Notes under the pieces: generated by a model
The model's input: only the letters and a program-made list of their open reading frames with translations
The model's database searches: none
What the model was told of the DNA's origin: nothing
Shown: positions 1 through 64,000 of the stretch, one piece after another
Layout of the letters: every line of letters starts with the position of its first letter
Position numbering within the stretch: position 1 is the first letter of the stretch
Made by a program: the position numbers and the translations under genes
Source: Rebecca billardiae RCC1528
Lineage: Eukaryota; Protista; Haptophyta
Direction of reading: 5' to 3'
Length of the DNA: 64,000 bases
Assembly (NCBI GenBank): GCA_965240325.2
Contig: OZ251228.1
Span: 2,728,001 to 2,792,000, forward strand

Positions 1-718
1 ACTTTGGGCTCACCACGTTGGCCATGCCGGCCAGCTTGTGCGTGCCGCACCGGCTGGCGCGCGCGTCGCCCGGCATGCCGAAGGAAGGCCTCTTGGTGCA
101 GCCGGTGTGATCACACTTTGGGCTCACCACGTCGACCATGCCGGCCAGCTTGTGCGTAGCGCACCGGCTGGCGCGCGCGTCGCCCGGCATGCCGAACGAG
201 GGCCCCGTGGTGCAGCCGGCGTGATCACACTTGGGGTGCTGCAAGTCGACCATGCCGGCCAGCTTGTGCGTGCCGCACCGGCTGGCGCGCGCGTCGCCCG
301 GCATGCCGAACGAAGGCCACTTGGTGCAGCCCGTGTGATCACACTTTGGGCTCACGATGTCGACCATGCCGGCCAGCTTGTGCGTAGCGCACCGGCTGGC
401 GCGCGCGTCGCCCAGCATGCCGAACGAAGGCTGCTTGGTGCAGCCGGTGTGATCGCACTTGCGGTTCATCACGTCGACCATGCCGACCAGCTTGTGCGTA
501 GCGCACCGGCTGGCGCGCGCGTCGCCCGGCATGCCGAATGAAGGCCGCGTGGTGCAGCCAGCGTGATCACACTTGGGGTGTATCACGTCGACCATGCCGG
601 CCAGCTTGTGCGCAGCGCACCGGCTGGCGCGCGCGTCGCCCGGCATGCCGAAGTGAGGCACCTTGGAGCAGTCAGTGTGATCGCACTTTGGGCTCACGAT
701 GTCGACCATGCCGTCCAT
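1..718 (-). CDS. EsV-1-7-type Cys-rich tandem-repeat protein, locus A (runs off the window start; >=6 repeats)
   Basis: Manual minus-strand translation from ATG 718/709: MVDIVSPKCDHTDCSKVPHFGMPGDARASRCAAHKLAG..., 114-bp units, no stop to position 1. Variable dipeptides KV,TR,KQ,KW,TG,KR. Confidence 0.8.
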   Translation of the reverse strand, partial: MDGMVDIVSPKCDHTDCSKVPHFGMPGDARASRCAAHKLAGMVDVIHPKCDHAGCTTRPSFGMPGDARASRCATHKLVGMVDVMNRKCDHTGCTKQPSFGMLGDARASRCATHKLAGMVDIVSPKCDHTGCTKWPSFGMPGDARASRCGTHKLAGMVDLQHPKCDHAGCTTGPSFGMPGDARASRCATHKLAGMVDVVSPKCDHTGCTKRPSFGMPGDARASRCGTHKLAGMANVVSPK

Positions 719-893
719 CCTGTGCGTACAGTGTATTTGTTTTAAAATATACCATTCAGGCGGGCATTGCCGGGTTGCACCCGGCAATGCTGCATTCACC
801 CCGGTCCTACCGGAATGCAGGGCTCGCCCCGCTGGCCTACAGCTCTGTGACCAGTCAGCGCCGCGCGCCACATAACAGGCCACCACGACTTCA

Positions 894-2510
894 TGGCCCG
901 CGGTGCAGGGCGGAGCGCGCAGCGTGGAGCCCGCACCAGCGGGCCCGAACCACGTTTCAAAAAGATCTTTGATCAAGAAAAAAGGGACGGGGGGCGATTT
1001 TTAGGGCTGGCGGAGACCGAGTTTCGAGTTTTTGAGATCGCATAGAGAGGTCTATTAGGCCGAAAATAAGCGCGTCCAGCTCATTCCCTTAAGTAAAGTG
1101 CGATCTGGACGTCAGCTGGACGTGACATTAACGTAACGGTTCGTTACGAGCGCGATTTTGTGGGTAGACTCTCGTTCATGTGTGATAGTTTGCCTCCGCC
1201 TTGATGAATATGAACTTGGCTTCGCGGCGGTTGGTATCTAGAGTCTAAAACCCGCAAGCCTTATTGAAAATACCCGCGCAGCTATTCGTTGCCAGCCCAT
1301 TCCATAGTCACTGACTTACCGAGCTGGCGAGCTCAAAACCTGCCGTCGTCGCAAGGACGACGTGCTGTGCAGGTTTCTTCTGCTGGGGTGGCGAGCGAGC
1401 CTCGACGACTCTTGGTTGGTCCGCAAGGGGGCGCTCGATGGGCAGGTGCGCGTGGCAAGTGCCGAGTGGCGCCTGGAGCGCGCGTCTGCGGCGGGTCCCG
1501 ACGGCCGTCGACATCGCGTTCGTGCCCGCTCACTAGTCACTCCGCACGCCCCTGCCGCGCCCTGTCGATGCCTGCGCGGCCGGCCGGCGCGCGGCCGCGC
1601 CGCCGCCGCCGCAGCCGCCGCCCTGTGTTCGGGCTCTCGCAAGCTCGGGGGCAGCGGCGCATGATGCCGGACTGATCGATCTCGGAGTCTCCGACTTCAC
1701 CACACGCCCCCCTTGCCATGCCTCTCCGCCAGGGTCTCCCAGAACTCTTCTTCAGAGCAGGCGCAAGTCGAACTCGGAACTGGCCGCGGCCCCGCGCGCC
1801 GTCGGCTCCCCGTGGCTGTCAGCTCCGCGTGGCCTGGGCGCCTGGCGTGCCCAGAGCTGGCCGTGCCTCTGCGACGCGTGCCGAGCCTGACCGAGGTGTG
1901 TCACCCCGTGCACGCGCGGCGCGCGCAAGCACCGGTGCTGCATGGCTGCTCGCACCGTGCTCCCTGGCTCGCGGTCAGTCAGCTCGGCCGCGTGGTGCCT
2001 GGTGTGCACGTAGAGTCGCGCTCATGCGTCGCTCACGCCTCGCGCCCGCCTGTCGGCCGTCGCGCAGGCGCGCAGGTCGAACCCTACTGACCTGCAGATC
2101 ATCTACTCCTGCGCTGCTGGCGTCGCGGCGACGACGGTCAGCGGCAGGCCCGAACGAACGGTCGAATCCGCGCGGTCCCGCGCCGTCCGGCTCCCTGGCT
2201 GTCAGTCAGCTCCGCCGGTGGCCTGGCGTGCAAGAGTCGCGCTCGTGCGTCGATCACGCCGAGTCGCATCCGCCTGTCGGCCGTCGCGCACGCGCAGGGG
2301 GTCAGGTAAGGGCCGTCTGTGATGAGGGCAGCTCGGCCGACGACCGACATCCACACTCGGCGCACGCCGGCGGCGGCGCGGCGCTGGGGCGGCGCGCCGC
2401 TGGATGGAGTCTAGTTACACGTGTACGGGACGACTGCGACGGAGGGTGCACCGCCACCGCGGGCCCCGAACTACGTTCGTTCTACGGAAAAGGACCGCGG
2501 AACGCGGTCA
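894..2510 (+). mobile_element. Non-autonomous Helitron2/Helentron-like element, copy 1 (alpha-type interior)
   Basis: Starts TGGCCCGCGGTG after A. Its inverted complement CACCGCGGGCC lies about 45 bp before the 3' end. Terminal hairpin GACCGCG-GAA-CGCGGTC, then A|T. Five copies in the window. Confidence 0.7.
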
Positions 2511-2514
2511 TCAA

Positions 2515-3195
2515 TACTGCTGCACGCATGATGGTAGTTGGTACCAGTAGTGACAGAGTACTGGCGGTACCGTGCCTGCGCGCATGGTATGGTACTGCTG
2601 GGCTCGTGGTATGGCACTCACATGGTCGCATGGTATGCGGTAGTGAGTGCACGCATTCATTGATTGGTACTGTAACTGGTACTGCTGCGCGCATGGTAGT
2701 ATGCGGTACTGCTGAGCGCATGGTATGGTACTGCTGCATGCATGTAGTACGCATGATGGCCGTAATGGTATGGTACTGCTGCTCGCATGGTATGCAGTAC
2801 TGCTGCGCGCATGGTATGGTGGCGGTACCGTGCTGCGCGCACTGTAGCTAGTGCCTAGTGTGGAGTACTGATGCGTGACGCATGGTATGGTACTGCATGG
2901 TCTATGTTATGGCCTACTGCTGCGCGCATGGTATGGTACTGCTGCGTGCATGATGGTATGGTACTGCTGCGCGCATGGTATGGTACTGCTGTGCGCATGG
3001 TAGTATGGTACTCTGCTGCACGCATGATCAGGTATGTACTGCTGCTGCGCGCATGGTATGGTACTGCCGCGTGCATGGTATGGTACTGCTGCACGCATGA
3101 TGGTATGGTACTGGCGGTACTGCTGCGCGCATGGTATGGCACTGCTGTGCGCATGGTATGGCGGTACTGCTGCGTGCATGGTATGCCGTACTGCA
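2515..3195. repeat. Degenerate short-period tandem repeat (GCGCATGGTATGGTACTGCT-like, about 20-25 bp)
   Basis: Dozens of imperfect copies directly after the 3' end of element 1. Confidence 0.85.
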
Positions 3196-3499
3196 GTGCA
3201 CGCAAGAAACAAGCGCGCAGGTGGTGGGAGAAGCAAGCAGAAGCAAGCGCGCAGGTGGTGGGAGTGCTCGCAGGTGGTGGGAGAAGCAAGAAGCAGCAGC
3301 TCGAAGCAGCAGGCACTCCGATGCGGCACCTCCCGAAGCTGCTGCATCCTTCTGACCGCCCGCGGTTTGCGGACGAAGCGTCCGCGACTGCGAGCCGCAC
3401 GCGCACGCGGTGCGCGCAGCGGTCATGGCGCTGGGTCCGGCGAGCAGCCGGGGTGAGGTTCAGGTACGAGGGGCACACACTATTCCGCATGCGCCTTGG

Positions 3500-5720
3500 C
3501 ACCGACCACGCGCCGCATCCACTGGGAGATCTGCGGCCGCAAGAAGCGCGCGCCTTGGCGAGGGCGAAGCATCGTAGACCCGCCTGCGCGCAGTGCTTCC
3601 GCACCGCCGGCCGGGGCGGTCCGGCACTTTGCTTGGTGTTTGTCCGGCTTCCTCAGCATCATGACATCATCACAGTCCTCACTCCTTCACCGATCGCTGT
3701 GCACCGATCTCTTGAAGGGAGCGAGCAACGGAGGACGAAGCTGAAGCACCTAGTCACGGGTCCTTGCTCTCTTGCCGAACCGTGAGGAACCGGAAGCAAC
3801 CGAGAGGAAGCTGAAAGCAGTGTAAAGCACCTTCACTGGTCCTTGCTCTCTCCAGCTTCATGTTGACCGGTTTCCAAGCAACCGGGAGGAACCGAAGCAT
3901 ACGGAGGCCGCTCGAGCGACTTCGTGTCAGGCGAGGCAGATCGCGCCAGTGCGAGGCGAGGCAGACGCTCGCCTGCCTCGCCTCGAGGCGAGGCAGCTAA
4001 GCTAGTAAAGCCGCGGCCGAACTTTACGAAAGCCAAATGTCTGCCGAGGCGCCGCCGGTCTTCGCGCACGGTGACAAGGGCGCGCGAGGGCGCTTCCTCA
4101 CGATCCCGAAGAGCGCTGCGCGCGGCGTCGCGTTGGCGGCGGCAGCGGCGCTTGGGTGTATCTTGCCCATTCTGCGTGGCGGCGCGCGCTCATGACGCCT
4201 CGGCCGCCGCCACGCCATGCGCGACCAGGCGTGTCGCCTTCTTGACGGGCAGTGCACACGCCCTTGCAACCTCACAGCCGTGAAGAGCCGAGAGCGTCCG
4301 TCGCGAGCACGCCGCCCACGCGGGATGCGTTGTCAGGACTATTCGTATGACACTGGGTGTTCACGCTCTGGCATGTGCAAGCCACGATGACCATGGGTAG
4401 CAGCTACGATGAGCACTGCTCACCTGCATTTCAGCCGATGACAACCTCTCGTTCAGCGATCTTGACTGCACTGAACGCATGGCGAACTCGGCGGAGCGCA
4501 TGCGCAAGGTAGCTTCGTTGATATCACAACGCATCCCGCGTGGGCGGCGTGCTCGCGACGGACGCTCTCGGCTCTTCACGGCTGTGAGGTTGCAAGGGCG
4601 TGTGCACTGCCCGTCAAGAAGGCGACACGCCTGGTCGCGCATGGCGTGGCGGCGGCCGAGGCGTCATGAGCGCGCGCCGCCACGCAGAATGGGCAAGATA
4701 CACCCAAGCGCCGCTGCCGCCGCCAACGCGACGCCGCGCGCAGCGCTCTTCGGGATCGTGAGGAAGCGCCCTCGCGCGCCCTTGTCACCGTGCGCGAAGA
4801 CCGGCGGCGCCTCGGCAGACATTTGGCTTTCGTAAAGTTCGGCCGCGGCTTTACTAGCTTAGCTGCCTCGCCTCGAGGCGAGGCAGGCGAGCGTCTGCCT
4901 CGCCTCGCACTGGCGCGATCTGCCTCGCCTGACACGAAGTCGCTCGAGCGGCCTCATACGGGGAGGCCAAGGGTGGTCAGGGTCGCCGACTCCAGCGGAG
5001 TCCGGCGCCGGAACTTCAGCACCGATTTTTTGCGGCGGCGCGGCGTGCGGGGCCGCTGCCGCTGTGGCGGGCCGCTCGGGGCGTGCACGGCGTGGGCTCG
5101 TGCGGCCGCTGCCGCGCACGCCGAGCGATCCGGCGCGGGCTCGCGGCTTGTCGATGGCCTCGCGCGCCGCAGCGCGGCGCGCGCCTTGCCTAGCTTCGCC
5201 TGTCTCGCGCCTTGGCCGCCGTGCACGCGTGCGCCGCCAAACCGCAAGCTCGGCATAGCTCTCAGCCGAGCGTGCACGTGCCTTGCGCGACGCGACGCGG
5301 GCATTGCGAGCGGGCGATGTAGCCGTAGTGCGAGCCGACCACGCGCCGCATCCACTGGGAGCTCCGCGGCCGCAAGGAGCGCGCGCCTTTGGCGAGGGCG
5401 CCCGCGATCCCGCATCCCGGCCCGGGGCGGTCCGGCACTGCTTGTTTGGTGTTGTCCGGCTTCCTCAGCTCATTCATCACTCCAGCTCATCATCACTGCG
5501 CACCGATCTCATGAAGGGAGCGAGCAACCGGAGGAGGCTGAAGCACCTTCGTGGCAAGGCGGTCCTTGCTCTCTTGCCGAACCGTGAGGAACCGGAAGCA
5601 ACCGAGAGGAAGCTGATGAAAGCAGTGTGAAGCACCTTCACTGGTCCTTGCTCTCTCCAGCTTCTGTTGACCGGTTTCCAAGCTAAACCGGGAGGAACCG
5701 GTTGGAAGCATACGGGGAGG
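3500..5720 (+). repeat. Imperfect direct duplication of about 400 bp (about 3500-3903 and 5334-5720)
   Basis: Shared text CCGACCACGCGCCGCATCCACTGGGAG...CCGGGAGGAACCG...GAAGCATACG. The second copy gives the empty site for the 3904-4955 insertion. Confidence 0.8.
3904..4955. mobile_element. Foldback-type non-autonomous TIR element (430-bp TIRs, 192-bp spacer, 5-bp TSD ATACG)
   Basis: 3904-4333 is the reverse complement of 4526-4955. ATACG at 3899-3903 and 4956-4960. Empty site GAAGCATACGGGGAGG near 5705. Confidence 0.9.
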
Positions 5721-6333
5721 CTCGCTTATTAGTCGCTTTCGCCTTTCATGATTCATCGGCTTCCGTGTGTTCATCATCAGCAGCTGTTCATCATCGGTTC
5801 AGAACTTGATCAGTTGGTGCCCAGTACATGTAAGCGGTACTGCCATGATTCATCATCGGCTTCCGTGTGTCATCAGCAAGCTGTTCATCCAAAGATGGTC
5901 CTTTTGGTTCATCATCGGTTCAGAACTTGATCAGTTTGTGCCCAGTACACATGTACAGTAAGCGGTACCGCACCAAGGCAGCCCCTGACCGTACAGTAGC
6001 TACTCCATCCCTTGAATCATCATCATCATCACATTTCTTGCTGTTACCGCGGACGTAGCTGGGGGAGTCGACTGCTGACAGATTGCACGAAAAAACCGTT
6101 GGCCCCAATTGGGATCTGACTAAACTGTATTCCTCGGGATACCTATTGGAAGGCCATCACCTTTGTAAGAATCACCGGACTTCGCGTGTCCTACCGGAAA
6201 ACTCGCTCCGCTCGCATGCTTGTTCTTACAGAACAACCAATGCGAGCGGGGCTCGCGACTATTAATGCAGGGTCCAAGCTGCAGTCGTCATCGGCGGACA
6301 TCGGATGACAGCTAATAGCTACGTTAATGTAGC

Positions 6334-6376
<43 letters not shown>

Positions 6377-8343
6377 TAAACTTTTCTGAGGATAGCGCAC
6401 CAGCAATTTCCCTTGACCGCCATCCGGGCCGAAGTGGCGCAAAATGGCGGTTGCCCCGTTTGGGCGCCCTTCCGCGCCTTCGAGCGGCTCGTGCGCGTCG
6501 GGAAGTGCGCCGAAGCGTATCCGGAGCATGCTCCATCGACGCGTCGCACTGCCGGGCCCTCGCATGCGAGCCCATGCCGACGTCTGAGTGCGCCTCGCTG
6601 CGCACGGTACAGCTTGACGGTACACGGCACGATTCGGCCGCGAGCAGCCTCGTGCGCGCGACCGAGCCAGAGGTGGTCGTCGAGAGTAGCACGAGCGGCG
6701 GCACACAAGCGGGCCTGGTCGTTGCCGAATATCTGACGCACCAATCGACCTCGCCCAGCGCCATCTGCTCGTTTGCGCACGTGTCGGAAAGAATGCGCAG
6801 CTGCCTGCAAACGCCGAGCGCGCAGATGAGGCGTGGGCGAGCGAAGGGGCGGCGAGGGCCGGCGCGTGCGCGCGCGTAAATTCGAGCCTCCCCATACGCA
6901 TCGAAACACACCGCGCTCGCTCGTCGAGCTGCGCACGGGTATCGGTGCGCGCGCGCCAACGCGGCGCGCCGTGAACGCGCCCGGCGAATGCACACCTGCT
7001 CGCGCGCGCACGCGCACGTGATGGACCGAGGAGGCCGCGCGAGCATGCGCGATGTGTCTGGATGGAGCGTGTAGGAGGTGTAGGCTGCGCTCCGCACGCG
7101 CTCCGCCACCGTGCACCGCGCTGCCCCTCGTCCACGCGATCGCCGCCGAGCCCAGATTCAAACGCGCGCGAGCGCTCGAGCGCACCTCCGGGCAGCAGTC
7201 GCAGCTATCGTGACGAAGGCGTGGCGAGAGGCAGATGTGCATGGCAAGTATCGTCATTGTGGTGCCCATCACGCGCACACTCTCGCGCATGCTCGCTGCA
7301 CCACCTCGTCGCGCCCACGTGCAGCGCGCGGGGCGCGCTTCGTGCCCGGAGCAGCTGCGGAGCGGCTGCCGCGCGCAGTGCGCGCGGCGAGTAGGGCTCA
7401 GCCAATGGTCCGAGGGCGAGCCGGCCGAGCGTCGTGCGTGACGCACACGGACCTGGTGCAACGCCGCGTACCACTCGCAGCCACCATCGCGCCCGTACCA
7501 GCGAGCTGTGGCCGCCGCCGACACCCCAAAGCAGCCCAGCCGTCAGCGCGCGACAGCCGACGAGCGTCAGCGCGCGACGCGCGCGTGCACCACCGTGATG
7601 AGCACGGATGAGCGCGCGCGCCCGTGTCGTAGCTCAGGTGGGGTCCCCCGATCGCACGCACCACCGCGCTGCCACGCCTTCGACCATCTTGTGTCACCAC
7701 GCGGGCACACGCCGGGCAGGCGGCGGGGCAGCCCGCTCGGCAAACGGTCAGCGCGCAGCGAGGATGGAGTCCGGCGAGGGGCGACCGGAGTGTCCGGCGC
7801 GACGGAGGTGGTCCACGCCGTGGTCGCCGACGCGTTCCTCACCACCTCCGAGGCCGTGGTGGCCGCCCGGGAGAAGGAATGCTCCCAGTCGCACCCTTTG
7901 CAGTGCTCCTTTGCGCGTGCACGCAACGGCGAGGAGCGGAAGCGTTAGAGGGCACTTTTTGTGCAGTTCAGGCGTTCTTTCCCCAAAATGTAGAATGCGC
8001 GGAGAAGTGCCCTCTAACGATTTTCGTGTGCAGCCGTGCCGCGCGCGCGAGGAAGGCCACATGCGGCTCCTTGCACATCTGCTGCAGATCGGCTCGTGCT
8101 CGGCGAGCGCGGCGAGGAGGAAGGTGCGCGCTCGCGAGCTGGCGCACCTGGGAGTCCTCGCGGCCTCCGAGCAGAAAGAGCGCGTCGAGCGCAACGCCGC
8201 AGGTCGCACGGTCGCGATCTCGCGAGAGCGGTGGTGCGAGGGCGGGCCTCGCCATCGCGCGTTTCTGCGTCCAAACGCGGCCTCCGTAAAATCCGGATGG
8301 CGGTCAAGGGATTTTGCTGGTGCGCTATCCTCAGAAAAGTTTA
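6377..8343. mobile_element. Non-autonomous DNA transposon with about 51-bp TIRs, embedded in (TA)n
   Basis: TAAACTTTTCTGAGGATAGCGCACCAGCAA..CCCTTGACCGCCATCCGG at 6377-6427, inverted at 8293-8343. (TA)n on both sides; no recognisable transposase. Confidence 0.85.
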
Positions 8344-8657
8344 CACATATATATATATATATACGCATTCTATGTGTCTGTTGCACTCTGACGAGCCTGA
8401 CGCTTGTCCGATGCTGCCACGTCGTTAAATATATATATATAGAGAGAGAGAATATTGACCGGATTAGCTGATGATGATATGCCGACGATATTACAATAAG
8501 TATTCGCGTCGTCGATATAGTCAGGCCATCATCAAGCCAGGCTCATATCAACCCACGCTCCTGAACGTCGGTTGCATGCGCGCTGGTAACGTAAACGACG
8601 CGACAGACGCGGCGCCGCGACCCGGCGGTGCCGCCGACGCCCGCGCCTCATCACTCA

Positions 8658-10019
8658 TCACCGGGAGCGAGCATCAGCCCGGACCCTCCTTGCCTTCACC
8701 ACAGCGCGGGCTGCGTCGCCACCTGCGTTGCCACGCAGATGCCGCTCGTCCAAGGGCAGGGCACCATCATTGACCACCCCATCGTCAACCGAACGGAGTG
8801 TGCCATCTGGTGAGCGCCACTGGACGATGCTGACTGCGACCAGCGGCGGGGGCGGGGGCAGCTGCGGCGCAGCGTCCGAACCGGCCGCAGTGCGGCTGCT
8901 GCGTTTTCGCCGTCGCTTCGCGGCGCGCGTGCCCTGGTCGCCCGCGCCATGCTCCAGCCTGCGCTTGGGGACGGCGAGCCGACTGCTTACCATGCCGGCC
9001 AGCTTGTGCGTAGCGCAACGGCTGGCGCGCGCGTCGCCCGGCATGCCGAACGAAGGCCACGTGGTGCAGCCCGCGTGATGACACTTGCGGGTTACCACGT
9101 CAACCATGCCGGCCAGCTTGTGTGTAGCGCACCGGCTAGCCCGCGCGTCGCCAGGCATGCGGAACGAAGGCTGCTTGGTGCAGCCCGCGTGATCACACTT
9201 GCGGTTCACCACGTCGACCATGCCGGCCAGCTTGTGCGCACCGCAGCGGCTGGCGCGCGCGTCGCCCGGCATGCCGAACGAAGGCACCTTGGTGCAGCCG
9301 GCGTGACCACACTTGCGGTTGACCAAGTCGACCATGCCGGCCAGCTTGTGCGTGGCGCATCGGCTGGCGCGCGCGTTGCCCGGCATGCCGAACGAAGGCC
9401 GCTTGATGCAACTGACGTGATCACACGTGGGGCTCACCGTGTTGACCATGCCGGCCAGCTTGTGCGCAGCGCACCGGCTGGCGCGCGCGTCGCCCGCCAT
9501 GCCGAACGCAGGCCGCGTGGTGCAGCCAGCGTGATCACACTTGGGGTGCTGCAAGTCGACCATGCCATCCAGCTTGTGCGTAGCGCATCGGCGGGCGCGC
9601 GCGTTGCCCGGCATGCCGAACGAAGGCCCCTTGGTGCAGCCCGCGTGATCACACTTGGGGCTCCTCACGTCGACCATGCCGGCCAGCTTGTGCGTGGCAC
9701 ACCGGCTGGCGCGCGCGTCACCCGGCATGCCGAACGAAGGCTGCTTGGTGCAGCCGGTGTGATCACACTTGCGGCTCACCACGTCGACCATGCCGGCCAG
9801 CTTGTGCGTGGCGCAACGGCTGGCGCGCGCGTCGCCCGGCATGCCGAACGAAGGCTTCTTGGTGCAGCCCGCGTGATCACACTTTGGGCTCTTCAAGTTG
9901 ATCATGCCAGCCAGCTTGTGCGGAGCGCAGCGGCTGGCGCGCGCGTCGCCTGGCATGCCGAAATCAGGCCGGGTGGTGCAGCCGGCGTGATCACACTTGG
10001 GGTTCCTCACGTCGACCAT
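8658..10019 (-). CDS. EsV-1-7-type tandem-repeat protein, locus B (9 repeats + basic NLS-like tail)
   Basis: ORF 8658..10220; first array Met at 10019, true start uncertain. Dipeptides TR,KK,KQ,KG,TR,KR,KV,KQ,TW. Tail PKRRLEHGAGDQGTRAAKRRRKR. Confidence 0.85.
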   Translation of the reverse strand: MVDVRNPKCDHAGCTTRPDFGMPGDARASRCAPHKLAGMINLKSPKCDHAGCTKKPSFGMPGDARASRCATHKLAGMVDVVSRKCDHTGCTKQPSFGMPGDARASRCATHKLAGMVDVRSPKCDHAGCTKGPSFGMPGNARARRCATHKLDGMVDLQHPKCDHAGCTTRPAFGMAGDARASRCAAHKLAGMVNTVSPTCDHVSCIKRPSFGMPGNARASRCATHKLAGMVDLVNRKCGHAGCTKVPSFGMPGDARASRCGAHKLAGMVDVVNRKCDHAGCTKQPSFRMPGDARASRCATHKLAGMVDVVTRKCHHAGCTTWPSFGMPGDARASRCATHKLAGMVSSRLAVPKRRLEHGAGDQGTRAAKRRRKRSSRTAAGSDAAPQLPPPPPLVAVSIVQWRSPDGTLRSVDDGVVNDGALPLDERHLRGNAGGDAARAVVKARRVRADARSR

Positions 10020-10198
10020 GCCGGCCAGCTTGGGGAGGCCGAGATCGAGGGCGTGAAAGGCCCCGCTGCTGATTGGCGGTCCGGAGTCCGGGAGCACTGA
10101 TGAACTGGGTCCGGAGCCAGCGCTCAGTCGTTCGCTCACTCGAGTCTCGAGTTGCCGACCAACGGTCTTCACCTCGACCGACCAAGCTCGTGCGCGAG

Positions 10199-11084
10199 AT
10201 GACGACGCTCGACGCTCCATTCGCGTCGCCGCCCGGCCTCGGAGCGCAGAACACCGTGGCCGGGCTTAAGCGCAAGGCGGACGACATCTTTTCATCGGCT
10301 CTCACCCTCGGCGACGGCTCAGTGCTCGACCTGGATCAGCTGCCAGCCAACGATGAGTCGGTCACGCTCGCCATGCTGAGCTCGTGCCGCGATCGCATCC
10401 GTGCACTGCAGGCAGCCGCCACCTCGAAAGTGCAGAAGGCGGGCCCCGAGGCTGCAACTCCTGCAGGGCCGGCTGCCGCCGCGAAGAAGCCCGGCGCGTC
10501 TGGGCCCGACCACGTGACGATGGCGCGCAAACGGCTGGCTGCCTCCTTCAAGACCTCTCTCAAGGGCGTGCGCTTTTACAACCACTGGTTCTCCTCCGGG
10601 GGCACGACGAAGGAGATCAAGTTCAACGACACGCTGACGGAGAGCGAGCTCCGCGCGCTCTTCCTCGACGGCCCGGACGGCGCGCGAGGCATGCTCATCC
10701 AGCCCACGCCGGAGAACAACCCAAAGTCGAACGTGCGCAGCTGCGCACACTTGCCCGTGCCCACGGCCCTGCTGCGCTGCGCATTGTGGCGGTACCCAGC
10801 CAGTCTTGCCCGTCAAAGCGTTCACTTCACACCATACCGTGCGCTCATCGCGCGTCCCATGCGGGCCGTCGGTGCAGGTCTTCATCATCGAGCTCGAGGG
10901 CGACGCGCTCGTCAAGATCATCGGGCTGAAGGACCCGAAGGGCGAGCTGTGGTCCGAGGGCGGCATCCAGCGGGGCAAGGGCCGCAAGCTTGGCAGCTGC
11001 CCGCTCAAGGTACACTCCGCGACGGCGAAGTGGTCCGGTGGCGTGGGCAAGCTCATGCTTGCCGTGCGCACGGAGAACCTTTAG
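10199..11084 (+). CDS. Unknown protein of about 246 aa divergently paired with array B (exons 10199-10732, 10878-11084)
   Basis: ATG 10199. A GT..AG intron at 10733-10877 joins ...PENNPKSN to VFIIELEGDALVK...RTENL* in frame. Has a KRK motif. Second, degraded copy at 57472-58134. Confidence 0.7.
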
Positions 11085-11100
11085 TCGTCGTCACGGCCTG

Positions 11101-11225
11101 CGGTGGCAGGTTGCCGCACCATCCTTCATCGCACGCTCTCCGAAGAGAGACCGCTGGAAACTGGTTTGAACCCATGACCTCAGACGCAAGAGCACGCCAG
11201 TACTCCCACTCGGCCACAGACCGGC
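11101..11225 (-). ncRNA. tRNA-derived Pol III-type element (SINE-like), copy 1
   Basis: A box TGGCCGAGTGG (11216-11206), B box GGTTCAAACC (11172-11163), followed by a CTCTC-TTCG-GAGAG hairpin. Acceptor stem imperfect. Further copies at 32863-32985 and 43361-43497. Confidence 0.6.
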
Positions 11226-11265
11226 GTACGTACCGAGGTCCGACCAGCCAGCACTAGCGCTTCGA

Positions 11266-11268
<3 letters not shown>

Positions 11269-11308
<40 letters not shown>
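11269..11308. repeat. (CT)n microsatellite
   Basis: Direct reading. Confidence 0.95.
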
Positions 11309-11311
<3 letters not shown>

Positions 11312-11388
11312 TCTCGATCTCTCCGTCGTCTCTCTCAGTCTCGATCCATGGCGCTCTCGATCTCTCTGTCCGCTGGCTCTCGATCTCT

Positions 11389-12399
11389 CTAGTCGTTAGT
11401 CTTAGCAGCGGCCAGCACTGGCAGCAGGCCCAGGTAGCGTTCAGTCACGTGGTGGTCTGCGTACACCATCAGCTGCACGCAAACGGCCACGGGCCGCGCA
11501 GACGCAGCCAACGCACACGCAGCCACAACGCCCTCTCCGTCGGAGCATGCGCCGGCCGCGCGCCTTCTCGTGAGCGCCCCACGTTCAATCGCATTGGCAG
11601 CGGATTCGAGCTCGACGCGCAGGAGCGCACACGCGACAAAGAAATCGGCAGCAGAGTCGTCGTGAGCATGATGGCGGTCGGCGCAGTCGGCGTCGCCGGC
11701 AGCCGTGCTGCCGACTCCGATGAGCACCGCGCCTGGTAGCAGGCTGCCTCCCTCGTCCGCGCAGGTTTGCCAGCCTGCATCTGGCTCGCCGTGGGCCAAC
11801 GCGCGCACCTCTGCGGGTGGCAGCACGCGCTCGCGCAGGAGGCGCGCGTAGTGCAGCTGTGGCAGCCGGATGACCCGACGGCGCGCCCAGCGGCCCACGA
11901 TCTGCGCAGACTGCTGGCAGATGCGCCATGGGTGCTCGAGCGGCCAGTCGCAGCCGGGCGGCATGCGCGCGAACGCGGGCAGGCCGCAGCCAAGGGGCGG
12001 GTCCGCGTGCTGCAGCCGCAGGGCAGCGCGCTCGACGAGCACGACGAGGTGCGGCTGGTTCGCGCCGTCCGTCTCCATCGTCGCGACGGCGGCGGCAGCT
12101 GCGGCCTCCCCGCCCGCGGGCCGCGCCGCCCGTGGCACTGCCAACTCGAGCGGAGAAGCCTGCCCCTCCCTGCCGAGCGCCACGCCGCTGCCCAGGCCGA
12201 AGAAGGCGGCGAGCTCAGCCGCACTGGGCGGGTGCGCGTCGGCCAGGCTTCGGCACACGGGCGCAGCGGCGGTGGCATCGGCACCGGGCTGCAGCGGAGA
12301 GTCCGCGCCGACCGCGAGCGCGCCGTCATCGCAGCCGTCAGCATGGCCGCCGCGTGGGTGAGCGCCGTCGGCCTCTGCGCGCTCGGCCTGGCCAGGACA

Positions 12400-12430
<31 letters not shown>

Positions 12431-14127
12431 TGCTGCTCGCGCTCGATCAGCGCGGCGAAGAAGCCGCCGCAGTCCGCGGCGCTCGGCAGCACACGGATGC
12501 ACCGCGTGAGGTCGAGCGCACCGCCGTCGGCGTCGTCACCGCCAGCGCTCGCGCTCGCGCGCGGAGCAAACATGGTGGGCTGCAGCGCGCCGCGCTCGAC
12601 GGCGCCGCTGGCCTCCTCGTCCGCCAGCTCGGCGGCAGAGCGGAGCATGTGCGGGCGGGCCTCGCAGTACCCGGGCGTAGGCACGCCCCACGAGCGCAGC
12701 CCCGGGTGGCACGCCCTCGCGGCAGCCTCGGAGAGCACCTCCTGGGCCGCGGGCACCAGCCGCACGCGCAGCGGCCGCCCTCGCACGTCTGCGCCGGCGC
12801 GCGCCCGGCTGAGCGCCGCGTGCACCACCGCCTCGTTCTCGATCGGGTTGAGCGAGCACGTGGAGTAGGCGAGCCGGCCGCCCGGGCGCAGGAGCCGGAG
12901 TGCGCGCTGCAGGATGGCCAGCTGCGTCGCGTGGTTCGCGAGCGCCGGGCGGACGGACCAGCGCTCCCACTTGCGCGCGTTCTTGCGCAGCGTGCCGTCG
13001 CCCGAGCACGGCGCGTCCACGAGCACGCGCTCGAAGCGCAGCGCGGCGGGCGGGGCGGGCGGGGCGGCGCGAGGGATGGCGGGCGGGACGAAGGTGCGCG
13101 CGTCGGAGCACATCATCAGCACGCGCGTCGCGCCGGGCTGCGACCACAGCCGGCGCAGCGCGCGCTCTGCGCGGGGCCGCTCGAGATCATTCGCCACCAG
13201 CACGCCGGCAGCGGGCGGCGCAGCCGCGGCCGTGGCCGCGGCCGTGGCGGGCGCGGCGTTGGCCGAGGCAGAGGCCACCATGAGGTCGAGCAGCTGGCTC
13301 GTCTTGGAGCCAGGCGCGCAGCAGAGATCGAGCACGGCGTGCCCGGGCCGTATCGGCGCGAGCAGGCACGCTGGCAGCATCGACGCCACTTCCTGCACGC
13401 ACAGCTCACCGCAGTTGGCGAGACGGCTGAGCACCGCGCCCAGCGAGCCTGCCGAGCTGGCCGCGGCCTCGGGCGCGGGCGCAGCCGCCGGGGCGTCGGC
13501 GGAGCGCTCAGCGTGGACCGCCGTGGGGGCTTGCGCCACGTACAGCCCACTGCCATCCGAGGGCCACGGCGAGCTGAGCAGCCGGACGCCACCGGCCGCA
13601 CCGGCCTCGCGCACGGCGGCGTCCAGCTCGGCGCGCGTGCGCGCGAGCCGTGGCGACGCGCGATTCAAGCGCACGGAGAGCGGGAGCGGCCGGCGGAGGT
13701 GCGCGCACACGTCGTCCCACTCCGCAGGGCCGCACAGCTGCTGCGCTGCGTAGTACGCCGCGAAGGTTCTCGCCGCCTCCGTGCCCACTACAGCACCGGT
13801 CTCACCGTCGCGCGTGGCGCCACCCACTTCGGCGCTCGCCTGCAGCCCAATGTCCAGCACCATCCGCCGGCTGCCGCCGCTCGAGACGTCGCTCTCGCTC
13901 GGTATGAGCGTCACAACGTCGCCGGCGAGCACGACGCGATGACCCTGGCAGGGCGCATCGTTCACGAGCACGCGCCCCTGCTCGCACGCGCGGAAGGCGC
14001 CGGTGCGCGAGTCGCCGTGCGGCAGGAGGTACTCGCGGAAGGCGTGCGCGACGAAGCGCTGCACGCGTTCACCCGCGTCGGCGACGCTCACGACTTCGCA
14101 CGCGCCCCGAGCCGTCACAAAGTCCAT
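11389..14127 (-). CDS. NOL1/NOP2/Sun-family RNA (cytosine-5) methyltransferase, NSUN2/Trm4-like, with a possible N-terminal S4-like domain
   Basis: Motifs QEVASMLP, VLDLCCAPGSKT, ANDL, FERVLVDAPCSGDGTLRK, YSTCSLNPIENEAVV, GGFFAALI; both catalytic Cys (PC, TC) present. N-terminal GRVLVND...VLAGDVV resembles S4. Confidence 0.9.
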
Positions 14128-14249
14128 CGCGCCAATCACTTCTGTCGCGACGAGACGGCCGGCACGTCGCCGCCCATCGTGCGACGACGCATATCCGTAG
14201 GCTCCGTGGAAATCGTTGGTCGTTTTTCGGGCGGAGGGCGGGAACGAGC

Positions 14250-16850
14250 GGCTGCCTGCGGGCAGCGGCGCCTGCGAAGTGCTAAGCCCTCGACACTGCG
14301 AGCGCGTGTTCGGCGCCGGCTGGGCCGCTGCCCCTTCTGCATGCTGCAGGAAAGCCGCTCTGGCTGGGCTGCTGCCCCTTCTGCATGCTGCAGGAAAGCC
14401 GCTCTGGCTGGGCTGGGGCCCCTTTGCATGCCTCAGTGCTGCAGGAAATCACACATGCATGCCTGTGTTGCCTGGCAGCTGCCTGCGGGAAGCGGCGCCT
14501 GCGGAGTGCTAAGCCCTTGACACTGCGAACGCGATGTTCAGCACCAGCTGGGCTGCGGCCCCTTCTGCATGCTGCAGGAAAGCAGCTTGGGCTGTACACG
14601 GCAAGCGCGAGTTCCGCGCCGGCTGGGCTGCTGCCCCTTCGCCTGCTGAAGGACAGCCGCTCCGGCTGGGCTGCTGCCCCTTCAGCATGCTGCAGGAAAG
14701 CCTCTCTCGGGCTGGCAGCTGCCCGCGGGCAGCGGCGCCTGCAGAGTGCTAAGCTCTTGACACGGCGAGCGCGAGTTCCGCGCCGGCTGGGCTGCTGCCC
14801 CTTCTGCATACTGCACGAAGGCCGCTCGGGCTGGCTGCCCCTTCTGCATGCTGCTGCAGGAAATCGCACCACATGCCTGTTTTGCCAGGCTGCTGCCTGC
14901 AGGCAGCCGCGCTTGCGGCTGTGGTTTGCTGAGCCAGGGGCTCGACACTGCGAGCGCAATATGCCGTGCCGGCTGGGCAGCTGCCCCTTTCTGCATGCTG
15001 CAGGAAAGCAGCTCGGGCTGGCAGCTGCCTGCGGGCAGCGGCGCCTGCGGAGTGCTAAGCCCTCGACACTGCGAGCGCGTTGTTCGGCGCCGGCTGGGCT
15101 GCTGCCCCTTCTGCATGCTGCAGGAAAGCCGCTCTGGCTGGGCTGGCGGGGCCCCTTCTGCATGCCTCAGTGCTGCAGGAAATCACACATGCATGCCTGT
15201 GTTGCCTGGCAGCTGCCTGCGGGCATCGGCGCCTGCGGAGTGCTAAGCCCTTGACACTGCGAACGCGATGTTCAGCACCAGCTGGGCTGCGGCCCCTTCT
15301 GCATGCTGCAGAAAAGCAGCTCGGGCTGTACACGGCAAGCGCAAGTTCCGCGCCGGCTGGGCTGCTGCCCCTTCGCCTGCTGAAGGACAGCCGCTCTGGC
15401 TGGGCTGCTGCCCCTTCTGCATGCTGCAGGAAAGCCTCTCTCTGGCTGGCAGCTGCCGGCGGGCAGCGGCGCCTGCAGAGTGCTGAGCTCTTGACACGGC
15501 GAACGCGAGTTCCGCGCCGGCTGGGCTGCTGCCCCTTCTTCATACTGCAGGAAGGCCGCTCGGGCTGGCTGCCCCTTCTGCATGCTGCTGCAGGAAATCG
15601 CATCACAATGATGCCTGTTTTGTAAGGCTGCTGCCTGCTGGCAGTCGCGCTTGCGGCTGCGGTTTGCTGAGCCAGGGGCTCGACACTGCCAGCGCGATGT
15701 GCAGCGCCGGCTGGGCAGCTGCCCCTTCTGCATGCTGCAGGAAAGCCGCTCGGGCTGGCGGCTGCCTGCGGGCAGCGGCGCCTGCGAAGTGCTAAGCCCT
15801 CGACACTGCGAGCGCGTGTTCGGCGCCGGCTGGGCTGCTGCCCCTTCTGCATGCTGCAGGAAAGCCGCTCTGGCTGGGCTGCTGCCCCTTCTGCATGCTG
15901 CAGGAAAGCCGCTTGGGCTGGCAGCTGCCTGCTGGCAGCGGCGCCTGCGGAGTGCTAAGCCCTTGACACTGTGAACGAGATGTGCCGCGCCGGCTGGGCT
16001 GCTGCCCCTTCACCGCGCCGGCTGGGCTGCTGCCCCTTCACCTGCTGAAGGAAAGCCGCTCGGGCTGGGCTGCTGCCCCTTCTGCCTGCTGCAGGAAAGC
16101 CGCTTGTGGGCTGGCAGCTGCCTGCGGGCAGCGGCGCCTGCGGAGTGCTAAGCCCTTGACACTGCAAGCGCGTTGTTCGGCGCCGGCTGGGCTGCTGCCC
16201 CTTCTGCATGCTGCAGGAAAGCCGCTCTGGCTGGGCTGCTGCCCCTTCTGCCTGCTGCAGGAAAGCCGCTCGTGGGCTGGCAGCTGCCTGCTGGCAGCGG
16301 TGCCTGCTGAGTGCTAAGCTCTTGACACGGCGAGCGCGATGTTCCGCGCCGGCTGGGCTGCTGCCCCTTCTGCATACTGCAGGAAAGCCGCTCGGGCCGG
16401 CTGCCCTTCTGCATGCTGCTGCAGGAAATCGCATCGCCTGCGGCTGCGGTTTGCTTAGCCAGGGGCTTGACACTGCACGTGCAATGTGCCGCGCCGGCTG
16501 GGCCGCTGCCCCTTCTTCCGCATGATGATGCAGGGAAGCCGCTCGGGCTGACTGCACTTTCTGCATGCTGCTGCAGTAAATAAGGCACGCCTGTGTTGCT
16601 TGGCAGCTGCCTGCTGGCAGCTGCGCCTGTGGTGTGCTGAGCCCTTGGCACTGTGAGCGCGATGTTCCGTGCCATTGCAGGGCAGCTGCCCCTTCCTCTG
16701 CATGATCGATGATGCAGGAAATTAGCTCGGGCTGGCTGCCCCTTCTGCCTCCTGCTGCAGGCGATCACGCATGCCTGTGTTGCCCTGCAGGCAGCTGCCT
16801 GTGGGCAGCGGCGCCTGCAGCTTGCAGGGCCCTCGAAACTGCGATCGCAG
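14250..16850. repeat. Complex minisatellite (about 40-bp GCTGGGCTGCTGCCCCTTCTGCATGCTGCAGGAAAGCC units alternating with GGCGCCTGCGGAGTGCTAAGCCC units)
   Basis: Dozens of copies; higher-order duplication with an offset of about 730 bp. Remnants at about 18230-18425 and 19150-19330. Confidence 0.9.
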
Positions 16851-18531
16851 TGGTTCCTTGCCTGATTAGCGGCTTTGCACAGCCGAATGCCAGCGTCGGT
16901 TGCAACTTGTGACTCCGACCCGTCATCGCTCCGACCCGTCATCGCTCCTCCGACCAGTCATCGCCTCGCCACTCTCCGACCTCAAACCCCCACCTTCGAC
17001 CTGGAAGACTCGCCCTGCCTCCGACCCGTCATCGCGCTCCGACCCGCCATTGCGCCTCCAACCAGTCATCGCCTCACCACTCTCCGACCTGCCTCCGATG
17101 CGCCAACGTCGTCATCTCCTTCGTCAGCAAAGACAATATGAGGCCCTCAGGCCATGCTCAAGCACACACTCGCGCCATCGGCATCTTGGAGTGAGCTGCT
17201 CGCTGGCGCCCAACCAGTGCCCTGTGTCGACTGCCTGCTGGCAGTGAGAGAGCCACCCTTGCGGTGGTAGTGCATAGCCAGCACTGGTGTCAGCTCCTGC
17301 TGGGGCCAGTGGTGAGCACCCTCAGCTGCTTGCCTGGTAGTCAGGGTGGGTGGGTGGGAGGATTTGCCACAATGAATGCCCTTTGCTGCTGCGGCGCTGC
17401 GTGCCGCCATTTGCGGCAACCTCGTGCCTGCTGCTTGGGGCGATAATCGCTGAGCTCTGGGCTCTGAGTCCTGCTGCTCCGGATTCTGCGGCTGGATTTG
17501 CACAGCGCTTGCGTCTCCAGTACATTGCGGACCCCTTGTGAGCTTCGCGCCAGACCCACCAAACCAACTGCACAACACAAGCGGTCCTTGTTCCTTGTTC
17601 GCCGCATGATTGTAGTATGTTATGCCCACTGCTACGCAGTCACCAGATCGGCGACGTCGTCGACAGTTGGGATACCTCCAAGTGGAGGCCCGAGTGGTTG
17701 CAGCCCACTGTGCCACCAGGGTACTTGCGGCTGCGACGTGTTTGCCGCGCTGACGTTCCCAATCGTTCCACAGGGGCGTCGGGTGGCTGTGCTTGTAGGG
17801 TCGGGGACCGTAATCCGTATCCCAACTGCATGATGCGCACGGTGGCGGTGTTCGTTTTTCGATTGCTTTGCTGCCTTTGGCTTTGACGACGACGAGGCAG
17901 GCGTTGAGCGGCCTCTCGGCTGCTGCAAGGGCCTTGGCTGCGGCCTACCGGCACGGCCCGTGCTGCCTGGCAGGCCAGTGCGCTGATAGCAACGTAGCGG
18001 CCCTGCTGTATACCCAGGTTCCAGCAAGTAAGCGGCAGTGCAGGCCTGCTGGTCTCCAGCGGCCTGCTCAGGCCTAATTAGCAAGGCAGGCTCTGCCGGC
18101 CTTGCCCGTATGCTGCAGTGCCAAGTGGATCTGCCTGCTGCAGCCAGCGGGCTTGCGCCTTGCTGCTCGGCGGAGCTGCCTCACTGCACGGCGAGCGCCG
18201 GACTGACAGCCATGGTCCGCACCGGCTGGGCATCCACCCCTTCTGCATGACGATATGCAGGAAATCCGCGTATGCCTTATTGGGCGGCTGATGAATGCAC
18301 CTTTCGCGTAGTACTGCTAGTGCAAGTACTATTGATGCTTAGCAGGAAGTCACACATGCCTGTGTTAGGTGTTGCCTGGCTGCTGCCTGCGGGCACAAGC
18401 GGCACCTGCAGCGTGCTAAGCCCTTGCCTCGACGGCCTGCGGGCCGGAGGACGGTGGAGGACGCTTGCGAGTCCTGGGCAAGGCTCAGGCGGAGCTCTTG
18501 CGGGCCGGGTTCTAGGGCCCGGCGGGCCGCA

Positions 18532-18970
18532 AAGAGCAGCCTCGACGGCCGCAGGCCGGAGGACGGTGGAGCAGAGCAGCCTCGACGGCCGCGGGCCGGA
18601 GGACGGTGGAGCAGAGCAGCCTCGACGGCCGCGGGCCGGAGGACGGTGGAGCAGAGCAGCCTCGACGGCCGCGGGCCGGAGGACGGTGGAGCAGAGCAGC
18701 CTCGACGGCCGCTGGCCGGAGGACGGTGGAGCAGAGCAGCCTCGACGGCCGCGGGCCGGAGGACGGTGGAGCAGAGCAGCCTCGACGGCCGCTGGCCGGA
18801 GGACGGTGGAGCAGAGCAGCCTCGACGGCCGCGGGCCGGAGGACGGTGGAGCAGAGCAGCCTCGCCGGCCACTGGCCGGAGGACGGTGGAGCCGAGCAGC
18901 CTCGACGGCCGCGGGCCGGAGGACGGTGGAGCAGAGCAGCCTCGACGGCCGCTGGCCGGAGGACGATGGA
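18532..18970. repeat. 40-bp tandem repeat, 11 near-perfect units
   Basis: CTCGACGGCC recurs every 40 bp from 18541 to 18941. Confidence 0.95.
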
Positions 18971-19504
18971 GGACGTTTGCGAGTCCTGGGCAAGGCTCAA
19001 GCGGAGCTCTTGACACGTGCGCGATGACGAAGGCCTGCGGGCCTTTGGGAGCCTCCCTCGCCGCGCGAGAGGGTCTGAGCAATGCACGAGCGCCTGGCAG
19101 CGCTCGGTGCGGCGGCCGTGGGCCGAGAGAGCTGTTGAGGGGGGGGGCTGCTGCGGGCTGGGCTGCAGCCCCTTCTGCCTGCTGCAGGAAGCCGTGCGGG
19201 CTGGGCTGCGGCCCCTTCTGCATGCTGCAGGAAAGCCGCTCGGGCTGACTGGGCACCTGCCACTTCTGCACGCTGCTGCAGGAAATCACGCATGCCTGTG
19301 TTGCCCGGCCGCTGCCCGCGGGCAGCGGAGCCTGCGCCTGCGCGTGCGAAGGAATCGGCCGCCGACGCACGCGCACGGACGCCGACGCGATTTGCCACAA
19401 TGAATGCCCTTTGCTGCTGCGGCGCTGCGTGCCGCCATTTGCGGCAACCTCGTGCCTGCTGCTTGGGGCGATAATCGCTGAGCTCTGGGCTCTGAGTCCT
19501 GCTG

Positions 19505-20346
19505 CTGGCTGGTTCAGACCCAGCCGTTTCGTGGTACCCACGAACAATAAATTGCTCCGTGCGGAGCGGCTGGGAAAGTCCAGCAAGGGCCTGAAAGGAG
19601 ATCCGGCCACGAGGGCCTCGGCGTGCCGCCCGCCCGCGTGCCGACGCGCCGTCGCGCTCGCGGCTGTGACGCGTCGGCGGTCGCGCGCGCGGCTCTCGCG
19701 CGAGTCGGATGGACGTGGATCCCTCTTCGCCGGCGCCTCCACCTGGTGAGCGGTGCTCTCCCCCCCTTCGCGCTCGCCGCGCACTGCTTCTGTCCCAGAG
19801 TGCGGTCTGTGGGGCACCGCGCGTACGCGTGGCCGGGCACCTCGCAAAACCTTCGCGGGCAACACTTTTGAGTGGCTGGCATGGGGGGGGACAATGTGTA
19901 CCGTGAGCTGAGTGGCTACCCGTGTGCGAGCGCGGAGGGGCCAGCCCTCTTTTTCGGCCACACGTCTCACACTGTTCCATGGCCCGTTCTACCTTGTGTC
20001 CGTGTGCACGTACAAGTGGAGCAGGGCGGGGTGGGCGGCCCTTATCGCCGTCGGATGAGACCCAAAGATAGCATGTGCCACGCCGCACCGCGCTGCACCA
20101 CCAGCCAACAATCTGGGCGGGCGGTACCGGCGATCTGCGCGGCGCGATGGGCACGGGCAGCATGCCTGCCAGCATGACGGCGAACACGGCAAACCGCCTG
20201 CAAATCAGGTTCAACGCGGTCTGAACTCCGCGAATCCGGATTTCACGCACGGGAAGACCGAAACGCTTTTCCACTGGATATCGCTAGCCGCTCCGCGGGG
20301 CCGCGGAGCGGCCTCCCAAAAGGAGCGGCGGGTCTGAACTAGCCAG
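19505..20346. mobile_element. 842-bp MITE-like element, 17-bp TIR, 9-bp TSD (Mutator/Merlin-like TSD length)
   Basis: CTGGCTGGTTCAGACCC ... GGGTCTGAACTAGCCAG. TSD GTCCTGCTG at 19496-19504 and 20347-20355. Empty site near 17468. Confidence 0.9.
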
Positions 20347-20481
20347 GTCCTGCTGCTCCGGATTCTGCGGCTGGATTTGCACAGCGCTTGCGTCTCCAGT
20401 ACTAGTACATTGCGGACCCCTTGTGAGCTTCGCGCCAGACCCACCAAACCAACTGCACAACAGAGGGCGGGAACGAGCATC

Positions 20482-22449
20482 ATGGCGCACCTTGTTCGCA
20501 CGTGTCGGCCAATGGCTGGGTGGCGGCGGTCACGCGGCGGCGGGTTAGCTGAGTCCGTCATCGGCTGGCGGCGGCGGGATTGACGACGACGAGTCCGACG
20601 TGCTCGATCGTTCCGGGGAGCCCGAGGCGGAGAACACGTACGTGTCCGGCTACATGGATGCGGACGAGCATCATGATGATCCCGTCGCTCCGCCTTGCGG
20701 CTCGCATGACGAACATGCGGCGTCGAGGAGGCGAACATGGCGCGCGCTCAGGGCGATGCGCCAGATAGTGGCGAGCACATGTTCGTCGACGCTGCCGAGC
20801 CTATGGTCGTTGCCGAGGACGCAGAGGAGGACGCCGATGGTGGCCTGACTCTGCCGGCTGCAGCACTCGCGGCCGAGCAGCACTCGCGGCCGAGCCGGCG
20901 CGCGTCCCTGTGTCGCGCGAGGGCGGGACGGTGAAGCCGGACGCGAAGCAGGAGTGTGTGTACTTCTCTCTCCGCGCGATCGGCACCACGGCGCGTGCGG
21001 GAGCGCCGGTGCAGCCAGGCATCGGCTGGTCGAGCTCCATATCGTCGCCAGCATCAACACACTTCTTCCGGGGCCAGATGAAGATGCTGAGGCCGAGCTG
21101 GAGCCGATCAAGGTGGGTGCGTGGGCGGGCAAGTTCAACACGGCGGGAGTGTCCATCGCACCTGACCCGGAGTGGCATGCGCTCACGGCCGAGGCCGTGG
21201 CGACCAAGCCGGACTTCGCATCGGAGGTGGACGGTCTGCTGGATTGGATGAAGGAGATCATCACGGACACCGGGTTTGATGGCATTCTGTGTGCGCACGG
21301 CGGCGACTCGTACGACTTCCGCCTTCTCGCGCTCGAGCTGGCCGCCGCAGAGCGGCTGCTGCCAGCGAGGGTGCAGATGTGCGCTGACCCCGCGGCGATG
21401 GCCCGTCGCTTCAAGGAGGAGGACTGGCAGGAGTCCAAGGGCAAGCCAGTGATGAGCCCGAGATCCATGGTCACGTTCGAGACTCAGAGCCGCTGCGAGG
21501 CAGGCGGTGATGTGTCGGATTGGGCCGACGCAACGGCACTTGTCATGCACGGGCCCGCAGTCGCTGCTGCCCTGCACAAGGGCAAGGTCGGTGCGCGCTG
21601 GCTTGACGAGCCGAGCCGAGCGCGCAGCCGACGGCGGCGGCCGCCGCCGCTGCGGCAGGGCAGCAGGTGGCAGCGCAGCGAGCGCCCACCGGCGTGATGC
21701 TCGGGGCGCGGCGGAGCCTGGCAACCTCGGCGCAGCGCGGGCACGAGCCAGTGACAGGTGCCTGGGTCGAGCTCGACATGGGTGAGATGCAGGACGAGCT
21801 GCAGCGCGTCGGCGCTGCGAGTGGCGAGCCCGTGCAGCCAGCGGCTCTCCGCGCGCACGATCTGAGGCGGCAGGACAAGATTGCAGCGGTGAAGAAGAAG
21901 GGGGCGTGACAGCGCGAGGACGGGGGCTGGCACGCGAGCGAGGCGGCCCCATGGCCGAGCCGCGAGCTGTGCGCGCACCTAGCCGGACACGGCTTCGTCA
22001 CGCGCCGGGGCAAGCTCGTGGGCGTGGCGCTGGACGGAGTCGGCGCTCTCGGCGTTGCGCTGCTCCGCTTCATACTCACGTTGCCCATTCTGTCGACGGT
22101 GGTGGCGGCGACGAACTGGCGGGCGACGCAGAAGGTGGTCGAGGTGCGGCGCGCGCGCGCGCGCGGCGTGCGACCACCGGCGAGGCGAGGCGTTGTTTTG
22201 ACAACGCCACCTGTCTCCCGCGGCGCGATCGCGGCTGCGCGCGACTGCTGTCTCATCAGGAGAAGCAGGACGGCAAGACGGTCGTCCGCCCGGGTGATCG
22301 ACGACCGGTCGCATCAATATCAGTGCAATGCGTGTCAGTGCGCTGCATCAGAAGTAGTCACCGGCCGCTTCGTGCGCGTGGCAGCCGCCCGTCAATGCGG
22401 CATCGTCCGCTGCTCCGCCACCGCCACTGTTACACGCTGCGGTGAGTGA
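20482..22449 (+). pseudogene. Frameshifted DEDDh/DnaQ-like exonuclease joined to a piggyBac-like transposase N-terminus and a Cys-rich C-terminus
   Basis: HALTAEAVATKPDFASEVDGLLDWM..ILCAHGGDSYDFRLLALEL..DPAAMARRF resembles the DnaQ ExoII region. LLRFILTLPILSTVVAATNWRA resembles the FxxFxxxxIxxxIVxxTNxYA motif of piggyBac transposases. Several frameshifts; no DDD core. Confidence 0.55.
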
Positions 22450-22837
22450 CGGTCTGATCGCCGACGCATTCATGACAGTGAGCAGCAGCAGCACGCAAAC
22501 AATATACGGCCAAAACGCGTAAAAAGCCCCAAAATAAAACTGCTCCGACGGAATTCTCCCCTGCTTGCTTTTTCACCGGGAGCACCGCCCGGGAAAAAAA
22601 AGAATCGGTCCAAAACGATGGCGTCAATGTACCAGGCGCCCCACCCTCGACCCGCCCCTCGCGCGACGGCTCTCACTCGCCGCGATGGACGAGTCGAGCG
22701 ACGCCCGGCTGGGGCTAGGCGGTCCGCTCGGGGGCACGATGTGCACCGCCGCGCATCTCGCCTCCGGCCCTCCGCAGCGTCCGCGGCGAGGCCGCAAAGT
22801 GCCTGGAACCACATGGAACCACAGGGGGCGTACGGAT

Positions 22838-24379
22838 ATGTGTCGCCCCGGTTGCAAGACGCTGCGCCAGTCGGCCGGCGCCACGCACAAGCTGGCCGGC
22901 ATGGTCGACGTGAGGAGCCGCAAGTGCGATCACGCGGACTGCACCATGCGGCCTTCGTTCGGCATGCCGGCCGACGCGCGCGCCAGCCGGTGCGCTGCGC
23001 ACAAGCTGGCCGGCATGGTCGATGTGAGGAACCCCAAGTGTGATCACGCCGGCTGCACCACGCGGCCTTCATTCGGCATGCTGGGTGACGCGCGCGCCAG
23101 CCGGTGCGCTACGCACAAGCTGGCCGGCATGGTCGACATCGTGAGCCCAAAGTGTGATCACACTGGCTGCACCAAGCAGCCTTCGTTCGGCATGCCGGGC
23201 GACGCGCGCGCCAGCCGATGCGCTACGCACAAGCTGGCCGGCATGGTCAACGTGATGCACGTCAAGTGTGATCACGCGGGCTGCACCAAGGGGCCTTCGT
23301 TCGGCATGCCGGGCGACGCGCGCGCCAGCCGGTGCGCTACGCACAAGCTGGCCGGCATGGTCGACGTGAAGAGCCCCAAGTGTGATCACGCCGGCTGCAC
23401 CAAGCAGCCTTCGTTCGGCATGCCGGGCGACGCGCGCGCCAGCCGGTGCGCTACGCACAAGCTGGCAGGCATGGTCGACGTGAAGAGCACCAAGTGTGAT
23501 CACGCCGGCTGCACCAAGGGGCCTTATTTCGGCATGCCGGGCGACGCGCGCGCCAGCCGGTGCGCTGCGCACAAGCTGGCCGGCATGGTCGACGTGAAGA
23601 ACCCCAAGTGTGATCACGCTGGCTGCACCACGCGGCCTTCATTCGGCGTGCCGGGTGACGCGCGCGCCAGCCGGTGTGCCACGCACAAGCTGGCCGGCAT
23701 GGTCGACGTGGTGAGCCGCAAGTGTGATCACGCGGGCTGCACCAAGGGGCCTTCGTTTGGCATGCCGGGCGACGTGCGCGCCAGCCGGTGCGCTGAGCAC
23801 AAGCTGGCCGGCATGGTCGACGTGGTGAGCCGCAAGTGTGATCACGCCGGCTGCACCAAGCAGCCTTCGTTTGGCATGCCGGGCGACGTGCGCGCCAGCC
23901 GGTGCGCTGAGCACAAACTGGCCGGCATGGTAAGCAGTCGGCTCGCCGCCCCCAAGCGCAGGCTCGAGCATGGCAACGGCGACCAGGGCACGCGCGCCGC
24001 GAAGCGACAGCACAAACCCACCAGCTGCGTTGCCGCTGTGTCGGACGCTGCGCCGCAGGTGTCTGCACCGCCGCCGCTGGTTGCAGTCAGCATCGTCCGC
24101 TGGCGCGCGCCAGATGGCACGATCCGTTCGGTTGACGACGGGGTGGTCAATGATGGTGCCCTGGGCCTGGACGAGCGGCATCTGTGTCGCAACACAGATG
24201 GCGATGCAATCTGGGCTGCCAGTGGCAGCTACGGCCAGGGCCTCCCAGCAGGCATCAACACCACTGCTGCGCCAGCACTGCCATTACCATCGATGGCAGC
24301 GGCGGGAGCGCGCCTGCAGCAACCGCAGGACATACCTGTGGTGATGGCCAGGAGGGTGGTCCGCGACGGTGCAGGCTGA
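22838..24379 (+). CDS. EsV-1-7-type tandem-repeat protein, locus C (9 repeats + NLS-like tail)
   Basis: ORF 22565..24379, start uncertain. Dipeptides MR,TR,KQ,KG,KQ,KG,TR,KG,KQ. Tail homologous to B (PLVAVSIV.WR.PDGT.RSVDDGVVNDGAL). Confidence 0.85.
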   Translation: MCRPGCKTLRQSAGATHKLAGMVDVRSRKCDHADCTMRPSFGMPADARASRCAAHKLAGMVDVRNPKCDHAGCTTRPSFGMLGDARASRCATHKLAGMVDIVSPKCDHTGCTKQPSFGMPGDARASRCATHKLAGMVNVMHVKCDHAGCTKGPSFGMPGDARASRCATHKLAGMVDVKSPKCDHAGCTKQPSFGMPGDARASRCATHKLAGMVDVKSTKCDHAGCTKGPYFGMPGDARASRCAAHKLAGMVDVKNPKCDHAGCTTRPSFGVPGDARASRCATHKLAGMVDVVSRKCDHAGCTKGPSFGMPGDVRASRCAEHKLAGMVDVVSRKCDHAGCTKQPSFGMPGDVRASRCAEHKLAGMVSSRLAAPKRRLEHGNGDQGTRAAKRQHKPTSCVAAVSDAAPQVSAPPPLVAVSIVRWRAPDGTIRSVDDGVVNDGALGLDERHLCRNTDGDAIWAASGSYGQGLPAGINTTAAPALPLPSMAAAGARLQQPQDIPVVMARRVVRDGAG

Positions 24380-25215
24380 TGAAGCCGTGAAGCGTGGCTC
24401 GACGTGATGATCTCCCAACGATCCTCACGACGTCGACGAGCTTTCGTTCGAGCGAGCGCCGGCATCGAGCCGCCGATTCAGAGACGCCATCGGGCACGGC
24501 AGAAGTTCTTCACCGCGCTCGCGACTTCACGCCCCTGTTCTGCTCATGAGTCATGTCGACCGGCGCCACTCCACTCACGGCCGGCAAGGGCTGGCCCGCC
24601 GAGCTGCTCAAGACCTTCATCGCCACAGACTCGCGGACAGGGACCTGCCAGCCGCACATCGGCACGCTTCCGGGCTTGGCAAGCAGCTTGAGCTGCCCTT
24701 CCCGGATGCGTGCGCGATGGCGCAGAAGCACGGGTCCGACACAGAGGGCGAGGCGGTGGTCGCGGCTGCTCGGCCGGGCTGCTCGCAAGGTGCAGCCCGG
24801 CCTTCAGCCCGGCCCTGGTGGCAGGCCGCTAGGCGGCCCGGGCGGCGTGCCAACTGGCAACTGGCAACTGCACCACGCCACCACATCTCTGACGTCGACG
24901 ACGATGATGTCTGATGAGCGCAAATGCGCAATAATAAAGTGCTCGTCTGCAAATTGGATCCGCGATTGGCACCGCCTCATAGTCTAAATAGCCGGCGACC
25001 GCAACTGCTGCCACTGGGGATGGAGGTTATTGCCTACTACTACAGTTTACTAAGAATAAGAGACGCACACAGCTCAGGCAGGCGAGATACTAGTGGTGCT
25101 GCTCTGCTGCTAAGTCTCGTCTGATGACGCCTCTGGGAGTTCTCGAGTGGTCCGGCAGCATTTTCGGAAAAGAAATCCGCGCTTCACCGCATTTTCTCCC
25201 GGCGGGATTTGCAGC

Positions 25216-25896
25216 ATGGCGGACGACTGCCACGACAGCCCAGTCGAGATCACGTTCTCAGGCGGGCTGCTGCTGGTGTGGGGCGAGGAGCAGGCTGCGC
25301 ACGTGCTCTCCAGATGCCGCATCGTGGGGAGCCACACGGGCCTCGCGGCGCACACCCGCGGCCAACCCGTCGACCCGCGGCACAAGTCCCGGCTGATTGA
25401 GCGGTTGCCGCTTGTGCTGATGCACGAGGAGGCGGCACTCATGGTCGACAGGGGGATGGGCACGGTCATCGATGACGACGGCGCGCTCGATGGGGCGGCG
25501 GTCAAAACGAGCGCCCGCGCTCCCCACGCGCTCACGCCATCCGCGTGGCGGCGCACGGACGAAGCGCAGCGCCGTCGAGACCGCCTCTTTGCGTGGCTCT
25601 GGTCGCAGTCGGACTCCACGTACATCACCGGGGCGTCCAAGTTCGGCGGCGACTTCCTCGTCTACCGCGGCGGGCCGCCGGGCGCGGTGCACTCGGAAGC
25701 AGTGGTGCGCTTGCTCCCGACCGGGCAGACGAGCGTGCCCGTGCTCGACATGCTCGCCTTCGTCCGGCTCGCGCAGGCGGTCCGCAAGAAGGTCTTCCTC
25801 GCCACAGTGAGTGCGGACGGCTCAGTCGCGTGCGTTGCGTTTGCAGGCGGCCCACGAGGCTGGAACAAGCGCCTCGTCGACGGCGCGGCCCCGTAA
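25216..25896 (+). CDS. TSEN34: tRNA-splicing endonuclease subunit Sen34-like
   Basis: YITGASKFGGDFLVYRGGP..VHS and RLAQAVRKK carry the Tyr/His/Lys catalytic triad. N-terminal RIVG-like and PLVLMHEEAALMV motifs. Confidence 0.85.
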   Translation: MADDCHDSPVEITFSGGLLLVWGEEQAAHVLSRCRIVGSHTGLAAHTRGQPVDPRHKSRLIERLPLVLMHEEAALMVDRGMGTVIDDDGALDGAAVKTSARAPHALTPSAWRRTDEAQRRRDRLFAWLWSQSDSTYITGASKFGGDFLVYRGGPPGAVHSEAVVRLLPTGQTSVPVLDMLAFVRLAQAVRKKVFLATVSADGSVACVAFAGGPRGWNKRLVDGAAP

Positions 25897-26081
25897 GCTG
25901 CGGCGGCGGTGGCGGCGCCAACAGTGCGTCTTCGATGGCTGATGACGCTCGCGGCGGCGGCGACGGCGCCGTGCCCGCCGCTAACGGCCGGCACCGCTGG
26001 CTGCGCCGGCGTGGCGGCGGGCGTGAGCGGCGATCTATTTCCGGTTGGTGAGAGCGCACGCCAACGACAGCCGCCAGCCGG

Positions 26082-28214
26082 ATGGCGTCGACCACGCTCA
26101 CGTTCGACTTTGGAGACGCGACGCTGATGATCGAGGCGGCGAGCTTCGCCCCTGGCGACACGTCCGAGGCGAGTGCGCTGCTGAGCGCCGCGCCGCTCGA
26201 TCGGGTGCACGCGCGGCCGGCCGACCTCCTTGAGCATGCAAGGCCCGTCGTCGCGCTGGGAGCGGCTCCGATTGCCAGCGCGTTGCGGCGCGCCGGGCTC
26301 GCCGCCGAGGCGGCAGAGATCACCGCCGCTTCGGACGAGGCCATCGAGGAGGTGACCATGGCCGCGATCGGCTCGCGCCTCGAGGCCGCGGGCATGCTGC
26401 GCATCGGCGAGCACTTTGTGAGCTCGTTTGCGCTCTTCCCGCTCTCGCCCGCGGCGCGTGCAAACCCTGGCGAGCATGCGGCGCGCTCGACGAAGCTCGA
26501 AGCCGTGGCCGCGGTGCGCGCGCGCGTGCGCGTGGTCCGAGCGGCCGAGCCGGCCGAGCAGTCCGCGCGCGGCGTGCGCGCCATCGAGGTCGAGCTCGTC
26601 GACGAGCAGCTTAAGCTGCGCCCGCAGCGCGCGGACGCGCCCCACGTGCTGCGCGCCCTGCTGCCCACGCTGCGGGCGCGCCTCGAGCTGAAGGGCGAGT
26701 GCGACCTGTCGCTGTACGCCGACGACTACTTGGCCGCGAACGAGCGCGCGGTGTGCCTGCTGCTGCCCGACCTCGAGCGCGTGTGCGTGCTGCATGTCTC
26801 GGGCTTGCGCGCGCATGCAGAGGCGTTCATGCGCGCGCTGCTCGACGGCGCTGATCACGCGGACGACGGCGGGCGCGAGGCGGACGAGCGCGGCGTGGGC
26901 CGCGCGGCGTGGCGCGCGAGCCAGCGCGCGTGCGAGCCATCGGCCGGCCTCGTGCACCTGCCGCTGTGGGCCGTCGTGCGCCCAGCGGAGAAGCGCGCTC
27001 TGCGCGCGCGCATGCGCGCACAGGAGCGTGGCGCGTGCACGGTGGGCGCGACCCAGGCGGAGGCGGCGATGCCGCTGTCTGCGCACTGCGCGTTCACCGA
27101 CGCCGAGCTGGACGACGACTTTGGTCAGCCAGAGCTCCTCGGGCCGCCGGCGGGCTGCTTCGTCGTCAACTGCGCGCAGCTCTGGGAGCCGGTCGGCGCG
27201 GTGCCGAGCGCGTGCGAGCGTGCGGCGCCGCGCGCAGGCCCTGCCGCCGCCGCCGCGGGCTCGGGCGCGCCGGTGGGCCTCAGCGCGGCGGAGGTGTCCG
27301 AGAGTCTCACCTCGCGCACGGCCGTGGCCTCGTCTGGCGCCGGTGCGCACCTGCTCCGTGCGTTCCAGAACGCCACGCTCACGCGGAGCTCGCGGGTGCG
27401 CACGGCCGCAGACAGGCGCGAGTCGATGGTGAGCGTGCTCGCTGGGCCTGGGCCTGCGGACGGGGGCTGCGTGCCTGAGGACGATCCCTTCATCGCCGAG
27501 CTGCTCGCGGGCGGCGTGGGCAGCGCCCAGCCGCCCCGCGCCTCCATTGTGCCGCCGCCGCGCCGCGACGCGCACGCATCGAGCGCCTCGGCGCGGCCTC
27601 CCTCGGCGCAGCAGGCGTGCGGAGCGGCGGCTGCGGCCGCGGCCAGGGCGCCTCCCGCGCAGAGGGCCGCGCCGCCGCAGCCTGCTCCGGATCCGGCGAA
27701 GACGAAGCCCAAGTCTGGCGCGCGAGCGCCAGCCGCGAAAGGCTCCTCGGCGGCGGCCAAAGCGCGCCCCGCGCCCTCGGCCAAGCCTGCCTCCTCGGGC
27801 CCCGCGCGCAAGGCGGCCAAGACCTCGGCAGCGGTGCCAACGCCGCGCGCACCAAAGCGGCCGCTCGCGCTGTCCGACCTGCTCGCGCACGGCAAGCTCA
27901 CGGCCGTGGGTGGGCGCACCATCGACGCCATGTTCGATGCTTGCGACCTGGGCGGCGACGGCGTCCTCGACTGCGCGGATGTATCGCACTACCAGACGGT
28001 CACGGGCGGAGAGCCGGTCTCGGCGGACGAGTTCGCCGCCTTGCTCGCGGAGTACGGCGGCGCGGCCTCAGGCTCAGCCGGAGCAGCGCCGCAGACAGCC
28101 GGCCTGTCGCGCGCGGCATTCAAGCGCTTCTTCACGCAGATGCTCGAGGAGGATGGCGACGCGGCGCTGGCCGACATCCGCGCGCTGCTCCGCGACAAGG
28201 CACCGACGTGCTAG
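26082..28214 (+). CDS. Hypothetical 710-aa protein with a C-terminal EF-hand-like motif
   Basis: Long ORF with coding-like composition. MFDACDLGGDGVLDCADV resembles an EF-hand loop. Confidence 0.7.
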   Translation: MASTTLTFDFGDATLMIEAASFAPGDTSEASALLSAAPLDRVHARPADLLEHARPVVALGAAPIASALRRAGLAAEAAEITAASDEAIEEVTMAAIGSRLEAAGMLRIGEHFVSSFALFPLSPAARANPGEHAARSTKLEAVAAVRARVRVVRAAEPAEQSARGVRAIEVELVDEQLKLRPQRADAPHVLRALLPTLRARLELKGECDLSLYADDYLAANERAVCLLLPDLERVCVLHVSGLRAHAEAFMRALLDGADHADDGGREADERGVGRAAWRASQRACEPSAGLVHLPLWAVVRPAEKRALRARMRAQERGACTVGATQAEAAMPLSAHCAFTDAELDDDFGQPELLGPPAGCFVVNCAQLWEPVGAVPSACERAAPRAGPAAAAAGSGAPVGLSAAEVSESLTSRTAVASSGAGAHLLRAFQNATLTRSSRVRTAADRRESMVSVLAGPGPADGGCVPEDDPFIAELLAGGVGSAQPPRASIVPPPRRDAHASSASARPPSAQQACGAAAAAAARAPPAQRAAPPQPAPDPAKTKPKSGARAPAAKGSSAAAKARPAPSAKPASSGPARKAAKTSAAVPTPRAPKRPLALSDLLAHGKLTAVGGRTIDAMFDACDLGGDGVLDCADVSHYQTVTGGEPVSADEFAALLAEYGGAASGSAGAAPQTAGLSRAAFKRFFTQMLEEDGDAALADIRALLRDKAPTC

Positions 28215-28523
28215 GAACAATGTTCAGGTTGACAGTAACAAAAGTCGGGTTCACCGCTGAGCACACTCGTCATCACCGTCAGCGGCGCCACGTCTACCCA
28301 GTTGCGAGCGGTGGATGTTACTGAGGCGGGTAGAATGGTCAATAGCTGCGCACTGTATGGTACGTATGATCGTTCGACTATGAAGACGCGGCGGTTGACT
28401 CTCAACCAGAGTGATGAGTAGGACAGAAGGGTGCCAAAGCGCGGCCGCCCCTCTTGAAAGGGAGTGCCTCTTCCACCGGGTCGCGGCAGCTGCCGCTCGC
28501 CACATGCAAGGGGCAGGGCAGCG

Positions 28524-31093
28524 ATGGTGAACGTGCGCACGAGCGTGGCCGGGGGCGATGGCCCGGCCGGCCAGATGGACGCGTCGCCGCGGGACACCAA
28601 TGCCCGCGCGCCGATGCCAACGCGTGTGGAGGCGCAGATCCAGAGCGCGATCGAGAGCCTCCTGCTCGCAGACTCGATGCTCAAGGGGGATCAGGAGGAC
28701 GACGACGACCCTGAGCTGCGCGAGCTCAGAACGCGGTGGATGTCAGAGCGCGCGCGGCTCCTCGACCAGCAGATGCGCGTCGACAGCCTCGCGCGCGAGT
28801 ACTCGCAGCGCAAGGCGCGCCGCGTGAAGCAGCGCGAGACCGAGCGGCAGCAGCAGCTGTTCGCCATGGAGCGGCGGCTACGCGAGCTCCACGACGAGGT
28901 GAACAGCCTTCGCGGGCAGCAGGGCAGCCCGAACGCGCTCCCAGGCGCGCAGCACGCGCTCGTCTCGCGCGGGTCGCCATCCCGGTACGGCGCGTCGCCG
29001 CAGCAGGCGAGCACCGATCGTTTTTTTGCGCAGCAGCAGCAGCAGCACGCGCTGACGCCGCCAGGGGCGGTTCGCTCGGCATCGGCAGCCGCCGCGACGA
29101 GAGCGCCGGCAGGCTCGCCCGGCCCGTACGTGGCCTCGGGGCTGCCGCCCTCGTTCTCGCCGCTCGCCGAGCGCGCCGATGGCGACCGGCGCACGCCGCC
29201 GCGCCCGGGTGCGCGCGGCGGCGTGAGCGAGCTCGCGAAGCTGCGGCGCGAGCTGGCGCACGTGAAGGCGGAGCAGAGCCAGTACGCGCCGCCGGTGCCC
29301 GCCGCTGCCGTGGGGCCCGTCGGCGTGCCCAGCCCGGCAGACGCGGCGCAGCAGGGGAACGTGGCGCGCGGCTCTGGCGCCGCGGCGGCGTCGGCGGCGA
29401 TGGCGGCTGAGCCCAACGGCTTTGGCCGCGCGCGCCGAGGCCCCGGGGCCGTCGGCGGGGTGGACGGTAGCGGCGGCAGCAGCCCGTGCCCGCCCATCGC
29501 CGCGCCGCCCACGACCGAGGCGTCAGCGGCGAGCGCGAGCGCGCGCCGACTCCTGCGCTCCGCCTCTGGCCCCGGGCTGCTGCCGGAGCAGCAGCCGAGC
29601 CCGCACGCACAGCAGCAGCCGCCCAATCAGCACGCGCCGAATGGGAGCGCCAACGGCGTGGGCGGCGGCGTGCCGTCGAGCATGCGCGCGCGGCAGCCGA
29701 CGGCGGTCAACCGCTCGGGCAGTGGCGGGCCGAGCCAGCCGGGCAGCCGGCGCACGTCGAACGCGGGCGCGGCAGCGCGCGTGTCGCCGCGCGCGCCGGA
29801 GCTGCTCGTGCCGCGGCCGCCGCCGCCGCCGGCGCTCGGGCCGCCCGCTGTGGTGCAGCGAATGGAAGGGCGGCACACCGCGGCAGTCACGTCGGTCTCG
29901 CCGACGGACTGGGAGGGGTGCATGCTCTCCGCCGGCGGCGACGGCTTCGTCCAGCTGTGGGAGCGGCGGCAGCCGCACGATGGCGGCGCGGACGCGGGCT
30001 GGGCGGCGGGCGCGCGGCTGTCGTGCCGCGCGGGCAACGTGAACGCTCTCGCGCACGTGCCAGGCGCACACATGGTGGTCGCGGGCTGCGAGGACGGCAC
30101 GTGCCGCATCTTCCGGCTCTCGGGCGCGAGCGACGACGACCCGCGCGCCGGGTACTCGATGTACACGCTGCGCTCGCTCAAGGGGCACACGGGCGAAGTG
30201 ATGGCGCTCGCCTCGCTGTCGTGGTGCGCGCACGGGCCGCGCGGCGGCAGCCGCGCCCGCCCGCACGCGCGCGCGCCGCGCGCTCGGCTCAGCCCGTTGG
30301 CCCGCGCCGCCCCGCGCCGCGCGCACGCGGCGTTGCAGGCTGGTCTCGGGCTCGCAGGACGGCACGGTGAAGACGTGGGACCTGCAGACCGGCGAGTGCG
30401 CGCAGACGCTGAGCGGCCACAGCTCGTGGGTGATGGCGGTTGCGGTGGGGTACGCAGACGGCTCGTCGGGGCCAGAGTCGGGCGCGCCGTGCTACCTGCT
30501 CTCAGCGTCGGGCGACGGGAGCGCGTGGCTGTGGGTCGACGCCGGCCCGCCGCCCGACAAGCGCGCGCCTCCGCAGTTCAAGCGGCGCGCCGTGCTCAGC
30601 GGGCACGGCAAAGCGCTGCTCGCGGCCGAGCTGATCACGAGCCACGGCCTGGCCGCGACCGGCAGCGACGACAAGACGATCCGGTGCGGCGCTGCGCTGC
30701 GGCGCGCGCGCCCAGGACGCGCCAGCGCGCGCGCTGATCACGCGCGCGCGCGCGCGCACCCCTCGCGCGGCACGCCGCTGCAGGCTGTGGTCGCTGTCGT
30801 CGCACGCGTGTGTCGCTGTTCTCGACGCACACGCCGCGCCGGTGTGCGCGATCGTGTGGCACCCCGCGCGGCAGCAGCTGCTCAGCTCGGCGGAGGACGC
30901 GCAGCTGCAGCTGTGGCAGATTGCGCTGGCGGACGGTGGCGGCGTCTCGGCGAGCGCGGTCGCCACCGTCCCCAAGCCTGGCGGGGACGGCAGCGACGCT
31001 ATGTCGTCGTACGCGCTTGCGGTGAACGCGGCTGGGCGTGGCTACCAGTTCTGCTGCGGTCTCGACAACGGCGGGCTCGTGGTGATGCAATGA
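28524..31093 (+). CDS. Coiled-coil + low-complexity + WD40-repeat protein (introns 30224-30338, 30684-30783)
   Basis: GH...D..V/I.LW repeats (GHTGEVMAL, SGSQDGTVKTWD, GSDDKTIRLW, SAEDAQLQLWQ). Both GT-AG introns restore the frame. Confidence 0.88.
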
Positions 31094-31378
31094 ATGATGA
31101 ATCATGATGGGCCGCAATCGGAATCTCAAAGCCGCGCAGGCTCATCATCCGCGCCCGCGGCCGCGGTCCCTATAGAGTGGCTAGACTCTAGAGTCGTAGA
31201 GACCTTGGACAGCTAGTGATGGTTAGTGGCAGCCGCAGTTCACTGAATCAGTGAATGAGTACGTACTGATTGTCTGAATCGAGCCGAGTATACTACGGAG
31301 TAGTAGTGCGGGACGCGGGTGATGTGTAACTGATGAGGCCTTATGCTAGCTATATAGAGTCGTAGTCGTCTGATCTTA

Positions 31379-32675
31379 TGGCCCGCGGTGCAGGGCGGAG
31401 CGCGCAGCGTGGAGCCCGCACCAGCGGGCCCGAACCACGTTTCAAAAAGATCTTTGATCATATCAAGAAAAAAGGGACGGGGGGCGGCGGAAAAAAAGGG
31501 ACGGGGGGCGATTTTTAGGGCTGGCGGAGACCGAGTTTCGAGTTTTTGAGATCGCATTGAGAGGTCTATCAGGCCCAAAAAAACCGCGCCCAGCTGATTC
31601 CCTTAAGTAAAGTGCGATCTGGACGTCAGCTGGACGTGACATTAGTGTAACGGTTCGTTACGAGCGAATCGTACTCGTCTTCCCGGATCGCGTGACGTCC
31701 GGACTGGGCCACATCCGGATCGTCGGAGGTGACGTGCCCCGCGGCACGATGGGCGATGGCGGATATGCGGGACGGCGCCTGCACGTGCCTCCGGACCCGC
31801 CTCCCGCTTGCTGCTCACGCAGTCAGCTGCGACCGTGGCGCATGATCGCAGAAGCAGTGCCGGCAGTACGGCCTGCATCAGCTAGTGCCGCGCCGTCGTG
31901 GCGCGCGCGGTACGGTTGCGCGTTTGCAGCGCTCGCCGCTCGGCGACGGCACGCGCGTGCGGCTCAGGTGTGTCAAATGCGGTCTCGTCGGCGCGCTTTC
32001 GCCTGCCACCTCGTGCACCCGTGCCGCCAGTTTCATCGTCTTCATGAGGACTGCTGCTGCTGTCGCCATCCGCTCTCCATCACCCCGAGTCGCCGGTCGC
32101 GCGGCGCGCGCGGTAGGCACTAGGCAGGGCGTACGGTCACTCACCCGTGCAACGGGTCAAGTGGCCAGAGTACGTCTGGTCGTTGGCTGGCACGGGCCGC
32201 AGCGCTAAAGCACCCTGCTGTCACACCCGACTCCTTCAGTACTCCGAGCTCCGCGGCACGACTCACTCGGCACGCTCGCGGACGGGTCGGATCCGAGCTG
32301 ATCAGCCAGAGTTGGACACAGTTTGGCAGCTACTAGTAGTAATTCCGATGCCGATGGCACGATCGCGGACGGGTCGGATCCGAGCTGATCAGCCAGTTGG
32401 ACATTTGGCAGCTAGTTGTCAGACGGACGTCCGATTTGACGACCGGTGCCGGGTGCGGTCTCAGGTCCGCTGCTGTGATTGTGTGAAGTGTGAATGAGTC
32501 TCGCGGTCGCGCAGGCAGGGCCGCAGGGCGACGGTCGGACTAATATAGCTTCAGTCATCTCAGAACCGACTTCAACTGGCGAACTGCCACTACGGCGGAG
32601 AGCCGCGATTGCACGGCCACCGCGGGCCCCCAACTGCGTTGATTCTATGCAGAAAAGGACCGCGGAACGCGGTCA
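31379..32675 (+). mobile_element. Non-autonomous Helitron2/Helentron-like element, copy 2 (beta-type interior)
   Basis: Same 5' end, subterminal CACCGCGGGCC and 3' hairpin as copy 1. The paralogous site near 43171 (TCTTATATAT...GCTATAG) appears empty. Confidence 0.7.
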
Positions 32676-32862
32676 TATATATATGCTATAGTCAGTCCGT
32701 ACTACGCCGTACGGTAGTGTCTGTGACTACCGGCTGGAATAATCGGGACCGCCCGGCGGCCGGGCCTCTTGACTAGGTTGAGTAGGTAGTAGGTAGGCGA
32801 GCGCTTCAGAAAGCCGTACATAGTTTCTAGTTTATTTGTTTTAACGTCCTGCGTAAGGCTCA

Positions 32863-32985
32863 CGGTGGCAGGTTGCCGCGCCATCCTTCATCGCACGCTC
32901 TCCGAAGAGAGACCTGGAAACTGGTTTTGAACCCATGACCTCAGACGCAAGAGCACGCCAGTACTCCCATCGGCCACAGACCGGC
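32863..32985 (-). ncRNA. tRNA-derived SINE-like element, copy 2
   Basis: Homologous to 11101-11225; continues to a GTTAAAACAAATAAAC tail. Confidence 0.55.
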
Positions 32986-34018
32986 GTTACTACTAGCGCC
33001 ATCACCGCCAACTGCGCCCCATCGGGTGATCGCCTGATCGTGACTCAGTCACAGTGATCGCGGCCGAATTGAGCCCGCCATTTTTGTGAGAGATATATTT
33101 GGCGGATGACCGGACAGGAAGTGGTTGCAGCGAGCGGCGCGCTCTGCGTGTGGCCAGGGCTGGCTTGGGTGTACAGCTCAACCGACTAGCGGTTGGCTCT
33201 GAACAGGTCCATAGTCCATACTCCATGGAGCCCCCGTGAGTGGCATGCATGCTGAAATTCGTATCTGGCGCACGGTTGCATTTGACGGCGGGCGGGTTGG
33301 TGTGCGCACTGGTGGGCCTCCAGCGTTCGCTGCGGGTACTGTAGTGGCGCTGAGTGTAGCCCATGCCTGCACGGCCAGAGCCGAACGACTGGCTGTGCAG
33401 CAGCTGTGCAAGAGAGGTGTGCAACTGCCTGGGCTGGACCGATCGGGCCGTATATGCTCCTGGTGTAGCGCTACGCGCGGGCTCGCCCAGGGCTGTCGAG
33501 CGCATGTCGCATAGTCACCCACCATGCCACGTTATAATATCTGGGCGGCCTTGAGCGGGCTTGCTGGCTACAGACATGCGCAGAAGCCACACGGCTGCTT
33601 CACGGCCCTCACGACCAGCCTTGTGCCGACTGTCCGCATGACCCAGAGGGGTGCTCAACGCGGGCTGCCCGGTTATGCGCGCCCGGCTAGGCGCGCATGC
33701 GATAGCACTGCATGCCCCCGCAGCGGCTCGAGCCCCGAGTCGAGCCCGTCGCGCGCTGCGCGCGCGCGCTTGCACGCGAGCGCCTGCGCTGCTTTTGTGG
33801 CGGTGCCGCGCGTGTGCATGCTGCTTCAAGGCGCGGAGGAGGCGAGGACGAGGAAGGCGCGCGGCGCAGCGAGGGACGCCGGGCGGCTCTGCGACGGCTC
33901 AAGCCCCGCGCCGCCTCCGAGGCCCGACCCGACTGCCGCAGGAGCGCACGGGGCGAGCGGCTCCGCCGCCGTGCACGGCGGCGTGCGGGCGAGTGCCACC
34001 TGCTGGCGAGCGGCGACC

Positions 34019-36379
34019 GGCAGCGCTAAATCCCGGGCTGAGATAAGCTCCGCGCGAGCTTATCTCAGCCCGGGCTGAGATAAGCGCTTATCTCAGCCCA
34101 GCGGCTCGCGACTCGGGCACTCGGCCACCGTGAACTCGGAGCGCACGTCGCGCGGTGCGGCCCGCCCGCTCCATGGCTGCACGCGCTGCTGTGTCTTCGG
34201 TGGCCACAGGGTGAAGTGCGCTGAGTCTAGTGGCGGGCGCCCAGCTCCACCCACCCCCTTCTCCCTGGCCCGCCCCGCCTGCCCTCGCCCGCATCGGATG
34301 CCTTCCTCGCGCATGCAACTCCACGGCGGCAACTCGGCTTGTGGACTTGCTGCCCGCTTGAGAAGCATGCAGCCAACACCATGGACGCACCATCGACGTT
34401 CGCCAGTTGACCATGTCCGCGCGTAGTCGCACGCGGGTGAACACGGCCCGTGCGCTACAGTCGGTTGTGTGCTGTTGCCATTGCACGTTGTTCAAAATGT
34501 GCTGAACGTTGCCACCGCGGCCGCCGCGCGCGGGCCTACCGGTGCCAGCGGCACAGGCATGGGCACCGGCGCAGCTCCATGGACGATCATGGCGCTGCGG
34601 CTAGTGGGCGCGCCGACGCCGGCACGCCCGCAGCTGTCGGCGCGCACGGCGAGCACGCCAAGCTCGCAGCGCGTGCCGCGGCTCGGGGGCTGGTGCGCAC
34701 GGACAGCAAGCTAAGGTTGCGGTGTGCGCCGCGGTCCGCACGCACGCAGCGGCCGCCGCATGCGCCACGCGCGCGGTGGCCGCCGCGCGCGCCGCGGTTG
34801 CCGCGCGCGCCGTGGCTGCCGCGCGCGCCGCGGCGGACCAGCGCGCCGCGGACGTCGCGCGCGCGACGACCGAAGGCTAGTCTGTGGCGGATAGCGAGCG
34901 CGCCGCCGCGGCCAGTGAGCGCGCAGCGGCCGGCGAGCACGCTCAGCCTCATCGCGCAACTGTCACGTGTTGGCGCCAGGCTTGATGGGCACCTGCGGCG
35001 TTAGACAAATGGGCATCTGTGGCCCGCACGGTGCGCGCTCGCCGGTTGCGGTGGTGCGCTCGCCAATACCTACGCATGCTGGCGCGGCCTGCTCACCGGT
35101 CGCGGTGGCGCAAGCCCCGGCTGCACCATCCATCCGCGCCGGTTGCGGCGCGCTCACTAGCCACAGCGGCACGCTCGCTATCCGCCACAGACTCGCCTTC
35201 GGTCGCCGTGCGCGGGGCGGTCGCGGCGCGTTGGTCGGCCTCGGCGCGCTCGCCGGCCGCGGCGCGCGCGGCAGCCGCGGCGCGCGCAGCAGCCACGGCG
35301 CGCTCGCCGGCCGGGCGCGACGGCCGAGTTACGCTGTCTGCCGCCGTGGCGCGCTTACCGGCCGCAGCGCGCGTGGCAGCCGCGGCGCAATCGCCAGCCG
35401 CGCGGCGCGCGGCAGCCGCGGCGCCCTCACCGGCTGGGCGCGCGCAGCAGCCGCGGCGCACTCGCCGGCCGCGGCGCGCTCGCCGGCCGGCCGGGCGCGC
35501 TCAGCAGCCGCGGCGCGCTCGCCGGCCGCGGCGCGCTCGCCGGCTGCGGCGCGCAAGACGGCTGCGGCGCGCGCGGCGGCCGTTGTGTGCACGCGGACCA
35601 CGGTGCGCGCGGCGACCTTGGCGTGCTCGCCAAGCGCGCCGAAAGCTGCGAGCGCGACGGCGCCGGTGAGCCCACCAGCTGCGGCGCCACGACCGTCGAC
35701 AGTGTATTACTCTGCCTAAGCGCCTGCCACACTTGAGACGCAGCGAGCCGCACACCACAGCTGTCAGCCGATGGTCCAAGCTCGGTCGTGAACCGGCAGC
35801 CGCCGCGCAGAGTAGTGCGCCGCGCGAAGGGACCGTTTCGATCTGACGGGATCGCGATGATTGGCTGATCCAGCGTCGAGCGTGACCGGCAAGTATGCCA
35901 AGCTGGGCAAGCACATGCCGCAACGCGCGAACAGTACAAGGGCAACTCGGTACAAGGGCAACGGCACACGGCAGACAGGTGCACGTGGGCCGTGGCCACA
36001 TGCGTGCGATTACACATGACACACATGTACAGTACACGACGTACAAGTACCCGCGACCGTCGATGGTGGAATCGATGGTGGAACAATGGCGTTGGCTGAG
36101 GCCGTTGCATGCGCGAGGAAGGCATCCGATGCAGGCGAGGGCAGGCGGGGCGGGCCAGGGAGAAGGGGGTGGGTGCAGCTGGGCCCGCCACTAGACTCAG
36201 CACACTTCACCCTGTGGCCACCGAAGACACAGCAGCGCGTGCAGCCATGGAGCGGGCGGGCCGCACCGCGCGACGTGCGCTCCGAGTCCACGGTGGCCGA
36301 GTGCCCGAGTGCCCGAGTCGCCAGCCGTTGGGTTGAGATAAAGCGCTTATCTCAGCCCAGGCTAATTTAAGCGTTTAAT
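34019..36379. mobile_element. Non-autonomous TIR element (TIRs of about 280-300 bp with palindromic GGGCTGAGATAAG/CTTATCTCAGCCC ends)
   Basis: 34019-34319 is inverted at 36104-36379. Absent from duplicate E (GGCGACCAACACC near 44757). Flanks GACC/GATC. Confidence 0.85.
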
Positions 36380-36424
36380 GATCAACACCTTTGGTTGGGT
36401 TGACGGCGACGAAGAACGAAGAAC

Positions 36425-37756
36425 TTGGCGGCGGCGGCGGTGGCACGCACGCCAACCAACCGGTGCGCTGCGCACAAGCTGGCCGGCATGGTCGACATCG
36501 TGAGCCCAAAGTGTGATCACACTGACTGCTCCAAGGTGCCTCACTTCGGCATGCCGGGCGACGCGCGCGCCAGCCGGTGCGCTGCGCACAAGCTGGCCGG
36601 CATGGTCGACGTGAGGCACCCCAAGTGTGATCACGCTGGCTGCACCACGCGGCCTTCATTCGGCATGGCGGGCGACGCGCGCGCCAGCCGGTGCGCTGCG
36701 CACAAGCTGGCCGGCATGGTCGACGTGATGCACGTCAAGTGTGATCACACTGACTGCTCCAAGGTGCCTTCATTCGGCATGCCAGGCGACGCGCGCGCCA
36801 GCCGGTGCGCTACGCACAAGCTGGCCGGCATGGTCGACGTGGTGAGCCGCAAGTGTGATCACGCGGGCTGCACCAAGGGCCCTTCGTTCGGCATGGCGGG
36901 TGACGCGCGCGCCAGCCGGTGCGCTGCGCACAAGCTGGCCGGCATGGTCGACGTGATGCACGTCAAGTGTGATCACGCGGGCTGCACCACACAGCCTGCG
37001 TTCGGCATGCCGGGCGACGCGCGCGCCAGCCGGTGCGCTCCGCACAAGCTGGCCGGCATGGTCGACGTGAGGAGCCCCAAGTGTGATCACACCGGCTGCA
37101 CCACGCGGCCTTCATTCGGCATGCCGGGCGACGCGCGTGCCAGCCGGTGCGCTACGCACAAGCTGGCTGGCATGGTCGACGTAGTGAACCGCAAGTGTGA
37201 TCACGCTGGCTGCACCACACAGCCTGCGTTCGGCATGCCGGGCGACGCGCGCGCCAGCCGGTGCGCTCCGCACAAGCTGGCCGGCATGGTCAACTTGAAG
37301 AAGCGCAAGTGTGATCACGCTGGCTGCACCACGCAGCCTGCGTTCGGCATGCCGGGCGACGCGCGCGCCAGCCGGTGCGCTGCGCACAAGCTGGCCGGCA
37401 TGGTCGACGTGAGGAGCCCCAAGTGTGATCACACGGGCTGCACCAAGCAGCCTAACTTCGGCATGCCGGGCGACGCGCGCGCCAGCCGGTGCGCTGCGCA
37501 CAAGCTGGCCGGCATGAAGCGCCTTGGGAGTGGTGCGCATAAGCGCGGGCTGGAGCAAGACATGACGAGCAACAAAGAATCGAGCGCCGCTAAGCGACAG
37601 CGGAAGCGCACCAGGAGCACAGTCACTGCTCCGGACGTCGTGGCAGCGCGGCAGCCACGGGTGCAGCAGCTGCCGTTTCTGGTCACAGCCAGCGTCGTAT
37701 CGACGCCGTCACGTGTACGACCTGTGGTGATGGCCAGGCGGGTGCGCATGTCCTGA
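36425..37756 (+). CDS. EsV-1-7-type tandem-repeat protein, locus D (9 repeats); upstream region interrupted by an insertion
   Basis: Dipeptides KV,TR,KV,KG,TQ,TR,TQ,TQ,KQ. Tail HKRGLEQDMTSNKESSAAKRQRKR. First Met at 36488. Confidence 0.85.
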   Translation: MAAAAVARTPTNRCAAHKLAGMVDIVSPKCDHTDCSKVPHFGMPGDARASRCAAHKLAGMVDVRHPKCDHAGCTTRPSFGMAGDARASRCAAHKLAGMVDVMHVKCDHTDCSKVPSFGMPGDARASRCATHKLAGMVDVVSRKCDHAGCTKGPSFGMAGDARASRCAAHKLAGMVDVMHVKCDHAGCTTQPAFGMPGDARASRCAPHKLAGMVDVRSPKCDHTGCTTRPSFGMPGDARASRCATHKLAGMVDVVNRKCDHAGCTTQPAFGMPGDARASRCAPHKLAGMVNLKKRKCDHAGCTTQPAFGMPGDARASRCAAHKLAGMVDVRSPKCDHTGCTKQPNFGMPGDARASRCAAHKLAGMKRLGSGAHKRGLEQDMTSNKESSAAKRQRKRTRSTVTAPDVVAARQPRVQQLPFLVTASVVSTPSRVRPVVMARRVRMS

Positions 37757-38411
37757 CAAGTGACAGTGACAGTAACAATGACAATGATGTGAGCGCACGA
37801 TGCTGCTGAGGCCGCTGAGCGGCTGAGTCGGCTGGCCGCACTTTCAGATGCTGTGACCTGACATGCTGCATGAGTAGTGACGAACTATACGTCTACTTTG
37901 GGAATTAATGCGCGGGGGGCCCGGCGGCAGGGATTGGCGGGGATCTCGGCACCACTCTGACAGGCCACTGCACCAGGCCCCGCGGCCGCGCGGATCACGA
38001 ACGATGCGGCATGCGCACCCTCGCCCCATTGGGAGAGGGGAGGTAGCAGGTAGTCCTGACGGTCTCAACCCGGTACAGGCTTGCCAGCTGAGTCCGCTTC
38101 GCGTGCCTAGTATGCCGGCTAGTGACGCTGTCTACCGTCGTAGTGAAAGTGATCCGGTCCCGGCGTCACTTTGAGCTACGCAGTCCGCTGTCGACTGGCA
38201 AGCAGGTCTGCAGGAGACTTAATTTTTAAAAATCCGCGCTACCATCGGCGACGGCTTCATGGGCGGTGACGGTTGGCGGGCGTCGATCTCGCCTGCCTGA
38301 GCTGTGTCAAGGGCCGTGCGTAACGCTCCGTTATCCGAAGCTGATGAGCTCCGACTGAGTGACGCCCGTCGTCGGCCGTAGTCTGGTTCCCTAGTTACTT
38401 CCCTTGGTCTG

Positions 38412-40883
38412 AGAGCAGCCCACAGCGGAATAAGGGGTTGGCCACTGCGGCGCGCCCTTCCCGCGGGAGGGTTGGCCACTGGCGCCGCAGTGGCCAACCC
38501 CCCCCCCGGTGGCCAACCCCCCTTCGCCGCCGACGGAGCGCTCCGGGGGCGGCGCGGGCGGTTCGGGTGGGCCCACCCGACCACAATGACCCGCGCCGGC
38601 CACCGCAACACCGCCTCGCGACCCACTTCGCGCCCCGCGGGCACCTCGCAGAAGCGCGCGGCCCCACTGTGCTGGCGGCGCGTGCCCAGCGCGCGCTGCC
38701 GAGCGAGTGTGCGCGGATGGCGCGGGTTCTCCGCGGCGCGGAATGTCGGGGATGATGCAGTCGGTCGTGTCGCTGTGCAGCGCCAGGTCGCCGGCAGGTT
38801 CGCGCGCTGTCACGACGCTGCCCACCACCGAGCGCGGATCCTGCGCTGGGACGGCCAGCTGGGTGCCTTGGCGAGTGCGGCGGATGGCGAGAGGGATACG
38901 GGCGCGCTCGACCGTCGCGAGCGTGGAGAGGAAGCATGTACCTGCGCGCAAGCCGCGCCAGCTTGAGCTACCGATCGTTCGCATGCCATGCACCTCGCAC
39001 GCGTCTTTTCTTCTTGCCCTTGCGAATGGCGCCGAGCCCTTGACAGGACTACTCGTTCGAGTAACTACTCAGGCATGGCATGACAACAGCCACGTGCGCA
39101 GGCGTTGCATACAGATGTACACAAGTTGATGCGCCCACACACAACCCGAAGACTCCGATTCATCGCTTCAAGGCGCTTACGGTCGGTTGGTTCATCTCCA
39201 TCGCATGCATGGCTCGTGCAGGCTGATTCGCACTCATCAACAGCCGTCTAAAGCTGCATCAAAACGCACGATCGGTGGCTCAAGGCGGCGCGGCTTGCGA
39301 CATAGATATGCTTCCTCGCTCATTCTCAGCTCGTGTCCCGAGATGATCGCATCGCGCGCCAGGCGGGCGCACACGGCTGAGGCCGGCGCGGACTGCTCAT
39401 TCTGAGGCGACGCTTGCATGCGCGCTGATCATAGGCGCGGCCAAGTCGACGAGGAGCAAGCCGCGGGGAGCAGAGAGCAGTATGACGAGCGCGCTTATGC
39501 CACGCAAGCAACGCGCCGCCTTCGCACGGCAACTCGACGGCCGCAGCGCCTCACGCCTCGCGCGCGCTTAACGTGCGTAATATCAGGACGATTGGAAACA
39601 AAAAGAATAAAACTGACGAAAAGTCGAAAATAAGTCGCCGATTTGTCAGGCGGTGTCACACACTCACACAGACATGCAGCTAGATGAGCAGAGCGGCAAG
39701 CGCGCACGCGGCCGCGCAGGGCACACGGGGACGACTACATCACCGTCGGACCACTCGCCAGGCCCAGCCGCTGAGACGGCCGCCTGATGACATCTAGCCC
39801 TGCACTCTCGCCCCTGACTAGGGGCGGAGTCCGGCGCAGCACGGGCCCATGCGAGCTGCCGCACGGCGCAGGTGGATCCCGCCGCAGCAGTTCGATCGCG
39901 GTGCCGGTGCTGGCGGAGCTCTGCCCACCAACGCCGACTTAATATTGTCGATGACGATCGAGCACTGCCGACGACAAATAAAGAGACCTGCGCCGTCGTA
40001 TACCTGTGTCGTTATACATCATAGAATCGGTCTGTTACCACACAGTTGGGCGGTCGCGGCAGCATACTCAGTACTGCTGCTACATGTGCCGCAGTCAGCA
40101 AGCCGTAGCTGCTAGTACTGGTGAGTGCTGGCAACGGTACCCCGAGCGCGACTCAGCAGGCACCCCTCATACCGTTCCAGACCGGCCTGCCCGCAGAGTC
40201 TGCGACACCTGAGCACCGACCGACGTCAACCGTGCGCACGGCAAGCTGAGCTCAGACTGAGTGCCCGGGTCGGCTTGTCGCCGTGTGCTCGTGTGGCCAG
40301 TAGCGCGTCAAGTGTGCCCAGCTGGACGAATACCAGGGTGAGCTTGCGCGCAGGTACATGCTTCCTCTCCACGCTCGCGACGGTCGAGCGCGCCCGTATC
40401 CCTCTCGCCATCCGCCGCACTCGCCAAGGCACCCAGCTGGCCGTCCCAGCGCAGGATCCGCGCTCGGTGGTGGGCAGCGTCGTGACAGCGCGCGAACCTG
40501 CCGGCGACCTGGCGCTGCACAGCGACACGACCGACTGCATCATCCCCGACATTCCGCGCCGCGGAGAACCCGCGCCATCCGCGCACACTCGCTCGGCAGC
40601 GCGCGCTGGGCACGCGCCGCCAGCACAGTGGGGCCGCGCGCTTCTGCGAGGTGCCCGCGGGGCGCGAAGTGGGTCGCGAGGCGGTGTTGCGGTGGCCGGC
40701 GCGGGTCATTGTGGTCGGGTGGGCCCACCCGAACCGCCCGCGCCGCCCCCGGAGCGCTCCGTCGGCGGCGAAGGGGGGTTGGCCACCGGGGGGGGGGTTG
40801 GCCACTGCGGCGCCAGTGGCCAACCCTCCCGCGGGAAGGGCGCGCCGCAGTGGCCAACCCCTTATTCCGCTGTGGGCTGCTCT
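38412..40883. mobile_element. Non-autonomous element with 542-bp TIRs; TSD CTG (or TCTGA if the termini are GAG...CTC)
   Basis: 38412-38953 is inverted at 40342-40883. Empty site CCTTGGTCTGATGATGAG at 46671. Confidence 0.92.
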
Positions 40884-41990
40884 CTGATGATGAGTCGGAT
40901 CCCGGGTAGATCCCGTGCACTTGATTACTGAGGCTTTTCGTCAGCAGGAGAAAAGCGCCGCGCTTCTTTCTTCTGCGCTTGCACCGCGAACGATTCTGGT
41001 CGGGCGGCACTCCGCCGACCGGGACGGCCGCCGACCAGCCCGCGGCCGCCTGCTGCAGCTCGTGGAACACGCAGTCGCGCGCTCGCGCGTTGAGGGCGGA
41101 CCTGCGCGTATGCGCCCGCCGGGCTTGCCGCTTCATCCGCTGGCACCGCAGTGCAGGTCGAGCCGTCCGCCGCCCACCGAGCCGGCGCCACGCCTCGCGC
41201 TCGTGCTCGAGCTGAGGCGGCGCGTGTCGCCGGAGCCGGCGGGTTCGCGCGCGTGCGCGTGGTGGGCAGCCTCGCGCGTGCGCCCGCCGCGCGCCCCGCG
41301 TCGCTCGCTTGGCGCCGCACGCGAGCCGCTCGTCGCGCGACCGAACGAGACGTCAATCAAGGGCGACCCTTGGAATGGCGTGGGCTCTCCGCCTGTCGTC
41401 CTTCGCGGGCCGTCGTCGACGCGAGGCCGCGCGAGGTTGCTCCGATGCTCGTAGTCCAATGCAAGATGATACCCGCGTGCCGCTATCAGCGCGCCCTTTC
41501 GCTCGTGAATTGTCTAGCGAGAATATGACGGTTCGTGTGAATGTGAGTTGTGAACTCGCGACACGACGAATCACGAATGCGCCGATGCGATTCGCGCGAA
41601 TGTGAGTACGCAAAGCGCCGAACGACGAGCGGTTTTCGACCGAACGACGAGCGGTTTTTGTCCTATCGGGCGCCTAGGCGGGTACGCGAATTGCGCATAT
41701 GTGACCCGGTGGGCGACAAACAGACGCAGCCGGGCGTCAAAAAAAGGGGTGCGACGGGCTGGTCCCCAGCGTGAAGTCGTGCCTTTGTTCTCGTGGGTTT
41801 CCAGAAAACAGCGGGGGCCTAGCGGCCTTTTCCCGGTGGGGCTGGTCGAACACAGCGCGTCTAGGACGCGACGGAAAGCTTGCCAGGGCCGGCAGACCCG
41901 ACGACGATGGGACGAGTTGGCCGTTCAGCGCTGACTAACGGTATCATCCGGGCTGCCGCGTCTTCGCGCGTCGCGCGTGCGATTTAGCCG

Positions 41991-42767
41991 TTAGCCAGGC
42001 GTCTGCAAGGCCCACCGAGGCGCCAGCGAGGCGCGCGTCGATGCAGTCGTCGCTGCGCACGGCCGCTCGGGCACGGCGGCACGGCAACGGCACGCACCGA
42101 TCACGCCGTGCGTGCGCGCGTCGGCCATCGACGCGTGGTAGTCGTGCAGCAACTGCAGCTCCGTGGGGTTTTCCGCACGTCGTGCGCGCTGCTGCTGCCG
42201 GACGCCCAGATGGCGCGCGACCGCGTCGGTCGCGGCGGCCTCGCGCGCCGCGCGCGGGGCGGCTCGACGCGCGGCGTGACCCTCGCGGCGCTCCGCGTTG
42301 CGCGCCTCGTCCACGCCGTTCAGCGTGCTCGCCAGCCGCGCGCGCAGCTGCGCGAGGCACGCGTCGAGCGCTGCCGGCGTCTCGCAGTTTGGGTGCGAGG
42401 CCGCGGGCGCGCGCGCGCCGGGGCGCGTGGCCTCGTGCGGGTGCACGGCGAGGCGCGCCAGGTCCACAAACGGCTCGTCGCGCAGTTCCAGCGCGCGCAG
42501 CCCGGCGACGCGCGCGTCCCAGCGCGCGACGTGTTTGGACAGCGCGTTCGACATGCGCGCGCCGCCCGCGTCGCCCTCGCCGCGGTACCGGCGGATGAGA
42601 ATGGCCAGGGCTGCACGCACGTTGGCGAATTGCGCGCACGCCGCCGCGCTCCGCCTCCGCATCTGCACGACACACGCCGCGTAGACCACGAACGAATCCA
42701 GCTCGTGCACGACATCGTCAGCCGACGTGGCGATGTCGGGCCGACGGCGGCCAAAGTCACGACTCAC
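41991..42767 (-). CDS. Hypothetical protein (258 aa)
   Basis: ATG-started ORF with protein-like helical composition; no recognised motif. Confidence 0.35.
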   Translation of the reverse strand: MSRDFGRRRPDIATSADDVVHELDSFVVYAACVVQMRRRSAAACAQFANVRAALAILIRRYRGEGDAGGARMSNALSKHVARWDARVAGLRALELRDEPFVDLARLAVHPHEATRPGARAPAASHPNCETPAALDACLAQLRARLASTLNGVDEARNAERREGHAARRAAPRAAREAAATDAVARHLGVRQQQRARRAENPTELQLLHDYHASMADARTHGVIGACRCRAAVPERPCAATTASTRASLAPRWALQTPG

Positions 42768-43360
42768 GATGTGCCCGTCCCGACCAGGGACCCGGCGTCG
42801 CGGCAGGCGCTTTCCGTACCGTTACCGTATTGTATAGGCGGTATGAACTGGGTAAGGGGGTACCGCTAAGATCGCCGCCAGATTTGTGGGAATCGCAACG
42901 ACATCTCTATGCGGCGCGCGCAAAAATTAACCACATGCGCTTCGATTCCCGAGGCGGGCCCTAATTGGCGCAAAAATTAACCAAGTGCGTTCTCGATTCC
43001 CGAGGCGTGCCTAATCATAAAACGTTTGAGGCCCCATTGTTCGTATTCCTACTCCGGTATTACTTTCCCCAGCAGTACGTCACACCCAATTAAAGGGGGT
43101 CGGAGCTGGGTCTCCCAGGGCTTTCTCACGAATTAAAATTGTTTAAAGCTGTGTTCACCAGAATATAGAGTCTTATATATATATATATGCTATAGTAGTC
43201 CGTACTACGCCGTACGGTAGCTTAGTGTCTGTGACTACCGACTGGAATAATCGGGACCGCCCGGCGGCCGGGCCTCTTGACTAGGTAGTAGGTAGGCGAG
43301 CGCTTCAGAAAGCCGTACAGTTTATTTGTTTTAACGTCCTGGACTCCTGCGTAAGGCTCA

Positions 43361-43497
43361 CGGTGGCAGGTTCAGGTTGCCGCACCATCCTTCATCGCAC
43401 GCTCTCCGAAGAGAGACCTGGAAACTGGTTTATTTGATGAACCCATGACCTCAGACGCAAGAGCACGCTGAGTACTCCCACTCGGCCACAGACCGGC
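43361..43497 (-). ncRNA. tRNA-derived SINE-like element, copy 3 (B box disrupted)
   Basis: Homologous to copies 1 and 2, with small insertions. Confidence 0.5.
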
Positions 43498-44267
43498 GTT
43501 ACTACTAGCGCCATCACCGCCAACTGCGCCCCATCGGGTGATCGCCTTCGGATCGTGACTCAGTCACAGACACAGTGATCGCGGCCGAATTGAGCCCGCC
43601 ATTTTTGTGAGAGATATGAGGTTTCAGAGCAGCAAAAATAAATTGTAATTAATTAATCCGTTTCTGGCGGCCTCTATTAATGGATGACGAATTCCAATAG
43701 TATGGGGGTACAGGGTCCCCAACAATTGTTCGGGCCACACTGATTTTTGCTGACTACGGCTGCTGACGATGAGATGGGCCAGAGGCTCTCAGTAGCGCCA
43801 TAGACCTTACTCCTCGGCGGATGACCGGACAGGAAGTGGTTGCAGCGAGCGGCGCGCTCTGCGCGTGGCCAGGGCTGGCTTGGGTGTACAGCTCAACCGA
43901 CTAGCGGTTGGCTCTGAACAGGTCCATGGAGCCCCCGTGAGTGGCATGCATGCTGAAATTCGTATCTGGCGCACGGTTGCATTTGACGGCGGGCGGGTTG
44001 GTGTGCGCACTGGTGGGCCTCCAGCGTTCGCTGCGGGTAATCTCGCCTGCCTGAGCTGTGTGCGTCTCTTATTCTTAGTAAACTGTAGTGGCGCCGAGTG
44101 TAGCCCATGCCTGCACGGCCAGAGCCGAACGACTGGCTGTGCAGCAGCTGTGCAAGAGAGGTGTGCAACTGCCTGGGCTGGACCGATCGGGCCGTATATG
44201 CTCCTGGTGTAGCGCTACGCGCGGGCTCGCCCAGGGCTGTCGAGCGCATGTCGCATAGTCACCGACC

Positions 44268-46031
44268 ATGCCACGTTATAATATCTGGGCGGCCTTGAGC
44301 GGGCTTGCTGGCTACAGACATGCGCAGAAGCCACACGGCTGCTTCACGGCCCTCACGACCAGCCTTGTGCCGACTGTCCGCATGACCCAGAGGGGTGCTC
44401 AACGCGGGCTGCCCGGTTATGCGCGCCCGGCTAGGCGCGCATGCGATAGCACTGCATGCCCCCGCAGCGGCTCGAGCCCCGAGTCGAGCCCGTCGCGCGC
44501 TGCGCGCGCGCGCTTGCACGCGAGCGCCTGCGCTGCTTTTGTGGCGGTGCCGCGCGGGTGCATGCTGCTTCAAGGCGCGGAGGAGGCGAGGACGAGGAAG
44601 GCGCGCGGCGCAGCGAGGGACGCCGGGCGGCTCTGCGACGGCTCAAGCCCCGCGCCGCCTCCGAGGCCCGACCCGACTGCCGCAGGAGCGCACGGGGCGA
44701 GCGGCTCCGCCGCCGTGCACGGCGGCGTGCGGGCGAGTGCCACCTGCTTGGCGAGCGGCGACCAACACCCTTGGTTGGGCCGACGGCGACGAAGAAGGAA
44801 GAACTTGGCGGCGGCGGCGGTGGCACGCACGCCAACCAACCGGTGCGCTGCGCACAAGCTGGCCGGCATGGTCGACATCGTGAGCCCAAAGTGTGATCAC
44901 ACTGACTGCTCCAAGGTGCCTCACTTCGGCATGCCGGGCGACGCGCACGCCAGCCGGTGCGCTGCGCACAAGCTGGCCGGCATGGTCGACGTGAAGAACC
45001 CCAAGTGTGATCACGCTGGCTGCACCACGCGGCCTTCATTCGGCATGCCGGGCGACGCGCGCGCCAGCCGGTGCGCTACGCACAAGCTGGTCGGCATGGT
45101 CGACGTGATGAGCCGCAAGTGCGATCACACCGGCTGCACCGCGCGGCCTTCCTTCGGCGTGCCGGGCGACGCGCGCGCCAGCCGGTGCGCTACGCACAAG
45201 CTGGCCGGCATGGTTGACGTGAGGCACCCCAAGTGTGATCACGCTGGCTGCACCACGCGGCCTTCATTCGGCATGCCGGGCGACGCGCGCGCCAGCCGGT
45301 GCGCTACGCACAAGCTGGCCGGCATGGTCGACGTGAGGCACCCCAAGTGTGATCACGCTGGCTGCACCACGCGGCCTTCATTCGGCATGGCGGGCGACGC
45401 GCGCGCCAGCCGGTGCGCTGCGCACACGCTGGCCGGCATGGTCGACATCGTGAGCCCAAAGTGTGATCACACTGACTGCTCCAAGGTGCCTCACTTCGGC
45501 ATGCCGGGCGACGCGCACGCCAGCCGGTGCGCTGCGCACAAGCTGGCCGGCATGGTCGACGTGAAGAACCCCAAGTGTGATCACGCTGGCTGCACCACGC
45601 GGCCTTCATTCGGCATGCCGGGCGACGCGCGCGCCAGCCGGTGCGCTACGCACAAGCTGGTCGGCATGGTCGACGTGATGAGCCCCAAGTGTGATCACGC
45701 CGGCTGCACCACGCAGCCTTCGTTCGGCATGCCGGGCGACGCGCGCGCCAGCCGGTGCGCTGCGCACAAGCTGGCCGGCATGAAGCGCCTTGGGAGTGGT
45801 GCGCATAAGCGCGGGCTGGAGCAAGACATGACGAGCAACAAAGAATCGAGCGCCGCTAAGCGACAGCGGAAGCGCACCAGGAGCACAGTCACTGCTCCGG
45901 ACGTCGTGGCAGCGCGGCAGCCACGGGTGCAGCAGCTGCCGTTTCTGGTCACAGCCAGCGTCGTATCGACGCCGTCACGTGTACGACCTGTGGTGATGGC
46001 CAGGCGGGTGCGCATGGCCTGGCAACAGTGA
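44268..46031 (+). CDS. EsV-1-7-type tandem-repeat protein, locus E (8 repeats); true start uncertain (array Met at 44868)
   Basis: Dipeptides KV,TR,AR,TR,TR,KV,TR,TQ. Tail the same as D except the last residues. Confidence 0.85.
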   Translation: MPRYNIWAALSGLAGYRHAQKPHGCFTALTTSLVPTVRMTQRGAQRGLPGYARPARRACDSTACPRSGSSPESSPSRAARARLHASACAAFVAVPRGCMLLQGAEEARTRKARGAARDAGRLCDGSSPAPPPRPDPTAAGAHGASGSAAVHGGVRASATCLASGDQHPWLGRRRRRRKNLAAAAVARTPTNRCAAHKLAGMVDIVSPKCDHTDCSKVPHFGMPGDAHASRCAAHKLAGMVDVKNPKCDHAGCTTRPSFGMPGDARASRCATHKLVGMVDVMSRKCDHTGCTARPSFGVPGDARASRCATHKLAGMVDVRHPKCDHAGCTTRPSFGMPGDARASRCATHKLAGMVDVRHPKCDHAGCTTRPSFGMAGDARASRCAAHTLAGMVDIVSPKCDHTDCSKVPHFGMPGDAHASRCAAHKLAGMVDVKNPKCDHAGCTTRPSFGMPGDARASRCATHKLVGMVDVMSPKCDHAGCTTQPSFGMPGDARASRCAAHKLAGMKRLGSGAHKRGLEQDMTSNKESSAAKRQRKRTRSTVTAPDVVAARQPRVQQLPFLVTASVVSTPSRVRPVVMARRVRMAWQQ

Positions 46032-46836
46032 CACAGACACGGTGACAATGACAATGTGAGCGCGCACGATGCTGCTGAGGCCGCTGAGCGGCTGAGTCAG
46101 GCTGGCCGCACTTTCAGATGCTGTGAGTGTGACCTGACATGCTGCATGAGTAGTGACGAACTATACGTCTACTTTGGGAATTAATGCGCGGGGGGCCCGG
46201 CGGCAGGGATTGGCGGGGATCTCGGCACCACTCCACCAGGCCCCGCGCGGATCACGAACTGATGCGGCAGCATGCGCACCCTCCGTCCCTCGCCCCATTG
46301 GGAGAGGGGAGGTAGCAGGTAGTCCTGACGGTCTCAACCCGGTACAGGCTTGCCAGCTGAGTCCGCTTCGCGTGCCTAGTATGCCGGCTAGTGACGCTGT
46401 CTACCGTCGTAGTGAAAGTGATCCGGTCCCGGCGTCACTTTGAGCTACGCAGTCCGCTGTCGACTGGCAAGCAGGTCTGCAGGAGACTTAATTTTTAAAA
46501 ATCCGCGCTACCATCGGCGACGGCTTCATGGGCGGTGACGGTTGGCGGGCGTCGATCTCGCCTGCCTGAGCTGTGTCAAGGGCCGTGCGCAACGCTCCGT
46601 TATCCGAAGCTGATGAGCTCCGACTGAGTGACGCCCGTCGTCGGCCATAGTCTGGTTCCCTAGTTACTTCCCTTGGTCTGATGATGAGTCGGATCCCGGG
46701 TAGATCCCGTGCACTTGATTACTGTAGAGGCTTTTCGTCAGCAGGAGAAAAGCGCCGCGCTTCTTTCTTCTGCGCTTGCACCGCGAACGATTCTGGTCGG
46801 GCGCCCTCCGCCGACCGGGACGGCCTCGCTTTCCTG

Positions 46837-49800
46837 ATGTTGGGGCGCGCGCTCGCGGCGTCGCTCGCCCTGCTCGGGCTCGCGCCTTGGGCGGCGCGGT
46901 GTGCCGAGGTGAGCTTCTGCCTCGATGCATGCGGCAGCCGCTTCTTCGAGCGTGAAGCCGTCGGCGACGGCACGTGCGACGACGGCGAGGGCGGCAAGTG
47001 CACGTTTGGGACGGACTGCGCCGACTGCGGCGCGCGCACGTACGACACGGACGAGTTTTTGCCCTCGCTCGGCGTGGAGTACGAGATCGTGTCTCGGAAG
47101 GCCCTCGGCGAGAAGGAGGTGTGCGACGACACGTGCGACTTCCCCAAGGACGGCTTCTGCGACGACGGGCGGCCGGGCGTGCCGAACGCGTTTGCGGTCG
47201 CCGCGTGCGACTACGGCACGGACTGCTCGGACTGCGGCACGGGGACGGTGACGGAGTACCGCGAGGAGAAGCACACGGTGGCCTCGTGCGCGCCGACCAC
47301 GCCGCGCGCCAAGAAGAAGTGGGCCTTCCTCCTCTACCAGCAGGCGGACAACAACCTGGAGGGCTTTGCGCTCTCGGACGTGGGCGAGGAGATCACCAAG
47401 CTGGCGGACACGTCCGACGTGCACATCGTCGTGCTGATGGACCGCGCGAGCAAGAAGGTGCGCGGCTCGACGGACCGGCCGCTGCCCGTGTCCGTGCGCG
47501 ACTGCAAGGGCGGCACGCCCAAGACCACCTTCACGGAGAGCTGGCTGCTCGAGTGGGTGCCCGCGGCGGCCGCGGACGAGCGCGCGCCGGCCGTGGAGGG
47601 CCACTACAAGCTGCTGGCGGCGAAGGAGCTGGACATGGACGACATGCGCACGGTCTCGGGGTTCTTCACGTGGGCCCTCGAGATGTACCCCTCCGACCAC
47701 CTCCTCGTCGACATGTGGGACCACGGCGCCGGCCTCGCCGGGCACGGCGGCGACGGCTCGCACTCGCACGCGATGCTGGGCGTGGCCGACCTCTTCGTGG
47801 CGCTGCAGGCGGCGACGCGCGCGAGCGGGCGCGCGATCGACATCATCGGGTTCGACGCGTGCCTGATGTCGGAGTTCTCCGTGCTGACGATGCTGCGCCC
47901 CCTCGCGCGCTCCTTCCTCGTCTCCGAGGACCTCGAGCCCGGCCACGGCTGGCAGTACGCCGCGATCGACGTGCGCGCGGACGTGCCTGGGCTGGGCCGC
48001 TCGATCATCGACGGCTTCATGGCGCACTCGGACGAGAGCCCGCGCACGCTGGCGCACGTGGACGGCAGGCAGTTCGACGCGTTCTCCGACGCGTTCGGCG
48101 CGCTCATCGACTGCCTCACCGCCGCCGTCGAGTCGAACGACGCCGCGGTCGTGCACCTGCTCGCGACCGCGCGCGCGCAGTCGCGCGCGCTCGAGGGCGT
48201 GTACGAGGGGCCGGACGAGCACGACTGGTTCTTCGTCGACCTGGGCGACTGGCTGGACGAGCTGGTGATGGGCACGGACGACGACGTGTGCCGCGCGGTG
48301 CACCTCAAGGCCGCCGCCGCGCTCCGCGCGTACAGCCTCACCTTCCTCGCCGCGCGCGTCTCCGACCCGGTGCGGTACACAGGCATGAGCCTGTACTACC
48401 CCAAGGTGGCGCAGTACGGCGCCAACAAGGACGCGCGCGACTCGTTCCGGGGGCAGCTGCTGCGCATCGCGGACGAGGTGGACAGCCTGACGGGCGCGCG
48501 GAACGGCGCGACGCTGCGCAAGTGGACCGCCTTCCTCGCCGCGCTCTACGGCACCACGCACGCGCGCACCTCCTCCTACCTCTCGGCCGGCACCACGTCG
48601 ATCTGCGGCGCCGTCGACGTGCCGGCGGACGAGAAGTTCGAGGTGGGGCCCGGCATGGTGGCGGCGCTGAGCGGCGCGGTGGGCGGGCTGGTGTCGAAGC
48701 TCGAGCTGCGCGCGCCCGTGCCCAGCGCGGCGGTCGCGTGCTTCGGCGCGTACGGCGAGCTGCGCGCGCGCGAGCACGACGCGCAGCCCTTTGCGGGCGC
48801 GCTCGGCGGCTTTGTCGTGCCGGGCGCGCTCAGCGACGCGCGCTCGGCCGCGCAGGCCAAGCTCACGTGGCTCGGGCGGCTGTGGCACGTGGTGGGCGGC
48901 GGGCTGAGCGAGACGCCGCACATCTCGGAGGAGTCGGTGGTGGGCTCGAAGGTCGTGCTCAACCTGCCGTGCACCTACCGCGCGCGGCACAACGCGCGGC
49001 GGCAGAGCGCGCGCATGGTCGTCACGATCGAGCACGGCGCGGCCGGCCGCTCGCGCGGCGCGCACGCGCACGCGCCGCGCGCCTCGCGGCTGCGGCAGCA
49101 CATGCACGCCAACTTCTCGCTGTACGACGCGCAGAACGCGGCGATCGCGCCCGCGCTCGGCGCGCTCGTCCACTTCAAGCGCGCCCTCGCCGCCTCGCGC
49201 GACACCAGCTGGCCGATGCGCACCACCCTCGTCGACTCGGCGTCCGCGTTCGACTTTGCGCGCGTGCGCTCGTGGCACGTGGAGTATGACTCGGTCGGGC
49301 ACGCGGCGCCGTCGGCGCACGGCGCGCCGCGCGTGCTGCTGCTGCAGCTGGCGATCGCGGACGTGCTGAGCAAGCAGGCCGGCGCCGCGGTCGGCGTCAA
49401 CCTGCACACCGGCGCGTGGGCGCCGCTGGCCAACTGCACGAGCCTCGCGTGCGCGCCTGAGAAGCTGCTGGCAGCCGCGCCGCCCGCGCCGCCGCTCCCG
49501 CCCGCGCCGCCGCCCGCGCCGCCGCCGTCGCCGCCGGGCGAGCGGCACGAGCCGCCGCCGAGCCCGCCGAGCCCGCCGAGCCCCGCGCCCGCGCCCTCGG
49601 CCTGCGCGGCCGACGACCTCTTCGAGGTGCGCGTCGAGGTGGACGTGGGCTCCAACTTTGCGGACGAGACCTCGTGGATGCTCTTCCTGCTGGACGCGCG
49701 GCAGCAGCCCGCGTGGGCGACCGGGCTGTACAGGGGCGAGCCCGCGGTGAGCATCGGGCTGGGCGGCTCGTTCCGACCCGCGCTCAACTTCGAGGCGCCG

Positions 49801-50169
49801 CTCTCGCACATGTTCTGCCTCTCGCGCGGCAACTACCTCTTCGTCATCCGCGACTCGTTCCAGGACGGGTGCGCGCGCAGGCCAGCGCGCGCACAGAGCA
49901 GCCAGCCGGCGCGGCGCGCCGAGTGGGGCCGCGCGTGCGCGCGCGCGCGCACGCGCGGGTTGCCGGGCCGGTGCGCGCGGCGCGCTCTGAGCCGCGGCGC
50001 CGCCGCCCGCCGCGCCCACGCCCCGGCCCCTTCGCGCGCGCGCAGCCTCGACCCGCCGGGCAAGTACGAGCTGTGGGTGCAAGGCATGCTGATCGCGAGC
50101 GGCGACCGGTTTGGCGCGCGCGCAGAGCACCGCTTCCACCTGGGCGAGCGGGGGTACCTGCACCCGCCC

Positions 50170-50223
<54 letters not shown>

Positions 50224-50787
50224 AGCCCGCCCGCCGTGGCCGCGCCGCCGCGCGTCGTCGACTACGTCGGCCACTGCCCCGGCCCGCGCACGCAGCTCAC
50301 CGTGCAGTTTGTGTACGACCCCTGGCCCGACGAGACGGCGTGGTCGCTGCTCGGGCCGGGCGGGCTCGAGCTGGCGGAGCGGTACGGCGGCTCGGGCAGC
50401 CACGTGTCGGTGTGCGTGGCGGACACGGTGGGCGACCATTACGTCTTCATCGTCGTGGACGGGCTCGGCGACGGCCTCGATGCGCCCGCGGGGTACAAGG
50501 TGCGCCGCGCGCGCGCGCCGCCCCGCCCCGCCGGGCGGAGAGAGGCGGGCGGGCGGGTGGGTGCGCCCCTGGCCCCGCCGCCCTCTCCCTGTGTGGCCTC
50601 ACGCCCCGCGCCCCTCGCGCCGCCCCCGCGCCTGCCGCCGCTGCCGCAGGTGTTCGCGGACGGGCTGCTGGTCGTGGAGGGAGGCGCCGGCCGCTTCGAG
50701 CAGCGGATCCACTACTTCACCACAGAGGGCGCGGTGCCGGTGCAGCCGCCGCCGCCGGCCCCGCCGAGCGGGCTGAGCGCGCCGCCG

Positions 50788-50831
<44 letters not shown>

Positions 50832-51612
50832 CGTGACGGTCGCGCCGCCGCCGCCGCCCGCCAGCCTCGGCTGCGCACCCCCGCACGCCGAGTTCGTCCT
50901 CAGGCTGCTGACCGACCAGTACCCCGAGGAGCTGAGCTGGGCGCTGCGCAGGCGCGACCACCACGCCACGCACGCGCCCGTGCTCGAGGGCGACGCCATC
51001 GACTGGGCGAGCGGGCTGTTTGCGCAGAGCGCGACGGTGGTGCAGCGCGCGTGCCTCGGACCCGGCCCGTACGCGTTCGAGCTGCGCGACGCGTTCGCGG
51101 ACGGGCTCCAGGACGGCGTGGGCGCGGGGTACACGCTCACCATCGGCAGCGCGAGCGCCACGGACACGCGCTCGAGCGGCGGCGCGGGCTTTGCGGAGGC
51201 CGAGCTCACGACGTTCAGCGTCGGCGCGGACGGCAGCGTGCGCGATGTGCGCACGGCCGCCGACCCGCCCGACGCGTCGCGCGGCGCGCGCTCGCAGTTT
51301 GGAGGCCACGCCATCGAGGCGCTGAGCCAGCGGCGCGCGCACGGCCACGCGCACCGCGCGGCCGCGCGGCTCAGGCGCGCGGTGCGCGCCAACACCTCGG
51401 CGCGGCCGGAGGCGCGCGCCGCGCCCGTGGCCCGGCAGCTGCGGCTGCTCGGCGGCGCGGCGTGCACCCTCGTGGCCGCGGCGGCCGCGGTGCTGCTCGG
51501 CGCGCGACGGCGTCGGGCGGCGATGGACCTCGCTGAGCGGCCCGCGCCCGCCGGGGCCTCGCCGGGCGAGTGCCATGCCGCCACTGTGCGCACACAACAC
51601 GCGCTCCTCTGA
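46837..51612 (+). CDS. Type-I membrane/secreted clostripain-like (peptidase C11) protein with Cys-rich N-terminal repeats, Pro-rich linkers and three repeated domains (likely introns 49869-50045, 50500-50649)
   Basis: Signal peptide MLGRALAASLALLGLAPWAA. WAFLLYQQADNNLE, WDHGAG (His), IIGFDACLMS (Cys), SEDLEPGHGWQY. Repeated D.(W/Y)P.E.(S/A)W.L...C...Y.F...D...DG domains. C-terminal hydrophobic helix followed by RRRR. Confidence 0.88.
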
Positions 51613-51676
51613 CCGGGCGCGCTCCGCCGCGTGCGCGCTGCTGCTGATCGATGCTCGTCTCGTCTCGCCGCCATAA

Positions 51677-54600
51677 TGGCCCGCGGTGCAGCGCGGAGCG
51701 CGCAGCGTGGAGCCCGCACCAGCGGGCCCGAACCACGTTTCAAAAAGATCTTTGATCAAGAAAAAAGGGACGGGGGGCGATTTTTTAGGGCTGGAGGAGA
51801 CCGAGTTTCGATTTTGAGACGACTCCCTTACAGGTGCATTAGCGTCGAAAAAGGACGCGGCCGCCATCTTGAATAGTGAACAGAGGAATCAACGAAACCC
51901 ACGCCCAAGTGTGCCAGGCTGGGTAAATTTTGTGGGTAGACTCTCGTTCATGTGTGATAGTTTGCCTCCGCCTTGATGAATATGAACTTGGCTTCGCGGC
52001 GGTTGGTATTAGCCTGGTCCATCCCGATTTTCGCCACTGAAAAAGCCTTTTTCGGATTTTGGGCGCCTCATTTCTCCCGGTTGTTTCTCGTCGCTCGTCG
52101 CGCTCGTCAAAAATCGCCACCGGCCGTCCGACGGCTCGCCGCGACGAAGGTCGGAAGGGGCTCGAGAGCCTCGACTGGACGACTGCGCCGCCTCATGTCA
52201 GGTGTAGTGCTGGACACATCGTTCGGGTGCCCCGGCGGTGTGCGTGCACACCTTGAGCGACATGTCTGCGTTGCTTCCGCCGCCCGCGGTCCGTCGCCAG
52301 GTCGACTTCTCGCCCGACGGCGCGCGTCGAACGCTCAGCTGCTGGGTTGCGCTGCGCCTTCGAGAAGGGGCACCTCCGGGAATATGCGCGGCACGCGACG
52401 GCTCGCATGGGGCACCGCCTACCCCTAGCATGTACTCGATGCCACCACCAGCGTTGGGCGCGCTGCGCATCGCCAACGCTTCATCCGGCCAGTCCCGTCA
52501 CGTTTGCGCATGGGTCGCCCAAGGCGGCGGCAGTCGATTTGTGCTTCTCGTGGAGCTGTATGCCGGGCTGGGGGCGATCAGGACGGCTCGCCTTGCGGGG
52601 CTGGGTATGTACAGTTACATTGTAGTGGCTGCCGGCTGACTCCCATCCCCTGGGTGCTGCTTTATCGTCGTGGCCTTTGCTGCGAGCACAAGGTCGAGGA
52701 TCGTACCGCGGTCTGCGAGGCAGAGTCGACGGAGTCGTCGCTTGAAGATGGTTGAGAGCGCTCATACGTCTTCCTTGGTGTCGTGCGGCTACTCCAGCAC
52801 GCAAGGCTCGCGCTTTGGCACGTGTTTGGTGTCCATGGGTGGCACATTGTGCCATTCGGGTGGCTCGGAAGCACGTGCTCGGGTGTCTTCCCCGTTTACG
52901 TGCGGTGGGTCAAGTCACCACGCACGGCCAGAGCATGTCATGGCACGCGGAGGGTGCCCATGAACGATCCCCACCCCGGTGGTGGCCGTAGGCGCACTCG
53001 AAGCGGTCGCATCGTCACCCGCGGATCACATCAGTCCGCCGTTGAGGCTGTCGGGCGAGCAAGGACGTGCGATCTGACCCTTGGACGAGCAGCTAGAACC
53101 GCGATTATGCCTCGTCTAAGGACGCACATGTCGTCGTTGTAGGCAGTACGGGTGCCCCAAGTGAAAGGGCGGGCGTGGCACGCGACTTGACTACAGCTTG
53201 AATGACTCGATGCACGCCGCCATGGACACGCGATCCGGATCCATTGCGAACCTGCCGTGTGGCTCACGGCGGCGCGCGTTGTGCCGCAGATCGGCCAGTC
53301 GCCACGCAGGAGATGGTCTCCAGACCAGGTCCAGCACCTGACCGACTGCCGCACGCCTGGCCGGGTGGGAGTCCGGCCCTCTTCTTGTCTGCAGGAGTGC
53401 GCGGAAGGCCAGGCGGAGCCTCGTCCGACCACTGCACCCCGAGCGCCGCACTAATCGTGCAGCCTGGGACAGCTACCCACCTATGGCGAATATGTAACGA
53501 CATAGTGGTATTTAATTATACAGACTCAGAACGCATATTTATGCGGGTACATTGCCCATAATATGCGGGTACAAATGGGTAATATAGTCGATCTTGCAGT
53601 AGTTGAGTACGACCACTTGCGCACAGACCAGAGCCCATCCTAATGGCCTGTACCAAGGTTCATGCTCGCCTCGACGTACGCCAATAAGTAAGTTCGTGCG
53701 TTTGGGCTCATTTCGGCTAAGTACTTACCCACATTCAGACTGACGATTCTCTATGTGTCCGTAGTTGTCCGCGGCGCGCGCGCGCACGCTCACGACGGGC
53801 CGCGGATGCGATTTTTAGGCCGAAACTTTTGCTCCGCCCGGGCTGGGCCCATTTGCTACGCTGTTTCCGGGTGTGAGCGCGCGCCTAGGGGCCCGCATTC
53901 ATTTGGCGATAAAATCCCCGAAAGTGCTCCAGTGCGTTTGGACCAGGCTATTGGTATAATGGTATCTAGAGTCTAAAACCCGCAAGCCTTATTGAAAATA
54001 CCCGCGCAGCTATTCGTTGCCAGCCCATTCCATAGTCACTGACTTACCGAGCTGGCGAGCTCAAAATCTGCCGCCGTCGCAAGCACGTGCGCAGGTTCCT
54101 TCGGGGGTGGCGAGCGAGCCGCGACGACTCTTGGTCCAAGCCTCCAAGGGGGCGCTCGATGGGCAGGTGCGCGTGGCGAGTGCCGAGTGGCGCCTGGAGC
54201 GCGCGTCTGCGGCGGGTCCCGACGGCCGTCGACATCGCGTTCGTGCCCGCTCACTAGTCACTCCGCACGCCCCTGCCGCGCCCTGTCGATGCCTGCGCGG
54301 CCGGCCGCGCGGCCGCGCCGCCGCCGCCGCAGCCGCCGCCCTGTGTTCGGGCTCTCGCAAGCTCGGGGGCAGCGGCGCATGATGCCGGACTGATCGATCT
54401 CTGAGTCTCCGACTTCACCACACGCCCCCCTTGCCATGCCTCTCCGCCAGGGTCTCCCAGAACTCTTCTTCAGAGCAGGCGCAAGTCGAACTGGCCGTGG
54501 CCCCGGCGCCGTCGGCTCCCCGTGGCTGTCAGCTCCGCGTGGCCTGGGCGCCTGGCGTGCCCAGAGCTGGCCGTGCCTCTGCGACGCGTGCCGAGCCTGA

Positions 54601-55206
54601 CCGAGGTGTGTCACCCCGTGCACGCGCGGCGCGCGCAAGCACCGGTGCTGCATGGCTGCTCGCACCGTGCTCCCTGGCTCGGTCAGTCAGCTCAGGCCGC
54701 GTGTCGCCTGGTGTGCACGTAGAGTCGCGCTCATGCGTCGCTCACGCCTCGCGCCCGCCTGTCGGCCGTCGCGCAGGCGCGCAGGTCGAACCCTACTGAC
54801 CTGCAGATCATCTACTCCTGCGCTGCTGGCGTCGCGGCGACGACGGTCAGCGGCAGGCCCGAACGAACGGTCGAATGCGCGGTCCCACGGTGCAAGAGTC
54901 GCGCTCGTGCGTCGATCACGCCGAGTCGCATCCGCCTGTCGGCCGTCGCGCACGCGCAGGGGGTCAGGTAAGGGCCGTCTGTGATGAGGGCAGCTCGGCC
55001 GACGACCGACATCCACACTCGGCGCACGCCAGCCGCCGACGCGCCCGCGCCCGGCCGGCCGGCCGGGCCGGCGGCGGCGCGGCGCTGGGCGGCGCGCCGC
55101 TGGATGGAGTCTAGTTACGTACGGGACGACTGCGACGGAGGGTGCACCGCCACCGCGGGCCCCGAACTACGTTCGTTCTACGGAAAAGGACCGCGGAACG
55201 CGGTCA
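51677..55206 (+). mobile_element. Non-autonomous Helitron2/Helentron-like element, copy 3 (alpha), containing a nested 1.94-kb insertion
   Basis: Same termini; largely colinear with copy 1 after removing 52010-53965. Confidence 0.7.
52010..53950. mobile_element. 1941-bp TIR element, 12-bp TIR TAGCCTGGTCCA, 7-bp TSD TTGGTAT
   Basis: TSD at 52003-52009 and 53951-53957. Empty site GGTTGGTATCTAG in copy 1 near 1229. Confidence 0.88.
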
Positions 55207-55563
55207 TATACTGTATACTCTGTAGATATGAGTCAATGGCGATCGTCATCGCCGGCGCGCGGGCCAGCGCGCCTTAGCATGATGTATATATATATCATCA
55301 TAGCAGGTTGTATAGCTAGTCTCAGCGCGCTTATATATTATTATACCGCCAGTATCTCTTAATATATTATATATATACTGACAGTCTGATTAATCGGATC
55401 GCGCGCCGTCTACTTCAGCGCAGATCGACGCGCAGTCCGAGCAGCCGCGCCCGAACCGATGATCAGCAAGGCACGATGACTTATTGCCACGACGCGGCCG
55501 CGGCCGCGGCCGCGGTCGGCCGCCGGCGAGCAACGTGAACGTGCCAGTATTCAGTATTGAGTA

Positions 55564-57161
55564 TGACCGCGTTCCGCGGTCCTTTTCTGCATAGAATCAA
55601 CGCAGTTGGGGGCCCGCGGTGGGCGAGTGCTATCGCGTCACTCTCCGCCGTGTCGCAGTTCGCCAGTTGAAGTACGGTTCTGAGTCCGCGACCGTCGTCG
55701 CCTGCCTGCGACTTCGAGACTTACTCACTCGACGAACACTTCACAGCACGGCGCGAGACTCTAATCACAGCAGCGGACCTGAGACCGCACCGGTCAAATC
55801 GGACGTCCGTCTGACAACTAGCTGCCAAATGTCCAACTGGCTGATCAGCTCGGATCCGGGCGACCCGTCCGCGATCGTGCCGAGTGAGTCGTGCCGCAGA
55901 GCTCGGACTAGTCGGAGTACTGTCAGTACTGAAGGAGTCGGGTGTGACAGCAGGGTGCTTTAGCGCTGCGGCCCGTACCAGCCAACAACCAGACGTACTC
56001 TGGCCACTTGACCCGTTGCACGGGTGAGGGACCGCACGCCCTCAGCGGGCCAGTGACTGGCAGTCGGAAAATGCGACGTTGTCGTTGATTGCAACTAGAG
56101 CTGGGCGATGGCGGCAGGGCGCGACGAGCCGAGCGGATTGGTGCACGGGAGATCCAATTCGGCCATTCCCCGTGCACCGATCCAATCCGCTCGTCGTCAG
56201 GTGGCGCCGTTGCTGAGATCGAGCTGCACGAGGTGGCAGGCGAAAACGCACCGACGAGACCGCGTTTGACACACCTGAGCCGCACGCGCGTGCTGGCGCC
56301 GAGCGCGTGAGCACTGCCGAAACGCAACTACCGCGCGCGCCACGACGGCGCGGCACTAGCTGATGCAGGCCGTACTGCCGGCACTGCTTCTGCGATCATG
56401 CGCCACGGTCGCAGCTGACTGCGTGAGCAGCAAGCGGGAGGCGGGTCCCGAGGCACGTGCAGGCGCGCTCGCAGCCAAGGCCGGTTGGTCGGCCACCCGC
56501 CATCGTGCGGGCCACGTCACCTCCGAGTCCGATCCTACAGTAACCCTAACCCAGTCCGGACGTCACGCGATCCGGGAAGACGAATACGATTCGCTCGTAA
56601 CGAACCGTTACACTAAAGTCACGGCCAGGCTCACGTCCCGTCCACCGATTACATATAACGACGTGGCAGCATCGGACAAGCGTCAGGCTCAGAGTGCAAC
56701 AGACACATAGAATGCGTCCGCGCCCGTTCCGTCCAGGTCAGACAGTGCGCCACCCGCAGCCCTGCCCCCCTACGGGAGCGGGGCCGGGATGGAGCACCGC
56801 CTCGGCCTGGGGCACGCGGCGGCGACGGCAGATGCCGCCGCGGCCGAGCGCCTTCCGGAGCACTTGGATGAGGGTGAGGTCGTAGTCGATGTCGCCGCCC
56901 GCCGACCTAGCGGCGAGCAGCTCCGGCAAGCTGCAGCCGCGGCTGTCGATTACATAAGCAGAATTGGCGGACGCGCTCTTTTTCGACCGCAATAGACCTC
57001 TCTATGCGATCTCAAAAACTCGAAACTCGGTCTCCTCCGGCCGACTGAAAATCGTCCCCCGTCCCTTTTTTCTTGATCAAAGATCTTTTTGAAACGTGGT
57101 TAGTGCCCGCAGTGCGGGCTCCACGCTGCGCGCTCCGCCCTGCACGGTGCACCGCGGGCCA
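55564..57161 (-). mobile_element. Non-autonomous Helitron2/Helentron-like element, copy 4 (beta)
   Basis: Reverse-complement termini; interior homologous to copy 2. Confidence 0.7.
56656..56946 (-). mobile_element. 5'-truncated retroelement-like 3' fragment with a 10-bp TSD
   Basis: CGATTACATA at 56646-56655 and 56947-56956. The same 3' end (CCACGTCGTTA) occurs at 8363-8427 and 60357-60627. Confidence 0.7.
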
Positions 57162-57212
57162 TAACAATAAGCTGCTTCGCGACAGTCATAACTAGTCTGC
57201 TGCTCTGTCAGT

Positions 57213-57326
57213 CTCTCTGTCTCTCCGTCTCTCTCTCTGGCTCTCTCTCTCTCTCTCTCTCTCTCTCTGCTCTCGTCTCTCCCTCTCTCTCTCTCTCTCT
57301 CTCTACTGCTAGGCCTCTCTCTCTCG

Positions 57327-57371
<45 letters not shown>
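57213..57371. repeat. Interrupted (CT)n microsatellite
   Basis: Direct reading. Confidence 0.95.
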
Positions 57372-57374
<3 letters not shown>

Positions 57375-57471
57375 GCTAGGAGGCAGCTGTCTAGTGGCTG
57401 GTACTCGGCCAGCAGCAGCACACTCGGCACGCATCGGGATCGTCATATACTGTATCCGATGACGATTGGTC

Positions 57472-58134
57472 GGACCACAGCTCGCCCTTCGGGTGCGTCA
57501 GCCCGATGATCTTGACGAGCGCGTCGTCCTCGAGCTCGATGATGAAGACCTGCACCGACGGCCCGCATGGGACGCGCGATGAGCGCACGGTATGATATGA
57601 CGTGAACGCTTTGACCACTGGCTAGGTACCGCCACAATGCGCAGCGCAGCAGGGCCGTGGGCACGGGCAAGCGTGCACAGCTGCGCACGTTCGACGTTGG
57701 GTTGTTCTCTGGCGTGGGCTGGATGAGCATGCCTCGCGCGCCGTCCGGGCCGTCGAGGAAGAGCGCGCGGAGCTCGCTCTCCGTCAGCGGGTCGTTGAAC
57801 TGGATCGCCTTCGTGGTGCCCCCGGAGGAGACGCGCCGGACTTCTTCGCAGCGGCAGCCGGCCCTGCGGGAGTTGCAGCCTCGGGGCCCGCCTTCTGCAC
57901 TTTCGAGGTGGCGGCTGCCGGCAGTGCATGGATGCGCTCGCGGCACGAGCTCAGCATGGCGAGCGTGACCGACTCATCGTTGGCTGGCAGCTGATCCAGG
58001 TCGAGCACTGAGCCGTCGCCGAGGGTGAGAGCCGATGAAAAGATGTCGTCAGCCTTGCGCTTGATGAGCCCGGCCACGGTGTTCCGCGCTCCGAGGCCGG
58101 GCGGCGACGCGAATGGAGCGTCGAGCGTCATCAT
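57472..58134 (-). pseudogene. Degraded copy of the 10199-11084 partner gene, divergent from array F
   Basis: MMTLDAPFASPPGLG...; frameshifting deletion of about 90 bp; same intron; truncated after GELWS. Confidence 0.8.
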
Positions 58135-58207
58135 CTGCTCATCTCCACACGAGCGCGATCGCGCGAGCACTGTGTCTTTTGGATGACAACGAGGAGGTGA
58201 AAGACCG

Positions 58208-60259
58208 TTGGTCGGCGACTCGGAAGTCGAATGTTCGGACCCCTCTGTACGGACTCCGGACAGGCCGTCAGCGCGGCCTTTCACGCCCTCCAGCTCGGCC
58301 CCAGGCTACGCCGCGGGCGACGCGCGCGCCAGCCGGTGCGCTGCGCACACGCTGGCCGGCATGGTCGACGTGAAGAGCACCAAGTGTGATCACGCCGGCT
58401 GCACCAAGAGGCCTTGTTTCGGCATGCCAGGCGACGCGCGCGCCAGCCGGTGCGCTACGCACAAGCTGACCGGCATGGTCAACGTGGTGAGCCCCAAGTG
58501 TGATCACACTGACTGCTCCAAGGTGCCTCACTTCGGCATGCCGGGCGACGCGCGCGCCAGCCGGTGCGCTGCGCACACGCTGGCCGGCATGGTCGACGTG
58601 AAGAGCCCCAAGTGTGATTACGAGGGCTGCACCAAGCAGCCTTCGTTCGGCATGCCGGGTGACGCGCGCGCCAGCCGGTGTGCCACGCACAAGCTGGCCG
58701 GCATGGTCGACGTGAGGAGCCCCAAGTGTGATCACACCGGCTGCACCGCGCGGCCTTCCTTCGGCATGCCGGGCGACGCGCGCGCCAGCCGGTGCGCTAC
58801 GCACAAGCTGGCCGGCATGGTCAACGTGAGGAGCCTCAAGTGTGATCACACCGGCTGCACCAAGGGGCCTTTGTTCGGCATGCCGGGCGACGCGCGCCCC
58901 AGCCGGTGCGCTGCGCACAAGCTGGCCGGCATGGTCGACGTGAAGAACCCCAAGTGTGATCACGCGGGCTGCACCAAGGGGCCTTCGTTCGGCATGCCGG
59001 GCAACGCGCGCGCCCGCCGATGCGCTACGCACAAGCTGGCCGGCATGGTCGACTTGCAGCACCCCAAGTGTGATCACGTCAGTTGCATCAAGCGGCCTTC
59101 GTTCGGCATGCCAGGCGACGCGCGCGCCAGCCGGTGCGCTGAGCACAAGCTGACCGGCATGGTCAACGTGGTGAGCCCCAAGTGTGATCACGCTGGCTGC
59201 ACCACGCGGCCTTCATTCGGCATGCCGGGCGACGCGCGCGCCAGCCGGTGCGCTACGCACAAGCTGGTCGGCATGGTCGACGTGATGAGCCGCAACTGCG
59301 ATCACACCGGCTGCACCGCGCGGCCTTCCTTCGGCATGCCGGGCGACGCGCGCGCCAGCCGGTGCGCTACGCACAAGCTGGCCGGCATGGTCGACGTGAG
59401 GCACCCCAAGTGGAGGAGCCTCAAGTGTGATCACACCGGCTGCACCAAGGGGCCTTCGTTCGGCATGCCGGGCGACGCGCGCGCCAGCCGGTGCGCTACG
59501 CACACGCTGGCCGGCATGGTCGACGTGAGGCACCCCAAGTGTGATCACGCTGGCTGCACCACGCGGCCTTCATTCGGCATGCCGGGCGACGCGCGCGCCA
59601 GCCGGTGCGCTGCGCACACGCTGGCCGGCATGGTCGACATCGTGAGCCCAAAGTGTGATCACACTGACTGCTCCAAGGTGCCTCACTTCGGCATGCCAGG
59701 CGACGCACGCGCCAGCCGATGCGCTACGCACAAGCTGGCCGGCATGGTCGACGTGAGGAGCCTCAAGTGTGATCACACCGGCTGCACTAAGCATCCTTCC
59801 TTCGGCATGCCGGGCGACGCACGCGCCAGCCGATGCGCTACGCACAAGCTGGCCGGCATGGTCGACGTGAGTAGCCGCAAGTGTGATCACACCGGCTGCA
59901 CCAAGGGGCCTTCGTTTGGCATGCCGGGTGACGCGCGCGCCAGCCGGTGCGCTACGCACAAGCTGGCCGGCATGGTATGCAGTCGGCTCGCCGTCCCCAA
60001 GCGCAGGCTGGAGCATGGCACTGGTGACCAGGGCACACGTGCAGCTAAGCGACAGCACAAACGCACCAGCTGCATTGCCACCGTCTCGGACTCCGCCCCG
60101 CAGCTGCCCCAACCATCGCCGCTGCTGGCCGGGAGACTCGAGAGAGGCAACGCGGCGGATGGGCGAACGCCGCCACACGACAGTGACACAGATGATGAGT
60201 CTGACCACTGGACGGTGGCAATCGCATCTGATCTGTCGTCATCGTCTTCGGATGAGTGA
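58208..60259 (+). CDS. EsV-1-7-type tandem-repeat protein, locus F (14 repeats, NLS-like motif and acidic tail); first array Met at 58361
   Basis: Dipeptides KR,KV,KQ,AR,KG,KG,KR,TR,AR,KG,TR,KV,KH,KG. Tail PKRRLE...AAKRQHKR...DSDTDDESDHW...SSSSSDE. Confidence 0.85.
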   Translation: MVGDSEVECSDPSVRTPDRPSARPFTPSSSAPGYAAGDARASRCAAHTLAGMVDVKSTKCDHAGCTKRPCFGMPGDARASRCATHKLTGMVNVVSPKCDHTDCSKVPHFGMPGDARASRCAAHTLAGMVDVKSPKCDYEGCTKQPSFGMPGDARASRCATHKLAGMVDVRSPKCDHTGCTARPSFGMPGDARASRCATHKLAGMVNVRSLKCDHTGCTKGPLFGMPGDARPSRCAAHKLAGMVDVKNPKCDHAGCTKGPSFGMPGNARARRCATHKLAGMVDLQHPKCDHVSCIKRPSFGMPGDARASRCAEHKLTGMVNVVSPKCDHAGCTTRPSFGMPGDARASRCATHKLVGMVDVMSRNCDHTGCTARPSFGMPGDARASRCATHKLAGMVDVRHPKWRSLKCDHTGCTKGPSFGMPGDARASRCATHTLAGMVDVRHPKCDHAGCTTRPSFGMPGDARASRCAAHTLAGMVDIVSPKCDHTDCSKVPHFGMPGDARASRCATHKLAGMVDVRSLKCDHTGCTKHPSFGMPGDARASRCATHKLAGMVDVSSRKCDHTGCTKGPSFGMPGDARASRCATHKLAGMVCSRLAVPKRRLEHGTGDQGTRAAKRQHKRTSCIATVSDSAPQLPQPSPLLAGRLERGNAADGRTPPHDSDTDDESDHWTVAIASDLSSSSSDE

Positions 60260-60270
60260 CCGACCGATGA

Positions 60271-60315
<45 letters not shown>

Positions 60316-60670
60316 CTCTCGTCTATAGATATGTCGTATATATATATATATATACACGCCGCTAGGTCGGCAGGCGGCGACATCGACTACGACCTCAGCC
60401 TCGTCCAAGTGCTTCACCGGAAGGCGCTCGCGGCTCGGCCGCGGCGGCATCTGCCGTCGCCGCCGCGTGCCCCAGGCCGAGGCGGTGCTCCATCCCGCCC
60501 CCGCTCCCGTAGGGGGGCAGGGCTGCGGGTGGCGCACTGCCTGACCTGGTCGGAAGGCGCGGACGCATTCTATATGTGTCTGCTGCACTCTGAGCCTGAC
60601 GCTTGCCCGTTGCATACCACGTCGTTAAATATATACAGAGAGAGAGAGAGAGATTATTATAGATACATTA

Positions 60671-62250
60671 TGACCGCGTTCCGCGGTCCTTTTCCGTAGA
60701 ACGAACGTAGTTCAGGGCCCGCGGTGGCGGTGCACCCTCCATCGCAGTCGTCTATTGACAGACCCGGAGTTGCATGCCCGTACAACTAGACTCCAGCGGC
60801 GCGCCGCCGCCCGCCGCGCCGGGCGCGGGCCCATCGCACTTCGCAGCCGCCGGCGCGGCGCCGATTGTGTACAGGCGGATGCGACGAGGCGTGATCGACG
60901 CATGAGCGCGACTCCACGTGCACGCCAGGCCACGCGAAGCTGACAGCCAGGGAGCACGGTGCGGGGCCGCGGATTCGTTCGGGCCGCTGCTGCTGACTGA
61001 CCGCTGTGGCGCTGTCCCGCGGGTCACCGCGCACCGGCAGCGCCAGGATAGTAGATGATTTGCACTGGTCCGAGTAGGGTTCGACCAGCGCCTGCGCGAC
61101 GGCCGACAGGCGGGCGCGAGGCGTGATCGACGCATGAGCGCAACTCTACGTGCACGCCAGGCCACGCGGAGCTGACAGCCCGAGGGAGCACGGTGCCGAG
61201 GTCGGATGTGCGAGCGGGCACCAGTCACGGATCGTTCGCGCACGCCGCGCGTGCACGGGCTGACACACCTCGATCAGGCTCGGCACGCGTTGCAGAGGCA
61301 CAGCCAGCTCTGGGGACGTCACGCACCACCGTCGCCCGCGCAGCTCGTCCTCCTCGTAGAGTACCGTTCAGTTCCGAGGCGTAGCCCTCGCTCAGAGTCG
61401 TCCGTCGACGATGGACTCGGATCGTCGGCGCTCCCCGGAAAGGCATGGCAAGGGCGGCGCGTGGTGAAGTCGAAGACTCAGAGATCGATCAGTCCGGCAT
61501 CAGGCGCCGCTGCCCCCGAGCTTGCGAGAGCCCGAATACAGGGCGGCTGCCGCGGCGCGGCCGGGGCGCCCCGCGGCGACCGGGCGCGCGGCCGCGCGCA
61601 GGCATCGACACGGGGCGGCGGGGGCGCGCGGAGTGAGCGGGCGGGCACGAACGCGATGTCGACGGCAGTCGGGACCCGCCGCAGCCGCGCGCTCCAGGCG
61701 CCACTCGCCGCGCGCACCTGCCCATCGCCGTCCTCACCCGTCGGTCGCTCGTGGCTCGCCTCCTCGGAGCTCCTGGCGCCGCAGCCGCGGCGTACAAACG
61801 CGGGCCGCTGACACGCCGCGCGCGCCGCGCCCCCTCCGGCTCCGACTATACGGATAGCTGCGGCGGGTATTTTCAATGTCTCGCACTATTGAAGTTGGTT
61901 GGACGATTATGTCAACGGTCGTTCTTGGCATCTTGCAGCGGCGAGGCCATATTGTTTTACTATGGTCACACTACATTAAGGAGAGTCTACCCACAATTAC
62001 CCTGCCTCGCACACTTGGGCGTGGGTTTCGTTGATTCCTCTGTTCACTATTCAAGACGGCGGACGCGTCCTTTTTCGACGAGGATGCACCTGTAAGGGAG
62101 TCTCAAAATTCGAAACTCGGTCTCCTCCAGCCCTAAAATTGTCCCCCGTGGCCCGTCCCTTTTTTCTTTGATCAAAGATCTTTTTGAAACGTGGTTCGGG
62201 CCCGCTGGTGCGGGCTCCACGCTGCGCGCTCCGCCCTGCACCGCGGGCCA
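60671..62250 (-). mobile_element. Non-autonomous Helitron2/Helentron-like element, copy 5 (diverged alpha)
   Basis: Reverse-complement termini; 5' part matches copy 3. Confidence 0.7.
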
Positions 62251-62530
62251 TAAACTACTATCACTTATTTCAATATTATAAATATATATATATTATATTA
62301 TTCTGACGACGATATCGTCGATGCTGGCATCGACATCTGTCATCCATCCGCCAGGCCGCGCACGCGATCGGTCGCTTCGGCCTCCATCCATGATATTCAT
62401 CGGGCTTAATATTCCATCCGCCATCGCCTCTGCCATCGGGCTCGGCAGCCTTCGACGCCTCACGGAGGAGCGCCGAGGCACTTGCGCTGCCAAGTGCTGG
62501 TCGGGAAGCACCGCATCGTGGCGTCACCGC

Positions 62531-63739
62531 TCACGACAATGTGCTCATCCCTGCGCGCGGCGATGGCGCCCGTGGCAGGGCGGACGGAGCGCGAGTGAGG
62601 AAGGGCGGATGGATGACGCGGGCGCGAGGGCGCGCGCGGCGGCGCCGCGGCTGTGCGCGGGCGCGTGCCGCACCTGGGTGGTGGAAGAGGATCGAGCGCG
62701 TCCGCGTCGACTTGATGCCCGCGCCGGGCTTCCACGGGTTGGCCAGGTTGGCCGCCTCGGCCCTCTTTCTGTCCAGCTCGGCCTGCCACCGCTCCTGCTC
62801 CGGGTCGGGCAGGTGCTCCGGGAACTTGTTGAGCGAGCCGTCGGCCGCGCCCTTGGCCTTGGCCGGGTACCACGGCTTCTCGACGTGGACCTTGACCTCG
62901 GGCTTCTCCTTCTTGGCGGGCATGTCGACGGGGGCGTACACCGTCGACGCGGCCACCGTGCGCGTCTGGTCGAAGTAGTCCAGCGAGTGCGACATCCCCT
63001 TGAAGGGCTGCGGCTGGCGCAGCGCCTTGGACTTTGCGCGCGCGTCCATCTCGAGCTTGCGCGCGAGGTTGTACGGCTCCGAGTAGTACTCGAACTCCTT
63101 GCCCAGCTTGTGGGGCACGCCCTTGGGCTGCGGCGCGCCGAAGAGAATCCCCGGCGTGTTGAACCGCCCCTTCTTCGACGGCATCGTCATCATCTGCCGC
63201 GACTCGTGATCGACCGGGTCGGGCGGGCCGTCCGTCTTGCCGCCGTCAAACTCGCCCGCGTGGTGGAACTTGGCGCCGATCGTGCCGTAGTAGTTGCCCA
63301 GCCCGGAGGACTTCTTGTTGGGCGAGGAGTACTTGAAGCCGTGGTCCGTCAGGTTCTTCTTCTTCTCCTCCAGCGAGTGCTTCCGCGAGCGCTCAAAGTC
63401 CGACATCCACTTCTCGCCCTGCGCGCGCGCGTGGGCGCGCGGCGCGGTCGCGCGGTCGCGCGCCATGGCGGCGTGAGCGCGCGCGGGCGACCGCGGCGGC
63501 GGACCGGGCGTGACGGGGTGTCCAGGCGCGCGCCGTACCTCGTATAAGCGCTTGTAGTCCTTGTGAATCTCGTGCTTGGGCACGGGCCCGGCCGAGAAGT
63601 TGCGCACGCCTCTCAAGCGCATGTCTGTCTGCTTCGGCTTATCGTACGGATCGCCAATGCCGTGTGACGGGGGCCACGAGAATGTGCCCAGGTTGTTCAT
63701 CGTGTTGGGCATCATGTTCGGGACTGAGGACGACACCAT
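62531..63739 (-). CDS. Cilia/flagella-associated CFAP96 (C4orf47/UPF0602)-like protein (likely introns 63419-63538, 62551-62673)
   Basis: IGDPY, KKSSGLGNYYGTIG and PSKKG motifs recalled from the C4orf47 family. In-frame GT-AG introns remove the Arg/Ala-rich stretches. Confidence 0.65.
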   Translation of the reverse strand: MVSSSVPNMMPNTMNNLGTFSWPPSHGIGDPYDKPKQTDMRLRGVRNFSAGPVPKHEIHKDYKRLYEVRRAPGHPVTPGPPPRSPARAHAAMARDRATAPRAHARAQGEKWMSDFERSRKHSLEEKKKNLTDHGFKYSSPNKKSSGLGNYYGTIGAKFHHAGEFDGGKTDGPPDPVDHESRQMMTMPSKKGRFNTPGILFGAPQPKGVPHKLGKEFEYYSEPYNLARKLEMDARAKSKALRQPQPFKGMSHSLDYFDQTRTVAASTVYAPVDMPAKKEKPEVKVHVEKPWYPAKAKGAADGSLNKFPEHLPDPEQERWQAELDRKRAEAANLANPWKPGAGIKSTRTRSILFHHPGAARARAQPRRRRARPRARVIHPPFLTRAPSALPRAPSPRAGMSTLS

Positions 63740-64000
63740 GGCTGCTCACCCGCGCGGTGGCTGCGCCCGCGCCCTCGCCCGAGCCTCGTGTGTGGTGTGT
63801 GCGCCAATGGGCGACCTTGTTACACCTCGCTGAGACGCTGCAAGGTATGACAATGGCCGCGAAACGAACTGGGTAACCTCCTACGGTAACAGGGTTCCTT
63901 GTCCTCGTTTTTTTTTTTTTTCCCTTTATAACGGGCTCCGGGTGATCAGACTGGCGGCCGAAGCCTCCAGCCCTACCCTGGCCAGCCCCCAACCAACCAC

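Follow-up and report, generated by a model that had tools for sequence, protein, structure and literature searches.

The window analysed here, a stretch of 64,000 nucleotides from a GC-rich alga, carries six tandem arrays of a 38-residue zinc-ligand repeat that has received little study, which raise the question of what the arrays bind and whether the residues that vary from unit to unit take part in recognition. A preliminary description saw in them a modular nucleic-acid reader, an interpretation that as a whole is partly supported by the analysis below.

Six EsV-1-7 arrays in the window

A six-frame search of the window for C-x4-C-x16-C-x2-H gives exactly 55 matches, where at least 55 had been reported; every one falls within one of six arrays, which coincide with the 114-bp tandem arrays detected by TRF. 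Counted from the residue preceding the first Cys, the unit comprises 38 residues. Units follow one another directly, head to tail and with nothing between them, and none of the 55 has lost any of its four zinc ligands. The earlier assignment to the EsV-1-7 repeat is confirmed by the match of all six array reading frames to Pfam PF19114 (EsV_1_7_cys; E 2e-86 to 7e-196). The Pfam search found no other domain in these frames, including SET or KRAB effectors, and a nuclease domain was looked for in the array genes of the window and not found. No database protein is more than 56% identical, and that match spans less than half of the query. The proteins belong to neither the TALE nor the C2H2 family; from C2H2 arrays they differ in fold and in ligand spacing (Cys3-His, 38 residues).

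The same tandem unit occurs in EsV-1-7 proteins of brown and other algae, including Ectocarpus IMMEDIATE UPRIGHT, which likewise form tandem-clustered multigene families with no other Pfam domain and with links to giant viruses. The window units are much closer to one another than those of the sampled brown-algal proteins, at about 87% DNA identity compared with 63% amino-acid identity within the array of Ectocarpus P0024; their variation is also limited to about 10 positions, and units have been exchanged between loci. The six loci are best explained as members of an EsV-1-7 (PF19114) gene expansion that is large, young and specific to the lineage. Neighbouring genes in the window are cellular ones, encoding a C11 peptidase, an NSUN-type methyltransferase and a WD40 protein; dispersed repeats abound in the region, and the antisense strand of the arrays also carries long ORFs.

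Gene models

Locus B (8658–10220, minus strand; units 8973–9998) gives the clearest gene model of all, an uninterrupted ATG-to-stop ORF of 520 residues comprising a 74-residue leader, nine units and a tail with the basic cluster KRR...KRRRKR and a C-terminal ...ARRVR motif. Locus E (44268–46031, plus strand; units 44889–45800) is also an ATG ORF, of 587 residues and eight units, whose tail carries KRQRKR and the same C-terminal motif. Locus C (22538–24376, plus strand; units 22922–23947) is an open frame of nine units with a B-type tail, about 79% identical in DNA to that of B. Locus A (frame 2–1000, minus strand; units 5–688) is an open frame of six units whose C-terminal end is cut by the start of the window.

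Two loci depart from this pattern. Locus D (36404–37753, plus strand; units 36509–37534) has nine units and an E-type tail, 98.6% identical to that of E, and within its frame no ATG is found upstream of the array. Its N-terminal part, a copy of the corresponding region of E, is displaced to 33524–34018 on the plus strand (33338–34018 matches 44082–44763 at 99.4%). The two parts are kept apart by a 2.36-kb insertion (34019–36379) with terminal inverted repeats of ~270 bp (34058–34319 and 36104–36372, 92% identical) and no GT..AG ends, which is probably a DNA transposon that has split the gene. Locus F (58187–60256, plus strand; units 58382–59992) is an open frame of 14 units followed by the start of a B-type tail. 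A start codon and eight codons (MERRASSS; 58113–58136, plus strand) are common to F and B (10197–10220) and lie out of frame with the F array, which may reflect an intron or a frameshift. They belong to a larger upstream region shared by B (10197–10957) and F (57470–58136) at 94–96% identity, which includes a divergently oriented ORF. The splitting of D and the out-of-frame start of F suggest that some copies may be decaying.

The predicted array proteins are basic, with pI values of 9.1–9.7 and a net charge of +2.2 to +3.6 per unit. Clusters like that of the B tail are present in C and F, and KRQRKR is found in D as well as E; judged by eye, these clusters match the NLS consensus, so that the NLS-like tail noted previously is retained for B, C, D, E and F.

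Variable positions within the unit

Variation is sharply localised. Amino-acid entropy exceeds 1.1 bit solely at unit positions 5, 9, 10, 12, 26 and 34–38, and is zero at positions 2, 7, 11, 13, 23, 24, 27, 29, 31 and 32. This agrees with the fixed variable positions first proposed (the dipeptide before Pro, the residue after it and the linker), for which the residue lists were also correct. The mean base difference is about 4.5% over the 26 scaffold codons and about 31% over the 12 variable ones. To call the scaffold almost invariant in DNA is therefore fair but not literal, given that difference and the fact that 53 of the 55 units have distinct DNA sequences. Positions 9, 10 and 12 form 21 different triplets among these units, and there are 29 different linkers.

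The variable residues do not assort independently; mutual-information permutation tests show that they are statistically linked into unit types, such as T-D-S-K-V-H. Silent diversity at codons 5 and 12 (0.68 and 0.58, against about 0.1 elsewhere) is an outlier of the kind expected from old linked unit types. Nor is the residue alphabet small, with 323 distinct triplets among 586 units from across the family. In these 586 units position 10 is Arg or Gln in 51% of cases, and position 12 is Ser, Thr or Asn in 60%.

TAL effectors offer a parallel, being built of near-identical tandem units of 33–38 residues with fixed repeat-variable positions and carrying an NLS, which in the window proteins is NLS-like. 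The TALE unit, however, is a metal-free helical hairpin, whereas the window unit is a zinc module that contains little helix; its variable residues form linked types that extend across about 10 positions, and neither a secretion signal nor an activation domain is present in the window proteins.

Homologues show that the preference for certain positions recurs. Among 18 young arrays taken from viruses and from other organisms, there are 17 in which positions 10, 12, 36 and 37 diverge faster than a set of 18 further non-structural positions (p = 1.5e-5); the four are also ahead in 9 of 9 intermediate arrays.

Selection on the units

Purifying selection acts on the scaffold, where dN/dS is 0.25 over all pairs and 0.17–0.34 over independent closest pairs. 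These values, the ligands preserved in all 55 units, and the complete ATG-to-stop ORFs of B and E with their conserved tails leave little room for the view of the arrays as repeat DNA, decaying or selfish, that does nothing for the host and persists only because frames stay open in GC-rich repeats. The split of D by its 2.36-kb TIR element, the out-of-frame start of F, the antisense ORFs and the surrounding dispersed repeats all fit such a view, which we nevertheless regard as highly improbable.

Positive selection at the variable sites is not supported. At the hot codons dN/dS is 1.4–1.8, but p is 0.11 against local dS and significance is reached solely against pooled dS; the sites were also picked post hoc, and the values are consequently not decisive. 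In the independent viral-like contig L001 the corresponding figures are 1.08 for hot, 0.60 for other non-structural and 0.28 for structural positions. CpG decay, which the preliminary description had named as a competing explanation of the variable sites, accounts for only 29 of the 267 deviations from consensus at hot codons (about 11%).

Values of omega near 1 would suit ordinary concerted-evolution repeats, that is, selected proteins in which the variable sites are simply the least constrained surface residues of a unit amplified not long ago and encode no specificity, the proteins serving some generic purpose, for instance zinc-dependent scaffolding or the binding of chromatin or nucleic acids without specificity. 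Most residues at position 10 can be reached from CGG or GGG in a single step, the variable positions of the window are a subset of those that vary family-wide, and the wealth of triplets points the same way. Against this, eleven other positions that are free to vary across the family (3, 4, 15, 16, 18–22, 29 and 30) are nearly fixed here, while piN at the hot positions reaches 0.26–0.53; the same four positions lead in nearly all of the independent young arrays; and silent diversity is raised beside the hot sites. We consider this explanation rather unlikely.

Array turnover

The arrays change much faster than their flanks diverge. In D and E the tails and upstream regions are 98.6% and 99.4% identical, yet their units differ by 3–17 of 114 nt. 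Conversely, a block of five units is common to F (F08–F12) and E (E02–E06), with 0, 3, 6, 1 and 8 nt differences, despite the unrelated flanks of the two loci. Within E, units E01–E02 recur as E06–E07 (0 and 1 nt differences), and a 15-nt junction between F09 and F10 (59408–59422) is read as a recombination scar. Most units have their nearest neighbour in a different array, and unit order differs between all six, as the preliminary description had stated. These observations show that the arrays have been remodelled by unequal crossing-over and by non-allelic exchange of units and multi-unit blocks, and they support a minisatellite-like mode of turnover.

The arrays of PRDM9 and the KRAB C2H2 proteins likewise consist of tandem zinc modules with a DNA-homogenised scaffold and few variable residues per unit, and show minisatellite-like turnover in clustered genes. 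The window arrays resemble them in the homogenised scaffold, the restricted variation, the turnover and the clustering; they differ in being Cys3-His modules of 38 residues with no beta-beta-alpha finger, and in that their DNA binding is putative.

Homologues fused to a nuclease-fold domain

In half of the homologues that could be detected, most of them from Nucleocytoviricota, the array is followed on its C-terminal side by a restriction-endonuclease-fold domain. An invariant D...E-x-D-E-x-x-H...R-x-x-P pattern marks this domain in 51 of 120 homologues, and a Vsr-like motif is present in nine more. Its AlphaFold2 model (pLDDT 87.4, pTM 0.77) is closest, among solved structures, to the endonuclease-like protein 3hrl (DUF559-like; Z 8.0) and the catalytic domain of I-Bth0305I (Z 7.8), both matches spanning the whole target domain; Vsr (Z 6.1) and many restriction enzymes follow, and Foldseek adds the R2 endonuclease domain, Hjc and McrC. 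The fold is thus that of the I-Bth0305I (EDxHD), DUF559 and Vsr-like nucleases, although the motif reads E-x-D-E-x-x-H in the viral relatives and E-D-x-H-D in the EDxHD family, and cleavage, putative in any case, would concern the relatives only.

The association is widespread. ESM Atlas clusters with the nuclease fold are 93–100% Nucleocytoviricota, some being named 'Endonuclease family protein' with PF19114, and the nuclease family numbers 7,956 cluster representatives. Strict EsV-1-7 units are present in the N-terminal part of 71 of the best 148 newly fetched representatives, and some of the remainder have variant Cys-repeats or C2H2-like fingers there. In P0005, P0042 and the Atlas clusters the EsV-1-7 array is followed by a zinc ribbon and then by the PD-(D/E)xK nuclease. 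These viral proteins have the same unit and the same hot positions (10, 12, 36 and 37) as the window proteins, to which the relatives are 40–56% identical, and P0005 shares with them the loop motif PGDA-x-ASRCAAHKL. The window proteins differ in having no nuclease and a basic NLS-like tail in its place, and in being encoded among ordinary cellular genes. Between near-orthologous viral-like proteins the nuclease is 69–91% identical and the array 43–59%, and this faster divergence of the array also argues against unconstrained concerted-evolution repeats.

The neighbours of the nuclease fold also include two proteins with RAP domains, namely FASTKD4 and a mitoribosomal protein of Toxoplasma (Z 6.9–7.1), both of them RNA binders. 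RAP domains bind RNA and, in organellar RNA-binding proteins, are attached to helical-repeat arrays; Cys3-His ligand sets, too, occur in RNA-binding fingers. The arrays might by analogy be RNA-reading modules. The two best fold matches, however, are DNA endonucleases, the acidic and His residues of the C-terminal domain are invariant, as in active nucleases, and the window proteins end in NLS-like tails and show no organellar presequence. An RNA ligand is accordingly very unlikely.

Structure of the unit

An AlphaFold2 model of four units (pLDDT 86.5, pTM 0.53) places strands at residues 13–14, 23 and 33–34 of each unit and a helix at 25–27. The unit is a small Cys3-His module in which Cys2 and Cys7 form an N-terminal knuckle and Cys24 and His27 lie at the start of a short helix. 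With a pTM of 0.53, a rigid DNA-tracking superhelix is not predicted. The weak structural neighbours are solely zinc fingers of the knuckle-plus-helix type (LIM, GATA, RING, FYVE, the nsp13 zinc-binding domain and WRKY19), and for the unit no match reaches significance (Foldseek E > 3, VIA Z 2.1).

The LIM, RING and FYVE fingers in this list bind proteins, and the arrays could be protein-binding platforms whose tandem zinc modules, in the manner of LIM domains, expose a variable face to which peptides or proteins attach; the partners would be viral or host proteins, and the diversification would stem from a host-virus or self/non-self arms race. The family is common to algae and giant viruses, and clustered, fast-shuffling paralogues are typical of immune-type recognition families. 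Such platforms are less easily reconciled with the recurrent fusion to a DNA-type endonuclease fold in relatives that have no other candidate DNA-targeting module, with the strongly basic character of the arrays, or with the dominance of Arg/Gln and Ser/Thr/Asn at the hot positions. We judge a protein ligand to be unlikely.

Proposed function

The best reading is that the window arrays are nuclear DNA-binding arrays, a proposal to which we give about an even chance. As the window genes have no nuclease, this reading rests on the architecture of the relatives: giant-virus proteins join the same arrays to a DNA-cutting domain, and the arrays probably bind DNA for that reason. The literature searched describes the function of EsV-1-7 proteins as unknown and contains no direct evidence of DNA binding by any of them, nor any report of the hot positions or of the nuclease link.

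In the proposed model the variable residues would ring the zinc site and provide each unit with its patch of ligand contacts. Residues 9, 10 and 12 would flank the invariant Pro, position 5 would belong to the knuckle, position 26 would fall between Cys24 and His27, and linker residues 36–38 would directly precede the next knuckle. The ligand would be double-stranded DNA, of which the array may read an extended site unit by unit. In giant viruses, where the architecture is abundant, the array would serve as targeting domain for the PD-(D/E)xK endonuclease that follows it; the algal proteins would be nuclease-free nuclear derivatives, acting as sequence-directed factors, perhaps regulators or repressors of repeats and viruses, with shuffling of the arrays diversifying their specificities. 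The modular reader first suggested thus gains indirect support from the recurrent hot positions and from the place of the array at the targeting position of a nuclease, but its residues are linked and not independent, and a TALE- or PRDM9-like code of one unit to one target base would be hypothetical. Added to it here are the fast turnover of the arrays, hot positions 10, 12, 36 and 37 across the family, the nuclease-fused viral relatives, and the nuclease-free, basic window genes with their NLS-like tails.

A further likeness is to the WRKY19-type zinc finger of plants (PF24906). Residues 118–262 of WRKY19 are the top AlphaFold-DB/Swiss-Prot neighbour of the four-unit model, a weak match (E 0.09), and no protein of the window matches PF24906 at an E of 0.01 or better; PF24906 does co-occur with the viral nuclease clusters, and sub-threshold matches to it are seen in EsV-1-7 homologues.

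Array anatomy and family assignment

A six-frame scan of the window for the spacing C-x4-C-x16-C-x2-H recovers exactly 55 units, all inside the six arrays A to F and all 55 with the same spacing within a 38-residue tandem period; the corresponding 114-bp period shows 0% indels within the arrays. Array A, on the minus strand and truncated by the window start, has six units; B (also minus strand), C and D have nine each, E has eight and F has 14. The family is already known. The window proteins match the EsV-1-7 model PF19114 with scores of 284–634 bits (Pfam gathering cut-off 25), in 6–15 matched stretches per protein, and in the Pfam search of these proteins PF19114 alone passes threshold. Matches to Meis_PKNOX_N (18–27 bits, cut-off 27) are located inside the EsV-1-7 repeats and are spurious; the sole score over the cut-off, 27.5 bits on D, came without an accepted stretch.

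In brown algae, hundreds of genes encode the EsV-1-7 domain, which is present in the developmental regulator IMM; the domain's biochemical role is given as unknown in the literature searched. That literature, taken without the original 2017 paper (Macaisne et al.), makes no link to an endonuclease and mentions no hot positions for the domain.

When positions are counted from the residue before the first Cys, ten (2, 7, 11, 13, 23, 24, 27, 29, 31 and 32) show zero amino-acid variation across the 55 units, and per-codon entropy exceeds 1.1 bit solely at positions 5, 9, 10, 12, 26 and 34–38. The mean base difference is ∼4.5% in the 26 scaffold codons and ∼31% in the 12 variable codons. Statistically, the variable positions are tied to one another as unit types; the window units comprise 27 kinds of 'head' and 29 kinds of linker, and the order of units is unique to each array. 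The preliminary description, of at least 55 units in six arrays with fixed variable positions and no common order, is accurate.

Selection on the repeat unit

The scaffold is under purifying selection, with piN/piS of 0.25 overall and 0.17–0.34 in independent closest pairs. For the six codons that vary most, the ratio is 1.4–1.8, which is significant with pooled dS (p = 0.01 to 0.0008) and non-significant with local dS (p = 0.11). Because these sites were chosen after inspection, the ratios show that the hot codons evolve at or above the neutral rate and do not prove positive selection. CpG transitions account for 29 of the 267 deviations at the six codons, and silent CpG sites of the scaffold are seldom changed, which rules out CpG decay as the source of the hypervariability. 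In the per-codon dN/dS and entropy check proposed earlier, the localisation of the variation has held and CpG decay is excluded; omega above 1 is not significant with local dS. That the arrays themselves are in decay we regard as highly improbable.

Unexpectedly, silent diversity is raised at the fourfold sites of two codons, 5 (0.68) and 12 (0.58), versus ∼0.1 elsewhere. Long-lived unit types that stay separate beside a homogenised scaffold would give this pattern; the cause may also be a local mutational one.

Turnover of the arrays

For most units the nearest DNA neighbour belongs to another array. Arrays D and E are very recent duplicates, with tails 98.6% identical and upstream regions 99.4% identical, yet their units at equal positions differ at 3–17 of 114 nt, and the best cross-matches are still 3–11 nt apart. 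The second to sixth units of E (E02–E06) are collinear with F08–F12, with 0, 3, 6, 1 and 8 differences, despite the unrelated leaders and tails of the two genes, and E01–E02 are present again as E06–E07. A 15-nt (5-aa) insertion at 59408–59422, between F09 and F10, where TRF breaks the F array, reads as two joined linkers and is probably the scar of an unequal recombination. The near-identical flanks of D and E around divergent units, the block common to E and F, and the scar in F together show that the arrays are remodelled by unequal and ectopic exchange, far more quickly than point mutation alters their flanks.

Predicted structure of the unit

An AlphaFold2 model of four units, computed from 41 aligned four-unit segments, has a pLDDT of 86.5 and a pTM of 0.53. 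Each modelled unit comprises strands at 13–14, 23 and 33–34 and a short helix at 25–27. The model suggests a knuckle (C2, C7) combined with a helix start (C24, H27), treble-clef-like by topology; the order of elements in a treble clef (knuckle, β-hairpin, helix with the last two ligands in its first turn) fits the model, and the weak structural neighbours are of that class. The Cys3-His set is invariant across the units, and is a putative zinc-binding site. No significant structural neighbour of the four-unit model is found in the PDB (Foldseek E > 3; VIA Z 2.1) or among Swiss-Prot models. The weak neighbours are zinc fingers (LIM, GATA, RING, FYVE and the nsp13 ZBD), and the best Swiss-Prot model match, residues 118–262 of WRKY19, is non-significant.

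Along the chain, positions 36–38 and 1 precede the knuckle, 5 lies inside it, 9–12 follow it and 26 falls between the other two ligands. From this order we infer that the variable residues would surround the zinc site.

Comparison with known modular systems

The loci had been proposed as a TALE/PRDM9-like programmable binding system. They are PRDM9/KZFP-like in behaviour and superficially TALE-like, but lack the fold and domains by which either group is defined. TAL effectors are built from a 33–35-aa helical repeat that winds as a superhelix round DNA, whereas the window unit is predicted as short strands and a 3-residue helix round a Cys3-His site. TAL effectors have two adjacent, backbone-independent variable residues for one base each; fixed variable positions exist in the window units too, but number ∼10 and are linked into types. 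PRDM9 and the KRAB proteins use a C2H2 ββα finger of ∼28 aa; the ligands here are Cys3-His with other spacing, and no zf-C2H2 match is found in the window proteins at E ≤ 0.01. Nor do these proteins, in which PF19114 alone passes threshold, have the PR/SET or KRAB effector. What they do share with such arrays is turnover much faster than the divergence of the flanks and the focusing of variation on few residues per unit, a likeness of behaviour and not of membership. A simple TALE-like code in the arrays is possible but unsupported, and we think it improbable.

The same positions vary across the family

Homologues retrieved with E as query are merely 27–56% identical and come from brown algae, Coccomyxa, Nannochloropsis, Effrenium and many metagenomic contigs; peptide patterns found no close relatives in IMG/VR. 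About 22 positions vary across the family, and the window arrays vary at a subset of these. Within each homologue array we compared the fast positions of the window units (10, 12, 36 and 37) with the 18 other non-structural positions. They are ahead in 17 of 18 young arrays, defined by an intra-array identity of at least 55% (0.65 versus 0.41, p = 1.5e-5), and in all nine intermediate arrays; in old arrays all positions are saturated.

The closest relative lies on a metagenome contig, L001, where, over 14 units in three genes, piN/piS is 1.08 for the hot positions, compared with 0.60 for the remaining non-structural ones and 0.28 for those that are structural. This JGI contig, a 12.8-kb stretch with a GC content of 0.66, high like that of the window, is gene-dense and encodes a ribonucleotide reductase small subunit together with three EsV-1-7 proteins, one nuclease-fused (P0005) and two array-only; it looks like a giant-virus fragment.

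Across 586 units, half of the residues at position 10 are Arg or Gln, and 60% of those at position 12 are Ser, Thr or Asn. A small residue alphabet is nevertheless absent, since the same units contain 323 different triplets at positions 9, 10 and 12. The main rival to a recognition function is that constraint is relaxed on a few surface residues that encode no specificity. A ratio near 1 at the hot positions speaks for it, and the lead of the same four positions in 17 of 18 young arrays against it; we judge it unlikely. Should the recognition hypothesis fail, the loci would still illustrate clearly how concerted evolution can go with a local relaxation of constraint.

Nuclease fusions in relatives

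In 51 of 120 homologues the array is followed by a C-terminal domain with an invariant D...E-x-D-E-x-x-H...R-x-x-P signature (type I). Nine others (five from Effrenium, P0011 and three metagenomic) carry instead a Vsr-like E-F-x-G-x-x-x-H-G ... W-E motif (type II). Neither domain is found in the named brown-algal, Coccomyxa or Nannochloropsis homologues. The type II domain is probably Vsr-like, to judge from its motif, the name given by one source and a weak PHROGs 'endonuclease' match for the type II protein P0011 alone (E 0.017).

Searches of Pfam, NCBIfam and PDB sequences gave no usable match for the C-terminal domains of the homologues, and the type I domain is recognised by fold comparison alone. 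Its AlphaFold2 model (pLDDT 87.4, pTM 0.77) is closest among solved structures to the DUF559-like endonuclease 3hrl (Z 8.0), followed by the catalytic domain of the homing endonuclease I-Bth0305I (Z 7.8); further matches include Vsr (Z 6.1) and many restriction enzymes, and Foldseek adds the R2 endonuclease domain, Hjc and McrC. Among ESM Atlas clusters of this fold, which are 93–100% Nucleocytoviricota, several contain PF19114 and two bear the name 'Endonuclease family protein'. A profile search with the nuclease core returned 7,956 cluster representatives. Strict EsV-1-7 units lie N-terminal to the nuclease in 71 of the best 148 newly fetched representatives; some others have N-terminal variant Cys-repeats or C2H2-like fingers that are sub-threshold in Pfam. 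In a group of near-orthologous five-unit proteins the nuclease is 69–91% identical and the array just 43–59%; for the pair P0046/P0093 the values are 91% and 59%. In four representatives of the nuclease family (P0253, P0257, P0258 and P0378) the same core stands behind a ∼17–18-aa Cys-rich repeat, C-E-H-x-x-x-K-S-x-C-x-x-C-G-G-S, which matched no Pfam model (P0253 searched) and may be another targeting module in giant viruses.

The window proteins differ from these NCLDV array-endonuclease proteins in having no C-terminal PD-(D/E)xK domain with D...E-x-D-E-x-x-H. No nuclease is found elsewhere in the window either, the domain profile having matched, in six frames, only its own residual EsV-1-7 unit (profile positions 3–46). 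The arrays here are basic (pI 9.1–9.7). Their tails are of two types, B/C/F and D/E, both with basic clusters resembling an NLS on visual inspection and a hydrophobic LV-x-x-S-[IV]-V stretch; a C-terminal ARRV motif is present in tails B to E, as ARRVR in B, D and E.

In the viral proteins the array sits where homing endonucleases hold their DNA-binding modules, and nothing else there could aim the enzyme; the array would therefore serve as the DNA-targeting module of the nuclease. The algal forms, nuclease-free, basic and NLS-tailed, would bind DNA in the nucleus, and shuffling would diversify their specificity. We give this reading an even chance. Binding of protein by the arrays, with LIM, RING and FYVE domains among the weak neighbours of the unit and a nuclease as the attested fusion partner, seems rather unlikely, and binding of RNA very unlikely.

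A bolder form of the DNA-targeting reading, improbable in our estimation, is that EsV-1-7 units are an undeciphered modular DNA-recognition system with a readable and re-engineerable code. Each 38-aa module would read a fixed short DNA step through x-P-x (positions 10 and 12) and linker residues 36–38; giant viruses would aim homing-type endonucleases with such arrays, and domestication in algae would have turned the arrays into nuclear factors, in large families that shuffle fast and are comparable in function to KRAB-ZFP/PRDM9.

The family-wide fast positions, the widespread fusion to a homing-type endonuclease fold in giant viruses and the PRDM9-like turnover in this alga make a concrete, testable hypothesis of a DNA-targeting array, each unit of which would hold its specificity in four or five named residues. 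If true, it would account for the aiming of selfish nucleases by viruses, indicate how algae gained nuclear regulators of a new kind from them, and could add a new modular DNA-binding scaffold.

Gene models and genomic surroundings

Loci B (8658–10220, minus strand) and E (44268–46031) are complete ATG-to-stop ORFs. The N-terminal region of D equals that of E at 99.4% identity, but an insertion in the coding region (34019–36379) has moved it 2.36 kb away, on the upstream side. This insertion has terminal inverted repeats of ∼270 bp (92% identical), lacks GT..AG ends and is missing from the 99%-identical paralogue E; internal palindromes and GC-rich 18-bp tandem repeats occur in its interior. 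F has the promoter region and first eight codons of B, but this start is not in the reading frame of its array. Head-to-head with B and F lies a divergent ORF (10193–10957, plus strand, and 57470–58136, minus strand; 94–96% DNA identity) that has no Pfam match; a ∼90-bp deletion changes the frame of the F copy. Long ORFs also run antisense across arrays (8949–10100, plus strand, 383 aa; 58268–59191, minus strand, 307 aa); these are a by-product of GC-rich in-frame repeats and do not indicate genes.

The window is GC-rich throughout (0.61–0.76 per 2 kb), and this evenness, together with the cellular genes between the arrays, rules out a viral origin of the region. These genes include an RsmB/NSUN-type methyltransferase (11389–14139, minus strand), whose best named relative is from the green alga Cymbomonas (43%), a WD40 protein, and a clostripain-family (C11) peptidase encoded by a single 1,643-aa ORF (46681–51612) with its domain at residues 219–485; outside that domain the ORF is very GC-rich, with runs of CGC triplets.

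Dispersed repeats are numerous between the arrays. Two inverted repeat pairs are perfect (100%), 3904–4333/4526–4955 (430 bp) and 38411–38953/40342–40884 (543 bp), and represent very recent inverted duplications or TIR elements, unless they are an artefact of the assembly. A dense, GC-rich, partly palindromic repeat of 43–44 bp fills 14248–16850 and 19152–19340, with higher-order periods of 121, 163 and 193 bp and a satellite- or MITE-like look. At 18533–18971 a 40-bp unit is repeated 11 times with 96% identity, within overlapping long ORFs of both strands.

Follow-up and report, generated by a model that had tools for sequence, protein, structure and literature searches.

How can two neighbouring genes share near-identical flanks and tails while the repeat arrays that make up most of their coding sequence read differently? 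The question is raised by two cassettes, D and E, in a 64,000-nt stretch of DNA from the haptophyte Rebecca billardiae (hereafter the window), which also holds the paralogous loci A, B, C and F. An earlier note on this DNA attributed the array differences to active recombinational diversification. The EsV-1-7 domain, to which the repeats belong, defines the largest orthogroup in brown algae, a group with a developmental regulator among its members (10.64898/2026.04.27.720984; 10.1101/2024.02.19.579948). As scaffold and tail are alike and only the unit strings differ, D and E form a natural controlled experiment, a ready-made pair for asking whether a little-studied repeat reads DNA per unit. 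The pair also gives a dated rate of array turnover.

Two recently duplicated cassettes

D and E are twin genes of EsV-1-7 (PF19114) Cys3His repeats which arose when a 3.65-kb segment was duplicated locally in the recent past (Table 1). The alignable non-array part of the two cassettes (2415 nt) differs by 21 substitutions (0.87%), which bears out the recent duplication that had been proposed. The flanks also carry 28 indels of 1-43 nt each, and a 200-nt segment of the E flank is absent from D. The whole E cassette (43179-46825) measures 3.65 kb with its 0.91-kb array. The D cassette is stretched to 32675-41029 because inverted-repeat insertions of 2.36 kb and 2.47 kb split it, and its left end lies outside the interval previously considered (36425-46031). 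The earlier description of 3.6 kb of near-identical sequence is therefore correct for substitutions but not for structure: it counts in the array, and passes over the indels, the E-only segment and the division of D. The first repeats and C-terminal tails are indeed near-identical. D1 and E1 are 1 nt apart (Arg/His at unit position 26) and the tail coding sequences differ at 1 nt of 236; the C-terminal ends read RMS-stop in D and RMAWQQ-stop in E.

The parental copy is probably cassette E, from which D would derive, and the E site beside a clostripain-family gene is probably the parental position. The D 3′ flank stops just before the point where the clostripain-family gene downstream of E probably starts. 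At the other end, the D 5′ flank starts at a (TA)n run where the arm of a terminal-repeat element (31376-32677) breaks off. The arms of insertion 1 are 98% identical in their core, with eroded ends and no clear target duplication. This insertion lies 105 nt upstream of the likely D start codon and cuts the gene from its ancestral upstream DNA, which may leave it silent. The D leader is probably a 5′ UTR; the open frame reaches back to 36404. Insertion 2 is very recent; its target-site duplication is the 5-bp TCTGA (38408-38412 and 40883-40887).

An N-terminal extension of E of ~200 aa (a 587-aa frame from 44268) was considered and judged unlikely. It has no domain match and the corresponding D frame is broken; furthermore, the six loci have leaders that are unrelated and break into the repeat at a different place in each case, while contigs from related organisms diverge inside this region. 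These contigs come from two short-contig runs containing 5-7% of the sequence words. Along E (3.8 kb) they provide related sequence at 85-99%, and none spans an array. The spacer reading frame gave no Pfam match and no convincing Atlas match, and the tRNA and Rfam scans gave no match.

Table 1. Coordinates of features in cassettes D and E, the intervening spacer and locus F (window positions)
Feature	Position	Strand	Remarks
5′ flank of D	32675..34018	+	Homologous to 43179-44763; 7 substitutions in 1298 aligned nt, 14 indels
Insertion 1, D only, 2.36 kb	34019..36382	.	Inverted arms of ~250 bp
Leader of D, with partial repeat unit	36383..36487	+	4 substitutions relative to E, all adjoining insertion 1
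Gene D, 422 aa	36488..37756	+	From Met before unit 1, putative start codon
Array D, nine 114-nt EsV-1-7 units	36491..37516	+	Cys8, Cys13, Cys30, His33 invariant
C-terminal tail of D	37517..37756	+	Basic NLS-like stretch KRQRKR; terminal PVVMARRV motif
3′ flank of D, first part	37757..38412	+	Homologous to 46032-46681
Insertion 2, D only, 2470 bp	38413..40882	.	541-bp perfect terminal inverted repeats
3′ flank of D, last part	40883..41029	+	Homologous to 46677-46825
Spacer between cassettes, unique, 2.15 kb	41030..43178	.	No N bases
Spacer ORF, 258 codons	41991-42767	-	Between D and E
5′ flank and leader of E	43179..44867	+	D lacks 43618-43815 (200 nt) and ~44039-44081 (43 nt)
Gene E, 387 aa	44868..46031	+	From Met before unit 1, putative start
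Array E, eight EsV-1-7 units	44871..45782	+	Exact 257-nt internal duplication
Tail and 3′ flank of E	45783..46825	+	Enters 5′ end of clostripain-family (PF03415) gene
Units F8-F12 of non-allelic locus F	59162..59746	+	Exchange partner of E2-E6

Divergence of the arrays

The arrays consist of ~1 kb of 114-nt units which are ~88% alike in DNA (5-15% apart). Among 55 units there is no stop or frameshift. The unit strings reported earlier are exact, with linker residues that differ too: D (36491-37516) reads KV,TR,KV,KG,TQ,TR,TQ,TQ,KQ (nine units) and E (44871-45782) reads KV,TR,AR,TR,TR,KV,TR,TQ (eight units). Collinear comparison of units 2-8 gives 81 differences in 798 nt (10.2%), close to the 11.7% between random unit pairs. 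The earlier note had advised comparing flank and array divergence. At the flank rate of 0.87% only ~7 of the 81 differences are expected (Poisson P ~1e-56), and point mutation was rejected as the source of the array differences. None of D3-D9 comes closer than 7 nt to any E unit (P 8e-5 for each). D2 matches E5 within 1 nt and thus represents a second common unit, out of order; D8 and the 3′ part of E8 are no more than 2 nt apart.

Evidence for recombination

Nearly all of the differences between the arrays are recycled. In units 2-8, 74 of the 81 are alleles also present in paralogues A, B, C and F, and relative to the other loci in the window D has six private variants and E one. The four-gamete test is failed by 291 of 630 site pairs, with Rm = 13 within the 114-nt unit. 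Since the differences approach the random-pair level and consist mostly of existing alleles, recombination and not mutation accounts for them. The proposal that recombination rewrites the arrays faster than their flanks diverge, in the manner of PRDM9 or TALE arrays, is upheld by these reshuffled alleles, by the four-gamete failures and by the events described next.

Both intra-array duplication and between-locus exchange are visible. Within E, the segment from E1 through E2 to the start of E3 recurs exactly as E6, E7 and the start of E8 (257 nt). Units E2-E6 are collinear with F8-F12 with 5 mismatches in 476 nt (1.05%). This block is common to loci whose leaders are unrelated and whose tails are only loosely alignable, which argues for ectopic exchange. 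When whole three-unit blocks were shuffled as a test, the E/F pair did not stand out, since F10 contains a 15-nt hybrid patch that is in frame but out of register; at the sub-unit level the pair does stand out. Painting the D array from E alone was discarded as it would need 48-68 mismatches. The pair B/F is older, with 5.4% divergence upstream, and its arrays of 9 and 14 units are no longer collinear at all. The arrays behave as a coding minisatellite under recombinational turnover: copy number and order differ, and existing alleles are exchanged.

Variable positions and selection

The most variable unit positions in the window are 4, 5, 16 and 18, and 36 unrelated homologues show the same. 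In these homologues 16, 18, 5 and 4 take the first four ranks when near-identical unit pairs are compared for differences. With the zinc ligands left out, variability in the window and in the homologues is correlated (Spearman 0.53, P 0.001); the overlap has P 1e-4. The di-residue at 15-16 which the earlier note used to name the units is not the most apt descriptor, for position 15 mostly alternates between K and T and the recurrent hot spots lie elsewhere but for 16.

The Cys3His scaffold is under purifying selection (pN/pS 0.35-0.43). Positive selection at the variable sites in this window is at most marginally supported. The pairwise pN/pS is 1.5 at six variable sites picked after looking, and 0.86 locally by allele counting. 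Amino-acid-changing alleles at these post hoc sites number 30 against 21.4 expected from the all-codon rate (P 0.046).

Domain architecture and likely function

PF19114 matches D with 422.5 bits in 10 stretches and E with 369 bits in 9 (Pfam cut-off 25). It is the only Pfam family above cut-off in either protein; KRAB, SSXRD, PR/SET, C2H2 and TAL are absent. The Cys, Cys, Cys, His ligands are invariant in all 52 distinct units of the window and in the homologue alignment A1. Their spacing and a confident model (pLDDT 92) without long helices suggest that the unit binds zinc. No known fold could be assigned to the array by sequence, Foldseek or VIA-align, the best Z among solved structures being 2.8.

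Among 120 homologues, 97 end in a restriction-like domain with the motif RPD..ExDExxH after the array, and one homologue (P0002) lies in a giant-virus-type contig. In a fold search, the model of this domain matches the R2 endonuclease, McrC and Hjc folds. Sequence comparison of the viral nuclease tail with the PDB was not significant, and the domain was placed by the fold search together with weak Hjc/DUF559/DUF2726 matches. The C-terminal tails of D, E and the related C have no real homologue, and neither a nuclease nor another known domain was found in that of D. A match of the tail to Calx-beta-like repeats was a summed weak match and was judged spurious.

Such frequent array-nuclease fusions make DNA reading by the array likely. 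Taken with the family-wide variable sites and the basic charge of D and E (68 and 59 Lys+Arg, 32 and 30 Asp+Glu), they tilt the balance modestly in favour of DNA binding by both proteins. Our literature search found no paper showing DNA binding by the EsV-1-7 domain. D and E would most likely act in the nucleus, as repressors or regulators that bind DNA in a sequence-specific way. In giant viruses such an array would serve to target the restriction-like nuclease behind it; in D and E the nuclease is missing and an NLS-like tail follows the array.

A bolder reading, which we put forward tentatively, is that EsV-1-7 arrays are an undescribed modular class of DNA-reading repeats, derived from giant-virus nucleases, in which positions 4, 5, 16 and 18 of each unit hold a code. 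The alga would keep them as a repertoire that recombines, perhaps for defence against transposons or viruses, and a fresh duplicate would be retargeted by a few unit exchanges before its flanks diverge by 1%. If so, D and E would be a retargeting event caught in progress. Units that read DNA singly would add a programmable binding scaffold to the C2H2 fingers and TALEs already in use, and would mean that evolution of the KRAB-ZNF/PRDM9 kind takes place in a single-celled alga. If the units do not read DNA, the shuffling is ordinary minisatellite behaviour of modest interest.

Proposed mechanism and alternative explanations

The explanation that we favour with fair assurance combines duplicated twins, passive array recombination and probable DNA-binding proteins. 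Invariant stretches of the coding minisatellites would allow out-of-register homologous exchange. Since the duplication, some three to four events would have replaced most units with the frame kept, through whole-unit deletion or duplication and through conversion with the non-allelic locus F; their number and direction are tentative. As purifying selection holds the Cys3His scaffold, the output would be new mixes of existing residues at 4, 5, 16 and 18. If they bind DNA, D and E would now recognise different sequences. Because so few events suffice, passive minisatellite turnover in a multigene family, as in PRDM9 and TALE arrays, explains the arrays and no dedicated diversifier is invoked. 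The word "active" in the earlier note is thus not borne out: over the same period the flanks acquired their 28 indels and two transposon-type insertions, and with such structural instability around them the event rate of the arrays is not shown to be exceptional.

A dedicated system of targeted breaks or programmed conversion, with a high rate and within-culture variation as in antigenic variation, is very improbable. It would fit the entire loss of collinearity at <1% flank divergence, the many paralogues as a donor pool and the tracts exchanged between loci. However, the small number of events needed, the greater number of structural events per kb in the flanks and the similar turnover of PRDM9 arrays without such machinery (PMC3890296) speak against it. 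No recombinase, nuclease, break-inducing factor or silent donor cassette was seen in the 64-kb window. Differential loss from an ancestor of ~12 units (E1-E5 then D3-D9), with no between-locus exchange after the duplication, is a minority possibility. D would have lost units 2-4, the rear units of E would have been overwritten by a copy of its own front units, and the E/F block would predate the duplication or represent a transfer out of E. The matches of D1 to E1, D2 to E5 and D8 to the end of E8 fit this history, as does the internally mosaic D3-D9 block with its private variants, expected if old. Yet the E/F block (1.05%) is as young as the duplication (0.87%), one haplotype gives no direction, and three to four intra-array recombination events are still required. 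Differential loss is therefore a variant of our favoured explanation and not an alternative to recombination.

An assembly artefact, with D and E as two haplotypes placed in tandem or with arrays mis-joined across loci, is improbable, if a little less so than a dedicated system. The substitution level, the many indels and the presence/absence insertions resemble heterozygosity, and the exact 257-nt repeat in E could come from a mis-join. Against this, the window has no N gap, the 2.15-kb spacer is unique with clean junctions, and the left end of D joins a different element via short microhomology. Furthermore, the arrays are just 1 kb long, in frame and composed of units 5-15% apart, and the six private variants of D have no possible donor among the other loci of the window. 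Even as alleles of one locus, the arrays would be hypervariable. Neutral turnover without a recognition code is rather unlikely, though more probable than an artefact: the units would bind protein or RNA, or the genes would be decaying relics of viral insertions kept alike by conversion. Near-neutral variable sites by allele counting, weak RING-like structural echoes only and the disrupted upstream region of D agree with it. On the other side, 55/55 units are open with Cys3His kept, and variation falls on the same four positions in the 36 unrelated proteins (common residues Q, R, T, K, H, S, N). In addition, the array is joined in most homologues to a nuclease fold, which requires a domain to target it.

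Comparison with known systems

The repeat of D and E is the Cys-x4-Cys-x16-Cys-x2-His repeat of the EsV-1-7 proteins (Ectocarpus IMMEDIATE UPRIGHT, EsV-1 virus gene 7). The literature presents this family as a possible new type of zinc finger whose molecular function is not known, and its brown-algal genes are clustered in tandem arrays (10.1101/2024.02.19.579948), as at the D/E locus. Unlike described EsV-1-7 proteins, D and E have units ~88% identical in DNA, with blocks exchanged between loci; unit shuffling and variable positions are not described in the literature that we found on the family.

The PRDM9 array likewise comprises near-identical tandem units, with copy-number change, conversion and variation focused on a few fixed residues (PMC3890296). 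In contrast to its 28-aa C2H2 unit, that of D and E is a 38-aa Cys3His repeat without KRAB, SSXRD or PR/SET partners; PRDM9 is one gene, whereas D and E belong to a multigene family exchanging between loci, and their DNA binding is predicted. Xanthomonas TAL effectors are, like D and E, a multigene family of near-identical repeats with conserved ends, and evolve by substitution, between-gene recombination and repeat deletion (PMC5512977). Their units are helical, of 33-35 aa, with one variable di-residue (12-13), whereas those of D and E are non-helical, predicted to bind zinc and variable at four or more positions in two clusters. D and E are also eukaryotic host genes without secretion signal or activation domain.

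The closest homologues are giant-virus proteins that join EsV-1-7 repeats to a PD-(D/E)xK-type nuclease (up to 57-58% identity; P0010, P0025), and their variable positions are the same. Unlike them, D and E end in an 80-aa basic low-complexity tail without the RPD..ExDExxH motif or a Pfam match. Vertebrate KRAB zinc-finger clusters consist of fast-duplicating zinc-array genes in transposon-rich DNA. D and E are also clustered zinc-array genes amid transposons, with a possible short effector motif, but their finger differs, they have no KRAB box and the homogenisation of their units is far stronger.

The D/E duplication

The window carries six arrays of the 114-nt EsV-1-7 unit, named A to F, within a GC-rich, eukaryotic host genome. 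The earlier note had described a near-identical cassette (array gene and flanks) of 3.6 kb at D and E. Outside the arrays, 21 substitutions are found over 2415 aligned nt (0.87%), which agrees with that description; however, the length includes the array and the flanks carry 28 indels. D is devoid of a 200-nt segment that E has outside the array, and the tail coding sequences differ at one base in 236. The greater extent of the D cassette is due to two inserted elements.

Features of the window
Feature	Position	Strand	Description
Locus B	8658-10957		9 units; head-to-head upstream gene shared with F (no function assigned), 5.4% substitutions
Locus F	57470-60259		14 units; upstream gene shared with B
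Cassette D	32675-41029		counterpart of cassette E
Array D	36491-37516		nine units
Insertion 1 in D	34019-36382		inverted arms with eroded ends; lies 105 nt ahead of the probable start codon
Second insertion in D	38413-40882		541-bp perfect inverted repeats; 5-bp target duplication TCTGA
Cassette E	43179-46825		3.65 kb, array included
Array E	44871-45782		eight units
Spacer ORF between D and E	41991-42767	minus	258 codons
Clostripain-family (PF03415) gene	46681-51612		large; signal-peptide-like start, Cys-rich N-terminal repeats, polyproline stalks
Ends of one terminal-inverted-repeat element family	893, 31376, 51676, 57162, 62254
Fold-back element	3904-4955		430-bp arms, 100% complementary
Composite tandem repeat	14248-16860		complex; 43/121/166-bp
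Minisatellite	18533-18971		11 copies of 40-bp, 96%

The 3′ flank of E continues into the start of the clostripain-family gene and the D copy ends just short of that start; furthermore, the left end of D is joined to a broken terminal-repeat element via a short microhomology. From these junctions we infer that E occupies the parent position and D is the daughter. One could also regard D and E as two haplotypes set in tandem, but the copies are separated by a 2.15-kb unique spacer and no N gap is present, which argues against this reading.

Short indels outnumber substitutions (28 to 21) in the flanks (32684-33096 and 37753-38412 compared with E). Many are 3-14 nt long and they are often small duplications, a mutation spectrum that is unusual and recalls the footprints left by transposons.

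Origin of the array differences

The strings of residues at unit positions 15-16 reported earlier for D and E were correct on re-reading of the units. Across collinear units 2-8 the two arrays differ at 81 of 798 nt (10.2%), close to the 11.7% of random unit pairs, while the flank rate predicts about 7 differences. Near-identity is limited to the pairs D1/E1 and D2/E5, with 1 nt between the members of each, and D3-D9 lie 7-11 nt away from any E unit. Both alleles are found again in A, B, C or F at 74 of the 81 differing sites. Private variants number six in D and one in E, about as flank divergence predicts for new mutation.

Several traces of exchange are preserved. Within E, 257 nt (E1, E2 and the start of E3) recur without mismatch as E6, E7 and the start of E8, and this exact duplication includes the one private variant of E. 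In addition, units E2-E6 match F8-F12 in the same order, with 5 mismatches over 476 nt once the F10 patch is set aside, although the leaders of E and F are unrelated and their tails barely alignable. As judged from the sequence, this block was exchanged between two non-allelic loci that lie 14 kb from each other, and its age is close to that of the D/E duplication. In unit F10 (59390-59518), two unit starts are fused out of register into a hybrid of 129 nt, and the 15-nt hybrid patch leaves the reading frame intact; we read this unit as a recombination junction caught in place. Among 52 distinct units, the four-gamete test fails in 291 of 630 informative site pairs and places 13 or more breakpoints within the unit, counts which recurrent mutation may inflate. 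In a copying model, E is painted from other arrays and itself with 5-6 switches and 6-8 mismatches, and D takes 14-16 switches; painting D from E alone is ruled out in this model. B and F form an older pair, with upstream DNA 5.4% diverged and array collinearity wholly lost.

Recurrent alleles, the duplication inside E, the E/F block and the four-gamete failures thus bear out the proposal that recombination caused the array differences, which on this sequence evidence are real.

The opening KV and TR units of locus A (1-728) are 5-6 nt from the first two units of D and E alike. This suggests an array start common to A, D and E, despite the unrelated leader of A.

Rate and mechanism of array turnover

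Arrays had been proposed to be rewritten much faster than their surroundings, by active diversification. For sequence content this is true, as the arrays are randomized and the flanks have drifted by less than 1%. Neither an unusually high rate nor dedicated machinery is supported, because three to four exchanges suffice and 28 indels and two insertions accumulated in the flanks over the same interval. Turnover of D and E is therefore probably passive. Because PRDM9 arrays are built as minisatellites, they change by duplication, deletion and conversion (PMC3890296), and TALE genes change through substitution, between-gene recombination and repeat deletion (PMC5512977). Passive duplication, deletion, conversion and between-gene recombination of this kind would yield the D and E arrays, so that the likeness to PRDM9 and TALE drawn earlier stands. 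D and E are members of PF19114 and not of the PRDM9 or TALE families, yet their mode of evolution is similar. The single haplotype compared fits two histories: D and E may each have retained their own share of an ancestor with roughly 12 units, or sequence from another locus may have replaced one of the two arrays.

Constraint and variable positions in the unit

No stop codon or frameshift occurs in any unit of the window arrays. Cys8, Cys13, Cys30, His33, Pro17, Phe19 and the Gly-Met pair that ends the unit do not vary, and scaffold pN/pS is 0.35-0.43. Variation peaks at positions 4, 16, 5, 6 and 18. Positions 16, 18, 5 and 4 also vary most among 141 near-identical unit pairs within 36 database homologues, which form an independent set (overlap with the window, P 1e-4). 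The 15-16 di-residue used in the earlier note consequently catches part of the signal, through position 16, and leaves out 4, 5 and 18. Pairwise pN/pS reaches 1.5 at six sites in the window, and allele counting gave 30 amino-acid changes where 21 were expected (P 0.046, for sites picked after looking). These values hint weakly at positive selection.

Homologues and predicted function

The EsV-1-7 family, which includes the developmental regulator IMM and has a supposed viral origin, has so far been described as a possible new zinc-finger class; it is expanded as tandem clusters in brown algae (10.1101/2024.02.19.579948). In 97 of the 120 best homologues, the array is followed by a domain with RPD and ExDExxH motifs. 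With a best E-value of 5e-4, the model of this domain (pLDDT 90) resembles the R2 retrotransposon endonuclease, McrC and Holliday-junction resolvases. One such carrier sits among capping-enzyme, ligase and RNA-polymerase genes on a giant-virus-type contig. Most simply, an array preceding a restriction-like nuclease would be its targeting part.

D and E have no nuclease and are strongly basic; their tail contains a stretch resembling an NLS and ends in the motif PVVMARRV, which C shares. Given the nuclease-fused homologues, the basic charge and the NLS-like tail, we predict with moderate confidence that D and E are nuclear, sequence-specific DNA-binding proteins. A true per-unit recognition code is putative and, in our estimate, rather unlikely. 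The four-unit array model is confident (pLDDT 92), and no solved structure resembling it was found. Insertion 1 may have silenced D.

A four-unit EsV-1-7 gene without nuclease lies on database contig L002 (763-1716), probably from a related eukaryote; its DNA is 73% identical to that of the window arrays, and it has a similar basic NLS-like stretch behind the array. The contig of P0010, a close nuclease-bearing homologue, holds a second array-like stretch (L001:9235-9715), and the gene called there has no Pfam match on record.

A search of a literature mostly outside subscription journals found no paper that treats the shuffling of EsV-1-7 units, their variable positions or a nuclease link. 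The locus adds a dated gene pair, a traced block exchange and corrected variable positions. Its main interest is the testable question of whether EsV-1-7 units read DNA.

Other features of the window

The closest database matches of the clostripain-family gene are just 26-30% identical. The spacer ORF has no Pfam match, and Atlas gave only weak helical-bundle look-alikes. A 125-bp dispersed repeat (32863-32987, 43373-43499 and 11101-11227; 91-96% identical) bears minus-strand motifs like RNA polymerase III A and B boxes and is possibly a tRNA-type SINE; ARAGORN and Rfam returned no match. One copy of the terminal-inverted-repeat family (51676-57164) looks complete, and the copies adjoining loci A, D and F are truncated. 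Lastly, the composite tandem repeat and the minisatellite could serve as non-EsV controls for repeat turnover.
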